From the IMG/VR virus record IMGVR_UViG_3300024518_003383, positions 1 to 62,400 of that record: a DNA stretch of 62,400 nucleotides. The stretch is one strand, 5' to 3'. The notes under the pieces were generated by a model. It was given only the letters and a program-made list of their open reading frames with translations. It was not told where the DNA came from and made no database searches. Below, one piece after another: positions 1-62,400 of the stretch; position 1 is the stretch's first letter; each line of letters starts with the position of its first letter. A program made the translations under genes and the position numbers. This stretch comes from a virus. Taxonomy: Duplodnaviria > Caudoviricetes.

Positions 1-405
1 AAACCCCAGGATGCAACCCCGCGTGGGCGCCGCTGTCGGCGTGTGTTCGGCGCGCTTGCGGAGGGACGCCTTCCCATGGCCCCCTGTTGCGAGCGGATGC
101 GAGGCCGAACCCACCGGGTCGGCTAAAACCCCACCAGCGAGATCAACCCCCCTTCGAACGGTCCCCAAGTAGGGCCGACCCGATGGAGTCCGGGCAGTCC
201 CTTAGCGTCGCTGCGCGGCACCTGAAGGCATGGCGCGTAAGTTGAGGCGAAGCCGGACCCCGTCGCGCTTGCGTCGTCCACGCGCGGATGGTCGGACCGC
301 CCCCCGATCGTTCCGGGCTGAAACACACTGGAGAAACAGGCCGCGCCCTACCGGATGCCATCGAGCGCAACCGGCCGCGATGCCGGTACTTGCGGAGTGT
401 CAGGA

Positions 406-411
406 TAGACT
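406..411 (+). promoter_or_regulatory. -10 box of a leaderless promoter
   Basis: TAGACT lies 7 nt before ATG 419; allele B has TACACT at the same spacing. Confidence 0.6.
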
Positions 412-418
412 TCGCTCT

Positions 419-973
419 ATGGCAAGGACGCTACAGACGACACCTCACGGAAGATTCAGAAAGTTGATCGCGTCGTTCGAGACGCGGGTGTTCGGGGATA
501 TCTGGACCGCCCCCAATGGATTCCTCACGGACGGGGCGAGCGTCCCGTGGCTCGCATGGTGGCTCACGTACACGCCACACGACCCACGCGTGGCAGAGGC
601 GGCGGCGATTCACGATGCGGCGTATGTGTACCAACCGCGGACCAGGGCCGAAGCCGACCGGGTCTTCCGTGAGTTGCTGCTACGGAACGACGCGGCGCCG
701 TGGAAGGCCGCGCTCATGTTCTGGGCGGTGCGCCTATTCGGGTGGCTCGCATGGTGGCGCAAGTCGGCGACGGGGCTCCAGCGGACGGACCTGGTCCAGC
801 CCGCCGCGCCGACCTTCGACCCTTCGGAGCAGGTCACGCCAGTCGAGGGCGTGCCGCTCGATGGAGTCCCGGCGGTGGTCGACGGATCGCCGCAACGGAT
901 CCAACTGGTCCCGGCGCTTCGTCGGGGAGATGACGATTCCGACCCGGACCTGGATCTCGATACGCTATCGTGA
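419..973 (+). CDS. DUF1353-family protein (allele A)
   Basis: Motifs TDGASVP, AAAIHDAAY, R.EAD.VF and MFWAVRLFG. Confidence 0.85.
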   Translation: MARTLQTTPHGRFRKLIASFETRVFGDIWTAPNGFLTDGASVPWLAWWLTYTPHDPRVAEAAAIHDAAYVYQPRTRAEADRVFRELLLRNDAAPWKAALMFWAVRLFGWLAWWRKSATGLQRTDLVQPAAPTFDPSEQVTPVEGVPLDGVPAVVDGSPQRIQLVPALRRGDDDSDPDLDLDTLS

Positions 974-977
974 GCGC

Positions 978-1436
978 ATGGCAAGCCAACCCCGCAAGCC
1001 GCACCGGCGACACTACCGAACGACGACGCGAGGGGGACTCGCACGGGAGACGGCGATCGGTGCGCTGTTGTATCCGGAGAAAGTCGAGCGGCCGAAGACC
1101 CGCGACGAGTGTCCCGAGTGTCGGCCGTGCCCCTTCGTCGGGTGCAAGTGGAACACGTATCTGGACGTCCAGCGGACGGGGATGATCCGATTCTCCCGGG
1201 ACGGCGTCGAGCCGTGGGACGTCCCGGCGTCGACCTCGTGTGTGTTGGATGTTACGGACCGGGGCAGGGCGACGCTCGAAGAGATCGGGGACGCAATGGC
1301 GATGACGCGGGAGCGTGCGAGGCAGATCCAAGACGCGGCGCTCGCAAAGCTCGAAGCGGACCGGGGCGAGTACGCGGACCAGTTCGGGGCCGGGGAGATC
1401 TCCGGCTGGTCCGCCTGGTGGCTGGCGAGGTACTGA
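978..1436 (+). CDS. Cys-rich sigma70 region-4 HTH protein (allele A)
   Basis: RPKTRDECPECRPCPFVGC...SCVLDV...TLEEIGDAMAMTRERARQIQ; the last part is a sigma70 region 4.2 signature. Confidence 0.85.
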   Translation: MASQPRKPHRRHYRTTTRGGLARETAIGALLYPEKVERPKTRDECPECRPCPFVGCKWNTYLDVQRTGMIRFSRDGVEPWDVPASTSCVLDVTDRGRATLEEIGDAMAMTRERARQIQDAALAKLEADRGEYADQFGAGEISGWSAWWLARY

Positions 1437-1462
1437 ACAGAGCGCTACACGCCCCGCGCGCT

Positions 1463-1479
1463 GGTCCTAATCGCGGACC
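1463..1479. promoter_or_regulatory. Operator GGTCC-N7-GGACC
   Basis: Palindrome that recurs at 1542, 43707, 43758, 60200 and 60279. Confidence 0.7.
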
Positions 1480-1541
1480 ATGCGCTGGCCACACGTGATT
1501 AGGTGCGGGGGCGTATCTGCACGAACGTCGCTTTGTTTGGT

Positions 1542-1578
1542 GGTCCCCCTTGCGGACCACTCCGGGCGGGTGCATTGT
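1542..1578 (+). promoter_or_regulatory. Promoter TTGCGG-N17-CATTGT overlapped by a GGTCC-N7-GGACC operator
   Basis: 17-bp spacer; GTG start 6 nt downstream; same architecture at 43758-43794. Confidence 0.7.
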
Positions 1579-1584
1579 TCTCCC

Positions 1585-2025
1585 GTGGCCGACACGAAAA
1601 CAACCCCCGCCCCCGCCTCCATGCACCTCGCCGATTTTCAGGCATTGCCCCCGGTGGAGATGGCCGCCTGGATTGACGGGACGAGCCGGACCACTGGCCT
1701 CGCCGACGTCCCCATGCAATGCGCATCCTTCCTCGTCGTCCTGGGTCGCCCCGTGCCCGTGGGCGAGGATGGCCTGAGCCGCGAAGCCGCCTACGTCGCC
1801 GACAGTGGCGAGGCCGATGCGTTGGAGTTCCACCCGGGCGGCTTCGTCGGGCACACCAGCGGAACGCAGAGGTACGCCTTCGAGCCCGGCGACGGCGAGC
1901 GGCTTCGGTTCTCGCTCCGTGCCACCGGCGAGTACAAGCAGGCGGGGATCTCCTCACGCGGGACCATGCGAGCATGGGGCAGGCTTTCACACGGGCGCAC
2001 GCGCTCTTACGATTTCAACTATTGA
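1585..2025 (+). CDS. Hypothetical protein (chimeric relative to allele B)
   Basis: Leaderless GTG; C-terminal ~75 aa shared with 60571-61200. Confidence 0.65.
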   Translation: MADTKTTPAPASMHLADFQALPPVEMAAWIDGTSRTTGLADVPMQCASFLVVLGRPVPVGEDGLSREAAYVADSGEADALEFHPGGFVGHTSGTQRYAFEPGDGERLRFSLRATGEYKQAGISSRGTMRAWGRLSHGRTRSYDFNY

Positions 2026-2060
2026 ACCCCCACACCAAGAGAACTGGACGGAGAATCAAC

Positions 2061-2432
2061 ATGGCTAGCATCGACGGAAACATGATCGCACTCGACGGAT
2101 ACCTTCGCGGACTCGACAGCATGGAGGTGCTCGACCGCCTCGCGGAAGACGAGCAGGACCGGGTCGGCGCCGAACTCGAAGACCACCGCGCCGCCATCGC
2201 GAACGCGCTCGGGAGACTCGCGGGCGCCGTCCGCAAGGGCCGGGTAACGGTTGCCACGCTCGACGAGTTCGGCCTACTTACGGCGCTCGACAACGTCACG
2301 GCGGAGACGGTCGACGAGGACGCGGCGGCCACTCTGCGAGACGAGGCCCGCGGGGCGGTCGACTGCGAGGATACCCTGGAGGCCATCGACGACGGCTCAT
2401 GGGAACCGGAGGAAGAGGCGTGCGAGATATGA
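2061..2432 (+). CDS. Acidic hypothetical protein
   Basis: GGAGA RBS; conserved in allele B. Confidence 0.75.
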   Translation: MASIDGNMIALDGYLRGLDSMEVLDRLAEDEQDRVGAELEDHRAAIANALGRLAGAVRKGRVTVATLDEFGLLTALDNVTAETVDEDAAATLRDEARGAVDCEDTLEAIDDGSWEPEEEACEI

Positions 2433-2653
2433 ACAGCACGGCCGGCCCTTCGGGGTCCTGCCCCAACTGCACCCGCGGACGAGGGACTCCGCGGGGTTGC
2501 AGTGTCTGCCAGTGGACGGGCGAAACGAACTGGACGAAGGCGGCGATCTTCATGGACGCCGCCTTGCTCGATGCCTTCCCCGACGTAGGGGACAACCCAC
2601 CAGACGACATGATCACTTCGGGGAAGACGCCCGAGATCGCAGGAGAGATCTAG
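2429..2653 (+). CDS. Small zinc-finger protein
   Basis: CPNC...CSVC; ATGA overlap; conserved in allele B. Confidence 0.65.
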   Translation: MNSTAGPSGSCPNCTRGRGTPRGCSVCQWTGETNWTKAAIFMDAALLDAFPDVGDNPPDDMITSGKTPEIAGEI

Positions 2654-2655
2654 AC

Positions 2656-2916
2656 ATGCCAAGAAACGGAATCACGACCGAAGCCGCCAACGCGTTTGGC
2701 CTCATGTTCTGCCGCTCGTGTGGCGCGGACGTCCGACGGTGCGGCGTCATGGCCAAGCCCGGGGAGTCCGTGGTCCTAGACATCGGGCACAAGCCCGGCG
2801 CCCCGTGGGCCCGTGTGTCGCGTGCTCTGGTGTCGAGTGTCGAGGGGCTCGAAGCCGATGGGGTGTCGACGACAGACCTTCCCCGGTACCGCGCACACAA
2901 TTGCCCCGCGACTTGA
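2656..2916 (+). CDS. Small CxxC/HxC protein
   Basis: CRSC...HNC; conserved in allele B. Confidence 0.65.
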   Translation: MPRNGITTEAANAFGLMFCRSCGADVRRCGVMAKPGESVVLDIGHKPGAPWARVSRALVSSVEGLEADGVSTTDLPRYRAHNCPAT

Positions 2917-2927
2917 CACTCCGTCAA
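2913..2927. promoter_or_regulatory. Operator TTGAC-N5-GTCAA overlapping a TTGACA -35 box
   Basis: Palindrome; identical copy at 5154. Confidence 0.75.
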
Positions 2928-2978
2928 ATCCACGCAACGTTGCCCATTCACCCCCCCCCCCACACGAAAGCCGACCCC

Positions 2979-3830
2979 ATGACTATCAAAACAGGCCCCG
3001 CCGCATTCACGGACGTTCGCATCGTCGAAGACCTCGCCGAAGCCGACTATCACGCCCACGAGGATCTCTCGTCGACGAAGCTTCGCAAGTTCATGTCCTC
3101 GCCTCAGGAGTATTACGCGATCCACGAAGCGGAGACGATCGAGCCGCCGAAGAAGACCGCCGCGATGGCCTTCGGGACGCTCGTCCATGAACTGGTCTTT
3201 GAACCTTCGGCCGGACGCTACGCAATCGGTCCGAACGTAGGCAAGCGCACGAAGGCGTGGGCGAAGTTCGAGATGGACTGCGCTCGCGATGGTCGCTATG
3301 GCGTGAGCGAAGACGACCACGAGCGCGCCCGGACTTGCGTCGATTCACTACAGGCAAACGACATCGCGCGCATGCTTCTCTGGGAAGCGAACGGGGCGAC
3401 GGAAGAGACGGTCTTTGCTACCCACGAAGAGACCGGGATCAAGGTCCGTGCAAAGCTCGACCGGCGACTGGTGGGGGACGTATCGGCGATCGGAGACCTG
3501 AAGACCGCCGTCATGTGGCGGCCGTCTGAGTTCCCCCGCGCGATGTTGAATGGGGGATACGATATCCAGATCGCCCTGTATCACGACCTCGCCGCTGCGC
3601 TTCGTCAAGTCGAGTCGATGGACGCGTTCTTCGTGGTCGTCAATCCCAACCCGCCTCACGAAGTCGTGAGCATGCAAGTCGGGATGGCGACGATGCTCGC
3701 TGGCCGCGACAAGTACGAGAGAGGACTCCGCGACTTCGCAGCGTGCAAGGCGTCCGGTGACTGGCGTTGCAGGGAATCCCGCGAAGTGGTCCAGGTCGAC
3801 TTGCCCGTGTGGGCCCTGAAGAACGATTGA
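2979..3830 (+). CDS. RecE/exonuclease VIII-like PD-(D/E)XK nuclease (DUF3799-like)
   Basis: YH..LSSTKL, AMAFGTLVH, KVRAKLD, IGDLKT and YDIQIALY motifs. Confidence 0.85.
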   Translation: MTIKTGPAAFTDVRIVEDLAEADYHAHEDLSSTKLRKFMSSPQEYYAIHEAETIEPPKKTAAMAFGTLVHELVFEPSAGRYAIGPNVGKRTKAWAKFEMDCARDGRYGVSEDDHERARTCVDSLQANDIARMLLWEANGATEETVFATHEETGIKVRAKLDRRLVGDVSAIGDLKTAVMWRPSEFPRAMLNGGYDIQIALYHDLAAALRQVESMDAFFVVVNPNPPHEVVSMQVGMATMLAGRDKYERGLRDFAACKASGDWRCRESREVVQVDLPVWALKND

Positions 3831-3866
3831 GAACAACCCCGAACCGAACGAACGAAAGCCAACCCC

Positions 3867-5150
3867 ATGAGCAGCAAGATCATCCGACTCGACATCCTGA
3901 ACTTCAAAAAAATCACCGCCGTGCATATCGAGCCGAAGGGGTCGACCGTCATCGTCGCGGGGAAAAACAAGCAGGGGAAGTCGACAGTTCTCGACGCTAT
4001 CCAGGCCGCACTCGAAGGCCGCAAGTCCCTACCCGAAGACCCGATCCGCCATGGGGCACGCAAGGCGGAGATCGTCCTGGATATCGGGGACGTTACGGTG
4101 AGCCGCACCTTCACGAAGAAGGGGACGAAGCTCGAAGTCCGTGGGGCCAACGGCAAGATCGCAAGCCCCCAGGCCGCGCTCGACTCGCTCACACAATCGC
4201 TCACCTTCGACCCCCTCGCATTCCAGCGGATGGAATCGAAGGAGCGGGCGCGAGTCCTCCGCGAACTCGCGGGGCTCGACACCAGCGAAGAGGAAGCGAA
4301 GATCGCGGAGACCATGGAGACGCGTCGAGCCGTCAAGCGCGAGGCGAAGGCGCTCGACGCGAAGGCGGGTGCAGGCGCACCGCATCCCGGCGCGCCACTC
4401 CAGAAGACGCCGATGTCTGAGGTACTCGCGCGGCTCGACGAAGCGACCGCGAGCCAGCGGGCTGCACACGAAGCGCAGGAGGTAGTCCGCAAGCGAAGCG
4501 GCAAGGCGCTGGAGTCTCGCCAGACCGTCGAGAAGATCGAAGCGCAGATCGAGCGATTGCAAGCCCGGCTGGAAGAGTGGACCGCCGCGAGGACGAAGGA
4601 GGAAGAGGCGGTGCGATGTGCTGTCGCCGAAGCCGAAACGCTCGAAGCCGCGAGCAGGGTTCACGACCACGACGACATCCGGCAGGAACTCGACACCCTC
4701 GAAGATACGAACGCGAAGGTCGAAGCGAATCACAAACACGAAGAACTCGTCGCGGAGCATCGAGCGAAGGAAGACGAGGTCGACCGGTTGACGGAGACGA
4801 TCGACGAACTGCGCGAGGCGGTGTCCGCCAAGATCGAGGCGGCATCATTCCCCGTCGATGGGCTCGCGGTTGACGATGACGGGGTGGTCTTCGACGGCGT
4901 CCCCTTCGAGCAGGCCAGCGGAGCGGAGCGCCTGAAGGTGAGCGCAGCGATCGGGCTCGCGCTGAATCCCGATCTCCGGATCCTTCTAATCCGGGACGGG
5001 AGCTTGCTCGACGACGACAGCATGGCCGCGCTCGAAGTCTTCGCCGAAGAGAACGACGCGCAGGTATGGATCGAGTGTGTGGGGCACCGCGAGGGCGCTG
5101 CGATCGAGATGGTCGACGGACACGCGTCGGACGATGGCGACGAGTTCTAG
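3867..5150 (+). CDS. SMC/SbcC(Rad50)-like ATPase
   Basis: Walker A GKNKQGKST, long coiled coil, ASGAE signature, LLIRDG Walker B. Confidence 0.85.
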   Translation: MSSKIIRLDILNFKKITAVHIEPKGSTVIVAGKNKQGKSTVLDAIQAALEGRKSLPEDPIRHGARKAEIVLDIGDVTVSRTFTKKGTKLEVRGANGKIASPQAALDSLTQSLTFDPLAFQRMESKERARVLRELAGLDTSEEEAKIAETMETRRAVKREAKALDAKAGAGAPHPGAPLQKTPMSEVLARLDEATASQRAAHEAQEVVRKRSGKALESRQTVEKIEAQIERLQARLEEWTAARTKEEEAVRCAVAEAETLEAASRVHDHDDIRQELDTLEDTNAKVEANHKHEELVAEHRAKEDEVDRLTETIDELREAVSAKIEAASFPVDGLAVDDDGVVFDGVPFEQASGAERLKVSAAIGLALNPDLRILLIRDGSLLDDDSMAALEVFAEENDAQVWIECVGHREGAAIEMVDGHASDDGDEF

Positions 5151-5153
5151 GCC

Positions 5154-5168
5154 TTGACACTCCGTCAA
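5154..5168. promoter_or_regulatory. Operator TTGAC-N5-GTCAA / -35 box
   Basis: TTGACACTCCGTCAA in the intergenic gap. Confidence 0.75.
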
Positions 5169-5219
5169 ATGAACGGGACGCTCTTCGTCCGACAACCCCA
5201 ACACAAGAAAGCCAACCCC

Positions 5220-6290
5220 ATGAACGACCAATACCAAGAGACGACGCAAGCCGGAACCGAGATCCAAGTTATCCCCGCCACAGCATTGCAGGAGGTCACA
5301 CGCTCGGAGATCGAGCAGCAAGTCGACACGGCTCGCAAGTACCCTCGCATGGTGTCGCGCTGTCGTGATAACGCGCTAGGCCTTGCGACGATGGACCAGG
5401 AAATCGCGGCGCAGTGCTTCTATTCGATCCCGCGCGGCGGGAAGAAGATCGAAGGGCCGAGTGTGAGGCTCGCGGAGATCCTCGGATCGTCCTGGACAAA
5501 TCTTCGCTATGGCTCGCGCGTCGTCGAAGTCGGGGCAAGCGTCGTGACTGCGCAGGGCGTGTGCCACGACTTGGAAACGAACGTGGCGATAACGGTCGAA
5601 GTGCGGCGGAACATCCTAGACAAACGAGGGAACCGATACGGGCAGGACATGATCACCGTAACGGCGCAAGCGGCGATGTCTATCGCCTTGCGGAACGCGA
5701 TCTTCAAGGTGATCCCCCGCGCCATGTGGGAAGGGATCTACCGCGAGGCCAGGTCCGCCTCGCTCGGGAAAGGGACCACGGAACAAAAGCGCGCGAGCGT
5801 TCTCGACTGGTTTGGACGGCGGAAGGTTACGGCCGAGCAGGTATGCGAACTCGCCGGCGTCCGGGCCGTCGACGATCTCGATCTCGACCGGCTTATCACG
5901 CTCCGCGGCGTTACGACTGCCGTCCGCGACGGAGACACCACACTGGCGGCCCTGCTCGCGCAAGCTGCCGGGCACGGCGAAGGCAAATCCACGTTATCGG
6001 ACGCGCTCGCGGAGATGAAAAGAGCGAAGGCCGCGGCGGCCGCGACGGAGACGGAGGGCGCCCCCGAGCCGCACGACCCCGCACAAGCGGCGAAGGCCCC
6101 GGAACTCACGAGCGCGCCCGCCGATGCGGAAAGCCCCGTAGAATCGACGCCAGCCCCTCAGAGCACGCAAGGCGAAGAGGTGCCCCCGCACGACCCGGAT
6201 ACCGGCGAAGTCCTGGACACGCCAGCACCGGACCCGGCAGACGAAGACGAGTATACCGACCCGGGGCCACCGGCCGGGGAGGGATTCTAG
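5220..6290 (+). CDS. Putative single-strand annealing/recombination protein
   Basis: ARKYPR..CFYSIPRGGKKIEGPSVRLAE phage family seen next to RecE; acidic disordered tail. Confidence 0.55.
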   Translation: MNDQYQETTQAGTEIQVIPATALQEVTRSEIEQQVDTARKYPRMVSRCRDNALGLATMDQEIAAQCFYSIPRGGKKIEGPSVRLAEILGSSWTNLRYGSRVVEVGASVVTAQGVCHDLETNVAITVEVRRNILDKRGNRYGQDMITVTAQAAMSIALRNAIFKVIPRAMWEGIYREARSASLGKGTTEQKRASVLDWFGRRKVTAEQVCELAGVRAVDDLDLDRLITLRGVTTAVRDGDTTLAALLAQAAGHGEGKSTLSDALAEMKRAKAAAAATETEGAPEPHDPAQAAKAPELTSAPADAESPVESTPAPQSTQGEEVPPHDPDTGEVLDTPAPDPADEDEYTDPGPPAGEGF

Positions 6291-6291
6291 G

Positions 6292-6546
6292 ATGGCGGTC
6301 GACCCCGAAGCCACGGTCACGATCCGGATAGTCGACCTCGTGGCGCTCGTTGACGACGCCAGCACGCGGGCGGAGGTCCGCGGCGCTCCCCCCGGCTTCG
6401 AGGACGTCCGCGCGAGGACCATGCTCCGCCGGGTATGCAACGAACTCGCGGGGCTTGCGGGGGACGTGGCGAAACGAAACGAGCGTGGCGTCCACCTCGC
6501 GCGCGAGCATGTGGCGACCATGCTCGCCAGCCTTGCGGACGACTGA
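6292..6546 (+). CDS. Hypothetical protein
   Basis: ORF packed between its neighbours. Confidence 0.6.
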   Translation: MAVDPEATVTIRIVDLVALVDDASTRAEVRGAPPGFEDVRARTMLRRVCNELAGLAGDVAKRNERGVHLAREHVATMLASLADD

Positions 6547-6592
6547 GGCGGACGTTTACGTGCCACACAACACGCGAAGGAGACTCGACCCC

Positions 6593-7249
6593 ATGAAAGC
6601 GACCACCACAGTACTCGCGGCGGCCCTGTTTGCTGGACCACTGCAGGCGGCGGAGACGGAAAAACACGATACGCCGATCGAAGAACTCGACACGGACACC
6701 GTGCTGCGCTCCGGGCTGACCCACGCGATCGAACGACGCAAGCGGATCCCGTGGCATGAGAAACGCGGGGAGGTCGTCCACTGGGAAGTGTGCCGCAAGT
6801 CGCCGGGCGGGTGTGCGGTCCACATCGAGGCGATCGTGGATTACATCGTCGACGCGTCCGAAGCTCACGAGGTGGACCCCTACGTGCTCGCGTCCATCGT
6901 GTGGACGGAGTCCAGATACCAACCCTATGCAACGGGCAAGGCTGGAGAGATGGGCATAGTCCAGATCCACCCGAGCAACCGCCACGGGTTGCAATGGATG
7001 CGCAAGGGTAGGGAGGGCGAGCGATACCGAAAGACCTGCAGGAAGCAGGTGGGCCAGTGTCAACACGAGGTGGCGCAGCACGGCGCGGGCATACTATCGC
7101 GGTACGCCGCCCGGTGCGGGAGCATCGAGGGCGGCCTGGCGGCATACAACACGGGCAGGTGTGACAGCACGGCGGGCGCGAAGTATGCCACCCGGGTGCT
7201 GCGACTTGCTGGCGACTTGAGACACGAAGTCGAAGGAGGGTCGGCGTAG
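6593..7249 (+). CDS. Secreted SLT lytic transglycosylase
   Basis: Signal-like MKATTTVLAAALFAGPLQA; catalytic TES, GIVQI and AAYNTG motifs. Confidence 0.85.
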   Translation: MKATTTVLAAALFAGPLQAAETEKHDTPIEELDTDTVLRSGLTHAIERRKRIPWHEKRGEVVHWEVCRKSPGGCAVHIEAIVDYIVDASEAHEVDPYVLASIVWTESRYQPYATGKAGEMGIVQIHPSNRHGLQWMRKGREGERYRKTCRKQVGQCQHEVAQHGAGILSRYAARCGSIEGGLAAYNTGRCDSTAGAKYATRVLRLAGDLRHEVEGGSA

Positions 7250-7250
7250 G

Positions 7251-7832
7251 ATGGCGGGTGCAGGCATTGACCGGGGGCCTGCACCCGCCGGCGTCCTCTC
7301 CATCGACCCCGCGAGCAAGTGCGGGTGGGCGATGTGGACCGGCGGCCGACTATTCCGGCTCGGGACGTGGAAGCTCTCCAGCGGGAAGCCGCTCGAACTT
7401 CGCTTTCGCCAAGTAGCGAAGCACGTCGCGCGGGCCGTCGGAGAACTACAGCACGCAAGCGGCGGCCGCGTCGTCGTCGCGTTTGAGGAAGCCCCGTTCA
7501 ACACGACCGGCATCGACTCGACCATGTCCGCCTATGGACTGCGAGCCCTGCTCATGGTCACGTGTGCGGAGCAGCGGGTCCGCTACCTTCGGATCAACGT
7601 CAGCACGGCGAAGAAGAGCGCGACCGGATACGGCGACGCACACAAGGCGGAGATCATCGCCGCGATCTCCAAACGATTTTCGATCCCGAAACTGTCCGAC
7701 GATGAAGCCGACGCTGTCGCGGTTGGCATCGTAGCCCACGAGCGGTTGGGCCTAACACTCACAACCCCAGCAATCGAGCCGCTCCCCCGGTTGCCACGAC
7801 CACCGAAGAAGAAACGGAAGGCCAAACGATGA
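7251..7832 (+). CDS. RuvC-like Holliday junction resolvase
   Basis: SIDPASKCGWA, VAFEE, AKKSATGYG..HK and DDEADA. Confidence 0.85.
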   Translation: MAGAGIDRGPAPAGVLSIDPASKCGWAMWTGGRLFRLGTWKLSSGKPLELRFRQVAKHVARAVGELQHASGGRVVVAFEEAPFNTTGIDSTMSAYGLRALLMVTCAEQRVRYLRINVSTAKKSATGYGDAHKAEIIAAISKRFSIPKLSDDEADAVAVGIVAHERLGLTLTTPAIEPLPRLPRPPKKKRKAKR

Positions 7833-8626
7833 CGACGAAGAAGAAAACGAGCAAGCCAAAAGCCCCGAAGAAGAAAAGCGCGAAGAAGGAGTCCCGCAAG
7901 TCCAGGGCGTCGAAGGAAGAGAACGAACGCCAGGCGGATGTGTTGGCCGAAGTCGTGGACGCTGGCCACGGGGACTATACGGGCACGGTCGCGCCAGACG
8001 AGGACGGGCACGGGTTCATGGGCCGCGTGTATCGTGTCGAGCACGGTGGGGAGGTCCCCGCTCGTGGTCCGGAAGTCTACGCGACCGGCCTTGTCCCCAC
8101 GCGCGACGATGTCGAGACCTTGATCCGAGCGTGGACGAAGTCGCATTCCGAGCACCTCGCCGAAGTCGAGCGCGTTTCCAACAAGCTACGGGCGGAGACG
8201 TTCGAGTTCGTCAACTCGATCGAGTCGGAGATCATCGAAGAGGAAGGGAAGCTGGCAAAGTTGAAAGCCAAGACATCGGAGCACAAGGCGAACATCCAAG
8301 CCTTGCACACGACGCGACGAGAATACCTCGCACGCGCGAACGACCCGCAACTGGAATTCAGTTTCTCCGGGCTCGCACCTTCGGCCGTCGCACCGGAGCC
8401 GGAGAAAGACTCGCCCGAAGCCCCCACGGCGAATGATTCTCTGGTGGTGTTGACCCCGGCGAAGGCGTCGAAGTTGATCGCCGCGACAGCGGACGTTGAA
8501 ACGTTGGAAGCGTGGCGGTGCGTTGAACTAGACCAGGACGACGTCCGCGAGGACGTCCTGGGCGAGATTGACACGCGGATCGACGAGATAGCGATCAGCC
8601 GCGAGACGAACACCAACGTAAACTAG
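7829..8626 (+). CDS. Hypothetical protein (basic N-terminus, coiled coil)
   Basis: ATGA-coupled ORF. Confidence 0.7.
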   Translation: MTTKKKTSKPKAPKKKSAKKESRKSRASKEENERQADVLAEVVDAGHGDYTGTVAPDEDGHGFMGRVYRVEHGGEVPARGPEVYATGLVPTRDDVETLIRAWTKSHSEHLAEVERVSNKLRAETFEFVNSIESEIIEEEGKLAKLKAKTSEHKANIQALHTTRREYLARANDPQLEFSFSGLAPSAVAPEPEKDSPEAPTANDSLVVLTPAKASKLIAATADVETLEAWRCVELDQDDVREDVLGEIDTRIDEIAISRETNTNVN

Positions 8627-8650
8627 CAGAGAAGCACGAAAGCCAACCCC

Positions 8651-9721
8651 ATGAGCACGACCCCCTTCGACCCCCGCTTCCTCCCCTTCGACCAGCGCGC
8701 GGTGCTGGCCATCCTTCAAACAGACCCGAGCAACATCGCGGGGAGGATCCGGGTCGTCGGGACTACCGTCGACCTCGCGGCGAGGGCAATCGTCGGGGAC
8801 CCGATCGCCGTCCCCGCCTTCGGGCAACTGGTCCACGCGGGTGTCGTGTCCATCGACGGGGACGACATCGTGATCCCCCCGCCGATGCGCAACGGCTCGA
8901 ACGGTCGGAGCGCCGAAGCGTCGGAGCGGGCGGCAAGCTTGCGCGGCGCGATGGCGACGGCGCTCGCGGAACACCACCACGCCTTCACGGGTTGGGCGCT
9001 CGACTATGCGGTCGAGCGATGCGAGCAGGGCAGGGCCGATCCCGTGCTCGGGTCGTGCGAACCGGCAGACGCCGCGAAGTGTCTCGCCGGCGCTGTCAAG
9101 CATGCGCTAGCAGGGGCGCTCCATTGCAAGGTCTTCGAGATCTTCTCGAATAGGAACTGGCCCGAGACACAACGCCGATACCTAGGAAGGGCGACGGAGT
9201 CGAACTCGCCGCTCACGGTCGAAGACGTGCGACTGGTCGCGCGTTACTACATCGACACGCGGGCGCTACTGAAGGGGATCGCGGAAGACCCGGTCACGGA
9301 CGACTTTCGATCGGCGATCTTCGTGTTGGGCCGGAAGGGGTACAAGCCGGAACACTTCCGGACCGTAATCGACGCGAAGGTCCGCGAGGCCATGAAGGAC
9401 CCGAGCAAGGCGCGGTGGGTGAACTGGCCCACGATGTTCTCTCCAAAAAACTTCCCAAAGTCGCTGTCGATGGCCAACGCGATGCGGGCCGATGTCGAGC
9501 AGGAGAAACGAGCACGGGACCGCGAGCCGTCCGGTGAGGCCGCGAGCCGCGTCGACAATAGAGAACCCGAGTGGAAGGCACCGTGCGAGGTAGTCGAAGA
9601 AGAACCCCGGGAGGTCGACGCGTCCGCACTTGACGGGCTCGTCGGTGGTCTCGCCGCGGAGAAGTCGGCACCGAAGGCGATCACCCGGGCGTCCGTGCTC
9701 GATGGGGAGGGCGGACAGTGA
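8651..9721 (+). CDS. Putative replication initiator (Phg_2220_C-like domain)
   Basis: GYKPEHFRTVIDAKV...WVNWPTMFSPKNF resembles the conserved phage initiator C-terminal domain. Confidence 0.6.
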   Translation: MSTTPFDPRFLPFDQRAVLAILQTDPSNIAGRIRVVGTTVDLAARAIVGDPIAVPAFGQLVHAGVVSIDGDDIVIPPPMRNGSNGRSAEASERAASLRGAMATALAEHHHAFTGWALDYAVERCEQGRADPVLGSCEPADAAKCLAGAVKHALAGALHCKVFEIFSNRNWPETQRRYLGRATESNSPLTVEDVRLVARYYIDTRALLKGIAEDPVTDDFRSAIFVLGRKGYKPEHFRTVIDAKVREAMKDPSKARWVNWPTMFSPKNFPKSLSMANAMRADVEQEKRARDREPSGEAASRVDNREPEWKAPCEVVEEEPREVDASALDGLVGGLAAEKSAPKAITRASVLDGEGGQ

Positions 9722-9921
9722 CGACTCAGAGGGCGGTCTGGATTCAGTGCGACGGGTGCGAGATATCGCAGTCTCCGTGCGATTTGAGCGCAAGGACGCG
9801 AGCCCAGGCGGCGCTAACTTGCGAACCCGGATGGCGTCTTTACGTCATGGTCCCCGGACGCGAAAGGCCCGTCGACCTCTGCCCCGACTGTGCCGAGGAA
9901 GCGAAGGAGGGCGGACAGTGA
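9718..9921 (+). CDS. Small CxxC protein
   Basis: CDGC...CPDC; flanked by 17-bp direct repeats. Confidence 0.65.
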   Translation: MTTQRAVWIQCDGCEISQSPCDLSARTRAQAALTCEPGWRLYVMVPGRERPVDLCPDCAEEAKEGGQ

Positions 9922-10394
9922 CCGCATACCTAGTCAGGCCACCGGCCGACCGCGCGGACGTGAAGGGCGACCCGCTCGTCGACAGGCTAACAGCCTACGC
10001 GTGCGTTCTCGAACGCATCGAGGGCGAGTTGCGGTCCGCCTACTATCACAACAGGGGGAAGAAGAAGGCCAACCGCTTCGACGGGTTCTTCTTCTCCGGA
10101 GCGGACGGGTCCGTGTTGGCGACCTCACTCGGGGGCCGCGTCTATCAGGGCGGGCAGGTCGTGCAGCAGAGCGCGGGCGAATATATCCAGGTCCAGCGAG
10201 ACGCCGTCGTCTACCTGTACCGGTGCGCGGCGTGGGCTCGATTCCACATCGCAAACAAGCTGCACCGGGCTGGCTTCGACACAAGCCCGCCGCGCGTGCC
10301 CGACACCGAAGGATGTCCAAAGCGCGTTGCGGTGGCTTACGAAGCTTGCAAGCGGGCCGCGGAAGAAGAACTGGCCGCGGCCGGCTTCGTATGA
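9918..10394 (+). CDS. Hypothetical protein
   Basis: GGAGG RBS; GTGA overlap. Confidence 0.65.
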   Translation: MTAYLVRPPADRADVKGDPLVDRLTAYACVLERIEGELRSAYYHNRGKKKANRFDGFFFSGADGSVLATSLGGRVYQGGQVVQQSAGEYIQVQRDAVVYLYRCAAWARFHIANKLHRAGFDTSPPRVPDTEGCPKRVAVAYEACKRAAEEELAAAGFV

Positions 10395-10395
10395 T

Positions 10396-10424
10396 TTGAC
10401 GGTGCGTCAAGTCGGCGCTACTGT
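10396..10424 (+). promoter_or_regulatory. sigma70-type promoter TTGACG-N17-TACTGT with a TTGAC-N5-GTCAA operator
   Basis: Near-consensus hexamers, 17-bp spacer, intergenic. Confidence 0.75.
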
Positions 10425-10457
10425 CCGACTGCAACCCCAAACGGAAGAGCCAACCCC

Positions 10458-10670
10458 ATGAGCTTTGAAAAGTACCCCCTGCCCGCCGGCGCGGAGTGGG
10501 ACCCGGAAACTAACGCGGTTTACCTGAATCGGAAGCAGGACACCGTATTCACGTATCGCCTCGGCGGGCGAGTACACGTATCGGTGGCTTCCGCGGCCGT
10601 CTCCTGCTCCGTCGCCATCGACCACCGGATCGTCCTCCATGTCCTCGCCCGTGCTGGTGTGCTGACATGA
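10458..10670 (+). CDS. Hypothetical protein
   Basis: AGCCAACCCC-ATG start. Confidence 0.65.
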   Translation: MSFEKYPLPAGAEWDPETNAVYLNRKQDTVFTYRLGGRVHVSVASAAVSCSVAIDHRIVLHVLARAGVLT

Positions 10671-10725
10671 ACAAACCCGAGAACATCCCGACGGACCTAT
10701 TTGTCCGACAGTATCCGGGGAGCAC

Positions 10726-11001
10726 ATGAGCGCGAGCCCGATAGATACCGCGATCGGGAAGACCGTCCGGCAGGCCAGGCGGGAAGCGGAGTACACCCAG
10801 CGGGAACTCGCGGAGCGTATCGGCGTGGACCATTCCTTGATCTCCCTCATGGAGTCGGGACGGAGGACCATCGCCGCAGGGACGCTCTTCGAGATCGCGG
10901 ACGCGTGCGGGTGGAAGCCGTGGGTCTTCGTGTGGGTGGCCGCCAAGTATCTGAAGCGCCCGGACCGGCGCGACGTTGACCGATCTAAAATGAAGCCGTG
11001 A
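10726..11001 (+). CDS. XRE/Cro-C1 HTH regulator
   Basis: VRQARREAEYTQRELAERIGVDHSLISLMESGRR. Confidence 0.9.
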   Translation: MSASPIDTAIGKTVRQARREAEYTQRELAERIGVDHSLISLMESGRRTIAAGTLFEIADACGWKPWVFVWVAAKYLKRPDRRDVDRSKMKP

Positions 11002-11041
11002 CTGCGGCAAGCCAACCCCAAACAAACGAAAGCCCAACCCC

Positions 11042-11317
11042 ATGAGCAAACGAAAGCCAAGCCGACCCAACAGGGCGGCCCGACGCGCCGCGGATACGGC
11101 GGTACGGAAAGCGCTACGGCAGACAAGCAAGGCGCGCGGCCCGATGACGGACGCGCTCGTCGACGCGCTGCGAGACCTGAAGGGGTGGCCGGACCTCCCG
11201 CACGCCGACGCGTGCCGCATCCTGGCCACCGACGACGACGTGGCCCGCTCCGTCATCGACCACGCGAACAAACTAGGGAAACTCGACGGGAACTTCGAGG
11301 AAGCGGGGGCGTCATGA
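11042..11317 (+). CDS. Hypothetical protein
   Basis: Motif-preceded ATG; coupled to the next gene. Confidence 0.65.
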   Translation: MSKRKPSRPNRAARRAADTAVRKALRQTSKARGPMTDALVDALRDLKGWPDLPHADACRILATDDDVARSVIDHANKLGKLDGNFEEAGAS

Positions 11318-12138
11318 GCGGCGGCTATCTTCCCGGCATGGAACCGGACCCCGTCGACAACGAGCGCGATCGGGACCTGAACGTGGACCGCACACCTATC
11401 CCCGTGGCGTCGCAGATCTTGACGCGCGTTGCCGAAGTATATGGGCCAGAGGTGTTCGCCAACGTTATTGACGCGGGATGCGGCGAGGGCGGGTGGGGAC
11501 GTGCTCTCAGGCCGTTGGTGTGCGGATCCCAAAGCGTGGGCATGGACGTTCGCGAGGAAGCGATGGACCACGCGCGCCGGAACTACGACGCGGCACACCG
11601 GCTCGCGTTCAACGTCGACAACGCGCGCCGCGTGACGAAGGGAGTCACGGCCGTTATCGGGAACCCCCCATTCTCCGTCAAGGATGCGAGCGGGAAGAAG
11701 ACGACGCTCTTCCCGTCCTTCGTCCGCGATGCTGTCGCGGTCGTGGAGCCCGGGGGGATCGTTTGCTTCCTCGCGCTGGACGATCTCGGGCAACGCGGCG
11801 GGGCCACCCGCCGGCTGTTCTCCGAACTCCCGCCGAACGCATGTTTCCGGATCACGGGCGCCGTCGGTTTCCGCGGGCCCCACCGCGAGGACATCGACGG
11901 GAGCGGGTCCACGGACCAGCGATCCTATTGCGCGTGGGTATGGAAGGCGGACGGAGACGGCGGGACCGTGCCCGGTACCGTGTGCAGTCGCCACCTACTC
12001 ACGAGCGAGGACGACCCGAAGGAGGACGAAGCAAAACAAGCGAAGTTCCCGGTCCCCGGTTGGCACGCGGAGAACCTTCCCGAACTCCCGCTGGATTGCC
12101 GTCGGTGGATCCACATCCCGGGGACTGAAACACCATGA
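11314..12138 (+). CDS. DNA amino-methyltransferase (N6-adenine type)
   Basis: SAM motif DAGCGEG followed by catalytic NPPF. Confidence 0.8.
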   Translation: MSGGYLPGMEPDPVDNERDRDLNVDRTPIPVASQILTRVAEVYGPEVFANVIDAGCGEGGWGRALRPLVCGSQSVGMDVREEAMDHARRNYDAAHRLAFNVDNARRVTKGVTAVIGNPPFSVKDASGKKTTLFPSFVRDAVAVVEPGGIVCFLALDDLGQRGGATRRLFSELPPNACFRITGAVGFRGPHREDIDGSGSTDQRSYCAWVWKADGDGGTVPGTVCSRHLLTSEDDPKEDEAKQAKFPVPGWHAENLPELPLDCRRWIHIPGTETP

Positions 12139-12443
12139 GCAAGATCGACGAGATCAAGTCGCGGTCCGACGGGTGGCTAACGCCCGGCGGCGGCGATTCA
12201 TGGGAGCGGCCGAAGGACGACGCGGTCTTCCTCCTTCTCATGCTCCAGGCGCGGGTGTCGATGCTGCTCCAACTGAACAGCACGATCCCGGAACCGCACG
12301 ACCTATGCCCGAAGTGCGCGGGGTATATGTGGGGACGGCCGAGTCTCCCGGACGGTGCGAGGAATCACCACGGCGGGGTCCAAGACTACACGCGGCGGAT
12401 GTGCTCCGAGTGTGGACACATCCGAACGGAGCCGGAAGAATGA
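12135..12443 (+). CDS. Zinc-ribbon protein
   Basis: CPKC...CSECGH. Confidence 0.65.
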   Translation: MSKIDEIKSRSDGWLTPGGGDSWERPKDDAVFLLLMLQARVSMLLQLNSTIPEPHDLCPKCAGYMWGRPSLPDGARNHHGGVQDYTRRMCSECGHIRTEPEE

Positions 12444-12817
12444 GCACGCGAGAAGAACTCGAAGCGCTAGGCCGCCGCGCTGTCGCTTGCAAGGGGTGGC
12501 GGTGGATCGAGGGGACGATCGACACCAACGGGGACGTCGTCGCGGTCGCACTCGACAACGGATATGTGGAGATGGCGTCTGTAGCCCAACCCGACGGCGA
12601 GCGGTATCCGCCCGACTTCTCCATGGCGGCCTCGCGGGGTTGTCTTCTCGAACTCGTCCGCCAGGCATACGGAGATCCGTATATAGAAGCGCAGCCCGCG
12701 GTGGCTGAAGGGTTGTGGCTTTGGCGTGTGTCCATTCGAGGGGACTCGCGGCGCGACGACTTTTGGTATCCATCTGAAGCTGAGGCGCTCGTCGCAGCAC
12801 TAGAGGCCGCACCATGA
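12440..12817 (+). CDS. Hypothetical protein
   Basis: ATGA-coupled; ends SEAEALVAALEAAP. Confidence 0.7.
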   Translation: MSTREELEALGRRAVACKGWRWIEGTIDTNGDVVAVALDNGYVEMASVAQPDGERYPPDFSMAASRGCLLELVRQAYGDPYIEAQPAVAEGLWLWRVSIRGDSRRDDFWYPSEAEALVAALEAAP

Positions 12818-13044
12818 GCAGACCGAAGGCAGAACACGAGAACGACCGGAAACTATCGGCGCTCGCCGGCACGTTCGAGGAAGGGTCACACGCGGGCAAG
12901 GCCGAAGCCGTCGCGCTGTTTCTCGAAGCGCTCGACGAAGAAGGGGCCACGGTGGACACGCTCCGGGCCAGACTCCTTTCCTACGCTCGACGGCTTCGGC
13001 TTCGAGTGGCCAACCCTACACACCAGAAAGAGCCAACCCCATGA
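12814..13044 (+). CDS. Hypothetical protein
   Basis: ATGA-coupled. Confidence 0.6.
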   Translation: MSRPKAEHENDRKLSALAGTFEEGSHAGKAEAVALFLEALDEEGATVDTLRARLLSYARRLRLRVANPTHQKEPTP

Positions 13045-14126
13045 CACACGACGAACAACCTAGGAACGCGGTCGAAGCACTGAAGACGATCGCACACATG
13101 ACGAACGGCCACTTCAGCGTGCTGCACAAGGCAGACGGCGAGGCGGTCGCAGTGCTCGGGATCGCTATCGCGGACCACATCGAGTCAGGGGCCCCCCTGT
13201 TCTCCCGGCGCGTCAAGGTGTCCGGCTTCGTCCCTGGCGTTGACGACTCGACGGCGGACACCGTGAAGGCGAGCCCCGCCCGTCGAGCCCCGCGAACGGA
13301 AGAGGACACCAAACGCGAGGACTTGATCGCATTCGAGCATGAGATGCGGATGGTCCTCTTCAAACTGTCCAACGTCCGGATCGAGTGCCCTACATCGGAG
13401 GGGATCACGAAGGCACGGGAGAGCTTGGGTCGGGCACGCCTCGCGGTCGAGTCCTTCTACCAAAGCGAACCCCGCAAGGCCTCGCTCGATGTTCACGACG
13501 CGCGCGGCGTTGCGGCTATCGAAGCACTCCAAGGGCTCACAGGGAAGTTCGCCACGCTCGACTATAAAAACGACAGCCACAGCATAGAGGCGCTATCGGC
13601 GATCATCTACGCGAAACAAGACGCGATCCGACGCGATTGGGACTCCGCGCTCGCGTCCGCCCGGGACTACAGACAGAACATGGGAGACGCCGAAGCGGAG
13701 CACGCGAGACGGCTAGCCGTTCTACATGAGACGGTCGCACAAGCGATCGACGCCTTGACGGAGTGCGCCGGGTACGATGTCGACGCGCCGTCGGATCTGG
13801 AGAAGATCGCAGCGCTCCGCGATGTGGCCAAGCAGCGGATGGAACATCGCGTGGCGAAGGCGGTGAAGGACGCGCTCGAAGAGGCGAGGGAGAACGGAGA
13901 CGTGCCTACGCGGACGGTTGAAGATGCCGCGCAGGGAGGGGACCCCGGTGCGTTCGTTTCCGGGATGCGCAGGGCCGCCGTGCTCGTTGGCGAGACGATG
14001 CGCGAGAAACACATGAAGACGCGATGGCAGTCGACAGACCTTCGGGACATCGCCCGGATCCTCGTCACGGAGATCGATAAAGAAGCGCTGGGGTTCGCGG
14101 AGAAAGGGGCCGGCTCCGATGCGTGA
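13041..14126 (+). CDS. Hypothetical helical protein
   Basis: 361-aa ORF; motif-preceded ATG. Confidence 0.75.
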   Translation: MTHDEQPRNAVEALKTIAHMTNGHFSVLHKADGEAVAVLGIAIADHIESGAPLFSRRVKVSGFVPGVDDSTADTVKASPARRAPRTEEDTKREDLIAFEHEMRMVLFKLSNVRIECPTSEGITKARESLGRARLAVESFYQSEPRKASLDVHDARGVAAIEALQGLTGKFATLDYKNDSHSIEALSAIIYAKQDAIRRDWDSALASARDYRQNMGDAEAEHARRLAVLHETVAQAIDALTECAGYDVDAPSDLEKIAALRDVAKQRMEHRVAKAVKDALEEARENGDVPTRTVEDAAQGGDPGAFVSGMRRAAVLVGETMREKHMKTRWQSTDLRDIARILVTEIDKEALGFAEKGAGSDA

Positions 14127-14526
14127 GTGGAGCGGCCGCGCGGTTGAGTTCGTCTCGCGGGCGTCGGCGCATGTGTGCGCGCTGGCCTACGTCCGGCCCC
14201 AAGAAATGTACAGCAGCAGCCGACACCGACGCCACTCGCGGGCGCGGATGGTCGTCTGGTGGATACTCCGGGAGATCGGCATGTCCTACCCCAAGATCGG
14301 GGAGGCGTTCCGGAGACACCACACGACAGTTATCCATGGCGTGCGCGAGGTCGAAGAGTCGATCGCCCACGGCGGATGGGCGGCAGACGCTGTCGACCTC
14401 GTCTGCTCACAGGCCTTCGTCGGTTCTCCAGGCGTCGACCCTTACAGCGGCCCCGCGATGCTACTGCAGGACAGTGCCCCTACTTTCGACAATCTCGCGC
14501 GGGTGTCTCCGCGTGCTAGCATTTGA
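14119..14526 (+). CDS. Stand-alone DnaA C-terminal (domain IV) HTH protein
   Basis: ARMVVWWILREIGMSYPKIGEAFRRHHTTVIHGVREVE. Confidence 0.8.
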   Translation: MREWSGRAVEFVSRASAHVCALAYVRPQEMYSSSRHRRHSRARMVVWWILREIGMSYPKIGEAFRRHHTTVIHGVREVEESIAHGGWAADAVDLVCSQAFVGSPGVDPYSGPAMLLQDSAPTFDNLARVSPRASI

Positions 14527-14537
14527 CGGAGGGTCAA
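14523..14537. promoter_or_regulatory. Operator TTGAC-N5-GTCAA overlapping a GGAGG RBS
   Basis: TTGACGGAGGGTCAA directly after a TAGCAT -10-like box. Confidence 0.65.
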
Positions 14538-14540
14538 CCC

Positions 14541-14786
14541 ATGGGAGTTCACCGCGGAAAACTAAGGTGCTGCGAATGCAAACGCAGGCGGCAGACAACA
14601 ACGACGAGCAAGGGCCCGATGTGCAAGCCGTGCAGGACGGTGCTCGACGGGTCCGCCGCCATGAGCGACAAGGCCAGGATCAAGATCGAGCGAGAGAAAC
14701 TCGAAGCCATCGAGCGCAAGGACGCGGAGAACACCGCCCGCGCGCTCGATGCTCTGACCCGCAACCGTGAAGAGGTGTGCGGGTAG
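14541..14786 (+). CDS. Small CxxC protein
   Basis: CCEC...CKPC. Confidence 0.6.
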   Translation: MGVHRGKLRCCECKRRRQTTTTSKGPMCKPCRTVLDGSAAMSDKARIKIEREKLEAIERKDAENTARALDALTRNREEVCG

Positions 14787-14787
14787 C

Positions 14788-15270
14788 ATGCAACACGACC
14801 GGCAGGTGTCGCCCGGCGATTGCGTCGACCTCCTTCGCCCCGATCCTGAGGGCGACGAGGTCGCGTATCCGAACCGCGCGTTGTCTGTCGTCGTCTACAC
14901 GAAGACGGGTGGGTGGCTCGGGGGATGGGAGCAGCGGTACAAGGACTCGCGGCCAGACCTCGTTTGCTTCCGGCTCGGGTCACTGCCGGACGTTGTCGTC
15001 GCATGGGAGCGCGTCGCAGTCGAGCGCATCCACGACCACGCATCGCTCGGGTTGATCGTGTTCCACTTCAGCGCGCCCCGCTTCGAGTCTCCGGACTATC
15101 TCCATCCGTCGATGCAACGAAGGTTGCTCGCCTTCGACGATTCAACACAACGCGGGGACGTGAAACCCCGCAACGTCACGCGCCTTGGTCGTCCATTCAA
15201 GGACCCCGACGCACCCACCCAGGTCGACCTCTTCGGGTCGGCCGCAACCGAAGAGAAGCCAACCCCATGA
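14788..15270 (+). CDS. Hypothetical protein
   Basis: Packed ORF. Confidence 0.65.
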   Translation: MQHDRQVSPGDCVDLLRPDPEGDEVAYPNRALSVVVYTKTGGWLGGWEQRYKDSRPDLVCFRLGSLPDVVVAWERVAVERIHDHASLGLIVFHFSAPRFESPDYLHPSMQRRLLAFDDSTQRGDVKPRNVTRLGRPFKDPDAPTQVDLFGSAATEEKPTP

Positions 15271-15608
15271 CAGACGAAGAGACACCAAAAAAGGAACAGA
15301 CCCCGGCGCAAGCCGTGGCGACTATTAGCCAGAGAATCGGCGAGTGCGCGGCGCTTCTTAGCGAGGTGCAAGCCGCTTCGAGTGGAGGGTGGAAGTTGTA
15401 TATTACGTTGGGCACACCCGATGCCGGGCCCGTGAAGGTTCCCTTCGTCCACTCCGAGCGAGTTCTCGACGCGATCGATGTCGCACTGTGCCGATCGCTC
15501 GAAGTCGACCGGCTGTCGTTGTCAGATGCGACCGGGTCGCTACAGTTGCGCGCCACGAGCATGTCCGAAGAACAGCGCAAGGAAGCGGGCGACCATGTCG
15601 AAGGGTAA
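15267..15608 (+). CDS. Hypothetical protein
   Basis: Motif-preceded ATG; ATGA overlap. Confidence 0.65.
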   Translation: MTDEETPKKEQTPAQAVATISQRIGECAALLSEVQAASSGGWKLYITLGTPDAGPVKVPFVHSERVLDAIDVALCRSLEVDRLSLSDATGSLQLRATSMSEEQRKEAGDHVEG

Positions 15609-15849
15609 CGAAAACGCGGAGGCGTCGATCAAGGCGATCCAAGTCGAGGCCGTCCGGTGTTTCCTTGTCGCATACGCACGCGAGATCGTGGCCGATGATA
15701 ACCCGTCGGACGATGTGAGGACCATCGCGGCCGGGTTGCGTATGACGAACCTCGCGTTCACGGACGAAGCGATCGTGGGCGCAGTCTGGGAAGGCGCCGC
15801 GCTACGACTCGCCGAAGCAGCCGCGCGAGTGGGGAGCGCCGAAACATGA
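15595..15849 (+). CDS. Hypothetical protein
   Basis: Overlapping ORF chain. Confidence 0.6.
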   Translation: MSKGNENAEASIKAIQVEAVRCFLVAYAREIVADDNPSDDVRTIAAGLRMTNLAFTDEAIVGAVWEGAALRLAEAAARVGSAET

Positions 15850-16166
15850 GCGGTCCCGAGATCACGACATGCCGCGACTGCGGCGGAGATGTTTTCTGGG
15901 CGGAGACTAGGGCCTGTAAGAAAATGCAGATGGACGCGGAAGAAAACGACTCCGGAGAATACACCGTCGACTTCGCGGGAACGATGCCGAGCGTCCGCAA
16001 GGCATCGGACGCGGAGCGCGAAGACACGGGCCGCGAGGTGTACACGTGCCACTTCGACACGTGCGAGTCTGGGGGTGACAGGTCGAAGCAGCGCGAGTCG
16101 GCGTCGTCCCCGGTCGTTCAATGCCCCAAGTGCGCGCACCGGTTCGTGGGGAGGTCGAAGCAATGA
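15846..16166 (+). CDS. Cys/His zinc-binding protein
   Basis: CRDC..HFDTC..CPKC. Confidence 0.65.
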   Translation: MSGPEITTCRDCGGDVFWAETRACKKMQMDAEENDSGEYTVDFAGTMPSVRKASDAEREDTGREVYTCHFDTCESGGDRSKQRESASSPVVQCPKCAHRFVGRSKQ

Positions 16167-16480
16167 GCGAGACCAAAACACCGACCATGCGCCCGTGCTG
16201 GCTATACGTCTTCGAGTGGAAGCTGGCAGACCTCACCTTCGATATTGTCGGCGGTCGCGTCGTCGAGTCTCGCGGGAGCACAAGCGCAGGGGCCGACGAT
16301 CTCGAACGCCGTTGTGTCGGCTACATCCGAAGCGACACGCGGAAGAGCGACGAAGAGATCCGCGAGTGGATGGAAGACCGCGGCCCGGATTGCATTGCAG
16401 AACACATCGAGACCGCGGAGATCGTCCGGTCGAGATCGGCCGGACCCTTCGTGAAGGGGGGCGAGCCATGTTCGGTGTAA
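16163..16480 (+). CDS. Hypothetical protein
   Basis: GGAGG RBS; ATGA overlap. Confidence 0.6.
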   Translation: MSETKTPTMRPCWLYVFEWKLADLTFDIVGGRVVESRGSTSAGADDLERRCVGYIRSDTRKSDEEIREWMEDRGPDCIAEHIETAEIVRSRSAGPFVKGGEPCSV

Positions 16481-16773
16481 GCCCGGACCGGTGGGTTCTA
16501 GCGGACTCGAAAGACCGGCTCGTATGCTTTGCGATCGAAAACTACTTTCTCAGCACACCGGAAGTCCAGGCGACGAAACCGGAGGGGTCGCACCGCCTGA
16601 TCAGCGCGGTGAGAGAGGACGGTCGCAGCATGCAATTTTGGTCGGCGCGGGCGACGTCCCAGCCGAAGGATACCGTGCAGATGCTCGCAAGTATCCGGAT
16701 CGCGCTGGAGTCGCCAGAATCCGATTGGCACCCGATGTCGAAGGATGACCTGGGGAAGGCGGGTGCATCATGA
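16468..16773 (+). CDS. Hypothetical protein
   Basis: Overlapping ORF chain. Confidence 0.6.
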   Translation: MFGVSPDRWVLADSKDRLVCFAIENYFLSTPEVQATKPEGSHRLISAVREDGRSMQFWSARATSQPKDTVQMLASIRIALESPESDWHPMSKDDLGKAGAS

Positions 16774-17237
16774 GTAGGATCCTCGCACTCACGATCCACC
16801 AGCCGTGGGCGTGGTGCATCGTCGCCGGTGTAAAGGACTTCGAGAACCGCGACTGGAAACCGCCGGCCGATCTTAGTTGGGTTGCCATCCATGCCGGCGT
16901 CCGCCCGAAGACGAAGCACTCGCTCAACCCGAACACCTGCACGATCAACAGCATCTGTCGGATGCGGCAGACGCTGCGAGAAGAAGAGATGGCGGACGTC
17001 CCCGATATCTCGGAACTCGACTTCGGGGCCATCGTCGGGGCTGCTCGTATCGCGGGCATCCACGAGAGGGGGACGCCTTGCGATTCCCCGTGGCGCAACG
17101 ACGCGGCCTTCGGTTGGAGACTCGCGGACGCGGTCAAGCTCGAACGCCCGATCCCGTGCAAGGGGAAGCAAGGGCTGTGGGCCTTGTCCGGCTTCGACCG
17201 GCAGACGCTACGCGCGGCAGTCATGGGGGCAAGATGA
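16770..17237 (+). CDS. ASCH-domain protein
   Basis: ALTIHQPWAWCIVAGVKDFENRDW..AIHAG..GAIVG..PIPCKGKQGLW. Confidence 0.9.
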   Translation: MSRILALTIHQPWAWCIVAGVKDFENRDWKPPADLSWVAIHAGVRPKTKHSLNPNTCTINSICRMRQTLREEEMADVPDISELDFGAIVGAARIAGIHERGTPCDSPWRNDAAFGWRLADAVKLERPIPCKGKQGLWALSGFDRQTLRAAVMGAR

Positions 17238-17464
17238 AGTTCGGAGACTATTGCAGGACCACACACGGGGCGCCGGCTCGGTACATGGGCGAAGGCCTCT
17301 GCGTTTGGATCTCGTCGCAGGGGAACGACGTCCTAGTCGGGCGCGTGCGCATCGAGGACGCGAGGGCGAAGACATCCCTCCCCTATCTGGACGACGACGA
17401 ACTGAAATGCTTTGCGGCCGGGTACAGTGCCGGCGCGCGGGCGGAAAGAGTGGCGAGACAATGA
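17234..17464 (+). CDS. Hypothetical protein
   Basis: ATGA-coupled. Confidence 0.6.
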   Translation: MKFGDYCRTTHGAPARYMGEGLCVWISSQGNDVLVGRVRIEDARAKTSLPYLDDDELKCFAAGYSAGARAERVARQ

Positions 17465-17691
17465 ACTCGACGAAGCTACAGATCCTCCACGCGGTGGGGG
17501 ACCAGTCCAACGGGCACCTACAGACGGCTGCATTGCATACGATCTGCTCGGTTGCCGACTGCAGCGAAAGCACGGCGCGCCGCTATCTCAACGAACTGAA
17601 ACGGGAGGGGTTGATCGCGTCCACCAGCTATTGCAGGAGGTCGGCCGATCGGTACTACATCCGCGAAGAGAAGGCGGCCAGCGATGGGTGA
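17461..17691 (+). CDS. Small winged-helix protein
   Basis: ICSVADCSESTARRYLNELKREGLI. Confidence 0.7.
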   Translation: MNSTKLQILHAVGDQSNGHLQTAALHTICSVADCSESTARRYLNELKREGLIASTSYCRRSADRYYIREEKAASDG

Positions 17692-17923
17692 GCGCATCAA
17701 CCTGGCATCGTGCCCGCTGCACCTCGGCAGGAATATAGGAGGGACGAGGGCAACCATCGAGGGGGCGCAGGTGGAGGCCACCCGATGGGGCAAGCCGGTC
17801 CACATTCTCAGCCCGCGCCCGGACGACATCATCAGCCGCGCAAAAAAGATGGGGGTTCGCGCGTCCAAAGTGGAGACGACCAGGGGCGTCGTGCTGGTCA
17901 GAATTGAGGCCACCCATGACTAG
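17684..17923 (+). CDS. Hypothetical protein
   Basis: Overlapping ORF chain. Confidence 0.55.
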   Translation: MGERINLASCPLHLGRNIGGTRATIEGAQVEATRWGKPVHILSPRPDDIISRAKKMGVRASKVETTRGVVLVRIEATHD

Positions 17924-26366: not shown

Positions 26367-27779
26367 ATGGCCGAAGCAGACCCGCAACCCGTCGACCCCT
26401 CCACACTCGAAGCCGGCTCGGGTGTGATCATCCCCCCGAGGCCCTCTGAGGGGAAGTGGAAGCTGCAGACCGCGATCGGACTCACTCCTGAGAGGCTAGG
26501 GGGGATGATCACGAAGCTATGGGACGGCGACTCGATCGAGTTCCACGGGTTCGCGGAGGAACTGGAGTCGAGGGATAGCCACTATGCTTCGCAGCTTACG
26601 ATCCTGAAGAACGCGATCACTTCGCTGGAGTGGGGGATCGAAGGACCGGAGGGGACGATACTCGAAGCGAGCACGCAACACCTCGTCAAGTCGCCCGTGT
26701 GGAAGGGGTTGACGAAGCATCTGCTCGATGCGGAGTCGAAGGGTCACGCGTGCGTCGAGATGTTCTGGCGCACTGGACCGGCGGGGACGATATGGGCGCC
26801 GCGGGAAGTGAAGTGGGCCGACCCTCGGAACTTCGGATACAAGGGGCAGCAGCTAATGCTGCGCGACTCCGAAGCGCCTACGGACTTGGAAAAGTTCCGC
26901 GAGCTTCCTCCGTACGTGTTCGCCGTATATGAAACGTCGCGCAAGTCGGGGCTTCCTTTCCGCAATGGGCTCGCGCTCCCGTGCAGCGTCATGCACCTCT
27001 TCAAGTCCTACAGTTTCAAGGACTGGGTCCAGTACCTAGGGATCTTTGGGATGCCTGTCCGGATCGGTTCGTACAATCCAACGTCGAAGGACGGGGACGT
27101 GCAGGAACTCCAGGACGCGCTCGACGCGATCGGCGAGTTCGCGTCGTGCGTCAAGCCGCTGGCCCACACGATTGACATTGTGAACCCGGGCGGGCAGGGC
27201 AACGGCGAGGCCTTCCACGAGATGGTAGACACCTGTAATCGTGAGATGTCGAAAGTGATAAACGGGCAGACGATGACGAGCGATGATGGGTCGAGTCTGT
27301 CGCAGGCCGCCGTCCACGATCTGGTCCGGCACGACATCTCGGAGAGTGTCGCGGAGGACCTCGCCGAAGCGCTGACGAAGACCGTGCTCCGTCCCTTCAT
27401 TGATCTGAACTTCGGGCTGGACTCCGCCGACGAGTACCGGGTGGTCGTGTCGTTCGACGACGCGGAGGACCTGAAGAACACAAGCGACGGGTTATCGCCA
27501 ATGATGGCCGCGGGCCTGTCCGTCAAGGAAGAGGAAGCGTACGGCCGATACGGTTGGGAGAAGCCGGTGGACGGCGACGTGGTCCTTACCAGCAAGGGCC
27601 GGGCCGTGTTCTCCCAGACGCCAAAGGATGACGGAGACGGAGACGGAGACGGAGACGGAGACGGAGACGGAGACGGAGACGGAGACGGAGACGATGCGGC
27701 GGCCCCCGAAGAAGGCGCGGCCCCGGACGATGCCGGTGAGCCGACGGAGGAAGACGCGGAGGAAGGGGGCGGGGTATGA
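26367..27779 (+). CDS. Portal protein (Mu gp29/DUF935)
   Basis: FGMPVRIGSY, CNREMSKVINGQT and VHDLVR motifs. Confidence 0.9.
   Translation: MAEADPQPVDPSTLEAGSGVIIPPRPSEGKWKLQTAIGLTPERLGGMITKLWDGDSIEFHGFAEELESRDSHYASQLTILKNAITSLEWGIEGPEGTILEASTQHLVKSPVWKGLTKHLLDAESKGHACVEMFWRTGPAGTIWAPREVKWADPRNFGYKGQQLMLRDSEAPTDLEKFRELPPYVFAVYETSRKSGLPFRNGLALPCSVMHLFKSYSFKDWVQYLGIFGMPVRIGSYNPTSKDGDVQELQDALDAIGEFASCVKPLAHTIDIVNPGGQGNGEAFHEMVDTCNREMSKVINGQTMTSDDGSSLSQAAVHDLVRHDISESVAEDLAEALTKTVLRPFIDLNFGLDSADEYRVVVSFDDAEDLKNTSDGLSPMMAAGLSVKEEEAYGRYGWEKPVDGDVVLTSKGRAVFSQTPKDDGDGDGDGDGDGDGDGDGDGDDAAAPEEGAAPDDAGEPTEEDAEEGGGV
27630..27689 (+). repeat. (GACGGA)10 microsatellite encoding (DG)10
   Basis: Ten perfect copies in the portal C-terminal tail. 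Confidence 0.95.
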
Positions 27780-28498
27780 ACGCGATCCAGTCACGCCAGA
27801 CGATCACAGGGTTCTACGCGGACGTGAGGCGGAGGGACCGGAGGGACCGGGCGATCTGGCTATGCGTCTTCGCGCTCGGGATGGCGATCTTCTGCTCGAC
27901 CCTCCCGGGCTGCTCGATGCTCCCGCGTGGGTTCTCCGGGGCGTTCGAGCCGACGGGCCAGACCTTCGAGCTATCGGCGGCCGACATCGAGTCTGCTAAG
28001 GATCGGTCGTGCTGGCCTTCGTGGATCACGGGAGACGACGCGGCGGATCTCGCAGCCGCACACACGGCACTCAAGGCCGCGGGCGCTCCCGTCGTCCAGC
28101 GCCGTACAGAGGTCACGAAGTTCGCCGTCACGCTTCGCAAGTCCGTGTCCGTGCCGCCCGACTTCGACACGCGCAGCGAAGGGGACCAGGCTCGACTGCT
28201 CGCGCACGAGTATGTCCACGTCTGCCAACGGAAGCGCATGGGCGACGCCGACTTCGAGGCCGCGGTCGCGTTGAGTGCGGGGCGGTGGAGACTTGAGACG
28301 GCCGCCTACGCTATGACGGCACACGCCCGGACCGTGCAAGGCCAGACCGCGACTCAGATCGTCGACTGGGCGGACGCGAAGGTGGGCAAGTTCCGAGATG
28401 ATTACGCGCTACACGACATCGACCCAACACAGTACGAAGAACACACGCGGGCCATATGGCTCGAATCGTCGAAGGACGCGAGAAAGACCAGCCCATGA
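27776..28498 (+). CDS. Putative lipoprotein zinc metallopeptidase
   Basis: Hydrophobic stretch plus LPGC lipobox; LLAHEYVHVCQ..LETAAY. Confidence 0.65.
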   Translation: MNAIQSRQTITGFYADVRRRDRRDRAIWLCVFALGMAIFCSTLPGCSMLPRGFSGAFEPTGQTFELSAADIESAKDRSCWPSWITGDDAADLAAAHTALKAAGAPVVQRRTEVTKFAVTLRKSVSVPPDFDTRSEGDQARLLAHEYVHVCQRKRMGDADFEAAVALSAGRWRLETAAYAMTAHARTVQGQTATQIVDWADAKVGKFRDDYALHDIDPTQYEEHTRAIWLESSKDARKTSP

Positions 28499-29391
28499 TC
28501 TACGGAAGCCGAGGCGAAGAAGTCGAACACATCCAGGGCCGTTTGCTTGGGAGGGGGTACACGCTCCCGCGCTTCGGTGCGGATGGCGACCTCGGGAGCG
28601 AGACGTGGACGGCGCTCTTCAACTATGCGGGCGATCACGGTTTCGCGTGGCGCGAAGAGGACTTCGAGGAGGAGGTGGGGTTTGTTCCCGCCGCGGTGGT
28701 CAATCACCTGCAGTGCGACGCGCCCCGGGTCGAACTCCGCGGCGCGTCTGAGTTCTTCGATATCACCGGGGAGCATGCGCTAACGAAGGGGCGGAAGGCG
28801 CCGCGCGACCATTCGACCGTGGACACGATCTTGCTGCACCAGACTGCGGTCAAGTTCGGGACGACGAGGCGCAACCGGGAGAAGTACGGCGAGCGCAAGG
28901 CCTTGCACCGTCGATTCTATAACGTCGCCTGCCATGTGGCCGCGTTGCGGAACGGCGATGTCCTCTACGTGAATCGCCTCCCCCGGTATGTGTGGCAAGG
29001 CAACGTGGCCAACCGGTTCTCGATCGGCATCGAGATCGAAGGCCACTACAGCGGGATCGAAGGCAATCCCAAGACCATATCGGGAGGGAAGACGCCGGAC
29101 GTACTCGACGAGAGGACCATTGAGTCCGCTCGCGCGGCCGTCCGCTTCGCTGTCGAAGAGGGGCGCCGGCTCGGGATGCCGATCACGAAGATACAGGCAC
29201 ACCGGAACTATTCGGGCTCGCGCCGCAACGACCCGGGCGAGTCCATTTGGAAGGCGGTCGCGTTGTGGGCCGTGCCCGTGCTCGGGTTGTGTGTCGATCA
29301 CGACGTGGCGCGCAACGGCGGCCGTCCTATCCCCCAAGAGTGGGACCCCGCGGGGCTCTATGACTGGCGGGGCGATCGCCTGGTCCGGTAG
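28495..29391 (+). CDS. Endolysin: peptidoglycan-binding domain plus Amidase_2
   Basis: GSRGEEV..GADGDLGSET; ILLHQTA, SIGIEIEG, AHR and DPG. Confidence 0.85.
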   Translation: MIYGSRGEEVEHIQGRLLGRGYTLPRFGADGDLGSETWTALFNYAGDHGFAWREEDFEEEVGFVPAAVVNHLQCDAPRVELRGASEFFDITGEHALTKGRKAPRDHSTVDTILLHQTAVKFGTTRRNREKYGERKALHRRFYNVACHVAALRNGDVLYVNRLPRYVWQGNVANRFSIGIEIEGHYSGIEGNPKTISGGKTPDVLDERTIESARAAVRFAVEEGRRLGMPITKIQAHRNYSGSRRNDPGESIWKAVALWAVPVLGLCVDHDVARNGGRPIPQEWDPAGLYDWRGDRLVR

Positions 29392-29649
29392 TCAGTAGCC
29401 GCCAAGGTCTTTGATCACCGCGTCGAATGATTCAAGCTGCCTGAGGGATAGGCGGGTGTCTTCGTCTTCGACCCACCGCCCGCCGACCCACTGGTGTTCG
29501 TAGACTTCGCACGTCCGCGACAGACACCAGGCCGCCATCGCGTGGACCATCATCGGTTCGCTGCACTGGGGGCACAGGATCGGGAACTCAGGATCGCAAG
29601 CGGTCTCTTCGAGTTCCGCGATCATGGGGGCGTCTGTTGGGTCGGCCAT
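29392..29649 (-). CDS. Small zinc-binding protein (only clear minus-strand gene)
   Basis: CPQC..C....C; TATGGT 7 nt before its ATG. Confidence 0.6.
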   Translation of the reverse strand: MADPTDAPMIAELEETACDPEFPILCPQCSEPMMVHAMAAWCLSRTCEVYEHQWVGGRWVEDEDTRLSLRQLESFDAVIKDLGGY

Positions 29650-29672
29650 CGGGTGGACCATACCGCGCCGAC

Positions 29673-29687
29673 TTGACGGGGCGTCAA
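29673..29687. promoter_or_regulatory. Operator TTGAC-N5-GTCAA between divergent genes
   Basis: TTGACGGGGCGTCAA. Confidence 0.7.
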
Positions 29688-29735
29688 AGTCCCGCATTTC
29701 GCGTGCTCTGGTGTCCGGTGATACGACTGCATTCG

Positions 29736-30995
29736 ATGCCGGCAGAACTCTATATCTACGACGCGGTCGTGAGCGACGACTGGTGGGCGGGGATCACCGC
29801 GAAGAGCGTGCTCCGTTTCCTCGCCCTGAACTCAGGCGAAGAGCGGGTCACGGTCCGGATCAACAGCCCTGGCGGTGAGGTCAACGAAGGCGTGGCCATA
29901 TACAACGCGCTCCGCTCCGCTGCTCCGAAGGTCGACGTGGTCGTCGATGGTATCGCGGCGTCTGTCGCGTCGTTGATCGCAATGGCCGGAGATACGATCT
30001 CGATGGCCCCGGGCTCCATGATGATGCTTCACGAAGCGTGGGCTCTCGCTTTCGGAGACCAGCACGCGATGCGGAAGCGGGCGGACGTGCTGGAGACTCA
30101 CGTCGAGGCGATGCTTGATATCTACGCGACGCGGTCCGGGCTCAAACGCGACGCCGTGGCTGCTCTTCTCAAGGATGAAACGTGGCTATCTGCAGACGAC
30201 GCCGTCGTCCATGGGTTCGCGGACAAGGCGATCCCCGCCAATGCGAAGCCCGTCGAGCCCATCGCCGATGACGGTTCTAGCGTGATCGCATGGGTCGAGC
30301 ACCCGGCCTTCGCTTCGTACCGACACATTCCGAAGCAGTGCGCGAGCGCGTTTGCTTCACTGCGAAAGCGCGGCACCACGGGGCATGACAAGCGCCCCGC
30401 CGCGTCAACTGAACGGCCCGACATCGAGGGGCCAACACCTGCCGGAGAAGTCGGCGCCCAACACCAACAGAGGAACACGAAAATGGAACTCGCTACGATC
30501 ATCGCCATGCTTGGCATCGCTGCAGACGCAACCGAAGGCGACGTTGCGACTGCTATCGCTTCCCTCCGAGACAAGGAGAAGAACGCTCCGAAGCTCGAAG
30601 ACTATGTCCCCCGCGCCGACTATGACTCGCTTAAGTTGAAGGTCGACGAGCGCGCCGCCGCGGACAAGGTCGCTGCTGAAAAGCGCCACCTTGCTCGCGC
30701 GACCGCTGCGATCGATCGCGGCTTGAAGGCCGGCGTCATCGCCCCCGCGTCGAAGGAGTACCACGCGCAGGCTTGCGCGACTGAGGCAGGGCTAGCCGCC
30801 TTCGAGGCCATGATCGGCGAGGCTCCGCCGGTCGTCGCAAACGAGAACCTCCACACGAGGGAGGCTCCCGGAGACGAGCCCACGTCACTCACCGCTGAAG
30901 AGAAGGCGAAGGCGAAGAAGCAGAACATCTCGGAGGCGACCTACCTCGCGTCAAAGCAGGACATCGCCTCGCGCTACCCCGGCCTTCAGGGCTGA
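29736..30995 (+). CDS. ClpP-type head maturation protease fused to a scaffold domain
   Basis: RINSPGG, GIAASVAS, MMLHEA, ETWL; Mu-like scaffold C-terminus with an internal ATG at 30483. Confidence 0.9.
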   Translation: MPAELYIYDAVVSDDWWAGITAKSVLRFLALNSGEERVTVRINSPGGEVNEGVAIYNALRSAAPKVDVVVDGIAASVASLIAMAGDTISMAPGSMMMLHEAWALAFGDQHAMRKRADVLETHVEAMLDIYATRSGLKRDAVAALLKDETWLSADDAVVHGFADKAIPANAKPVEPIADDGSSVIAWVEHPAFASYRHIPKQCASAFASLRKRGTTGHDKRPAASTERPDIEGPTPAGEVGAQHQQRNTKMELATIIAMLGIAADATEGDVATAIASLRDKEKNAPKLEDYVPRADYDSLKLKVDERAAADKVAAEKRHLARATAAIDRGLKAGVIAPASKEYHAQACATEAGLAAFEAMIGEAPPVVANENLHTREAPGDEPTSLTAEEKAKAKKQNISEATYLASKQDIASRYPGLQG

Positions 30996-31076
30996 TCAAC
31001 ACGGCCGCGCCGATAGTCGGGGCGGCCGCTCTCACTTTCTCAACGTACACGAAGACCACCAGACAAGGACACAACC

Positions 31077-31496
31077 ATGGCCAACATGACTCAGGACCGC
31101 CACACCAAGGAAGGGATCGGAGACCTCCTCCACATCCCCGTCAAGGCAGCCACCAAGCTCTACGCCGGCGCCGTCATCGAGATCGACGCGACCGGGCACG
31201 CCATCGCCGCGACTGCGGCCACGGGGAAGTATTACCCCGGGGTAAACAACGAGCGGACGATCGACAACAGCACCGGCGCGGACGGGGATAAGACCGTCCA
31301 GATCAAGCGCGGCGAATGGGGCATGGACAACAGCGCCGGCGGCGAAGAGTTGTTTGTCGCGGACATCGGCGACGATTGCTATCTCGTCGACGACCACACC
31401 GTCGGGAAGACAGACGCCACCGGGACACTGTCCGTCGCGGGCAAGATCTACGACGTGCGAGACGGCCAGGTCTTCGTCACCTTCGGCAACAAGTAG
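31077..31496 (+). CDS. Capsid decoration/cement protein
   Basis: Between scaffold and capsid genes; DIGDDCYLVDDHTV motif. Confidence 0.75.
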   Translation: MANMTQDRHTKEGIGDLLHIPVKAATKLYAGAVIEIDATGHAIAATAATGKYYPGVNNERTIDNSTGADGDKTVQIKRGEWGMDNSAGGEELFVADIGDDCYLVDDHTVGKTDATGTLSVAGKIYDVRDGQVFVTFGNK

Positions 31497-31573
31497 GCCG
31501 GCAACACCACAGCACACCAACACCCAACGAAGAACACCAGCCGACCCAACCAACACCGTAGGAGATTTTCAGC

Positions 31574-32461
31574 ATGTTGATCAACAGCCAGACCGCGCTC
31601 GACGCTTTCATCGAGTTCAACGCACACTTCAAATCCGGGCTCACGGAGATGGAGGCGAAACAGACCTGGGACGAGATCGCCGACCGCGTCACCTCGGAGA
31701 CTGAGTCCGAAAACTACACGTGGCTTCGGGACCTCCCCGGCGTCCGCGAGTGGGTCGGACAGCGCCAAGTCCAGAGCCTCGCGCAGAGCGATTACCTGCT
31801 CACAAACAAGGACTGGGAAGGCACCGTCGGCGTCCCCCGAAACGCCTTCAACGACAACAAGACGAGCAGCTTCGACAAGCCCATGGAGGCACTCGGCCGG
31901 AGCGTCGGGAAGGACCCGGACAAGAAGATCTGGAACCTTCTCAAGGAAGGCCACGTCAACATCTGCCACGATGGCGTGTCGTTCTTCAACGCTGCTCACC
32001 CGCTCGGAGATAGCGGCGGCACCTTCAGCAACTCGCAAGCCGGCGGCGGCGCTGCTTGGTACCTGCTCGCGCTCGACGAGGTCGTCAAGCCTCTGATCTA
32101 TCAGGTCAGGCAGGAGCCCGTCTTCGTGTCCTTCACGGACCCGAAGGACAACAACGTGTTCCTCAACAAGGAATATATCTTCGGCGTCGACTACCGCGCC
32201 GCGCACGGCTACACCTTGCCGGAGCTTGCCTATCGGTCGGCGGCCGATTTGGATGAAACGAACTTCGACCTCGCGCTGCAGGCGATGGGCGAGGCGAAGT
32301 CATGGGAGGGACGCGAGTTGGAGATCAAGCCTACGCACCTCGTGTGCGGGTATGCCAACCGCGCGAAAGCCAACGCTCTGATCAAGGCGCTCGTGAAGGC
32401 CAGTGGAGCCACCAACACCAACGCCGGCGCCGTCGACTTGATCGTCTCGCCCTACCTGTAG
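31574..32461 (+). CDS. Mu-like major capsid protein (gpT)
   Basis: YTWLRDLPGVREWVGQR, CHDGVSFF, KPLIYQ and FGVDYR motifs. Confidence 0.95.
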   Translation: MLINSQTALDAFIEFNAHFKSGLTEMEAKQTWDEIADRVTSETESENYTWLRDLPGVREWVGQRQVQSLAQSDYLLTNKDWEGTVGVPRNAFNDNKTSSFDKPMEALGRSVGKDPDKKIWNLLKEGHVNICHDGVSFFNAAHPLGDSGGTFSNSQAGGGAAWYLLALDEVVKPLIYQVRQEPVFVSFTDPKDNNVFLNKEYIFGVDYRAAHGYTLPELAYRSAADLDETNFDLALQAMGEAKSWEGRELEIKPTHLVCGYANRAKANALIKALVKASGATNTNAGAVDLIVSPYL

Positions 32462-32475
32462 GGGAGCGCCTAGCC

Positions 32476-32676
32476 ATGAGACCCGAGCCAACCCCAACAC
32501 CTTCCGGCGGACGAAGCACCGACACGATCGAGAGCAGCGCCGCCCCCCTTCTCCAACCCGTGACACTCACGCCACAACAGGAAGCCCGGGTCTATCACAG
32601 TCCGATCACCGGTTTCACGTGCGCCTGGATGACACTCAACGCGCACCAGTACGAGAGCACGAGGCCCACGCCATGA
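32476..32676 (+). CDS. Hypothetical protein
   Basis: GGGAG RBS; ATGA overlap. Confidence 0.5.
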   Translation: MRPEPTPTPSGGRSTDTIESSAAPLLQPVTLTPQQEARVYHSPITGFTCAWMTLNAHQYESTRPTP

Positions 32677-33266
32677 AGTTTCTACGCACCGCGATCTGTC
32701 CAGCGCCGAACATCGAGATCCCCGACCCGGTCAAGGGCGGCACGTTGCCCCACGGCAAGTGGTCGGCTGGAGTTATGAACGGCTACTGGGACCCCTACCT
32801 GAAGAGGGGGATGGCAAGCCGCGTCACGGTGGCGGATGTGCTCGTCGATCCATTCGACCTCCCCGCCGGCTGGGATTCCTTCGACGGGTTCGAGATGCCT
32901 TCGTGTCCGCACGTTGAGGTCCCGGTCGTTGAGAAGGCCCGGAAGTTGGAGACATTCAAGTTCCCCGACCCGCCCGCCGTCGACGGGCCCGACACGTGGA
33001 CGCCGCCCCGCTCGTGGGGGTGTCTCCACCTCGATGTTATCGACGCGATGCGAGCCGCCATCGAGGGCGTGAAGCCGGACCCCGACGCCCGGCGAGCATT
33101 GACCAGCATGCAACGACTCTTTGTCACCGCGATCCTGAAGGGCGCCACGCTTTCCGACGCTGTCGAAGCCGCGGGTTACCAGGCCTCAGACCCCGCCCGC
33201 CGTGCTGCCGACATGATGTCTCACGGCAAGATCCAGGCATCGTTTGCGACTGCGCTCGCGGAGTAA
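32673..33266 (+). CDS. Hypothetical protein with a C-terminal Terminase_2-like HTH
   Basis: LTSMQRLFV...AVEAAGY...AADMMSHGKIQ. Confidence 0.6.
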   Translation: MKFLRTAICPAPNIEIPDPVKGGTLPHGKWSAGVMNGYWDPYLKRGMASRVTVADVLVDPFDLPAGWDSFDGFEMPSCPHVEVPVVEKARKLETFKFPDPPAVDGPDTWTPPRSWGCLHLDVIDAMRAAIEGVKPDPDARRALTSMQRLFVTAILKGATLSDAVEAAGYQASDPARRAADMMSHGKIQASFATALAE

Positions 33267-33269
33267 GAG

Positions 33270-33728
33270 ATGGCCACGCTTCACTACATAACAAGCGCCG
33301 ACCTCGTCCAGCGGTACGGTGAGGATCAAGTCCTCACGCTCGCGGACGAAGAGCGTACGGACGACATCGCGTCGCCGTCCGTGGTGCTCCGCATCGAGCG
33401 TGCGATCGAAGGTGCCGAAGGCGAGGTCAACGGCTACGTTTCACGTCGCTACGATGTGCCCGTGATCTCCGTTCCGCTTCCACGTCAACTGGTAGACATC
33501 GTGATCGATGTGACCATGTGGAAGCTATGCCGCGGCCCGACTCAAGAGGACGACGGGTTGCGCATGCGATACAAAGACGCACGGAAGACCCTCGAAGGCA
33601 TCGCCAGCGGGACGATATCCCTAGGCATCCCCGACCCCGACGCCGGTGGGGGGAACTTCGTCACGACCACTGGCATCGCCACGGCCGACCGCGAGCGCGC
33701 GAAGAAGAACCTGGATCAGATTTTCTGA
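33270..33728 (+). CDS. Head-tail adaptor (Mu gp36/DUF1320)
   Basis: YITSADL..YGE, EVNGYVSRRY, RYKDARKTLEGIASG. Confidence 0.9.
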   Translation: MATLHYITSADLVQRYGEDQVLTLADEERTDDIASPSVVLRIERAIEGAEGEVNGYVSRRYDVPVISVPLPRQLVDIVIDVTMWKLCRGPTQEDDGLRMRYKDARKTLEGIASGTISLGIPDPDAGGGNFVTTTGIATADRERAKKNLDQIF

Positions 33729-34174
33729 TGTTGCAGTTCGTCGCCACCTCTGAGTTCTTCGACCTCGCGCTATTGCAAGCGGAGAGGCTCGCAACGCTCG
33801 ACACTGCCGACCTCGTCGAAGACATGGGGGAGATGGTCGAAGAGCAGACGCGCGACCGCTTCGACACGAAGGAAGGGCCAGACGGCCAACCGTGGGTCGA
33901 CTGGACTCCAGCCTATGCCGCGTGGCGAGCAGGGCGAGGGGACGGGAAGCTCATTCTGGGCGGCGACTTGCTCGACTCGATCCACATGAGCGCGACCGAT
34001 AGCGAGGCCACGATCGGCAGCGAACTGATTTACGCGGGATACCACCAGAACCCCAGCGCGCGTTCGAGACGACGCGGCGCGAAGGCCCGCCCCTATCTCG
34101 GGATCTCACTCGACGACCGTTCGGCCATCGAGTCGCGCGTCGGTGAGTTCCTCATGGAGGCTATGGTCCCATGA
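33728..34174 (+). CDS. Virion morphogenesis protein (Mu gpG-like)
   Basis: RF...GPDGQPW, IGSELIYAGYHQ and ARPYLGIS. Confidence 0.9.
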   Translation: MLQFVATSEFFDLALLQAERLATLDTADLVEDMGEMVEEQTRDRFDTKEGPDGQPWVDWTPAYAAWRAGRGDGKLILGGDLLDSIHMSATDSEATIGSELIYAGYHQNPSARSRRRGAKARPYLGISLDDRSAIESRVGEFLMEAMVP

Positions 34175-34983
34175 CTGCCCTACTCGGCCACCACATCCGG
34201 GCGAGGGACGCGATCATTGCGGCCGCGAAGGGGATGTGGTCGCGCGACGCTTTCAAATGGCAAGCGTCGACGCCTTACCTCGCGGGCAAGCTCGTGATCG
34301 ACTCCAGCGTCAACGGCCCCGGTGAGTGGCATCTATACCGGCTGCTTGCGAACACTGCCGGGTCCCCGACCTTCGTCCCGGCCGAGTGGACCGACCTCGG
34401 AGTGGCTGGCGACGGCGTCGAGATTGCGAGCCACGGGGGGAACTTCACGGTCGAAGACATCGGCAAGATCAGCAAGCGCGCGCCGGCCATGCTGTTCTCC
34501 GTCCTCGCCTACCGAACGGACCTCCAGAAGTCTATCAGCCGCACGCGCTTCGCTTGCTGGATCATCTGCGAGAACAGGCGATCGCCTAACCGCTGGGACT
34601 GCGCGGCCATCCTCGCTTCGCAAGTCGAGTCATGGCTGGCCAAACGGTCCTGCAGGTTCGGAGACGAAGCGGACTCGCCCGTCATGTCGACAGCGCAGGA
34701 CATAGAAGCGGCATCCGTCTACTCCGCGAAGATGGAGACCAAGGGCTTCGGGTTGTGGATGGTCTCATGGTGGCAGGAGATCGACGTCGACTTCCTCGCC
34801 TCCGAGAATGAGTGCCTCGCGTTTGGACCGGACGCGGGCATCGGACCGGACGGGCCCGTCGACCTCGGAGACTTTGATACCGCGATGTTCTACATAATCC
34901 CGCCCGATAGCGAAGACATCGGGACGGACCCCAACTTCCCAGACAACGAGCGGGAAACATCCGCTGAAGTGGACCTCACGTAG
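34171..34983 (+). CDS. Mu gp37-like tail completion protein with an inserted CBM-like module
   Basis: Gene position; HGGNF..APA and LWMVSW; insert WQASTPY..LYR..W. Confidence 0.6.
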   Translation: MTALLGHHIRARDAIIAAAKGMWSRDAFKWQASTPYLAGKLVIDSSVNGPGEWHLYRLLANTAGSPTFVPAEWTDLGVAGDGVEIASHGGNFTVEDIGKISKRAPAMLFSVLAYRTDLQKSISRTRFACWIICENRRSPNRWDCAAILASQVESWLAKRSCRFGDEADSPVMSTAQDIEAASVYSAKMETKGFGLWMVSWWQEIDVDFLASENECLAFGPDAGIGPDGPVDLGDFDTAMFYIIPPDSEDIGTDPNFPDNERETSAEVDLT

Positions 34984-34985
34984 CC

Positions 34986-35252
34986 ATGAGCACAACACCC
35001 GAGAAACCCGAAGTCCGATTCCTGAAGCCCCGCATGCTCCCCGATGGGAAGCCCGCCACGGTGCGAGACCCGAAGACGAAGCGGAGGCTCCCGCCTGAAG
35101 GCGAGTCGAAGCCGTGGGATGTGTTCTGGCGTCGCCGCGTCGCCGAAGGTGGGGCCATAATCTGCGAAGAGCCGAAGCCAGAAGCACCGAAGCTCGCACC
35201 GAGGGCCGCGCCGAAGAAGTCGCGCGAGTCTGAGGACCCGTCCACCAAGTAA
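34986..35252 (+). CDS. Mu gp38/DUF2635 protein
   Basis: VRDP....LPPEG....FWRRRVAEG. Confidence 0.85.
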   Translation: MSTTPEKPEVRFLKPRMLPDGKPATVRDPKTKRRLPPEGESKPWDVFWRRRVAEGGAIICEEPKPEAPKLAPRAAPKKSRESEDPSTK

Positions 35253-35310
35253 CCCGAGAGCCAACCCCGCAACCCGAGAGAACCGCCGAAGGCATAGGAG
35301 CTAACAGCAC

Positions 35311-36768
35311 ATGGCGATCGCATTCAACTTTATCAACGCGGACAACCGCGTCCCCGACATCCAGATCGAGTTCGATCCTTCTGGATCCAGTGTTCCACCA
35401 AGCAAACCGCACAAGGCGATCCTCATTGGGCAACGGACAAGCGCCGGCAGTGTCGCCGAAGGTGTCGTCAAGGGGGTGACCTCTGATCTTCAGGGCGACG
35501 ACTTCTTCGGCCAGGGGTCGATGCTCGCCGCTGAGATCCGAGCCTTCAGGTCAAAGGCCCCGGGGATCGCACTGTATGCGGTCGCGCTCGACGATGACGG
35601 TGCAGCCGTCAACGCGACGGGGACATTGACCATGACGGGCACGGCAACCGCGGCCGACATCATGAACTTCTGGATTCACCAGACTAGGATCCGCGTCGCC
35701 GTCGCTGTCGGCGACACCATGACGGTTGTTGTCGCTGCGCTTGCCGCCGCGATGCTCGAAGTGCCTGACCTGCAGGTTACGGGGGCGGCTGCACTTGGGG
35801 TGCTCACCTTGACCTCGCGCAACCCGGGCGAGGCCGCCAACGAGATCGACCTTCGCGTCCTGTACAACGACGACGAGAAGATCCCCGCGGGGTTGACCGC
35901 TGTTGTCGTGCCGATGGCCAGCGGTGCAGGCAACCCGGACGTCGGGATCGCACTTACTGCGATGGGCGGGTCGGAGACCTACGACACGATCGTCATGCCA
36001 TACCATGACGCCGCGAACCTCACCGCGATGGAGATCGAACTGGAAGCGCGATGGGGACCGGACAGGCAGAACGACGGGCTTTGCTTCACAGGTATCGTGG
36101 CCGACCACACGACAACGCAAACGCTCGGGGATTCCCGGAACTCCCACATGCTCGTTTTGCTCGGGTTCGGCCCGGTCCTGATGACCCCGTGGGAAGGGTC
36201 GTCCATCATCGCGGGCATTGACGCTGCGATGCCAAGCCCGGCTCGACCACGACAGCGCCGGGAGGTCACTGGCATGCTTCCGCCCGCAAGCGGGACGGAG
36301 TTCAACACCGCGGAACGCGAGCTTCTCCTACACGATGGAGTGTCTACCGTGCGCCCTGCCGCTGGTGGACGCATGCAGATCGAGCGCTTGATCACGATGC
36401 ACCAAGTAAACAGCAGCGGCTTCCAGACGATCGCGTACCTGAACGTCACGAAGGTTCGCACACTGTCCGTGCTCAGGTTCTCTATCCGGGCGTTCATTGC
36501 GAGCAAGTATCCGGACTACAACCTCGCGCCGAACGAAACCGAAGTGGCACCCGGAGCGGCAGTGGTCACGCCCAACACGATCAAGGCGGACCTCTTGGGC
36601 CTTTACGACTTCTTCGGCGACCAAGGTTGGGTGGTCGACAAGGCGAAGTTCAAGGAGGCGCTTCTGGTCGAGATCAACGACCTCGATCCGGACCGGTTGG
36701 ACGTGCTTCTCTATCCCACCGTCATCGGAGCGCTTCGCTTCATGGCTGGTCGAATGGTCTTCGCGTAA
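35311..36768 (+). CDS. Tail sheath (Mu gpL)
   Basis: RVP..IEFD, FGQGSMLA, PARPRQ, ERLIT and DRLD motifs. Confidence 0.95.
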   Translation: MAIAFNFINADNRVPDIQIEFDPSGSSVPPSKPHKAILIGQRTSAGSVAEGVVKGVTSDLQGDDFFGQGSMLAAEIRAFRSKAPGIALYAVALDDDGAAVNATGTLTMTGTATAADIMNFWIHQTRIRVAVAVGDTMTVVVAALAAAMLEVPDLQVTGAAALGVLTLTSRNPGEAANEIDLRVLYNDDEKIPAGLTAVVVPMASGAGNPDVGIALTAMGGSETYDTIVMPYHDAANLTAMEIELEARWGPDRQNDGLCFTGIVADHTTTQTLGDSRNSHMLVLLGFGPVLMTPWEGSSIIAGIDAAMPSPARPRQRREVTGMLPPASGTEFNTAERELLLHDGVSTVRPAAGGRMQIERLITMHQVNSSGFQTIAYLNVTKVRTLSVLRFSIRAFIASKYPDYNLAPNETEVAPGAAVVTPNTIKADLLGLYDFFGDQGWVVDKAKFKEALLVEINDLDPDRLDVLLYPTVIGALRFMAGRMVFA

Positions 36769-36801
36769 CCCCGAACACGGACAGGAAAGGAAGAGAATCA
36801 C

Positions 36802-37149
36802 ATGGCAAAAGTAACAGGGGTAATCCAGATCAAGGTCGACGGCTCGCGCCAGAGGGTCGTCGATACTCCGACGATCAACTTCGGCGGGCTCGAAGGCGAG
36901 GCGGTCGTTGGCGACGCCTATCACGGCGAGATGTACAAGGTCGTGGCTGGCCTTATCACGTGCAACCTCGCGCACATGAGCGACACCGACATTGCCGCGA
37001 TGCAAGCGTGGCAATCCGTTACCGTCGAGTTCATTACCGACACCGGGATCACGTATGTGCTGACAGGCGCGGCAGTGGTCAACACGCTGGAGGTGAACGA
37101 AGGGAAGATCGAAGTCCAGTTCCGATCGGGCCCCGCCACTGAGGTCTAG
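36802..37149 (+). CDS. Tail tube (Mu gpM)
   Basis: 115-aa beta-rich protein directly after the sheath. Confidence 0.85.
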   Translation: MAKVTGVIQIKVDGSRQRVVDTPTINFGGLEGEAVVGDAYHGEMYKVVAGLITCNLAHMSDTDIAAMQAWQSVTVEFITDTGITYVLTGAAVVNTLEVNEGKIEVQFRSGPATEV

Positions 37150-37177
37150 GGCACCGCGCAATCGGGCCGGAACCCGG

Positions 37178-37220
37178 AGCAAGGTCTGGACGCTGTCGCG
37201 TCGCGGGCCTTGCTTTTTTT
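37178..37220 (+). terminator. Intrinsic terminator after the tail tube gene
   Basis: AGCAAGGTC...GGCCTTGCT hairpin with a T7 run. Confidence 0.8.
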
Positions 37221-37251
37221 GTGCGCCGGGTAGCGTGGCATGGTGTCGCCC

Positions 37252-37902
37252 ATGCAAACCGAAGAGCCAACCCCCACAACTGAAGAACCCGCGGACGAAC
37301 TCACCGAAGACACGCCGGGAGCGTTGAAGGTCGACGGGGACTTTCTCGTCTTCCCGCTGTCGGGGCCATGGGAGCGACCGCAAGCTACCGACCCGAAGGA
37401 ACTCAGGATCCGCCGGGACGTGTACGTCGAAGACGTCGCGGAGCGCGACTTCTACAAGGAACACCAGAAGCGAGCGTGGGCGACAGCTCTGATCGCCGGG
37501 CTGTCGAATGTGTCGGAGGGGATGCTTCGTCGCTGCTCGCACGGCGACAGCGACCGGATCATGCAACTCGCGGACGCGATGGAGAGGGCGACGATCCCGA
37601 GCGAGTTCCACGAAGAGGACGGCCGGACGAAGGTCATCATCTCCCGACCTCTTCGGGACGCGAGGACGGACAAGGAGAAGAAGGAGCAAGCGCCCGGTCA
37701 CATCTGGTGGCGGACACTGTCGAATCAGGATCTGATCCGCGCGGAAGACATGGACGACGGCCACTTCGGGCAGCAGATGCATCTAGTGGCCAACGTCGCA
37801 GGGGTCCCGGTGTCTGTCGTCAAGCGCTTGCACATCGCGGACTGGATCGCGCTGTCGGTGGTCATGGAGAACTACCGAAAAAAAGGTCAGGCCTCGTCGT
37901 AG
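37252..37902 (+). CDS. Tail assembly chaperone (Mu gp41-like, apparently two domains)
   Basis: Between tube and tape measure genes; LIAGLSNV..DS and LVANVAGV..ADW repeats; start could be 37240 or 37243. Confidence 0.75.
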   Translation: MQTEEPTPTTEEPADELTEDTPGALKVDGDFLVFPLSGPWERPQATDPKELRIRRDVYVEDVAERDFYKEHQKRAWATALIAGLSNVSEGMLRRCSHGDSDRIMQLADAMERATIPSEFHEEDGRTKVIISRPLRDARTDKEKKEQAPGHIWWRTLSNQDLIRAEDMDDGHFGQQMHLVANVAGVPVSVVKRLHIADWIALSVVMENYRKKGQASS

Positions 37903-38039
37903 AGAACTACAGGGACGTGGCCGCCCATTTATTGTCTGGTAGTTCGGTCTCCTATTCTGACGTCATGAGCATGACCCCCGCGGAGGCGCTCGACCTCTTC
38001 AAACGGATCCAGAAGGCGCGGGCGAATGGCTGGAAGTAA
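37878..38039 (+). CDS. -1 frameshift extension of the tail chaperone
   Basis: A-AAA-AAA slippery site at 37878-37884; the -1 frame is open to 38039. Confidence 0.7.
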   Translation, partial: KKRSGLVVENYRDVAAHLLSGSSVSYSDVMSMTPAEALDLFKRIQKARANGWK

Positions 38040-40443
38040 GCTCACCGCGTCGCTAACCCTAGGGATCAAGGCGAACCTAGGGGGAGCGAATCGCTACCTG
38101 CAGACGATCCAGAAGATCGACAAGGCCCAGGCGGCGCTCGTCTCTGGTGGCACGACGCGCGGGGGTGTGAAGCTTGAGTCGTCGGCGATGGCGAAGAGGA
38201 CGGCCGCGGTCCGGCGTTCTGCGAACACGGAGAAGAACGTAAGACAGGCCGCGGCGCAGTCCGTCTGGAAGACTCAGATGTCGAACATTGTCCGCGAAGA
38301 GCGGGCGAGGAAGACTGCGACCGTACGCGAGGAAAGAGACCGCGTGCGGTCTGTGCAGCGCGCCGCGAAGGCGGAGCAGCGGGCGAGGCAGCGGGCGCAG
38401 AACAACGTGGCGCGGTCGTGGAACCGCGAGCAGGCGAGGAAGCAGCGAGTCGAGGCGAAGTCGGCGTCGCGCGGGGGGAAGCGCGGGGCCTTCGGGTTGT
38501 TCGACCGTAGGAGGACGCCGGGCGGCGGGATGCACCTCGCGGCCAACGCTGCGCAGGTTTCCGCGGGAGCCGGCAGGATAGCGCGAGGGGCTTTCTCCGC
38601 GGTCTCCGTACCGCTGCAGGCGGCGCGCGAGCAGGGGCGATCTATCGCGGAGATCGGGACGCTGCTCGACGACTCGACAGATATCAGCATGAAGAGCGCG
38701 GACGCGGTCACGCGATCGGCCGCGCTCGAATATGGCAACGACGCGCAGTCGCAGGCGAAAGCCTATTACGACATCATATCGGCGGGCGCCGGGTCTGCAT
38801 CCGCCGCGGACGCGCTGCTCGCGGAGTCGAACCGGTTGGCCATCGCGGGCAATGCCGAACTCGGCGCGAGCGCGGACGGTCTAACGTCGCTGCTCAACGC
38901 CTACGGGCTCGAAGGTACCGAAGCGTCCCGGGCGACGGCGTCCCTCATGGCCGCGGTCAAGGCCGGAAAGACGACCATCCCCGAGCTCGCGACCTCGATC
39001 GGTCGGATTGCTCCGTCAGCGAACGCGCTCGGGATCTCCATGGAGGAACTCAACGCCGCGATCGCAACGACCACGAAGCAAGGCATCGACACCAACGAGA
39101 GCGTGTCGGGTCTGAAGGGGGCGTTCGCCAATATCAAGAAACCGAGCAAGGAAGCGAGGGAGGAAGCGAAGCGACTCGGGATCGAGTTCAACGAAACAGC
39201 GCTCCGCACCAAGGGCCTTGACCAGTTCATGCGGGAGATGGTCAACGCGGAGGGCTTCGAGCCCGAGAGCTATACCAAGCTCTTCGGGTCGATCCGCGGT
39301 GGCAATGCTGTGATCGCATTGACGGCCGGGAATATGGAAAGGTTCGGGGAAGCGCTCGCGGACCAGGCGGACGGCGCGGAGACTGCCGCGGCCGCTGTTC
39401 AGAAAATGATGGACACGGACGACCGGAAGATCCGGAGAGCCGAAGCAGCGATCGCCGACCTGAAGATCGAGCTAGGCCAGGGGCTTGCACCCGCGGCGCT
39501 CGATGTCGTCAAGCAGGTTACTCCGTTGGTGCGAGACCTCGCCAAGTTCGCTAAGGAGAACCCGGGCACGATCACGACGATCGCCAAGGCCACGATCGCT
39601 ATCGGGGTGCTTGCGGTAGGGATCAAGGTCGCGTCCGACGCTGTCCTCGTGTTCAACGCGGGTATGTCCGCGGCGAAGGTCGTCTTCCCGCTGGTCAAGT
39701 CCGGGGCCGAACTCGCGGCGAGCGGGATCAAGACGCTGGCCACGGAGACCGCTGCAGGGCAGGCGGCAACGAAGGCGCTCGGGACGAACCTGTCCGATAT
39801 CAGCACGAAGGGCGGAAAGGCGGGGGCCGCTGTCGGCGTGCTCGCGGCCGCTGTCGCCGGGTACACGATCGGGCAGCAACTGGACGACACTTTCAAGTGG
39901 TCGGACGCGCTCGCGGACGTTGCTGCCAATGCGACCTTCGCCGCGGACGAACTGATCACGCTGCAGAACATCCGGGACGCGCAGTCCCAGAAACAACTCG
40001 AACACCAGCGGCGCAAGCTTCGGCAGGAACAGGCCTCGCAGGATAAGGCCTTCCAAGCGGCGTCGACCCTAGGCGGTTTCGTCGGCGGCCTGGGCGTGAA
40101 GGGGTTAGACCAGTTTACCGGCAGGAAGGCAGAACGCGCGGCGGCACTCGCCAGCGTCGAAGGTCGGATCGGGGAGGAAGACGCGAGGAACCGAGCGCTG
40201 AAGAAGGCGGGCGTCGACCCGACAGACAAGCGCGCCGTGGCGGAGTTCGGACGGAAGCAGCGGGAAGCCTTCGGCGTTGGTAAGGCCTCGCCCGGAGACT
40301 CTGGCCCCGGCGGTAGCAAGGTCGAAGGGAACCTGGAACACACGATCAAGATCGAGGGTCTTCCGGATGGCGCTTCGGCGGTGGTCACGAAGACGAAGGA
40401 CGACACGGGAATGTTCCAGAACAGAGGGACGGCTTCGGGATGA
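38026..40443 (+). CDS. Tape measure protein (TP901 family)
   Basis: Ala-rich 805 aa; AYYDIISAG and GKTTIPELA motifs. Confidence 0.9.
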   Translation: MAGSKLTASLTLGIKANLGGANRYLQTIQKIDKAQAALVSGGTTRGGVKLESSAMAKRTAAVRRSANTEKNVRQAAAQSVWKTQMSNIVREERARKTATVREERDRVRSVQRAAKAEQRARQRAQNNVARSWNREQARKQRVEAKSASRGGKRGAFGLFDRRRTPGGGMHLAANAAQVSAGAGRIARGAFSAVSVPLQAAREQGRSIAEIGTLLDDSTDISMKSADAVTRSAALEYGNDAQSQAKAYYDIISAGAGSASAADALLAESNRLAIAGNAELGASADGLTSLLNAYGLEGTEASRATASLMAAVKAGKTTIPELATSIGRIAPSANALGISMEELNAAIATTTKQGIDTNESVSGLKGAFANIKKPSKEAREEAKRLGIEFNETALRTKGLDQFMREMVNAEGFEPESYTKLFGSIRGGNAVIALTAGNMERFGEALADQADGAETAAAAVQKMMDTDDRKIRRAEAAIADLKIELGQGLAPAALDVVKQVTPLVRDLAKFAKENPGTITTIAKATIAIGVLAVGIKVASDAVLVFNAGMSAAKVVFPLVKSGAELAASGIKTLATETAAGQAATKALGTNLSDISTKGGKAGAAVGVLAAAVAGYTIGQQLDDTFKWSDALADVAANATFAADELITLQNIRDAQSQKQLEHQRRKLRQEQASQDKAFQAASTLGGFVGGLGVKGLDQFTGRKAERAAALASVEGRIGEEDARNRALKKAGVDPTDKRAVAEFGRKQREAFGVGKASPGDSGPGGSKVEGNLEHTIKIEGLPDGASAVVTKTKDDTGMFQNRGTASG

Positions 40444-41720
40444 CGTACCGCGACGAGATAAACACGCCATCGCTAGACGGCGTCGAGTTCAAAAACCTAT
40501 CAATCCGATCGACCATCGGACGGCGGACGGTTCTCTATATCTTCCCCCTGAAGGACGACGCGAAGGGGCGCGACCTAGGAGCGCGTCCGGACAAGTTCCA
40601 GATCTCCGGGGTGCTCGTTGGGGACTTCTATCATCTCGAACTGGAGTCGCTGCGCGATGTCCTGAAGAGCGAAGGCCCGTGGGAGTTCGTCCACCCGTAT
40701 TGGGGGATCTTCTGGTGTCAACTCGACGGCGAAGTAACGATCGTGGAAGACCCTGCGAAGGGCGGGTCCGCTTCCTTCACGATCCCGCTGGTCGACGTGT
40801 CGACGGCAGACTTCCCGCAAGTCTTCGACGACCCGGGGCCCGCGGTGCTGTCGGCGTACTACCTCGCCGTGGGTGCGCTCGCGTTGGACTTGGACGCGGC
40901 GCTGGCCTACGTGCCGCTGGGCGTCTCGCTCGAAGAGGCGGAGAAGAACCGCCCCGGGTTTCTTCAGTCGCTAACGAACGCGCTCAATAAGGTGGGGCAA
41001 GTCTTGGGGAAGGTGAACGGGAAAGTCGCGGGCCGGCTCAATAAACTGAACGACCTATCAAACGCGCTCAACGATATCTCGGCCGGCGTGACAACCCTTC
41101 TCAATACCCCGGGCGCGCTCGCGTCCACCCTCCAGGGCGTGTTGAACTCGCTGGTCGGGATCGGGAAGGCGTTTCAGAAGGACACGACCACGTCCCCGTC
41201 GGACGGCATCGCCCCGAGTGCGGCCGCGGACGCGACGCTCGAAGCGATGGGGGGCGCGGACATAGACATGGGTTCCGATGCGGTACCGCTCACGACCCCA
41301 TCGCGCGAGCAGGAGGCCGCCGCGCTTGCGGGGATGGAGACGTTCCTAAAGTCTGCCGCGGCTTGTGAGGCAGCTGCAGCGGCCGTCGAGTTGACCATGG
41401 CCACCGCGGACCAGGCGACGGACTACGCGGCGCAAGTCGGGGCGGTTCTCGTTGCGGGTGCGGAGGACGAAAACGCGAGCGACGAAACTTACCAGCGTAT
41501 GGGCGAACTCGACGCGGCGTTGCGACAGTACATACACGATGTGTCGGCGAACCTTCCGGCGCTCCGCGAGTTCGAGGTGGGAGCACCCACCCACGCGCTG
41601 CTCGTGGCCCACTGGGTCTATGGTGACGCGTTGCAGGATCAGAGCATTATCGACCAGAACAACATAGCGAACCCGCTATTCACCGGGACGGACGGGCCCG
41701 TGCTCGTGGTCGATGCCTGA
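40440..41720 (+). CDS. Mu gpN DNA circularization/baseplate protein
   Basis: GVEF..GRR..DLGAR..VHPYWG; C-terminal LLVAHWVYGD..N.IANPLF. Confidence 0.9.
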   Translation: MTYRDEINTPSLDGVEFKNLSIRSTIGRRTVLYIFPLKDDAKGRDLGARPDKFQISGVLVGDFYHLELESLRDVLKSEGPWEFVHPYWGIFWCQLDGEVTIVEDPAKGGSASFTIPLVDVSTADFPQVFDDPGPAVLSAYYLAVGALALDLDAALAYVPLGVSLEEAEKNRPGFLQSLTNALNKVGQVLGKVNGKVAGRLNKLNDLSNALNDISAGVTTLLNTPGALASTLQGVLNSLVGIGKAFQKDTTTSPSDGIAPSAAADATLEAMGGADIDMGSDAVPLTTPSREQEAAALAGMETFLKSAAACEAAAAAVELTMATADQATDYAAQVGAVLVAGAEDENASDETYQRMGELDAALRQYIHDVSANLPALREFEVGAPTHALLVAHWVYGDALQDQSIIDQNNIANPLFTGTDGPVLVVDA

Positions 41721-42867
41721 TATCAGGATGCACATCGGGGAGAAGGTCGTCTCCGGCTGGACGTCCGTGGCGATCAACCGGTCGATCGAGCAGGTCGCCC
41801 ATTCCGTTTCGCTCGGGTACCACACGGACGCGAACGCCAACGACTTGACCACGTTCCCGTTCGAGCTTGGGGCGCCCTTCTCCGTATCGAGCAACGGGAT
41901 CACTGTGGTCGACGGGTATCTCGACGACGTCGACATTGACCTGGGGGAAAGCGAGTACAACGTCTCGATCACGGCACGAAGTCGGGGCGGGCAGATCGTC
42001 GACTCTTCCGCGTACAACGGCGCCGGCGCGTGGCGGAATAAGAAAGTCGACAAGATAATCGCGGCCCTGCTCGAAGGCTACGACATCGAGTTAGAGGTCC
42101 CGATCGGCGTCGATCTGGGAGACACCTTCCGGAAGTTCTCGCTCAACTTCGGCGAGTCTGTCTTCTCCGCGTGTGACCGCGCGGCGAAGGAACGCGGCTT
42201 GCTGTTGATCCCGAACGAAGGTAGCGGGCTCACGTTGGCGAAGGCGACGGAACTCCCCCCGCTCGGGACGCTCCACGCGATGGCGGATGTCCTCGCGGAA
42301 AGTCGCAAGGGTCGATTCACGGATCGTTTTCAGTTCTATTTGATCCGGGGGAAGCACCCGGGCAAGGGGGACATCTTCGGGGCCGACCTCCCGTCGCGCG
42401 TGTTCCGGGAGATCGACGAAGGCGTGGCACTCCATCGGCTGAAGATCCTTTCCGGGAACGGGAAGAAGAAGCAGCTAGAGAACACGGTCAAGTGGGAGCG
42501 CAACGTCCGGGCCGGTCGCTCGCGTCGGTTCTTCGTCGATATCAAGGGATGGCACAAGTTCGACGGCTCGTTGTGGGTACCAAATGAGATGGTCCACTAT
42601 CGCCAGCCGCTGCTCTATGCGGACTCGCCGTTGCTGATCTCTTCGGTGAGCTACAAACTCGCGGAAGACAAGGGCGACACTGCTCGACTCGAACTCGTGA
42701 GACGCGAGGCCTTCGACACTATCCCGCCCACGGCTCGACTCAAGAGAACGAAGCCGCCGCCCGACGACCACTGGTCGACGCTGCTCTATCAGGGCAACGC
42801 GGAGGAAGCGAAGATTGCCTACGACAAATGGCTGGCTACACTGCTCGGCCCCGAGACGGACTGGTAA
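41713..42867 (+). CDS. Baseplate hub (Mu gpP/gp44)
   Basis: GWTSVAINRSIE, VDSS, WERNVRAGRS and LWVPN motifs. Confidence 0.9.
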   Translation: MPDIRMHIGEKVVSGWTSVAINRSIEQVAHSVSLGYHTDANANDLTTFPFELGAPFSVSSNGITVVDGYLDDVDIDLGESEYNVSITARSRGGQIVDSSAYNGAGAWRNKKVDKIIAALLEGYDIELEVPIGVDLGDTFRKFSLNFGESVFSACDRAAKERGLLLIPNEGSGLTLAKATELPPLGTLHAMADVLAESRKGRFTDRFQFYLIRGKHPGKGDIFGADLPSRVFREIDEGVALHRLKILSGNGKKKQLENTVKWERNVRAGRSRRFFVDIKGWHKFDGSLWVPNEMVHYRQPLLYADSPLLISSVSYKLAEDKGDTARLELVRREAFDTIPPTARLKRTKPPPDDHWSTLLYQGNAEEAKIAYDKWLATLLGPETDW

Positions 42868-42870
42868 CGC

Positions 42871-43623
42871 ATGGCCTCAGTATTCGAGCAGGTAAAAAAC
42901 TACATCGACCGCCGCTTCGAGGAGGTGGCCAACGCGCTTGACGATGTCGTCGAGATGGGCTCTCTCTCGTCGACCTCAGACGACCCGGACGGAGACGAGG
43001 AAGGCGGGGTCCAGACCGGTCAAGTCGCGTCGAGCGACTTCGCCGGGGACGATGGGGTTTCGATCTTTCAACATTTCGGGATCTCCGGTCGACCTCCCGC
43101 GGGTTCGCGGGGGATCGTTCTTCGTCTTGGGGACCAGCGGATCGGATTCCTCTTCGGACCGAAGGCGCGGCCGCACTCGCTCGAAGAGGGGGAGACCATC
43201 GTCTACTCGACGAGCGGAGGGCAGACGATCCACCTTCAGGAGGACGGGACGATCCGGATCAAGCAAGCCGACGGCGAGGGGGACATCCCGGGCGCGTCGG
43301 TGGTCGTCGGTGCGGCGGGCGAGGTCACGACAACGAGCGGCGGCGCGACACCGGCGAACATCGTCGCCGCTGTCGACGGGTCGGTGTCCGTGACCCCCTT
43401 CGCGGGGCAGACGGTAAACCTAGGAGGGGAAGCGGCCGCGCTGTCGGTTGCGGTCGGCGAGGTGACAGACGCGAACCTTCAGGCGCTCGCGGTCGTCATC
43501 CAGGCCCAAGTCGCGGCGATGGTCGGCCCGCTCGTCCCCGTCGGGGTCGCGTTTGCAGCGATAGCGACAGCGCTCGGCCAGTTGCCGACGACGACGAGCG
43601 CCACCAGCAAGACCGCCCCGTGA
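42871..43623 (+). CDS. Baseplate spike (Mu gp45)
   Basis: FQHFGISGRPPAG and LEEGETIVY motifs. Confidence 0.85.
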   Translation: MASVFEQVKNYIDRRFEEVANALDDVVEMGSLSSTSDDPDGDEEGGVQTGQVASSDFAGDDGVSIFQHFGISGRPPAGSRGIVLRLGDQRIGFLFGPKARPHSLEEGETIVYSTSGGQTIHLQEDGTIRIKQADGEGDIPGASVVVGAAGEVTTTSGGATPANIVAAVDGSVSVTPFAGQTVNLGGEAAALSVAVGEVTDANLQALAVVIQAQVAAMVGPLVPVGVAFAAIATALGQLPTTTSATSKTAP

Positions 43624-43706
43624 TAGGACGGATCCGGGCCGCCCGCATCGGGTCGAGCCGCGTCGATCCCCCGGTCTAGGGGAGGACGGGAGAAAAAATA
43701 ACGCCT

Positions 43707-43794
43707 GGTCCTGGCCCCGGACCACCCCTTGCGCGGGCGAATGCTGCTTTCCGCCGTGGTCCCCCTTGCGGACCGGGTTCGGCGAGCGCATTGT
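43707..43794 (+). promoter_or_regulatory. Two GGTCC-N7-GGACC operators plus a TTGCGG-N17-CATTGT promoter
   Basis: 19-bp identity to 1540-1558; ATG 7 nt after the -10 box. Confidence 0.75.
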
Positions 43795-43801
43795 TCTGTT
43801 C

Positions 43802-43993
43802 ATGTCCTGCCCCGCCAACCCCACCGACCCCCGCCGCTCCGTAGATTGCCCCGCCGATGTCTTGGCCGCCGATGATCTCGACTTGACTACCCTTGCGGGT
43901 CGGCAAGCTTTGGGGGAGTTGTTCCGCCGCGAGATCGTTGCAGGCAACGACCGCTCGCTGGAGTGGCTCGCGCTTCGACTCTTCATGGCCTAG
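43802..43993 (+). CDS. Hypothetical protein
   Basis: Leaderless ATG. Confidence 0.6.
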   Translation: MSCPANPTDPRRSVDCPADVLAADDLDLTTLAGRQALGELFRREIVAGNDRSLEWLALRLFMA

Positions 43994-44048
43994 CCCCGCC
44001 GCCCTATCGACCCCGGCCCCGCTGGTATCGCCGCGGGGCTTTCGGGTT

Positions 44049-44234
44049 GTGAGCACCTCAACGACATCGTCCCGCGCCGCCCTGTATCTCTACGCGAGCC
44101 TTGAGAACCTCGTGGTCATTTACACCTATTCCCACCTCCCATGGGGCGGACTGGTCCGCGAGCAGGAACGCCGGGCGCAGGGACAAGCAGACCGCGCCGT
44201 CCGCTTTGGTGGCCGTCCCCGCGCCCGCGTCTAA
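44049..44234 (+). CDS. Possible small protein
   Basis: Gap-filling ORF with a GTG start. Confidence 0.35.
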   Translation: MSTSTTSSRAALYLYASLENLVVIYTYSHLPWGGLVREQERRAQGQADRAVRFGGRPRARV

Positions 44235-44264
44235 CCCCCGCCCCAACACGAAGGAGCCAACCCC

Positions 44265-44699
44265 ATGAAGGACGACCACTTCCCATTTATCTATAAACCC
44301 CACTCGCGCTACGAAGCATCCGTCGACAAAACGCGATGCCGTGCGAGTGTCCCCGTGAGCGGCCGGAGCGTCTCAACTTGCCAATGCTTGCGCAAGCCCG
44401 CCGGCTCACACGACCGGACGAAGGAGCGCGAGGGAGAGATGATAGGTCTTTGCAAGCAGCACGACCCCGCGACGAAACGACGCAAGGACGCGAAGCGCAA
44501 GGCGAGATGGGACCTGGAATCTGCGCAGCGAGATATCACCAACACGCGAGGATTCATCGGGCAAGCCGTGACAGACTACACCGCGGGGGGCGACGCCGAA
44601 CCCCTGCCGCCCCCGATCCAGGAAGCCGTCGACAAGTACGAGAAAGCGAAGGCGCGCGCGGAGGTGCTCCGGAAGAAGTACGAAGCCCTCCCCAAGTAG
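44265..44699 (+). CDS. Cys/His zinc-binding protein
   Basis: RC...CQC...LCKQH; AAGGAG RBS plus motif. Confidence 0.7.
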   Translation: MKDDHFPFIYKPHSRYEASVDKTRCRASVPVSGRSVSTCQCLRKPAGSHDRTKEREGEMIGLCKQHDPATKRRKDAKRKARWDLESAQRDITNTRGFIGQAVTDYTAGGDAEPLPPPIQEAVDKYEKAKARAEVLRKKYEALPK

Positions 44700-44780
44700 C
44701 CACCCCAACGAAGAGAAGGAGGACACCAACCCCGCCCGGTCTCACCGCGGCGGGGTTCAACGGTGAAAGGTCAACCCCAT

Positions 44781-45401
44781 ATGAACGATGAAAACAGAGA
44801 CGAGAATCGACGAAACAGTCCGGCCGATAGCGGCTCGACCGAACGGCCACGGGCCAGTGTGGATCAACCGCTCCCCGGCGGCGGCCCGCGTGAAGGCGAA
44901 AGCGTCAAGGCCTACGCCCACCGCTTGCTCCGAGATGACGCGGAGGACAACGACTCCGAGGGGCTCGCGTCTGAGGGCCCTTCTCTGGTGGATCCTCCGT
45001 CGCTTCGCTCGCGTTGGGTGAACATCGACACAAACGCGAGCGGGTTGGAGCGTACCGAAGCATTCGACACGGGCCGCGGGCTGTTTGTGCGCGTCCGGGA
45101 TTACGACGTGGACGGCGACGTGCTCGGGACTGCGATCACGTTCGCGCCGGGTCTGGAGATCCACATGCTCGACACGAAGGCATGGGTCGATTCCCATTCC
45201 TACTTGTACCCGTCCAACACGGACGGATTGCGGGCATGGGTCGCGCTAAGCGAGCGCACGGTGGATCTATGCCGGGCGAATGGCGGCAAGCGTCCGTGGC
45301 ACGCGACCCGGTTCGCGGACGATTACACGGCGGAGGGTGTCGACCCGTTGGAGACGGTGCTCGCGGCGCTCGACGGGGTACAGGAGGCCAGCGATGGGTA
45401 G
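44781..45401 (+). CDS. Hypothetical protein
   Basis: Contains TEAFDTGRGLFVRV...AITFAPG, resembling the next ORF. Confidence 0.65.
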   Translation: MNDENRDENRRNSPADSGSTERPRASVDQPLPGGGPREGESVKAYAHRLLRDDAEDNDSEGLASEGPSLVDPPSLRSRWVNIDTNASGLERTEAFDTGRGLFVRVRDYDVDGDVLGTAITFAPGLEIHMLDTKAWVDSHSYLYPSNTDGLRAWVALSERTVDLCRANGGKRPWHATRFADDYTAEGVDPLETVLAALDGVQEASDG

Positions 45402-45594
45402 CGCCGAATCAGGATGGATCAAAATCGAAGACGAGGGCTCGAAGTCGTACACGGACGCCATGGATACCCCTGCCGGCGCGGTGCTTCGCTCTAGCGGGTG
45501 GAATCATGCCGCCGGGGAATGGACCCCGTACGCGATGGTCCTCCTCCCTGGGGTCACGGTCGCCGAACTGAAACGGGAGGCCAGCGATGGATAG
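45394..45594 (+). CDS. Small hypothetical protein
   Basis: TDAMDTPAGAVLR..AMVLLPG; flanked by 15-bp repeats. Confidence 0.6.
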   Translation: MGSAESGWIKIEDEGSKSYTDAMDTPAGAVLRSSGWNHAAGEWTPYAMVLLPGVTVAELKREASDG

Positions 45595-45624
45595 CAAACC
45601 GGCGGACAAGGAAGGGACGAAGAG

Positions 45625-45840
45625 ATGCCAACAGTAGGAACAACGAGCAGGAGGGTCGGCGAGGCAGCACGGAGCGTGCGCGAGGCGAAGGACTTGTCGA
45701 CGCGAGACATAGGCCGCGCGCTCGGGAGGTCGCACACGTGGATCGTCGAGCGCGAGGCGGGAAACCGCGCGATCACCGTTGACGACCTCGTGGCGCTTGC
45801 CGAAGCGCTGGACGTGAGCCCGCGGACGCTGCTCCCCTAG
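45625..45840 (+). CDS. XRE-family HTH regulator
   Basis: VREAKDLSTRDIGRALGRSHTWIVEREAGNRAITVDDLVALAEAL. Confidence 0.85.
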   Translation: MPTVGTTSRRVGEAARSVREAKDLSTRDIGRALGRSHTWIVEREAGNRAITVDDLVALAEALDVSPRTLLP

Positions 45841-46200
45841 GAGCGCCACGTTCGATTGTGAGGGCTTCGGCCCCGGCGGGCTCACACGGTGCCCCGTCGG
45901 GGCCTTCGCCGTTGTGAGGCCGCTACAGCGCCGCGCATAGGTCGGGGAGGGCGAGCGGTCCGGGTGCCAACCCCTTGAGACCCGGTGCTCCCCCTCCCCG
46001 TGTGGGCCATGAGACCCGGGGACACCGTATCCGCGCGGGCCGCCCGTATCAAATCGCGGGCCGGGCCGTGCGACTCCCCATCGCTCGACCCGGCCCGCTC
46101 GCGTTGCAATCCCGAAGGAGTCCCGACCCTCGCCCGCCGATCTGCCGCCGTCCAAATCGGGGATTTCGCCGCCCGCTTCGAGTGCCCATACCGTGTTCGT

Positions 46201-46668
46201 GTGCTGGGTCTCCGCAGGAACGAAGACGCGATCGGGTGGGACTTCGTCGAAAGCGATGATGGTTACGGCTACGATCTCGACGAAGGTTTGTGGACGCTCG
46301 CCGCGATCACGATCTTGACCGAAGCACCGGACGACACGAAGTCGGGGCCGGAGCGGTCGGGGTATTGGGCGGACGCGTTGGAGAAACCGCGGCGCATGGG
46401 CTCGCGGATGTGGACGCTTTACGGGGATGTCCTAACGAACACCGTGGTGCAGCGTGCGAAGCGGTATTTGTCTGAGGCCTTCCAATACTGGATCGACGAC
46501 GGGATCTGCTCGCGGATCGCGGTCGTCGTTGAGATAGACAACGACAACGATCGCCTGGATTTTCAGGTCGAAGCCTTCCACGGAGACGACGCCGCGCCGC
46601 TGTGGGTCGGGCACTGGGGGCACACGCTCGACGACGCCAACGGCTTGACCGTATTGGAGGCCGGATAG
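46201..46668 (+). CDS. Baseplate protein (Mu gp46)
   Basis: GYWAD..MGSRMWTL..AKRYLSEAFQYWIDDG; leaderless GTG. Confidence 0.9.
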   Translation: MLGLRRNEDAIGWDFVESDDGYGYDLDEGLWTLAAITILTEAPDDTKSGPERSGYWADALEKPRRMGSRMWTLYGDVLTNTVVQRAKRYLSEAFQYWIDDGICSRIAVVVEIDNDNDRLDFQVEAFHGDDAAPLWVGHWGHTLDDANGLTVLEAG

Positions 46669-46669
46669 G

Positions 46670-47764
46670 ATGCCATTCAACAGACCCACGCTTCGCCAAC
46701 TTGTGAAGCGCACCGTCAACGATGTCGTCAAGGCGACGAACAAAACGCGGGCCCTTCTCCGGTACTCTCCCGAAGGTGCGATCGCTACCGCGCTCGGTGG
46801 GGTGTCGCATGGGCTCCATGGCCACATCGTGTGGGCGCTTCGGCAGATGGTCCCGAGCCCGTCCACGGAACTCGCATACCTCAGACGATGGACGAGAATC
46901 CTCGCGGACATGGACGCGAAGGAATCGGACACGGCGTCCGGGTCCGTGACCGCGACGGGGGTCGACTTGACGACCACGCCAGCCGGCCATATCTGGCAGA
47001 GGCTCGGAGACGGGGCGGAGTATTCGCAGGTCGCAGCCGCGACGATCGAGAATGGCCAGATGGTCTTCGATGTCGTTTCGGTCGACGCCGGCGAGGCCTT
47101 CAACGTTGACGCCGGCGAAACGCTGGAGTCCGGTTCCGTAGTGATCGGGCTCGACCCCGAAGCCACTGTCGGGGATGCGGGCTTGACCGGGGGCACCGAA
47201 GACGAAACCGGGACCGATCTATATGCCCGGCTCGAAGACCACCTTCAAGCCCCGCGGGCAGGGGGGACCATCGCAGAATATCGGGACTGGGCGCTGGAGA
47301 TCGGGTCTGTTAGCGCCGCGACCCCGATCCCAAAATACTACGACCCCGGGTCGGTGCTGATCATCATCGACACGTCATCGGGCCAAGCTAGCGCCGCGCT
47401 CGTCGAAGAAGTCCGGCTTCATATCGTGGAAGAGCGGCCCGCCGTTGACGACGTCTATGTGGAGGCCGCGAAGCATGTCCTGCTCCCCTTCTCCATCGTG
47501 CTCGAATACTCGGAAGGCATCGAGACCGAAGAACAGAAGGCCGAAGTCCGCGTCGCTGTCGAGGCCGAACTGGACGACATGCTCGCAAGGGACGGGCAAC
47601 TCGCGGACTCTGCCGGCGATGTCACGACGATCAATCGCTCCCGGATCTCCGATGCGATCTCGAACGCGGCCGGGGAGCATGCGCACGTGCTAGTGCATCC
47701 GGCCGTTGATCCAGTTTACCAAGTCGGCGAGGTCCCGGACCGCGGCGCGATCGTGTGGGGTTGA
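46670..47764 (+). CDS. Baseplate J-like protein (Mu gp47)
   Basis: MPFNRPTL, GGTEDE and GGTIAEYRDWALE motifs. Confidence 0.9.
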   Translation: MPFNRPTLRQLVKRTVNDVVKATNKTRALLRYSPEGAIATALGGVSHGLHGHIVWALRQMVPSPSTELAYLRRWTRILADMDAKESDTASGSVTATGVDLTTTPAGHIWQRLGDGAEYSQVAAATIENGQMVFDVVSVDAGEAFNVDAGETLESGSVVIGLDPEATVGDAGLTGGTEDETGTDLYARLEDHLQAPRAGGTIAEYRDWALEIGSVSAATPIPKYYDPGSVLIIIDTSSGQASAALVEEVRLHIVEERPAVDDVYVEAAKHVLLPFSIVLEYSEGIETEEQKAEVRVAVEAELDDMLARDGQLADSAGDVTTINRSRISDAISNAAGEHAHVLVHPAVDPVYQVGEVPDRGAIVWG

Positions 47765-47765
47765 G

Positions 47766-48545
47766 ATGACGCTAGCGAAGGAAGAACTGGAGGCCGCCGC
47801 GCTCGCCGTGATACCGGCCGCGACTTCGTTTTGGGTTGGGTTGTTCACCGTCATGCCCGACGAGAACGGGGAGAACGGTACGGAGTCGACCGCGACAGGC
47901 TACGCGCGCGAAGAGGTGTCGGAGTGGCTAACGAAGACGGTCTCCAACGAAGACGAGCGCGCTGTCGTTCGGTACAACGCGGAGGACCACGTCTTCGACC
48001 CGATCACGGAAGACACTTTCGCTATGGGGTTGGGCGTGTGGGATGCGTCTGTGGCTGGCGTCCTGAAGTATTGGATCCCCTTCTCCGAAGAGGTCGAGAT
48101 CCCGACGGGCTCGGAGCCCAACTTCGAGGCCGGGACACTCCAGATCGGTTTCGGAGACCCGACAAATACCAAGCTGGAAGGATTCGCAGTGTTGATCGAA
48201 CTCGAAGGAACAACGACAGACGCGACGCCGATCGTGTTGGGGACGCTGCTCTCGCTCGTCGATGGCCAGGCGACAACGATCGTCACGACGATCACCGGAC
48301 AGGCCACGGGCGGGAAGCACTACTGGCGAAGGTTCGAGACGAGCTTTCACCGCGACGACGGTGGGCCGGGCTCGGAGACTTGGACGCTCCGCGAGATGAC
48401 GCCGGAGGGCAACGCAACGCGGGAAGGCTTCGTCACGGCTTCGGGGTCCATGGATCTCGATGTCAACGAAGTGAAGATCCGCGTACTTGGAGAAGCAGGC
48501 ACCACGGTGAACTGGAAAGTAGACGCGAGGGTCCGACATGACTAG
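47766..48545 (+). CDS. Putative tail/fibre-associated protein
   Basis: WVGLFT..P..G.E....YAR beta-domain typical of virion proteins. Confidence 0.55.
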   Translation: MTLAKEELEAAALAVIPAATSFWVGLFTVMPDENGENGTESTATGYAREEVSEWLTKTVSNEDERAVVRYNAEDHVFDPITEDTFAMGLGVWDASVAGVLKYWIPFSEEVEIPTGSEPNFEAGTLQIGFGDPTNTKLEGFAVLIELEGTTTDATPIVLGTLLSLVDGQATTIVTTITGQATGGKHYWRRFETSFHRDDGGPGSETWTLREMTPEGNATREGFVTASGSMDLDVNEVKIRVLGEAGTTVNWKVDARVRHD

Positions 48546-50031
48546 GCCGCTAGGCAAACACAACGAGGTCTGGATCTGCTTGGACACCGCGGAGCGGGAC
48601 GCCATCGTCGAAGCCGATGGGCTGAAGACCGGAGACCTAGCCCAACAGCACAAGACCACGACATATTGGGAGTGCACGGACGCGGCGTTGCAGACGTGGG
48701 TGGACTCGCTCGCCCCGGGTGCGGGCACCGTGCCGACGGACTCCGTCGACTCGTCGAAGATCGTGGACGCGTCCGTCGACCTCGTCGACATGGCGGCGGG
48801 TGCATACCTCACCGGCGCCACGCCATCGACAGCGGGGACGGCTGGCCTCTCGCCTGCACCGGGCGCGGGTCAAGGTTTCAGGAGCTTGCAAGGGGACGGG
48901 ACGTGGGACTCGCCGGCGCGCGATTGGGCCGTGGCCACCGCATACTTGACGGACGATCTCGCCGTATATCTTGGCGTGCTCTACCGCGCGAACTCGGCCT
49001 TCACTTCGGGGTCATCCTTCAACGCGTCCAACTGGACGAACCTATCGGCGGGCGCGGGTGTTCCGGTTTCGGACCATGCGTTGCTCGGGAACCTGCTCGT
49101 CGGGGACCCACACCCGCAGTATGCAATGCGCGACGGCTCTTCGTCTCCGATGACGGGCGACATGGACATGGGGGGGATTCACCATATCTCCAATGTGGCG
49201 TCGCCCGTCGGAGCGCAGGACGCCGCAACCCGCGAGTTCGTCGAGTCTCACCTTGGCGCCGACTGGCTGCACATGCGCGTGCTGTCGACCCAACCGATCG
49301 TGAGGAACGACCGCGTCCCGTTCGCTCCCTCGCTCGATGATAGTGGCGGCGGCGGGCTCGTTGTCCCCGATGCCGGTACGCCCGTGTTCGAGTTGAAGGG
49401 CGGCAAGGCCTATCGGCTCGTCTGCCACATCGCGGGGGACCTCGCGGACGGGTACGCATGCGACGGCGTCGGGAGTTCCTTCGCGTGGATGGACATCGAC
49501 TCCGGGGAGATCCTATCTTCGCCGGTCCTGTTATGGGCGTCGGGTGCGACCACTGGCTTCGGCGGGGACTCGCAATCCGTCATCATCCAACCGACGGAGA
49601 ATATCAACGTCGCACTTATCTCGCGGACCGATGCGATCGTGAGCGTGAGCGAAGGATCGTGGGCGTTCGTCGAGACCGTGGGCGTCGGTGCTGCCGGAGG
49701 GGACTCGCTCCCCCCGGTCCAGTCGATCGTCGTCGCGGACGATACCCCCGGGACGGATGTCGTCGTCGGCCTCGCCTCACTCGGGATGATCGTCGTGGAA
49801 GCGATGTTCACACAATCCTCCGGGAAGACCACAGTACACCGGGCGAATATCGGGATCAGTGCGACCGGGACGGGGCTCGACTTGCTTACCGTCCCGACCG
49901 ACAACCCGGTGCCCGTGTTCACTATCACCGCCGCCATAGTCGGCAGCGACGTTGTTCTCCGTTTAGTCGGGTCCGGGGCGGGGACATCCACGACGATGAA
50001 GTTCCGGGTCATGGACACGATCACGAGATAG
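48538..50031 (+). CDS. Tail fibre-like protein with a CBM-like module
   Basis: W....Y..D.AVY.G.LYR, DPHPQY and DAATREFV motifs. Confidence 0.65.
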   Translation: MTRPLGKHNEVWICLDTAERDAIVEADGLKTGDLAQQHKTTTYWECTDAALQTWVDSLAPGAGTVPTDSVDSSKIVDASVDLVDMAAGAYLTGATPSTAGTAGLSPAPGAGQGFRSLQGDGTWDSPARDWAVATAYLTDDLAVYLGVLYRANSAFTSGSSFNASNWTNLSAGAGVPVSDHALLGNLLVGDPHPQYAMRDGSSSPMTGDMDMGGIHHISNVASPVGAQDAATREFVESHLGADWLHMRVLSTQPIVRNDRVPFAPSLDDSGGGGLVVPDAGTPVFELKGGKAYRLVCHIAGDLADGYACDGVGSSFAWMDIDSGEILSSPVLLWASGATTGFGGDSQSVIIQPTENINVALISRTDAIVSVSEGSWAFVETVGVGAAGGDSLPPVQSIVVADDTPGTDVVVGLASLGMIVVEAMFTQSSGKTTVHRANIGISATGTGLDLLTVPTDNPVPVFTITAAIVGSDVVLRLVGSGAGTSTTMKFRVMDTITR

Positions 50032-50043
50032 CGAGACGAGAGA

Positions 50044-51162
50044 ATGAGCAAGCAGTACAATCAAACCGGCCTGGCCGGGAACGTCGAGTTGAGCAAGGGC
50101 GGCCCGCAACTGAACACCTCGGGCGGCGCACTTCAGGCCCGGAATAACGCCCTGTCCGCGTATGCGATCATGCGCGGACTCGATGGCGTCGCGGCCAATG
50201 ATTTCATTACGAAGGGGCAACTCGACGCGGTGTCGGCTGGCCTTCGTTGGAAGGAACCCGTCATTGCTGCGACCACCGTCGCGATCACGTTGGCGACCGA
50301 TGTCGAGAACGGCGACACACTCGACGGGGTCGTGCTTGCGACCGGCGATCGGATCCTGGTCAAGGACCAGACCGGCGTATCCGCGACGGAGAACGGGATC
50401 TATATCGTCGCCGCTTTGGGTGCTCCTGCTCGATCAGCAGATCTCGACACTGGCGCGTTCGCTGCGAACGCTGCGACCTTCGTCAACGAAGGCACTGTAA
50501 ACGCGGACGTCGGTTTCACCTGCACAAGCGATTCAGGGTCGGACATCGTCGGGACGGATGGGCTCGTGTGGGTGCAGTTCGCCAGCACGACCGGGGGGGT
50601 TACTTCGATCTCCTCCGTGTCCAGCGGCGGGAACGACCTCGTCAAGAGTGGAACTGCCCCGAACCCCACGATCTTCGGACTGAAGAACACCACGGAAGGG
50701 ACGCCGTCGATCACCTTCAATCCGACGGCGACGGACCTCGAACTCGAAGTGGCGTCGGCCGGCATCGTCACCGGCAAGCTTGCGGACGACGCTGTCACCG
50801 AAGGCAAGATCGCACCGCTCGCCGTCGCACACCAGCGCACCGTTACCTTCGGGTTCGGCGATGCGGGTAGCACCGTGAACATCGGCGCGGCCTTGCCCGC
50901 GAACGCAGTCGTGACCAATGTCTTCGTGAAGATCACGACCGCATTCAACGAGGCGCTTCTGGTCGACATCGGCAACTCCGCGACGCCGGACATGCTTATG
51001 GCCGACAGCGAGATCAACACCATATCCGCGGACATGTACGAAGGCGGGCGCAAGTACGAAGGCGCGGCCGCATCGACCCAGTTGATCGTGACCGTCGGGA
51101 GCGGGTCGGCCCCTGCCGCCGGCGCTGGCGAAGTCGTGGTCGAGTTCGTCGTCACATCCTAG
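50044..51162 (+). CDS. Tail fibre-like structural protein
   Basis: WKEPV..ATT..LDGVVLATGDRILVKDQT..ENGIY. Confidence 0.7.
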   Translation: MSKQYNQTGLAGNVELSKGGPQLNTSGGALQARNNALSAYAIMRGLDGVAANDFITKGQLDAVSAGLRWKEPVIAATTVAITLATDVENGDTLDGVVLATGDRILVKDQTGVSATENGIYIVAALGAPARSADLDTGAFAANAATFVNEGTVNADVGFTCTSDSGSDIVGTDGLVWVQFASTTGGVTSISSVSSGGNDLVKSGTAPNPTIFGLKNTTEGTPSITFNPTATDLELEVASAGIVTGKLADDAVTEGKIAPLAVAHQRTVTFGFGDAGSTVNIGAALPANAVVTNVFVKITTAFNEALLVDIGNSATPDMLMADSEINTISADMYEGGRKYEGAAASTQLIVTVGSGSAPAAGAGEVVVEFVVTS

Positions 51163-51180
51163 GCAAGAAAGCGCGAGCCA

Positions 51181-52092
51181 GTGTCCAAGCAATACGGCCA
51201 GACAGGCATAGGGAACCCGCTCGAACACGGAGTGGGAGGTCCCGTTACCCGCGTCGGTTCGGGCACACCTGAAGGGGCTATCACTGGCTCGCGTGGCGAC
51301 ATCTTCCGGCGGACCGATGGCGGCGCCGGGACGACGATCTACGCGAAGGAAACCGGAGACGACACCAACACGGGGTGGGTCGCATACGGAGCGCCGGGAG
51401 GGGGAGGCGGCGGCGTGTCGATCTCCGCGATTGATACGATCGGGTTCACAAACGTGCGCGGCAAATGGGAGTTCGACGGGGACCTAACCGACGACAGCGG
51501 CAACGGCTACGACCTCACATCGTCGACCACGGAAACCTATCTCACGCTCGACGGGAAGAAGGGGTTTTACAGCCGCGGCGCGACGGTGGTCGATGCCGCG
51601 GGCGGCCCGGGTAGTTCCGCGCTGTTGGAGCTAGTCGGCGAGACCACGGTCCACTGCCTTGTCTATATGAACGACTCTTTCCACCAAGCCGCCGCGTATC
51701 TGTGGAGCTACCAAGGGAGCGGCGAAAGCGAAGAAGCAAATCACCTGTACACGGTCGAGATCCAAACGACCGGGATCCTTCGATACTTCATCGAATACTC
51801 AGGCGGGAGCAACTCCCAAAAGGACTTCGAGGCCGGGATCCCGACGGGCCGATGGGTGCTCGTGACGATGACGCGTGACATCGCGGGCACGGGGATCAAG
51901 TTCTACTTCAACGGCGAACTGGTGGGGTCGCAAACAGCAAGCCAAGCCCCGACCGCTGGGAGTGGCGCGAGCGTGAAGGAACTTCGCTTGACTGAGTCGC
52001 TTTGCTACTACGGGAATATCGTTGTCTCCGAGGAAGAGCAGAACGCGGCGACAGTTCTCGCCGTAGCGCAGCAAGTCGGAGTGGCGGCGTAG
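51181..52092 (+). CDS. LamG/concanavalin A-like domain virion protein
   Basis: GTPEG...GDIF; WEFDG..D.SGNG; W....T...FYFNG. Confidence 0.75.
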   Translation: MSKQYGQTGIGNPLEHGVGGPVTRVGSGTPEGAITGSRGDIFRRTDGGAGTTIYAKETGDDTNTGWVAYGAPGGGGGGVSISAIDTIGFTNVRGKWEFDGDLTDDSGNGYDLTSSTTETYLTLDGKKGFYSRGATVVDAAGGPGSSALLELVGETTVHCLVYMNDSFHQAAAYLWSYQGSGESEEANHLYTVEIQTTGILRYFIEYSGGSNSQKDFEAGIPTGRWVLVTMTRDIAGTGIKFYFNGELVGSQTASQAPTAGSGASVKELRLTESLCYYGNIVVSEEEQNAATVLAVAQQVGVAA

Positions 52093-52093
52093 C

Positions 52094-52729
52094 ATGGCAC
52101 TCCTTCCGATCGGCGACTTCTTCTCGCAGCTTTATATTGCTGCGACCTCGCTGCTATCTGAGTTCGATGCGGACAATATCGCCGTCGATCAAGCCGACTG
52201 CGAAGCGATGTTCCAGAAGCTGGTCGAGCTTATGCCGCCCGGGGATATCCTCTGGAGTCGGGACCCCAACACGGAGATGGGGAAGATGCTCACCGGGTTG
52301 GCGGTCGAGTTGTGTCGCGTCCAGAAGGCGATAACGATCGCAGTCGACCGCGAGGCGGACCCGTCGCTCGCCGTCTACATGCTCCCCGAGTGGCAAGCGC
52401 TGGTCCAACTGGACGACGACTTCGACCCGGACCCGGCCGTCCGCCGTGCGGCGGTCGTCGAGTTGCTGAAGTACCGGAGCGGGAGCAACGTCGCATATTG
52501 GACGCAACTCGCGGAGGGAATGGGGTTCACTTCCGTGGAGATCAACGACCCGAAGGACCCCTTCCGGATGGGCGACGAGATGGGCCACGAGTTGAAGGGC
52601 GGGCAGTGGTTCTATACGATGGAAGTCGAAGCAAAGGGCGGGACGCCAGCGTCACGGGAAGCGCTGAAGAAAGCCGTCCGGCTTCGACTCCATGCCACAT
52701 GGTCGGCCGTGTTTAGTCTGTCGGCGTAG
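52094..52729 (+). CDS. Baseplate wedge protein (Mu gp48/DUF2313)
   Basis: LMPPG..W, EADP..MLPEW, R.AAV and Y..LA..MGF motifs. Confidence 0.85.
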   Translation: MALLPIGDFFSQLYIAATSLLSEFDADNIAVDQADCEAMFQKLVELMPPGDILWSRDPNTEMGKMLTGLAVELCRVQKAITIAVDREADPSLAVYMLPEWQALVQLDDDFDPDPAVRRAAVVELLKYRSGSNVAYWTQLAEGMGFTSVEINDPKDPFRMGDEMGHELKGGQWFYTMEVEAKGGTPASREALKKAVRLRLHATWSAVFSLSA

Positions 52730-52768
52730 CGTTTCGCTGGGGAGTCTTCGGGGCGGTAGTCTCCGAGG

Positions 52769-53974
52769 GTGCAACGGATCGTCAATCCCCCCGGGCGCGT
52801 AGACGCGGACAAATACGGAACAGGCAAAGACGGGTTCCAGGACGGAGACCCGGATAATCTGCCCCTTCCGATCCTCCCGTCGACCATGCAATCCGACATG
52901 ACGAACTCGTGGACGGAGGAGATCGCCGCGACCGTCGAGAGCACGGGGAGCGAACTCGACGCGGACGACGTCCACCAGATGGCGAGATGCGTCCACGGTG
53001 CGGTCGAGCGGTTGGCGATCTCGAACATGCCAACGCTAGGCGGCAACGGTGAGGAGAACATGAACACGGTCCGCCATGGCCGTGACCAGTTCGACCCGGA
53101 CCGCGGGTTGTTTCTCGTCGTCGGGAGTGCGGGCCGGGTATGGGCGACGGAGGACGGGGCGGTCTTCGAGACCTACGCGTGGTTTGACCAGTCGAAGGAG
53201 ATCACCGCGCTTGTCTGGTACCCGACTATCACTCGATGGGTAGCCGGCGGGCAGGACGGCGCGATCGGGTTGTCGACGAACGGGGACAACTGGGTCGAGC
53301 AGACAAATCCGAAGAGCGATGGTCTACAGGCGATGGCCTACGGGAACGGGGTCGTCGTCGCTGTCGGTGCGAATGGATGCCTGCTCACGACCACCGACGG
53401 GACGACATGGCAACCGCAAAGCGCGGGGACCTCTGAGATCCTCCGCCAAGTGACCTACAATGCGACCCTCGATCGTTGGTTTGTAGTCGGGGACCAGGGC
53501 GTGGTGCGGTGGTCGGACGGCGGAGACTTGATCACGTGGACGACGATCGATCTCCTCGTGACGACTCGATTCCGGTCCATCGCCACGCGAGCATCCGATG
53601 GCATGATGATCATTGTGGGGGACGAGGGCGAGGTCTATGCGTCGAAGGACGGGGTTACATGGGATGCGAACGTGGTCGCGTCCGTCGATGGCGGCGCCAA
53701 CGGTGCGCCCATCCTGCTCGATGTGGCATGGACTCGCGCGGGCCTAGCGATCGCTGTCGGGATTGAGCACTCGCTAGCGACGGGGGCGAGTCGCTTCTGG
53801 ACGACGACGGACGCGGGGAAGACATGGAACGCACACAAGCCGACGTTCGACGATCCGGACGACCGGCAGAGGTCGGTGGCTGTCGCGGACTCGCCCCGGT
53901 CGGTTGACCCGAATAACGGGGTGGTCGTGACCATCGGCGCAGGAGAGCGCGTCCACCATAGTTGGAGGATGTAG
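52769..53974 (+). CDS. Main tail fibre (Mu gpS-like N-terminus, beta-propeller-like repeats)
   Basis: DKYGTGKDGFQDGDP..N...EEI; repeated VG..G.....S.DG.TW. Confidence 0.8.
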   Translation: MQRIVNPPGRVDADKYGTGKDGFQDGDPDNLPLPILPSTMQSDMTNSWTEEIAATVESTGSELDADDVHQMARCVHGAVERLAISNMPTLGGNGEENMNTVRHGRDQFDPDRGLFLVVGSAGRVWATEDGAVFETYAWFDQSKEITALVWYPTITRWVAGGQDGAIGLSTNGDNWVEQTNPKSDGLQAMAYGNGVVVAVGANGCLLTTTDGTTWQPQSAGTSEILRQVTYNATLDRWFVVGDQGVVRWSDGGDLITWTTIDLLVTTRFRSIATRASDGMMIIVGDEGEVYASKDGVTWDANVVASVDGGANGAPILLDVAWTRAGLAIAVGIEHSLATGASRFWTTTDAGKTWNAHKPTFDDPDDRQRSVAVADSPRSVDPNNGVVVTIGAGERVHHSWRM

Positions 53975-53978
53975 CCCG

Positions 53979-54413
53979 GTGCATGTTGCATCGGACATCG
54001 TCGAGATGCTCGCGGAGGGGGGCCCGGTCTCCGTCGCTGTCGGGGCCGTCCTGTACATGCTGCTACACGCTCACCTCCGACGGATAGGCAAGCGCGTTTC
54101 CAGGGTTGAGAAGTCCGCGTCCGCACACAACGGCGAGGCGATAGCGAGATACAAGAGCCTTCGACGTGGGCTCGTTGCCGTCATGAAGAGATTGTCGAAG
54201 CGGATCGACGACTCCGTGGAGAAGAACACGGACGACATCCACGACTTGCAACTGGAGAACGCGAAGAGCGAAGGCGAAGTCCGGTCGATCATGACGATGA
54301 TCAACATGCGACGGGAAGGCATCGAGCCCGCGAGCAGTGGCGCAGCGGTCCCGAGCGAAGTGGGCGGGGACCATACGGAACCGCTGTCGATGCGCGTGAA
54401 GGCGCCGGGCTGA
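53979..54413 (+). CDS. Single-TM coiled-coil protein (holin/spanin-like)
   Basis: N-terminal hydrophobic helix followed by a coiled coil. Confidence 0.5.
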   Translation: MHVASDIVEMLAEGGPVSVAVGAVLYMLLHAHLRRIGKRVSRVEKSASAHNGEAIARYKSLRRGLVAVMKRLSKRIDDSVEKNTDDIHDLQLENAKSEGEVRSIMTMINMRREGIEPASSGAAVPSEVGGDHTEPLSMRVKAPG

Positions 54414-54450
54414 TTTAGCGGTCGAGCGGTCGAGCGTGTAGCGTTGCCTG

Positions 54451-54705
54451 GTGTCCAAGCTTCAACGCATAGACCTTGATCTCGTCGCCGGCATCGCGGC
54501 GTTCTTGCTGCTCATTGTTGGCCAGGCGATCGGCGGGTTGACGGATGAAGTGAGCGCGGTTCTCCTTACCTTCGCCATCGCTGCGATCGGCCGGTTCGCC
54601 GTCCGCCGTCGCAAGGCCGCGAAAGCGGAGGCAGCAGCGGACGAAGTGAAGAAGAGCGAAGAGGAAGCAGCGAAGGAAGGGGGCGACGATGTCGAAGCGG
54701 AATAG
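54451..54705 (+). CDS. Two-TM holin-like protein
   Basis: Two hydrophobic helices and a charged tail; leaderless GTG. Confidence 0.55.
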   Translation: MSKLQRIDLDLVAGIAAFLLLIVGQAIGGLTDEVSAVLLTFAIAAIGRFAVRRRKAAKAEAAADEVKKSEEEAAKEGGDDVEAE

Positions 54706-55060
54706 CCTCTTCGCGGCCCTGCTCGCGCTGTCGTTCCTTCCGGGATGCTCCGCGGCGTCCATCCCCCGCACGCTCGACGCCATCGAGACCGGCGCCGTCG
54801 CGCTCGATGTGGGCGTGGATAACCTGTCCGGCGTGTGCGTCGAGTACATGGGGAGTGAGGTCGCTAGATGCGAACGCGTGGCAGACGATGCCGAAGCGCT
54901 CGACTGTATCAAGCCCGCTCGCCAACGCGCCGAAGCTTGCAAGGCCTTCGTCGACGAGGTCGTCCGGCTGCAAACAGCGGTGGCCGAGAGCGTCGATAGA
55001 CTCCGCGAAGTGTGGCCAGATGTCGAGCCGGTCCTGCAAGACGCGGGTGTGGTGAAATGA
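54689..55060 (+). CDS. Lipoprotein (possible o-spanin)
   Basis: MSKRNSLFAALLALSFLPGC lipoprotein signal. Confidence 0.65.
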   Translation: MSKRNSLFAALLALSFLPGCSAASIPRTLDAIETGAVALDVGVDNLSGVCVEYMGSEVARCERVADDAEALDCIKPARQRAEACKAFVDEVVRLQTAVAESVDRLREVWPDVEPVLQDAGVVK

Positions 55061-55290
55061 CAGGGATCGCGCTCATGCGGGAGTTGTGGACGCACCGCGA
55101 GCTTCTGGCCCCGGTCCTGAAGGCGATCAAGGCGGTGGCATCTGCGGCCCGTATCACGATCGAAGTTAGGAAGCGCAAGGCGGACGGCGTCCAGCCATAC
55201 GACATTATCAGCGTCGACGCGCAGGATTTGATCGACGGCGGCCTCGAAGAGATCGAGGAGTTCGAGAACCGGAGAGGGAAAAGCAAATGA
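55057..55290 (+). CDS. Hypothetical protein
   Basis: ATGA-coupled. Confidence 0.55.
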   Translation: MTGIALMRELWTHRELLAPVLKAIKAVASAARITIEVRKRKADGVQPYDIISVDAQDLIDGGLEEIEEFENRRGKSK

Positions 55291-55733
55291 GCAAGTGGAG
55301 AGACGTTCGGACCATGACACCGATCGCGGATGACGCGGACTTCGTCGCAACGCAGACGATCCCGGCAGACTCGATCATGGAACTCGAAGACGAGAGCGAA
55401 ACCGGGACGGGTACCTATGGGTTCTCTTTCAAGGCGGTTCTACTCGACGTGAACAACGACATCGTTCTCCCGGGCTCGATGACGTTCGATGTCGAGATCA
55501 TCGAGACAGACGTCGTTACGGTGTCCGATCCCGCGGGGCCAACCGGGGCGACGAAGAACCTCCCCGTGATAGCGAAGGGGGACAACCGTGCAGGCGTCTC
55601 TGCATATTCTCAGTTTACCGCGGGCGGGCTCGGAGGCTCGACGATGTCGGGCGGCGTTACGGCTCGCATGACGAACTTCGCAAACATCCCGGGTGCCGCA
55701 ACGCAACTGGTGTTGCGGGGGCGCGAGGTCTAG
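55287..55733 (+). CDS. Hypothetical beta-rich protein
   Basis: Composition resembles virion proteins. Confidence 0.65.
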   Translation: MSKWRDVRTMTPIADDADFVATQTIPADSIMELEDESETGTGTYGFSFKAVLLDVNNDIVLPGSMTFDVEIIETDVVTVSDPAGPTGATKNLPVIAKGDNRAGVSAYSQFTAGGLGGSTMSGGVTARMTNFANIPGAATQLVLRGREV

Positions 55734-55735
55734 CC

Positions 55736-62400: not shown

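Follow-up and report, generated by a model that had tools for sequence, protein, structure and literature searches.

A stand-alone σ-region-4.2-like protein with a four-cysteine module, encoded by a marine tailed phage and by Myxococcota

Introduction

Several described systems resemble, each in part, the small phage protein that is analysed here. T4 gp33, a late co-activator and functional analogue of σ region 4, binds the β-flap; it is not known to bind DNA or to resemble σ in sequence. WhiB-like (Wbl) proteins of Actinobacteria and their phages are separate proteins that bind σ region 4; they carry a 4Fe-4S cluster held by Cys residues of a different spacing. Ogr/Delta of P2/P4 are small zinc-finger activators with a Cys4 zinc site. 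RinA, ArpU and LtrC are small late transcription activators of phages (PMC3152322, PMC3753634). Some activators of this kind have σ-like helices.

The protein described in this work, P0001, has something in common with all of these and differs from each. Its helix-turn-helix (HTH) is homologous to region 4.2 of primary σ (PF04545; Thermus σA, 1ku7) and has the same T-R-E-R-x-R-Q helix; compared to primary σ, however, P0001 is a stand-alone protein of 152 aa that lacks regions 1–3 and any detectable region 4.1 and carries a Cys4 module in front. It resembles T4 gp33 as a phage-encoded, stand-alone substitute for σ domain 4, but it retains the helix that reads DNA, and the half that binds the flap is not detectable in it. 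Wbl proteins, too, are small and have four Cys residues and a metal centre, the one of P0001 being predicted, and they act closely with σA region 4; in contrast to them, P0001 has no Wbl Pfam match up to E 10 and a different Cys spacing. From the RinA/ArpU/Ogr-type activators it is set apart by the Pfam and PHROG searches, which matched none of their families, and by its place: RinA-type genes lie directly before terS and the σ-4-like gene does not.

Results

A small gene in a tailed-phage genome

The window, i.e. the whole stretch of DNA analysed, is a complete IMG/VR virus record of 62,400 bases that is classed as linear. It is a tailed-phage genome (TerL, portal, protease and tape measure genes are present) with nearly all genes on the + strand, and the phage occurs in sequencing runs from seawater metagenomes. 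The features that frame the gene of interest are as follows.

230–973, + strand: DUF1353 protein gene (Pfam E 1.2e-19, phrog_1158)
978–1436, + strand: Cys4 and σ-region-4.2 gene encoding P0001, major variant (translation 152 aa)
1437 to about 1720: non-coding stretch 3' of the gene
2718–3830: exonuclease VIII-like PD-(D/E)XK nuclease
3867–5150: AAA ATPase
5154–6290: phrog_3657 gene
6350–7249: SLT transglycosylase
7251–7832: RuvC
21312–23387: ParB-methyltransferase fusion, 691 aa, upstream of the terminase genes
24841–26325: TerL
26367–27779: portal
29637–30995: head protease
38026–40443: tape measure
59715–60173, + strand: second gene copy encoding P0002, minor strain variant, 82% identical to P0001

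Because long non-coding stretches flank both sides, the DUF1353 gene and the σ-4-like gene look like a separate two-gene unit; in the second copy, an 846-nt non-coding gap (58169–59014) precedes the DUF1353 gene. A distance of 23 kb separates the σ-4-like gene from the terminase genes. Among about 40 window ORFs scanned, no other transcription factor was recognised, and another regulator may be present among about 30 further ORFs. Neither an integrase nor a repressor nor other lysogeny markers were recognised in the ORFs scanned, including 10 further ORFs compared with PHROGs. Elsewhere in the window, GGCGAC hexamer repeats occur at about 19950–20000, within a 457-aa ORF (19691–21064) that has no PHROG match.

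The ORF at 978–1436 is a real gene, because 1507 cluster representatives match in a HMMER profile search at E<=1e-30. In the database, the 168-aa product P0003 begins at an upstream ATG at position 930; that ATG is not conserved, as the open frame of the second copy is just 158 aa. Judging from the two reading frames, the true start is probably ATG 978 and the 168-aa product is too long. The translation contains C45-P-E-C48-R-P-C51-P-F-V-G-C56, S87-C88-V-L-D and T99-LEEIG...T110-RERARQI, i.e. all three motifs (CxxCxxCxxxxC, SCVLD and TLEEIG..TRERARQI) that a previous reading of the DNA, made from the sequence alone, had named.

The helix-turn-helix is homologous to σ region 4.2

Pfam Sigma70_r4 (PF04545) matches P0001 at residues 98–125 with E 3.5e-7 and 30.1 bits against a cut-off of 24.1. 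Up to E 10, Pfam reports nothing else, and σ region 2 is thus absent; the NCBIfam matches are the C-terminal ends of the RpoD, RpoS and RpoH models, all confined to residues ~93–134 and far under their cut-offs. Both searches thus agree with the sequence-only reading, which had seen no region 2. The PHROGs search of P0001 gave only phrog_351, a sigma factor (E 0.028), and phrog_19655 (E 0.22), and Pfam, NCBIfam and PHROGs hold no model specific to the Cys4 and σ-4.2 family beyond Sigma70_r4.

1269–1358, + strand: σ70 region 4.2-like HTH, residues 98–127, with T110-R-E-R-A-R-Q116 as recognition helix (PF04545, PDB profile search)

A profile search of the PDB matched only σA/RpoD region 4, with E ~1e-8 for Thermus σA region 4, and its alignment pairs tReRaRqie of P0001 with TRERIRQIE of σA. 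R111, R113 and Q116 are invariant among 73 family sequences, in which conservation of T110, E112 and R115 is 90% or higher. Of 130 family sequences, 122 have a T/S-R-E-R-x-R-Q recognition helix, as do the two window copies. T-R-E-R-x-R-Q comprises residues by which primary σ reads the −35 hexamer, as in the Thermus σA–DNA structure. Detectable homology does not extend over the whole of σ region 4: the PF04545 match spans only profile positions 21–48 of 50, and a Foldseek alignment to 1ku7_A (54 columns, TM 0.49) is too weak to tell whether the region 4.1 half has a counterpart. Together, the profile matches show homology of the HTH with region 4.2 of primary σ (σA/RpoD) only. Because T-R-E-R-x-R-Q aligns with σA, occupation of −35-like DNA by P0001 is plausible.

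Four invariant cysteines probably tie an N-terminal module to the HTH

Residues ahead of the HTH form a module in the alignments and in an AF2 model.

1014–1265, + strand: N-terminal module, residues 13–96, with helix 18–31, a Cys-bearing loop and β-hairpin 62–72
1110–1112 (C45), 1128–1130 (C51), 1143–1145 (C56) and 1239–1241 (C88), + strand: codons of the invariant Cys residues
1119–1121, + strand: codon of the private C48

Just four Cys residues, C45, C51, C56 and C88, are invariant in the family, in an alignment of 73 sequences as well as in one of 90 modules; a Cys at the C48 position occurs, among 126 sequences examined, only in the two window copies. The family pattern is C-x5-11-C-P-x3-C-x~30-C-x-L-D, which 126 of 130 sequences including P0001 fit, and the commonest spacing among the 126 is C-x6-C-x4-C-x29-31-C. 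The CxxCxxCxxxxC cluster, as claimed earlier, is therefore real in both window copies but is not the family-wide pattern. The alignments thus suggest as family signature a Cys4 site bridging the N-terminal loop and the first σ-like helix, and not a ferredoxin-like CxxCxxC.

AF2, run on alignment A2 (see below), models residues ~14–136 of P0001 as one confident unit (mean pLDDT 85.1, pTM 0.66), with pLDDT >90 over most of residues 20–130. The predicted order is strand 14–17, helix 18–31, a long Cys-bearing loop and a β-hairpin (62–64/69–72) in the N-terminal part, followed by a short helix 89–94 that begins at C88, helix 100–106, recognition helix 111–127 and two C-terminal helices of lower confidence. 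Folded by itself, the N-terminal module reaches a pLDDT of 79.8.

The best Foldseek match of the model is 1ku7_A, σA region 4 on −35 DNA (54 columns, TM 0.49, E 0.69), and no match of the whole model in the PDB reaches E<=1e-3. BFVD likewise gave none at E<=1e-3; in a wide VIA-align search the best Z is 4.1, for residues 96–152 only. For the N-terminal module there is no Foldseek match in the PDB at E<=1e-3, and Z>=2 is reached in 0 of 48161 chains. These searches detected no known zinc-ribbon or Wbl fold, blanks that are no proof of a new fold. A homodimer prediction with two Zn scored 0.02 and 0.01 against a mark of 0.42 and counts neither way on dimerisation.

The family is large and frequent in viral contigs

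A word-based search found 6 relatives only. A profile made of those 6 (A1) was searched with HMMER against 1.84 billion representatives of 50%-identity clusters and gave 15,358 matches at E 1e-3, 6,156 at 1e-10 and 1,507 at 1e-30, the top matches covering nearly the whole profile. From the family, alignment A2 was built of 73 members, each of at most 200 aa, and a separate alignment of 90 N-terminal modules; the invariant columns of A2 are P39, C45, C51, C56, C88, L90, R111, R113 and Q116. Ten long members that were scanned have extra HTH domains, and σ region 2 or 3 never rises above the Pfam cut-off in them. Named members are titled just “DNA-binding protein” or “sigma factor-like helix-turn-helix DNA-binding protein”.

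Relatives number 148 in viral contigs, and the nearest ESM Atlas clusters are 73–94% viral. Among 50,697 GenBank phage records, which include cultured myxophages as far as they are held there, tblastn at E<=0.01 found no family member; its 8 matching records are all Vibrio phage sigma factors, aligned over residues 99–126 only.

Neighbours of the family genes were surveyed at 106 of 108 loci with ORFs called in a crude way (L030 and L093, with no ORF over the match, were left out). Among 101 upstream and 105 downstream neighbours, each Pfam family is present 3 times at most on either side, and all-against-all clustering of neighbours gave no cluster in more than 6 loci. In other phages the neighbours are often DNA-metabolism genes (methylases, ParB HTH, DnaB, nucleases), and a relative of the window's ParB-methyltransferase lies within 6 kb of the family gene in 11 of 80 viral loci.

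Our literature searches found no paper on the Cys4 and σ-4.2 architecture. For myxophage groups, a preprint (10.64898/2026.09.14.751636) names a “transcriptional regulator” and “RNA polymerase subunits” but gives no detail in the passages concerned. While HTHs of this type are known, nothing searchable describes the Cys4 module, the stand-alone form or the myxobacteria-plus-phage distribution.

Myxococcota carry a chromosomal orthologue

A pattern scan of one genome per species gave 28 loci: 16 in Myxococcota, 2 in Bradymonadales, 2 in organisms named “delta proteobacterium” and 8 in others or unnamed; the scan required an exact CPFVGC-type peptide and is biased to near relatives. NCBI places Bradymonadales in Deltaproteobacteria, and GTDB in Myxococcota.

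Whole genomes were searched with profile A2 at E<=1e-12, scoring 12–18 first-look candidates per genome. In Myxococcota, sampled as the phylum around a Polyangiaceae MAG, a match is present in 184 of 301 genomes, mostly in single copy and with E 1e-57 to 1e-73; this 61% is a lower bound, because only 12–18 candidates were scored per genome and many of the MAGs are incomplete. Within the phylum of a Cellvibrionaceae MAG, the one match among 251 genomes is the centre genome itself (0/250 otherwise), and the same is true for the phylum of an Acidimicrobiia MAG (1/201, 0/200 otherwise). Set against these two phyla, the Myxococcota count bears out the proposal, put forward with the sequence-only reading, of a conserved uncharacterised chromosomal protein of that phylum.

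Twenty chromosomal loci were fetched, a choice biased to high-scoring matches on long contigs; 13 of them have 3–11 kb of colinear similarity in common, at a GC content of 56–72%. At one such locus (L113:4955-9104) the gene order is solute-binding protein, alpha/beta hydrolase, a 241-aa protein with no Pfam match, the orthologue, M19 dipeptidase, ParA-like ATPase and PurH; at another (L111:5170-7179) a MerR-type HTH gene lies directly upstream of the orthologue. The Myxococcota locus is thus a housekeeping locus and not a prophage. The chromosomal orthologues are longer than the phage protein (ORFs of ~180–260 aa, with an N-terminal extension), and the window protein is roughly 40–50% identical to them.

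A quick maximum-likelihood tree was built from 103 columns of 129 core sequences; its resolution is low (71 of 124 inner branches open) and its root a midpoint. In it, both window copies group with three viral rows, L034, L032 and L108 (SH-aLRT 94). This group falls outside a 60-row subtree (SH-aLRT 93) that holds all 13 syntenic chromosomal rows on short branches, and the deeper, longer branches are filled by viral rows. The earlier description of the gene as captured is not supported by this placement of the window pair in a viral clade; tree and identity, as far as sequence comparison can tell, argue against recent capture from a host chromosome. It is also possible that fast phage evolution mimics depth in a midpoint-rooted tree.

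As for the host, the distribution of the family points to Myxococcota or close relatives. The myxobacterial host proposed from the sequence alone is reasonable on that ground, but TerL and tRNA evidence adds nothing to it: a TerL search of 301 Myxococcota genomes gave 1 weak match of 33% identity, and there is no tRNA gene in the window.

The two gene copies are strain variants of one phage

P0001 and P0002 are identical at 124 of 152 residues without a gap, and the 28 differences leave every Cys untouched; all five Cys residues are the same in both, as the earlier reading of two alleles had it. dN/dS between the variants is 0.335 overall and 0.288 for residues 36–130, and the gene is under purifying selection (0.29–0.34).

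The copies arise from the record ends, which are diverged copies of one another: 1–1611 matches 58747–60348 at 83%, and 1793–3234 matches 60968–62400 at 88%. Logan contigs of four seawater-metagenome runs were aligned to 55000–62400. In runs X1–X3, one 31-kb contig matches 55000–58873 exactly, and from ~58.85 kb two alternative short contigs branch off it. One is identical to the window and has depths of 8.8, 17.1 and 5.7; the other is diverged and has depths of 31.5, 46.8 and 10.5, so that the window-identical form is the shallower. The diverged branch has a replacement at 60348–60968, with 181 letters between, which reproduces the 1611–1793 layout. We read the two “alleles” as co-occurring strain variants of one ~58.7 kb phage. 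Two alternative contigs at unequal depth off one 31-kb contig also suggest that the record runs through both variants: the assembly probably wrapped around a genome that is circular or permuted, beginning in one variant and ending in the other. The variant contigs stand beside shared identical sequence, and the cassette that holds the gene is therefore a variable patch. A poly-C run at ~2950/62123, ahead of the exonuclease gene, also differs in length between the variants, and contigs of X2 and X3 have 7 extra C at 62123.

TTGAC palindromes and a gene-start motif

Perfect TTGAC-N5-GTCAA palindromes occur five times per genome unit, the match at 62085 being the second copy of that at 2913.

2913–2927: palindrome, candidate operator ~60 nt 5' of the exonuclease gene start
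5154–5168: palindrome 5' of the phrog_3657 gene
10396–10410: palindrome 5' of the gene starting at 10458
14523–14537: palindrome
29673–29687: palindrome, start of the head protease region

The expectation is 1.16 matches even when one mismatch is allowed, which places the five observed far above chance, and TTGAC/GTCAA pairs at the other spacings from 0 to 14 are absent from the window. The palindromes at 2913, 5154 and 10396 lie ~60 nt before an ATG directly preceded by GCC(A/G)ACCCC; no motif-marked ATG is evident downstream of those at 14523 and 29673. With its TTGAC half-sites spaced by one helical turn, the palindrome would fit a −35 reader that binds as a dimer. A link between palindrome and protein family was sought and is not supported: the palindrome is absent from all 5 nearest viral relatives, taken as whole records, and the flanks of other members hold 2 in 871 kb of viral sequence and 0 in 244 kb plus 0 in 249 kb of genomic sequence. 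TTGACA is not enriched in the window (10 observed, 14.3 expected). The palindromes are candidate sites only, and that P0001 binds them seems doubtful.

Separately, in at least 9 genes the ATG is immediately preceded by (G)AA(A/G)GCC(A/G)ACCCC, an unusual, conserved start context beside which no Shine-Dalgarno-like sequence is evident. It is found at 2970, 3858, 5211, 8642, 10449, 13032, 15258, 44256, 62136 and other positions, and its 9-mer also occurs just inside the 5' ends of the σ-4-like and ParB-methyltransferase genes.

Discussion

Our analysis suggests, with the balance tilting modestly in its favour, that P0001 is a small, single-domain, metal-stabilised, stand-alone, sequence-specific DNA-binding transcription regulator, of which the metal, the DNA specificity and the regulation are the predicted parts. 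C45, C51 and C56 of the N-terminal loop and C88 would most likely hold one metal ion, with zinc as the default guess. C88 begins a short helix, the equivalent of helix two in σ domain 4, and the ion would clamp the N-terminal module onto the region 4.2-type HTH. The T-R-E-R-x-R-Q helix would then read TTGAC-like DNA alone, without the rest of σ; given that the recognition helix keeps the −35 residues of primary σ, such reading by the protein itself is probable. Once bound, the regulator would repress or activate promoters at such sites. In the phage, the two-gene cassette sits just upstream of the recombination/early module, and the targets might be phage promoters, host promoters or both, whereas Myxococcota would keep the chromosomal orthologue for a function of their own. 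The lack of a fixed gene partner fits a stand-alone regulator.

That the HTH is nearest to region 4 of primary σ, and not to ordinary regulators, can also be read as the mark of a σ domain-4 mimic, which would sit on the β-flap tip of RNA polymerase instead of host σ region 4, in function like T4 gp33, and either block formation of the σA holoenzyme or lend the polymerase a new −35 reader; the frequency of the family in phages, both among viral contigs and in the nearest ESM Atlas clusters, would suit such a role. Region 4.1 helps to hold the β-flap tip, however, and it is this part that is undetectable in P0001 and replaced by the Cys module, the Pfam match stopping short of it. In the model, the fourth Cys lies in the equivalent of the second helix of domain 4, and the protein's own N-terminal module may occupy the flap-binding face; a Cys4 staple on the helix that replaces region 4.1 would make canonical β-flap docking less likely. 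We consider the mimic unlikely. The same four invariant Cys residues could instead hold an Fe-S cluster that switches DNA binding in response to redox state or iron, which would make the protein an intramolecular analogue of the WhiB–σA region 4 pair. The extra Cys of the window phage does give CxxCxxC, and WhiB–σA region 4 structures are among the weak fold matches, if via their σ chains. Yet only the two window copies, 2 of 126 sequences, have CxxCxxC, the usual C-x6-C-x4-C-x~30-C spacing of the family is unlike the Wbl and ferredoxin motifs, and the Pfam search up to E 10 is empty of Wbl, so that we rate such a sensor as quite improbable, a little below the mimic.

A DNA-binding role outside transcription, for example recognition of a packaging, replication or partition site, would accord with the frequent DNA-metabolism neighbours in other phages and with the ParB-methyltransferase relatives near some viral family genes. 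Against it stand the distance of the gene from the terminase genes in the window, the lack of a conserved neighbour and the position of the chromosomal orthologues among housekeeping genes rather than in mobile elements; we hold this role to be very improbable. A stand-alone DNA-binding transcription regulator is thus the reading that we retain.

The family comprises more than 1500 clusters at 50% identity that have no model of their own, no structure and no findable paper, and its gene is single-copy and syntenic in most of the myxobacteria searched. Its build joins the most conserved DNA-reading element of bacterial transcription to a predicted metal module for which no fold relative was detected. 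The gene may serve as a marker that ties uncultured marine phages to myxobacterial hosts, and if the protein reads −35-like DNA alone, it would give a handle on promoter choice in a phylum with very large repertoires of σ factors and regulators. As a bolder proposal, which we put forward as a long shot, Myxococcota and many uncultured phages would use a free-standing, metal-clamped −35 reader in trans that competes or cooperates with σA at TTGAC-type promoters, perhaps under redox control, and the diverged phage copies would re-programme the use of −35 elements. If true, this would be a new class of promoter-level regulator, built from a piece of σ instead of one of the classical folds of repressors or activators.

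Follow-up and report, generated by a model that had tools for sequence, protein, structure and literature searches.

Cluster K mycobacteriophages carry start-associated sequences (SAS) that Pope et al. (2011, PMC3203893) describe as short, asymmetric elements present in 11-19 copies per genome in a single orientation. In that account they lie shortly upstream of start codons, strongly favouring ATG, are common to unrelated genes and belong mostly to non-structural genes. A subset, the ESAS, is preceded by an inverted repeat that holds a promoter (PMC11373665), and the role of the SAS was still putative as of 2024-2025. Translational enhancers rich in C and A form a second group of precedents. 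ACA enhancers are described as position-tolerant, and there is a report that an ACAA repeat favours initiation where no Shine-Dalgarno (SD) sequence is present (PMC3879156). For CA repeats, PMC9031893 reports, on the authority of Martin-Farmer and Janssen 1999, an enhancing effect from positions after the start codon, on leadered as well as leaderless mRNAs. Using ribosome display, Barendt et al. (2012, PMC3310771) selected C-rich 18-nt regions preceding the AUG that gave fast translation in a purified E. coli system. These authors note C-rich leaders in phages of high-GC hosts, report that such leaders are inefficient in living E. coli, and propose that C-rich sites pair with G-rich segments of 16S rRNA.

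Here we describe a marine phage in which about 20 genes carry one C/A-rich decamer at their start codons while the usual ribosome-binding site is absent, putatively a rare natural case of a phage-private translation-start signal. The window (the whole stretch of DNA that was analysed, 62,400 nt) was searched on both strands and contains 15 exact copies of the decamer AGCCAACCCC, every one of them on the + (coding) strand. Dinucleotide shuffling (100 replicates) yielded 0.05 copies on average and never more than 1. Allowing up to one mismatch raises the total to 24 (+ strand 23, - strand 1), versus 3.43 expected (largest 8). The sub-word AGCCAAC is found 18 times on + and 0 times on -, and CCAACCCC 20 and 2 times. 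A preliminary description of this DNA had placed all copies on the coding strand and estimated well under one copy by chance, and both statements hold; its coordinates for exact copies are all correct, and it overlooked two copies, an exact one at 59721 and a variant at 62135, which are second alleles of those at 984 and 2969. Because every gene of the phage lies on the same strand, this strand bias cannot tell an RNA-level from a DNA-level role.

The signal had been called undescribed, but the cluster K sequences, the C-rich non-SD sites and the C/A-rich and CA-repeat enhancers are precedents, and by analogy the cluster K elements and the C/A-rich translational enhancers appear to be its nearest counterparts. 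Like the SAS, the decamer is short, asymmetric, multi-copy and in one orientation at ATG starts of unrelated, mostly non-structural genes. However, the sequences are unrelated (GGGATAGGAGCCC in cluster K), the SAS holds the SD core AGGAG whereas the decamer goes with SD absence, and the SAS stands 3-9 bp from the start whereas the decamer stands at exactly 0. Moreover, the decamer is also found just inside leaderless-type genes and in the late region, and, unlike the cluster K phages, its carrier is a Mu-like myovirus from seawater. With the C/A-rich, ACA and GcvB-target elements the decamer shares a C/A-rich, G-poor, single-stranded and position-tolerant character. Those enhancers are degenerate, were characterised in enterobacteria and mostly assist an SD; here an exact decamer recurs where SDs are absent, with a putative function.

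The exact copies at 3857, 5210, 8641, 10448, 13031, 15257 and 44255, seven of the 15, are followed directly by ATG (P = 2e-10 at an ATG frequency of 0.0121). Three variants also end at an ATG, namely AGCCGACCCC at 2969 and 62135 and a version with one extra C at 11031, giving ten motif-abutted starts. Using starts predicted blind to the motif, 11 of the 15 exact copies fall within 60 nt of a start, whereas 2000 random placements averaged 2.7 and never exceeded 9. These results bear out the earlier proposal of a link between the motif and translation starts. Relative to curated starts, all 15 copies lie at -52 to +14 (with GTG 37243 as its start, the 37265 copy lies at +23), a count that is partly circular in that five curated starts were picked with knowledge of the motif; the author-curated start codons include 978, 11042, 32476, 37243 and 44265. 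At six of the ten abutting starts no in-frame start codon intervenes between the upstream stop and the ATG, and an A directly follows the ATG at 10/10 abutting starts versus 35/75 others (p = 0.0013).

Each abutting exact copy runs into ATGA, and all copies given here and below are on the + strand. The copy at 3857-3870 begins an SbcC-like ATPase gene (3867-5150; first in-frame ATG), with an SD energy of +0.1 kcal/mol and a start backed by homologue N-termini that align at residues 1-5. The copy at 5210-5223 begins gene 5220-6290, whose start is backed by an orthologue (L132) with its first residue at the aligned Met. At their first in-frame ATGs, the copies at 8641-8654 and 10448-10461 begin gene 8651-9721 (a weak Phg_2220_C match) and a 70-aa gene (10458-10670). 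Two copies lie at stop/start overlaps: 13031-13044, where the upstream gene terminates ...PTP* and gene 13041-14126 begins at its first in-frame start, and 15257-15270, at the start of gene 15267-15608. The copy at 44255-44268 (gene 44265-44699; first in-frame ATG) alone among the abutting copies has an SD (GAAGGAG) as well. A more complex leader (11010-11045) holds an exact decamer at 11010-11019 and the variant AGCCCAACCCC at 11031-11041, the latter followed by ATGA at the first in-frame start of gene 11042-11317. The AGCCGACCCC variants, also followed by ATGA, are at 2969-2982, where a PD-(D/E)XK nuclease gene (2979-3830) begins, and at 62135-62148. Among the start variants listed in the preliminary description, those at 2969 and 11031 do abut an ATG; that at 44769-44783 (GGTCAACCCC, 8/10 bases, then AT and ATG 44781) stands 2 nt off, and those at 6583 (7/10 bases) and 14531 are weak, with a normal SD at both. 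A further exact copy lies in a leader (35259-35268), 6 nt past the upstream stop; the tail-sheath ATG at 35311, which carries its own SD, follows at a distance of 52 nt.

When the leaders of the abutting copies are aligned, a consensus some 30 nt long emerges, ...CCCCAACAC-GAAAG-CCAACCCC-AUG-A; outside it, most copies have unrelated flanks. Four of the ten abutting copies are preceded, 52-57 nt upstream, by a promoter-like palindrome TTGAC-N5-GTCAA of the TTGAC(A) type (2913-2927, 5154-5168, 10396-10410 and 62085-62099), an arrangement like that of the ESAS. Judging from -35 and -10-like hexamers read in the sequence, transcripts from these palindromes are predicted to have leaders of about 26-30 nt.

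In keeping with the SD-independent signal inferred in the preliminary description, the motif accompanies starts that are poor in SD pairing. Pairing with the anti-SD core has a median duplex energy of -0.05 kcal/mol at the ten abutting starts versus -6.4 at 75 others (p = 6e-5), and -2.35 kcal/mol at the six starts with a decamer just downstream (p = 0.006); when a longer 16S tail is used, the abutting starts give -4.3 versus -7.4 kcal/mol (p = 0.005). A core SD word is present at 1/10 abutting starts and 40/75 others. Abutting starts sit in A/C-rich, G/U-poor, nearly unstructured leaders: positions -30 to -1 are 35% A, 48% C, 14% G and 2% T, and the mean 60-nt folding energy is -3.4 versus -14.6 kcal/mol elsewhere (p = 4e-6). 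Three copies, however, go with good SDs (abutting start 44265, start 32476 with its downstream decamer, and copy 35259 before the sheath gene), so the motif is not merely an SD substitute. Among 108 orthologues of the SbcC-like gene in other phages and prophages, 95 start behind an ordinary SD (median -6.95 kcal/mol), so the motif-bearing start region is the derived state.

The copies inside genes had been treated as a loose extra. Instead, six starts are closely followed within the gene by an exact decamer, and at five of them a TAnnnT -10 box precedes the start codon by exactly 6 nt (P = 4e-13 at a box frequency of 0.0023 per position; one gene contributes two of the five as its alleles), as in leaderless mRNA architecture. 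Because their start codons follow a -10-like box by 6 nt, these genes probably give rise to leaderless mRNAs. In the allelic pair, TATCGT precedes ATG 978 with the decamer at 984-993, or +7 (unit 966-993; gene 978-1436, a sigma-70 region-4 protein), and ATG 59715 with the decamer at 59721-59730 (unit 59703-59730). The other three are TACGTT before ATG 20009, with CCAACCC at +4 and the decamer at 20022-20031, or +14 (19997-20031); TAGTGT before GTG 21312, with the decamer at +8 (21300-21328), in a gene (21312-23387) that encodes a ParB-like/DNA methyltransferase fusion; and TAGCGT before GTG 37243, with the decamer at 37265-37274 (37231-37274), where ATG 37240 and ATG 37252 are alternative candidate starts. 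The sixth start, the ATG of a small ORF (32476-32676), has the decamer at +11 (32476-32495) and an SD (GGGGAG). Looser relatives are CGCCAACCCC at +12 from ATG 43802 of a 63-aa ORF, 7 nt behind CATTGT (43790-43822); ...ACGAAAACAACCCCC after GTG 1585, 6 nt behind CATTGT and with CAACCCC at +17 (1573-1607), a unit of CATTGT, GTG and loose variant that is repeated at 60310-60344; and AGCCAACCCA at +12 from ATG 60571, where an SD is present (60571-60591). We know of no requirement in leaderless genes for a common downstream decamer. The decamer is absent at other putative leaderless starts (26367, 46201, 52769 and 54451), and 37965 was likewise flagged.

The sequence constraint is at the nucleotide level, as had been claimed. 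A 33-nt block of stop, start and decamer is identical in the two end alleles (units 966-993 and 59703-59730) while its flanks differ at 17.5% of positions, a measure of conservation taken from two alleles inside one record. The proteome has seven PTP tripeptides, of which five are motif copies at the ends of genes; each of these five uses CCA, a codon that accounts for only 10.5% of Pro codons. It is this rare codon use, together with the identical block in diverged copies, that points to nucleotides and not peptides. The further claim that the copies fall in different frames is right only in part: six in-gene or gene-end copies share the frame xAG CCA ACC CCN (PTP), and two read SQP.

Based on these data, we propose, with slightly better than even confidence, a C/A-rich translation-start element that needs no SD, is active on either side of the AUG and has the decamer as its stereotyped core. 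Such an unstructured, G/U-poor mRNA element would let some 20 genes of this marine myovirus initiate without an SD. It would supply the ten bases preceding the AUG on leadered mRNAs and lie within the first codons on the putative leaderless ones. The small ribosomal subunit would be recruited to, or held on, this open landing site, with the 70S ribosome taking its place on leaderless mRNAs. The decamer would thereby affect translation in a manner modelled on the characterised C/A-rich, ACA and CA-repeat enhancers and C-rich non-SD sites. An enhancer defined by composition only leaves the identity of ten letters in 15 copies unexplained, and this letter-perfect identity suggests an additional sequence-specific reader, host or phage, protein or RNA, that may control the motif genes as a set.

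Alternatively, the decamer may be chiefly an mRNA binding site for a regulator that switches the gene set, the open SD-less context being secondary. The regulator could be a repressor or activator protein like the translational regulator RegA of T4, or a G/U-rich, GcvB-like small RNA acting on C/A-rich targets. We regard this as rather unlikely, but the letter-perfect copies fit it, as does a gene set made up mostly of early DNA-metabolism genes. The positions from -10 to +23 all lie within or near the ribosome footprint, a range that a blocker would tolerate better than a fixed-geometry recruiter, and GcvB is described as silencing C/A-rich enhancer elements (PMC3879156). On the other hand, a regulator does not by itself account for translation of the SD-less genes, and neither 16S pairing, an antisense partner nor an ASCH protein gained support as the reader. 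Contrary to the pairing proposed by Barendt et al., the decamer pairs with 16S rRNA of E. coli, a stand-in for the host, no better than shuffled decamers (39/100 equal). The best antisense partner, on the + strand at 1972 and 61147 (-24.9 kcal/mol), is matched by 1 of 30 shuffled 16-mers. Nothing favours the ASCH protein, the candidate named in the preliminary description: its domain call is under the Pfam cut-off (18.8 versus 21.2 bits), it has no NCBIfam match, and no known function is attached to its PHROG family. No RNA-binding domain was found in 20 different window proteins scanned with Pfam (92 genes are predicted). A role on DNA is less probable again. The stoperators of cluster A mycobacteriophages, asymmetric and about 13 bp long, occur many times in a genome, near gene boundaries and oriented with transcription, and act on DNA through a repressor to block transcription. 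The decamer is likewise asymmetric, many-copy, in one orientation and near gene boundaries, in early and late regions, and might be a similar operator of a phage regulator, for which the sigma-70 region-4 protein and the ParB-like fusion are DNA-binding candidates; Pope et al. also set the SAS against stoperators (PMC3203893). However, stoperators are neither fixed to a start codon nor linked to SD loss, and neither the exact junction with ATG in ten cases nor the coincidence with SD loss would be expected of a site on DNA. The orientation argument is weightless with all genes on one strand, and no integrase or repressor was identified among the scanned subset of genes.

Least probable of all, in our judgement, is that the decamer is a compact promoter or RNA-processing signal that places 5' ends at the AUG, making all motif genes leaderless. 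Zero spacing to the ATG in ten cases would suit a 5'-terminal AUG, and the phage uses leaderless-type architecture elsewhere. Yet the stretch is G+C-rich and resembles no -10 element, the four copies behind palindromes would have the predicted leaders, cutting at copies downstream of a start would decapitate their own genes, and no phage RNA polymerase was found among ten proteins from larger ORFs. Hardly more probable, and below the operator reading, is that the copies are passive footprints of a start-region cassette that spread with genes by short-homology recombination, the decamer being unselected. The phage does encode a recombination module (RecE/SSAP/RuvC-like genes), its two end alleles have swapped cassettes behind conserved leaders, and several copies have about 30 nt of leader in common. 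Against this stand the mostly unrelated flanks beyond that length, the rare codon in coding-sequence copies, the allele island kept amid divergence, and the loss of SDs at precisely the motif genes.

The exact decamer AGCCAACCCC occurs 15 times in the window, always on the plus strand, where 0.05 copies are expected, so the preliminary description was right to put the chance expectation well under one copy. When we allow one mismatch and count both strands against shuffled sequence, there are 24 matches, 23 of them on the plus strand, compared to 3.4 expected; the plus-strand family comprises the 15 exact copies and about eight variants. The earlier observation that exact copies abut ATG is also confirmed, as seven of them are directly followed by this codon (P = 2e-10). 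Variants at 2969 and 62135 (one mismatch each) and at 11031 (one inserted C) likewise end at ATG, giving 10 abutting copies with variants included. The remaining exact copies lie just inside genes (six) or farther upstream (two). The base following the abutted ATG is A in 10 of 10 cases, compared to 35 of 75 among other starts (p = 0.0013). In 6 of the 10, the abutted ATG is the earliest possible start codon of its open frame, and the starts at 3867 and 5220 are confirmed by homologues.

The proposed tie to translation starts holds when starts are predicted blind to the motif: 11 of the 15 exact copies fall within 60 nt of such a start, while random placement (2000 draws) gives 2.7 on average and never more than 9. 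With curated starts, all 15 copies lie at -52 to +14 (the copy at 37265 moves to +23 if its gene starts at GTG 37243), a count that is partly circular because five of these starts were chosen knowing the motif. Ten of the 15 exact copies are within 1-23.4 kb, four are in the virion region (32486, 35259, 37265 and 44255) and one is in the duplicated end of the record. At 45965-45977, where the gene model is unsure, a one-mismatch copy (TGCCAACCCC) adjoins the TTG that opens a 94-aa ORF (45975-46259).

We next compared Shine-Dalgarno (SD) pairing, scored between the stretch from -21 to -1 and the anti-SD core, across classes of starts. Most genes of this phage carry ordinary GGAG or GAAGG sites, and the 75 motif-free starts have a median pairing of -6.4 kcal/mol. 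The median is -0.05 kcal/mol at the 10 abutting starts (p = 6e-5) and -2.35 kcal/mol (p = 0.006) at the six where the decamer closely follows the start codon. With a longer 16S tail the gap is smaller yet persists (-4.3 at abutting starts versus -7.4; p = 0.005); GAAAG ahead of the decamer could pair only with the longer CUUUC tail. Only 1 of 10 abutting starts and 1 of 6 downstream-decamer starts have a core SD word, compared to 40 of 75 others, and the decamer itself fails as an SD site.

The region around the abutting starts is also unusual in structure and composition. Folding of 60 nt gives a mean of -3.4 kcal/mol, compared to -14.6 kcal/mol at other starts (p = 4e-6), and the leaders are 35% A, 48% C, 14% G and 2% T, with the first 30 coding bases likewise A/C-rich. 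The initiation region is in this way surrounded by the C/A-rich, G-poor, unstructured tract that characterizes C/A-rich translational enhancers. The aligned leaders have the consensus ...CAAC..CCCCAACACA.GAAAGCCAACCCCATGA, and a second CAACCCC box is frequent 9-16 nt upstream of the decamer. A/C-rich leaders (for example, ...CCCAACCAACACC...) with normal SD sites are found at three virion-region starts, 31077 (leader 31037-31076), 31574 (31534-31573) and 36802 (36762-36801), whose genes are unannotated here; C/A-rich tracts may be general enhancers in this system.

Promoter-like sequences accompany both placements of the motif. Six starts have an exact decamer at +7 to +23, and at five of them (978, 59715, 20009, 21312 and 37243) the start codon is preceded, at a spacing of exactly 6 nt, by TAnnnT. 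From a hexamer frequency of 0.0023 per position this corresponds to P = 4e-13, with two alleles of one gene counted among the five and with 37243 picked from three adjacent start codons. Looser variants of the motif follow the starts at 1585, 60322 and 43802, each 6-7 nt past a CATTGT box. Judged by sequence architecture, a -10 hexamer 5-8 nt upstream and no SD, these genes look leaderless. A well-placed -10-like box without the motif is found at starts 26367, 46201, 52769 and 54451, and also at 37965. For the abutting class, the copies at 2979, 5220, 10458 and 62145 lie 52-57 nt downstream of an exact TTGAC-N5-GTCAA palindrome that includes a TTGACA/TTGACG -35-like hexamer, and we infer that the palindrome-preceded abutted genes have a leader of about 26-30 nt starting near the upstream box. 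The window holds six such palindromes (1.2 expected). The fifth (14523-14543) coincides in part with the SD and start of the ORF at 14541-14786, whose 81-aa product is Cys-rich and zinc-ribbon-like, and the sixth (29673) is ahead of the gene at 29736.

The preliminary description placed the constraint on the motif at the nucleotide level, and codon choice and allele comparison both support this. The predicted proteome contains seven PTP tripeptides, of which five are encoded by copies of the motif and lie close to a protein terminus (within the first ten or the last three residues). These five are all spelled CCA-ACC-CCN, with CCA accounting for only 10.5% of proline codons elsewhere, and the two internal PTPs use different codons. 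In addition, a 33-nt block that includes an upstream stop, ATG 978 and the decamer is identical between the diverged copies at the two record ends, while its flanks differ at 31 of 177 positions (P ~0.001-0.002, for a window picked after viewing the data). Contigs covering 2900-22899 from four seawater DNA runs have no listed difference inside decamer copies; this identity is uninformative, given a near-clonal population and the possibility that the record itself came from some of these runs.

Taken on balance, we think it somewhat probable that the decamer is the core of an SD-independent start element. At SD-less genes, an open C/A-rich tract would sit before the AUG where a leader exists and after it where there is none. 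We favor this reading because the pattern in the phage fits published experiments with C/A-rich, C-rich and CA-repeat sequences. When fast translation was selected for in a purified system from E. coli (PMC3310771), C-rich non-SD sites were the main class recovered, and they were weak inside E. coli cells. According to PMC3879156, ACA and C/A-rich sequences raise initiation without strict positioning, and an ACAA repeat is reported as promoting initiation in the absence of an SD. PMC9031893, citing Martin-Farmer and Janssen 1999, describes CA repeats just past the start as enhancers of leadered and leaderless mRNAs alike.

Composition alone leaves the letter-perfect repetition of the decamer unexplained, which argues for a sequence-specific reader and keeps two other explanations live. 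The decamer could chiefly be a site on the mRNA for a sequence-specific regulator, which we consider unlikely. The ASCH protein (16770-17237), put forward earlier as a candidate reader, did not hold up, as its domain match is sub-threshold only. Quite unlikely, in our judgement, is a translation channel private to the phage, in which a sequence-specific reader would bind AGCCAACCCC before or after the AUG and promote or control SD-independent initiation on leadered and leaderless mRNAs alike, with about 20 genes translated under rules foreign to host mRNAs; the reader could be a phage protein, a phage RNA or a phage-altered ribosome. For the ribosome-altering case, the methyltransferase at 11314-12138 was rejected, since it matches generic SAM-methyltransferase models only and falls far under all NCBIfam cut-offs. 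An antisense partner within the phage was also rejected: the best plus-strand duplex with the 16-mer is -24.9 kcal/mol (1972 and 61147), and 1 of 30 shuffles is better. Readings as a DNA-level operator, a promoter or processing signal, or passively copied sequence are weaker; no phage repressor that would suit a stoperator-type operator was identified in the genes scanned here.

Complementarity to 16S rRNA, raised in the preliminary description as a check, is no better than chance when E. coli 16S rRNA (L344) stands in for the host's own. The best duplex, at -13.4 kcal/mol, is close to the mean of -13.0 for shuffled decamers, and 39 of the 100 shuffles are as good; a 16S search of five candidate-host genomes returned a partial 5' portion only. 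CCAACC is complementary to GGUUGG close to the rRNA 3' end, a stretch that we take to be inside helix 45. In the literature, the matches listed for the decamer were only unrelated human, mouse and parasite work.

We regard the start-associated sequence (SAS) known from cluster K mycobacteriophages as the closest described counterpart, and the mode of action is read as most like that of a C/A-rich enhancer. In PMC3203893, SAS is described as an asymmetric 13-bp sequence with 11-19 copies in one orientation, 3-7 bp ahead of mostly ATG starts of non-structural genes, missing from the host and with an upstream inverted repeat at half of the copies. That account gives its role as unknown, and the role is still untested in PMC11373665 and PMC12699233. 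The window motif is similarly a short asymmetric repeat with a comparable copy number and a single orientation, just before mostly ATG starts (10 copies end at ATG). However, it is unrelated to GGGATAGGAGCCC, lacks the SD core AGGAG, and is also placed within leaderless-type genes.

SAS has been known from one phage cluster since 2011, and the window motif adds an unrelated second case whose signature is cleaner: the motif takes the place of the SD instead of including it, lies in an almost structure-free, C/A-rich tract, and recurs in the first codons of genes that look leaderless. This raises the questions of whether a defined decamer supports SD-independent initiation, whether it acts from both sides of the AUG and whether it is read by something. 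If a reader exists, the phage would have a new means of distinguishing its own mRNAs from those of the host. If there is none, the motif would still be a compact natural SD-free start region suited to high-GC bacteria.

To place the motif among relatives, we used the SbcC-like gene, whose start could be placed in 108 orthologues from 160 loci. SD pairing is stronger than -3 kcal/mol in 95 of the 108 (median -6.95), and on these sequence grounds the motif-bearing start region is a derived one. Among 80 IMG/VR loci with an SbcC-like gene (<=44% identity), 78 are without the exact decamer, and two have a single copy each (L143, minus strand; L194, plus strand). Four comparison loci (L124, L132, L183 and L125) have A/C-rich, SD-less leaders from which the decamer is absent. 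The 14-mer has only single matches among those listed in IMG/VR, the 17-mer has six single, unrelated matches, and the two-box pattern has none in IMG/VR. In metagenomes the two-box pattern occurs in 61 stretches, which turn out to be tandem repeats or unrelated contigs; blastn aligned none of them to the window, and tblastn gave only two weak methyltransferase matches. A portal protein search gave one locus at 32% identity, and the nearest protein relatives are at 54, 51 and 50%. As a family, the decamer is absent from every other contig reached (IMG/VR, metagenomes, SbcC-like and portal loci). No close prophage was found in genome contigs, where the best matches are 40% (a Myxococcota MAG and an Acidobacteriota MAG) and 38% (Arthrobacter), and in 301 sampled Myxococcota genomes the decamer followed by ATG occurs at 41 places in 40 genomes, with a maximum of two per genome.

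Other repeated start regions were seen in this survey. The related IMG/VR phage L127 has a unit of about 60 nt repeated five times (7122, 8544, 18264, 19823 and 21044), consisting of an A-rich tract, TTGACA, a spacer and TGTCACACTGTAACC followed by ATGATG, a layout that suggests a repeated promoter with transcription beginning at or beside an ATG. On the minus strand of L231, a 2561-bp metagenome contig, four genes in a row are preceded by A/C-rich leaders that lack an SD; two of these leaders end in CCAACCCC-ATG, and leaders in L201 and L232 are similar in kind. These three sequences have no protein in common with the window. Leaders of this A/C-rich, SD-less type may be typical more broadly of some lineage or mobile element.

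The window spans an entire virus record of 62,400 bp on a single contig with a G+C content of 64%, and seawater metagenome runs contain its DNA. A purpose-written codon-usage gene finder predicted 92 genes, all 92 on the plus strand; the gene model and several start codons are our own curation within this analysis. PHROG matches include the large terminase, portal, a Mu-like tail sheath, a tape-measure protein, an SbcC-like ATPase and a ParB-like/DNA-methyltransferase fusion, and Pfam matches include a PD-(D/E)XK nuclease, RuvC, an SLT lysozyme domain and a sigma-70 region-4 protein (978-1436). Among named phages, the nearest tail-sheath genes are at most 41% identical. A single module of about 3.5 kb is present at both ends of the record (1-3234 and 58747-62400), in copies that are 78-96% identical and differ by indels and cassettes. 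Two alleles may have been joined when a permuted genome was assembled, or the terminal duplication may be real and its copies diverged.

An Rfam search of the window found nothing beyond a tRNA-like match at 21162-21249 (39 bits; cut-off 29), and ARAGORN reports no tRNA in the entire record. Two small ORFs were missed by the gene finder. The first (32476-32676; 66 aa) occupies the space between the gene that ends at 32461 and the next gene, whose start it overlaps via ATGA, and the other (43802-43993; 63 aa) is preceded by a promoter-like TTGCGG-N17-CATTGT site. Lastly, there are two tandem hexamer arrays, (GACGGC)n at 19944-19997, immediately before the start at 20009, and (GACGGA)n at 27618-27707, within the portal gene.
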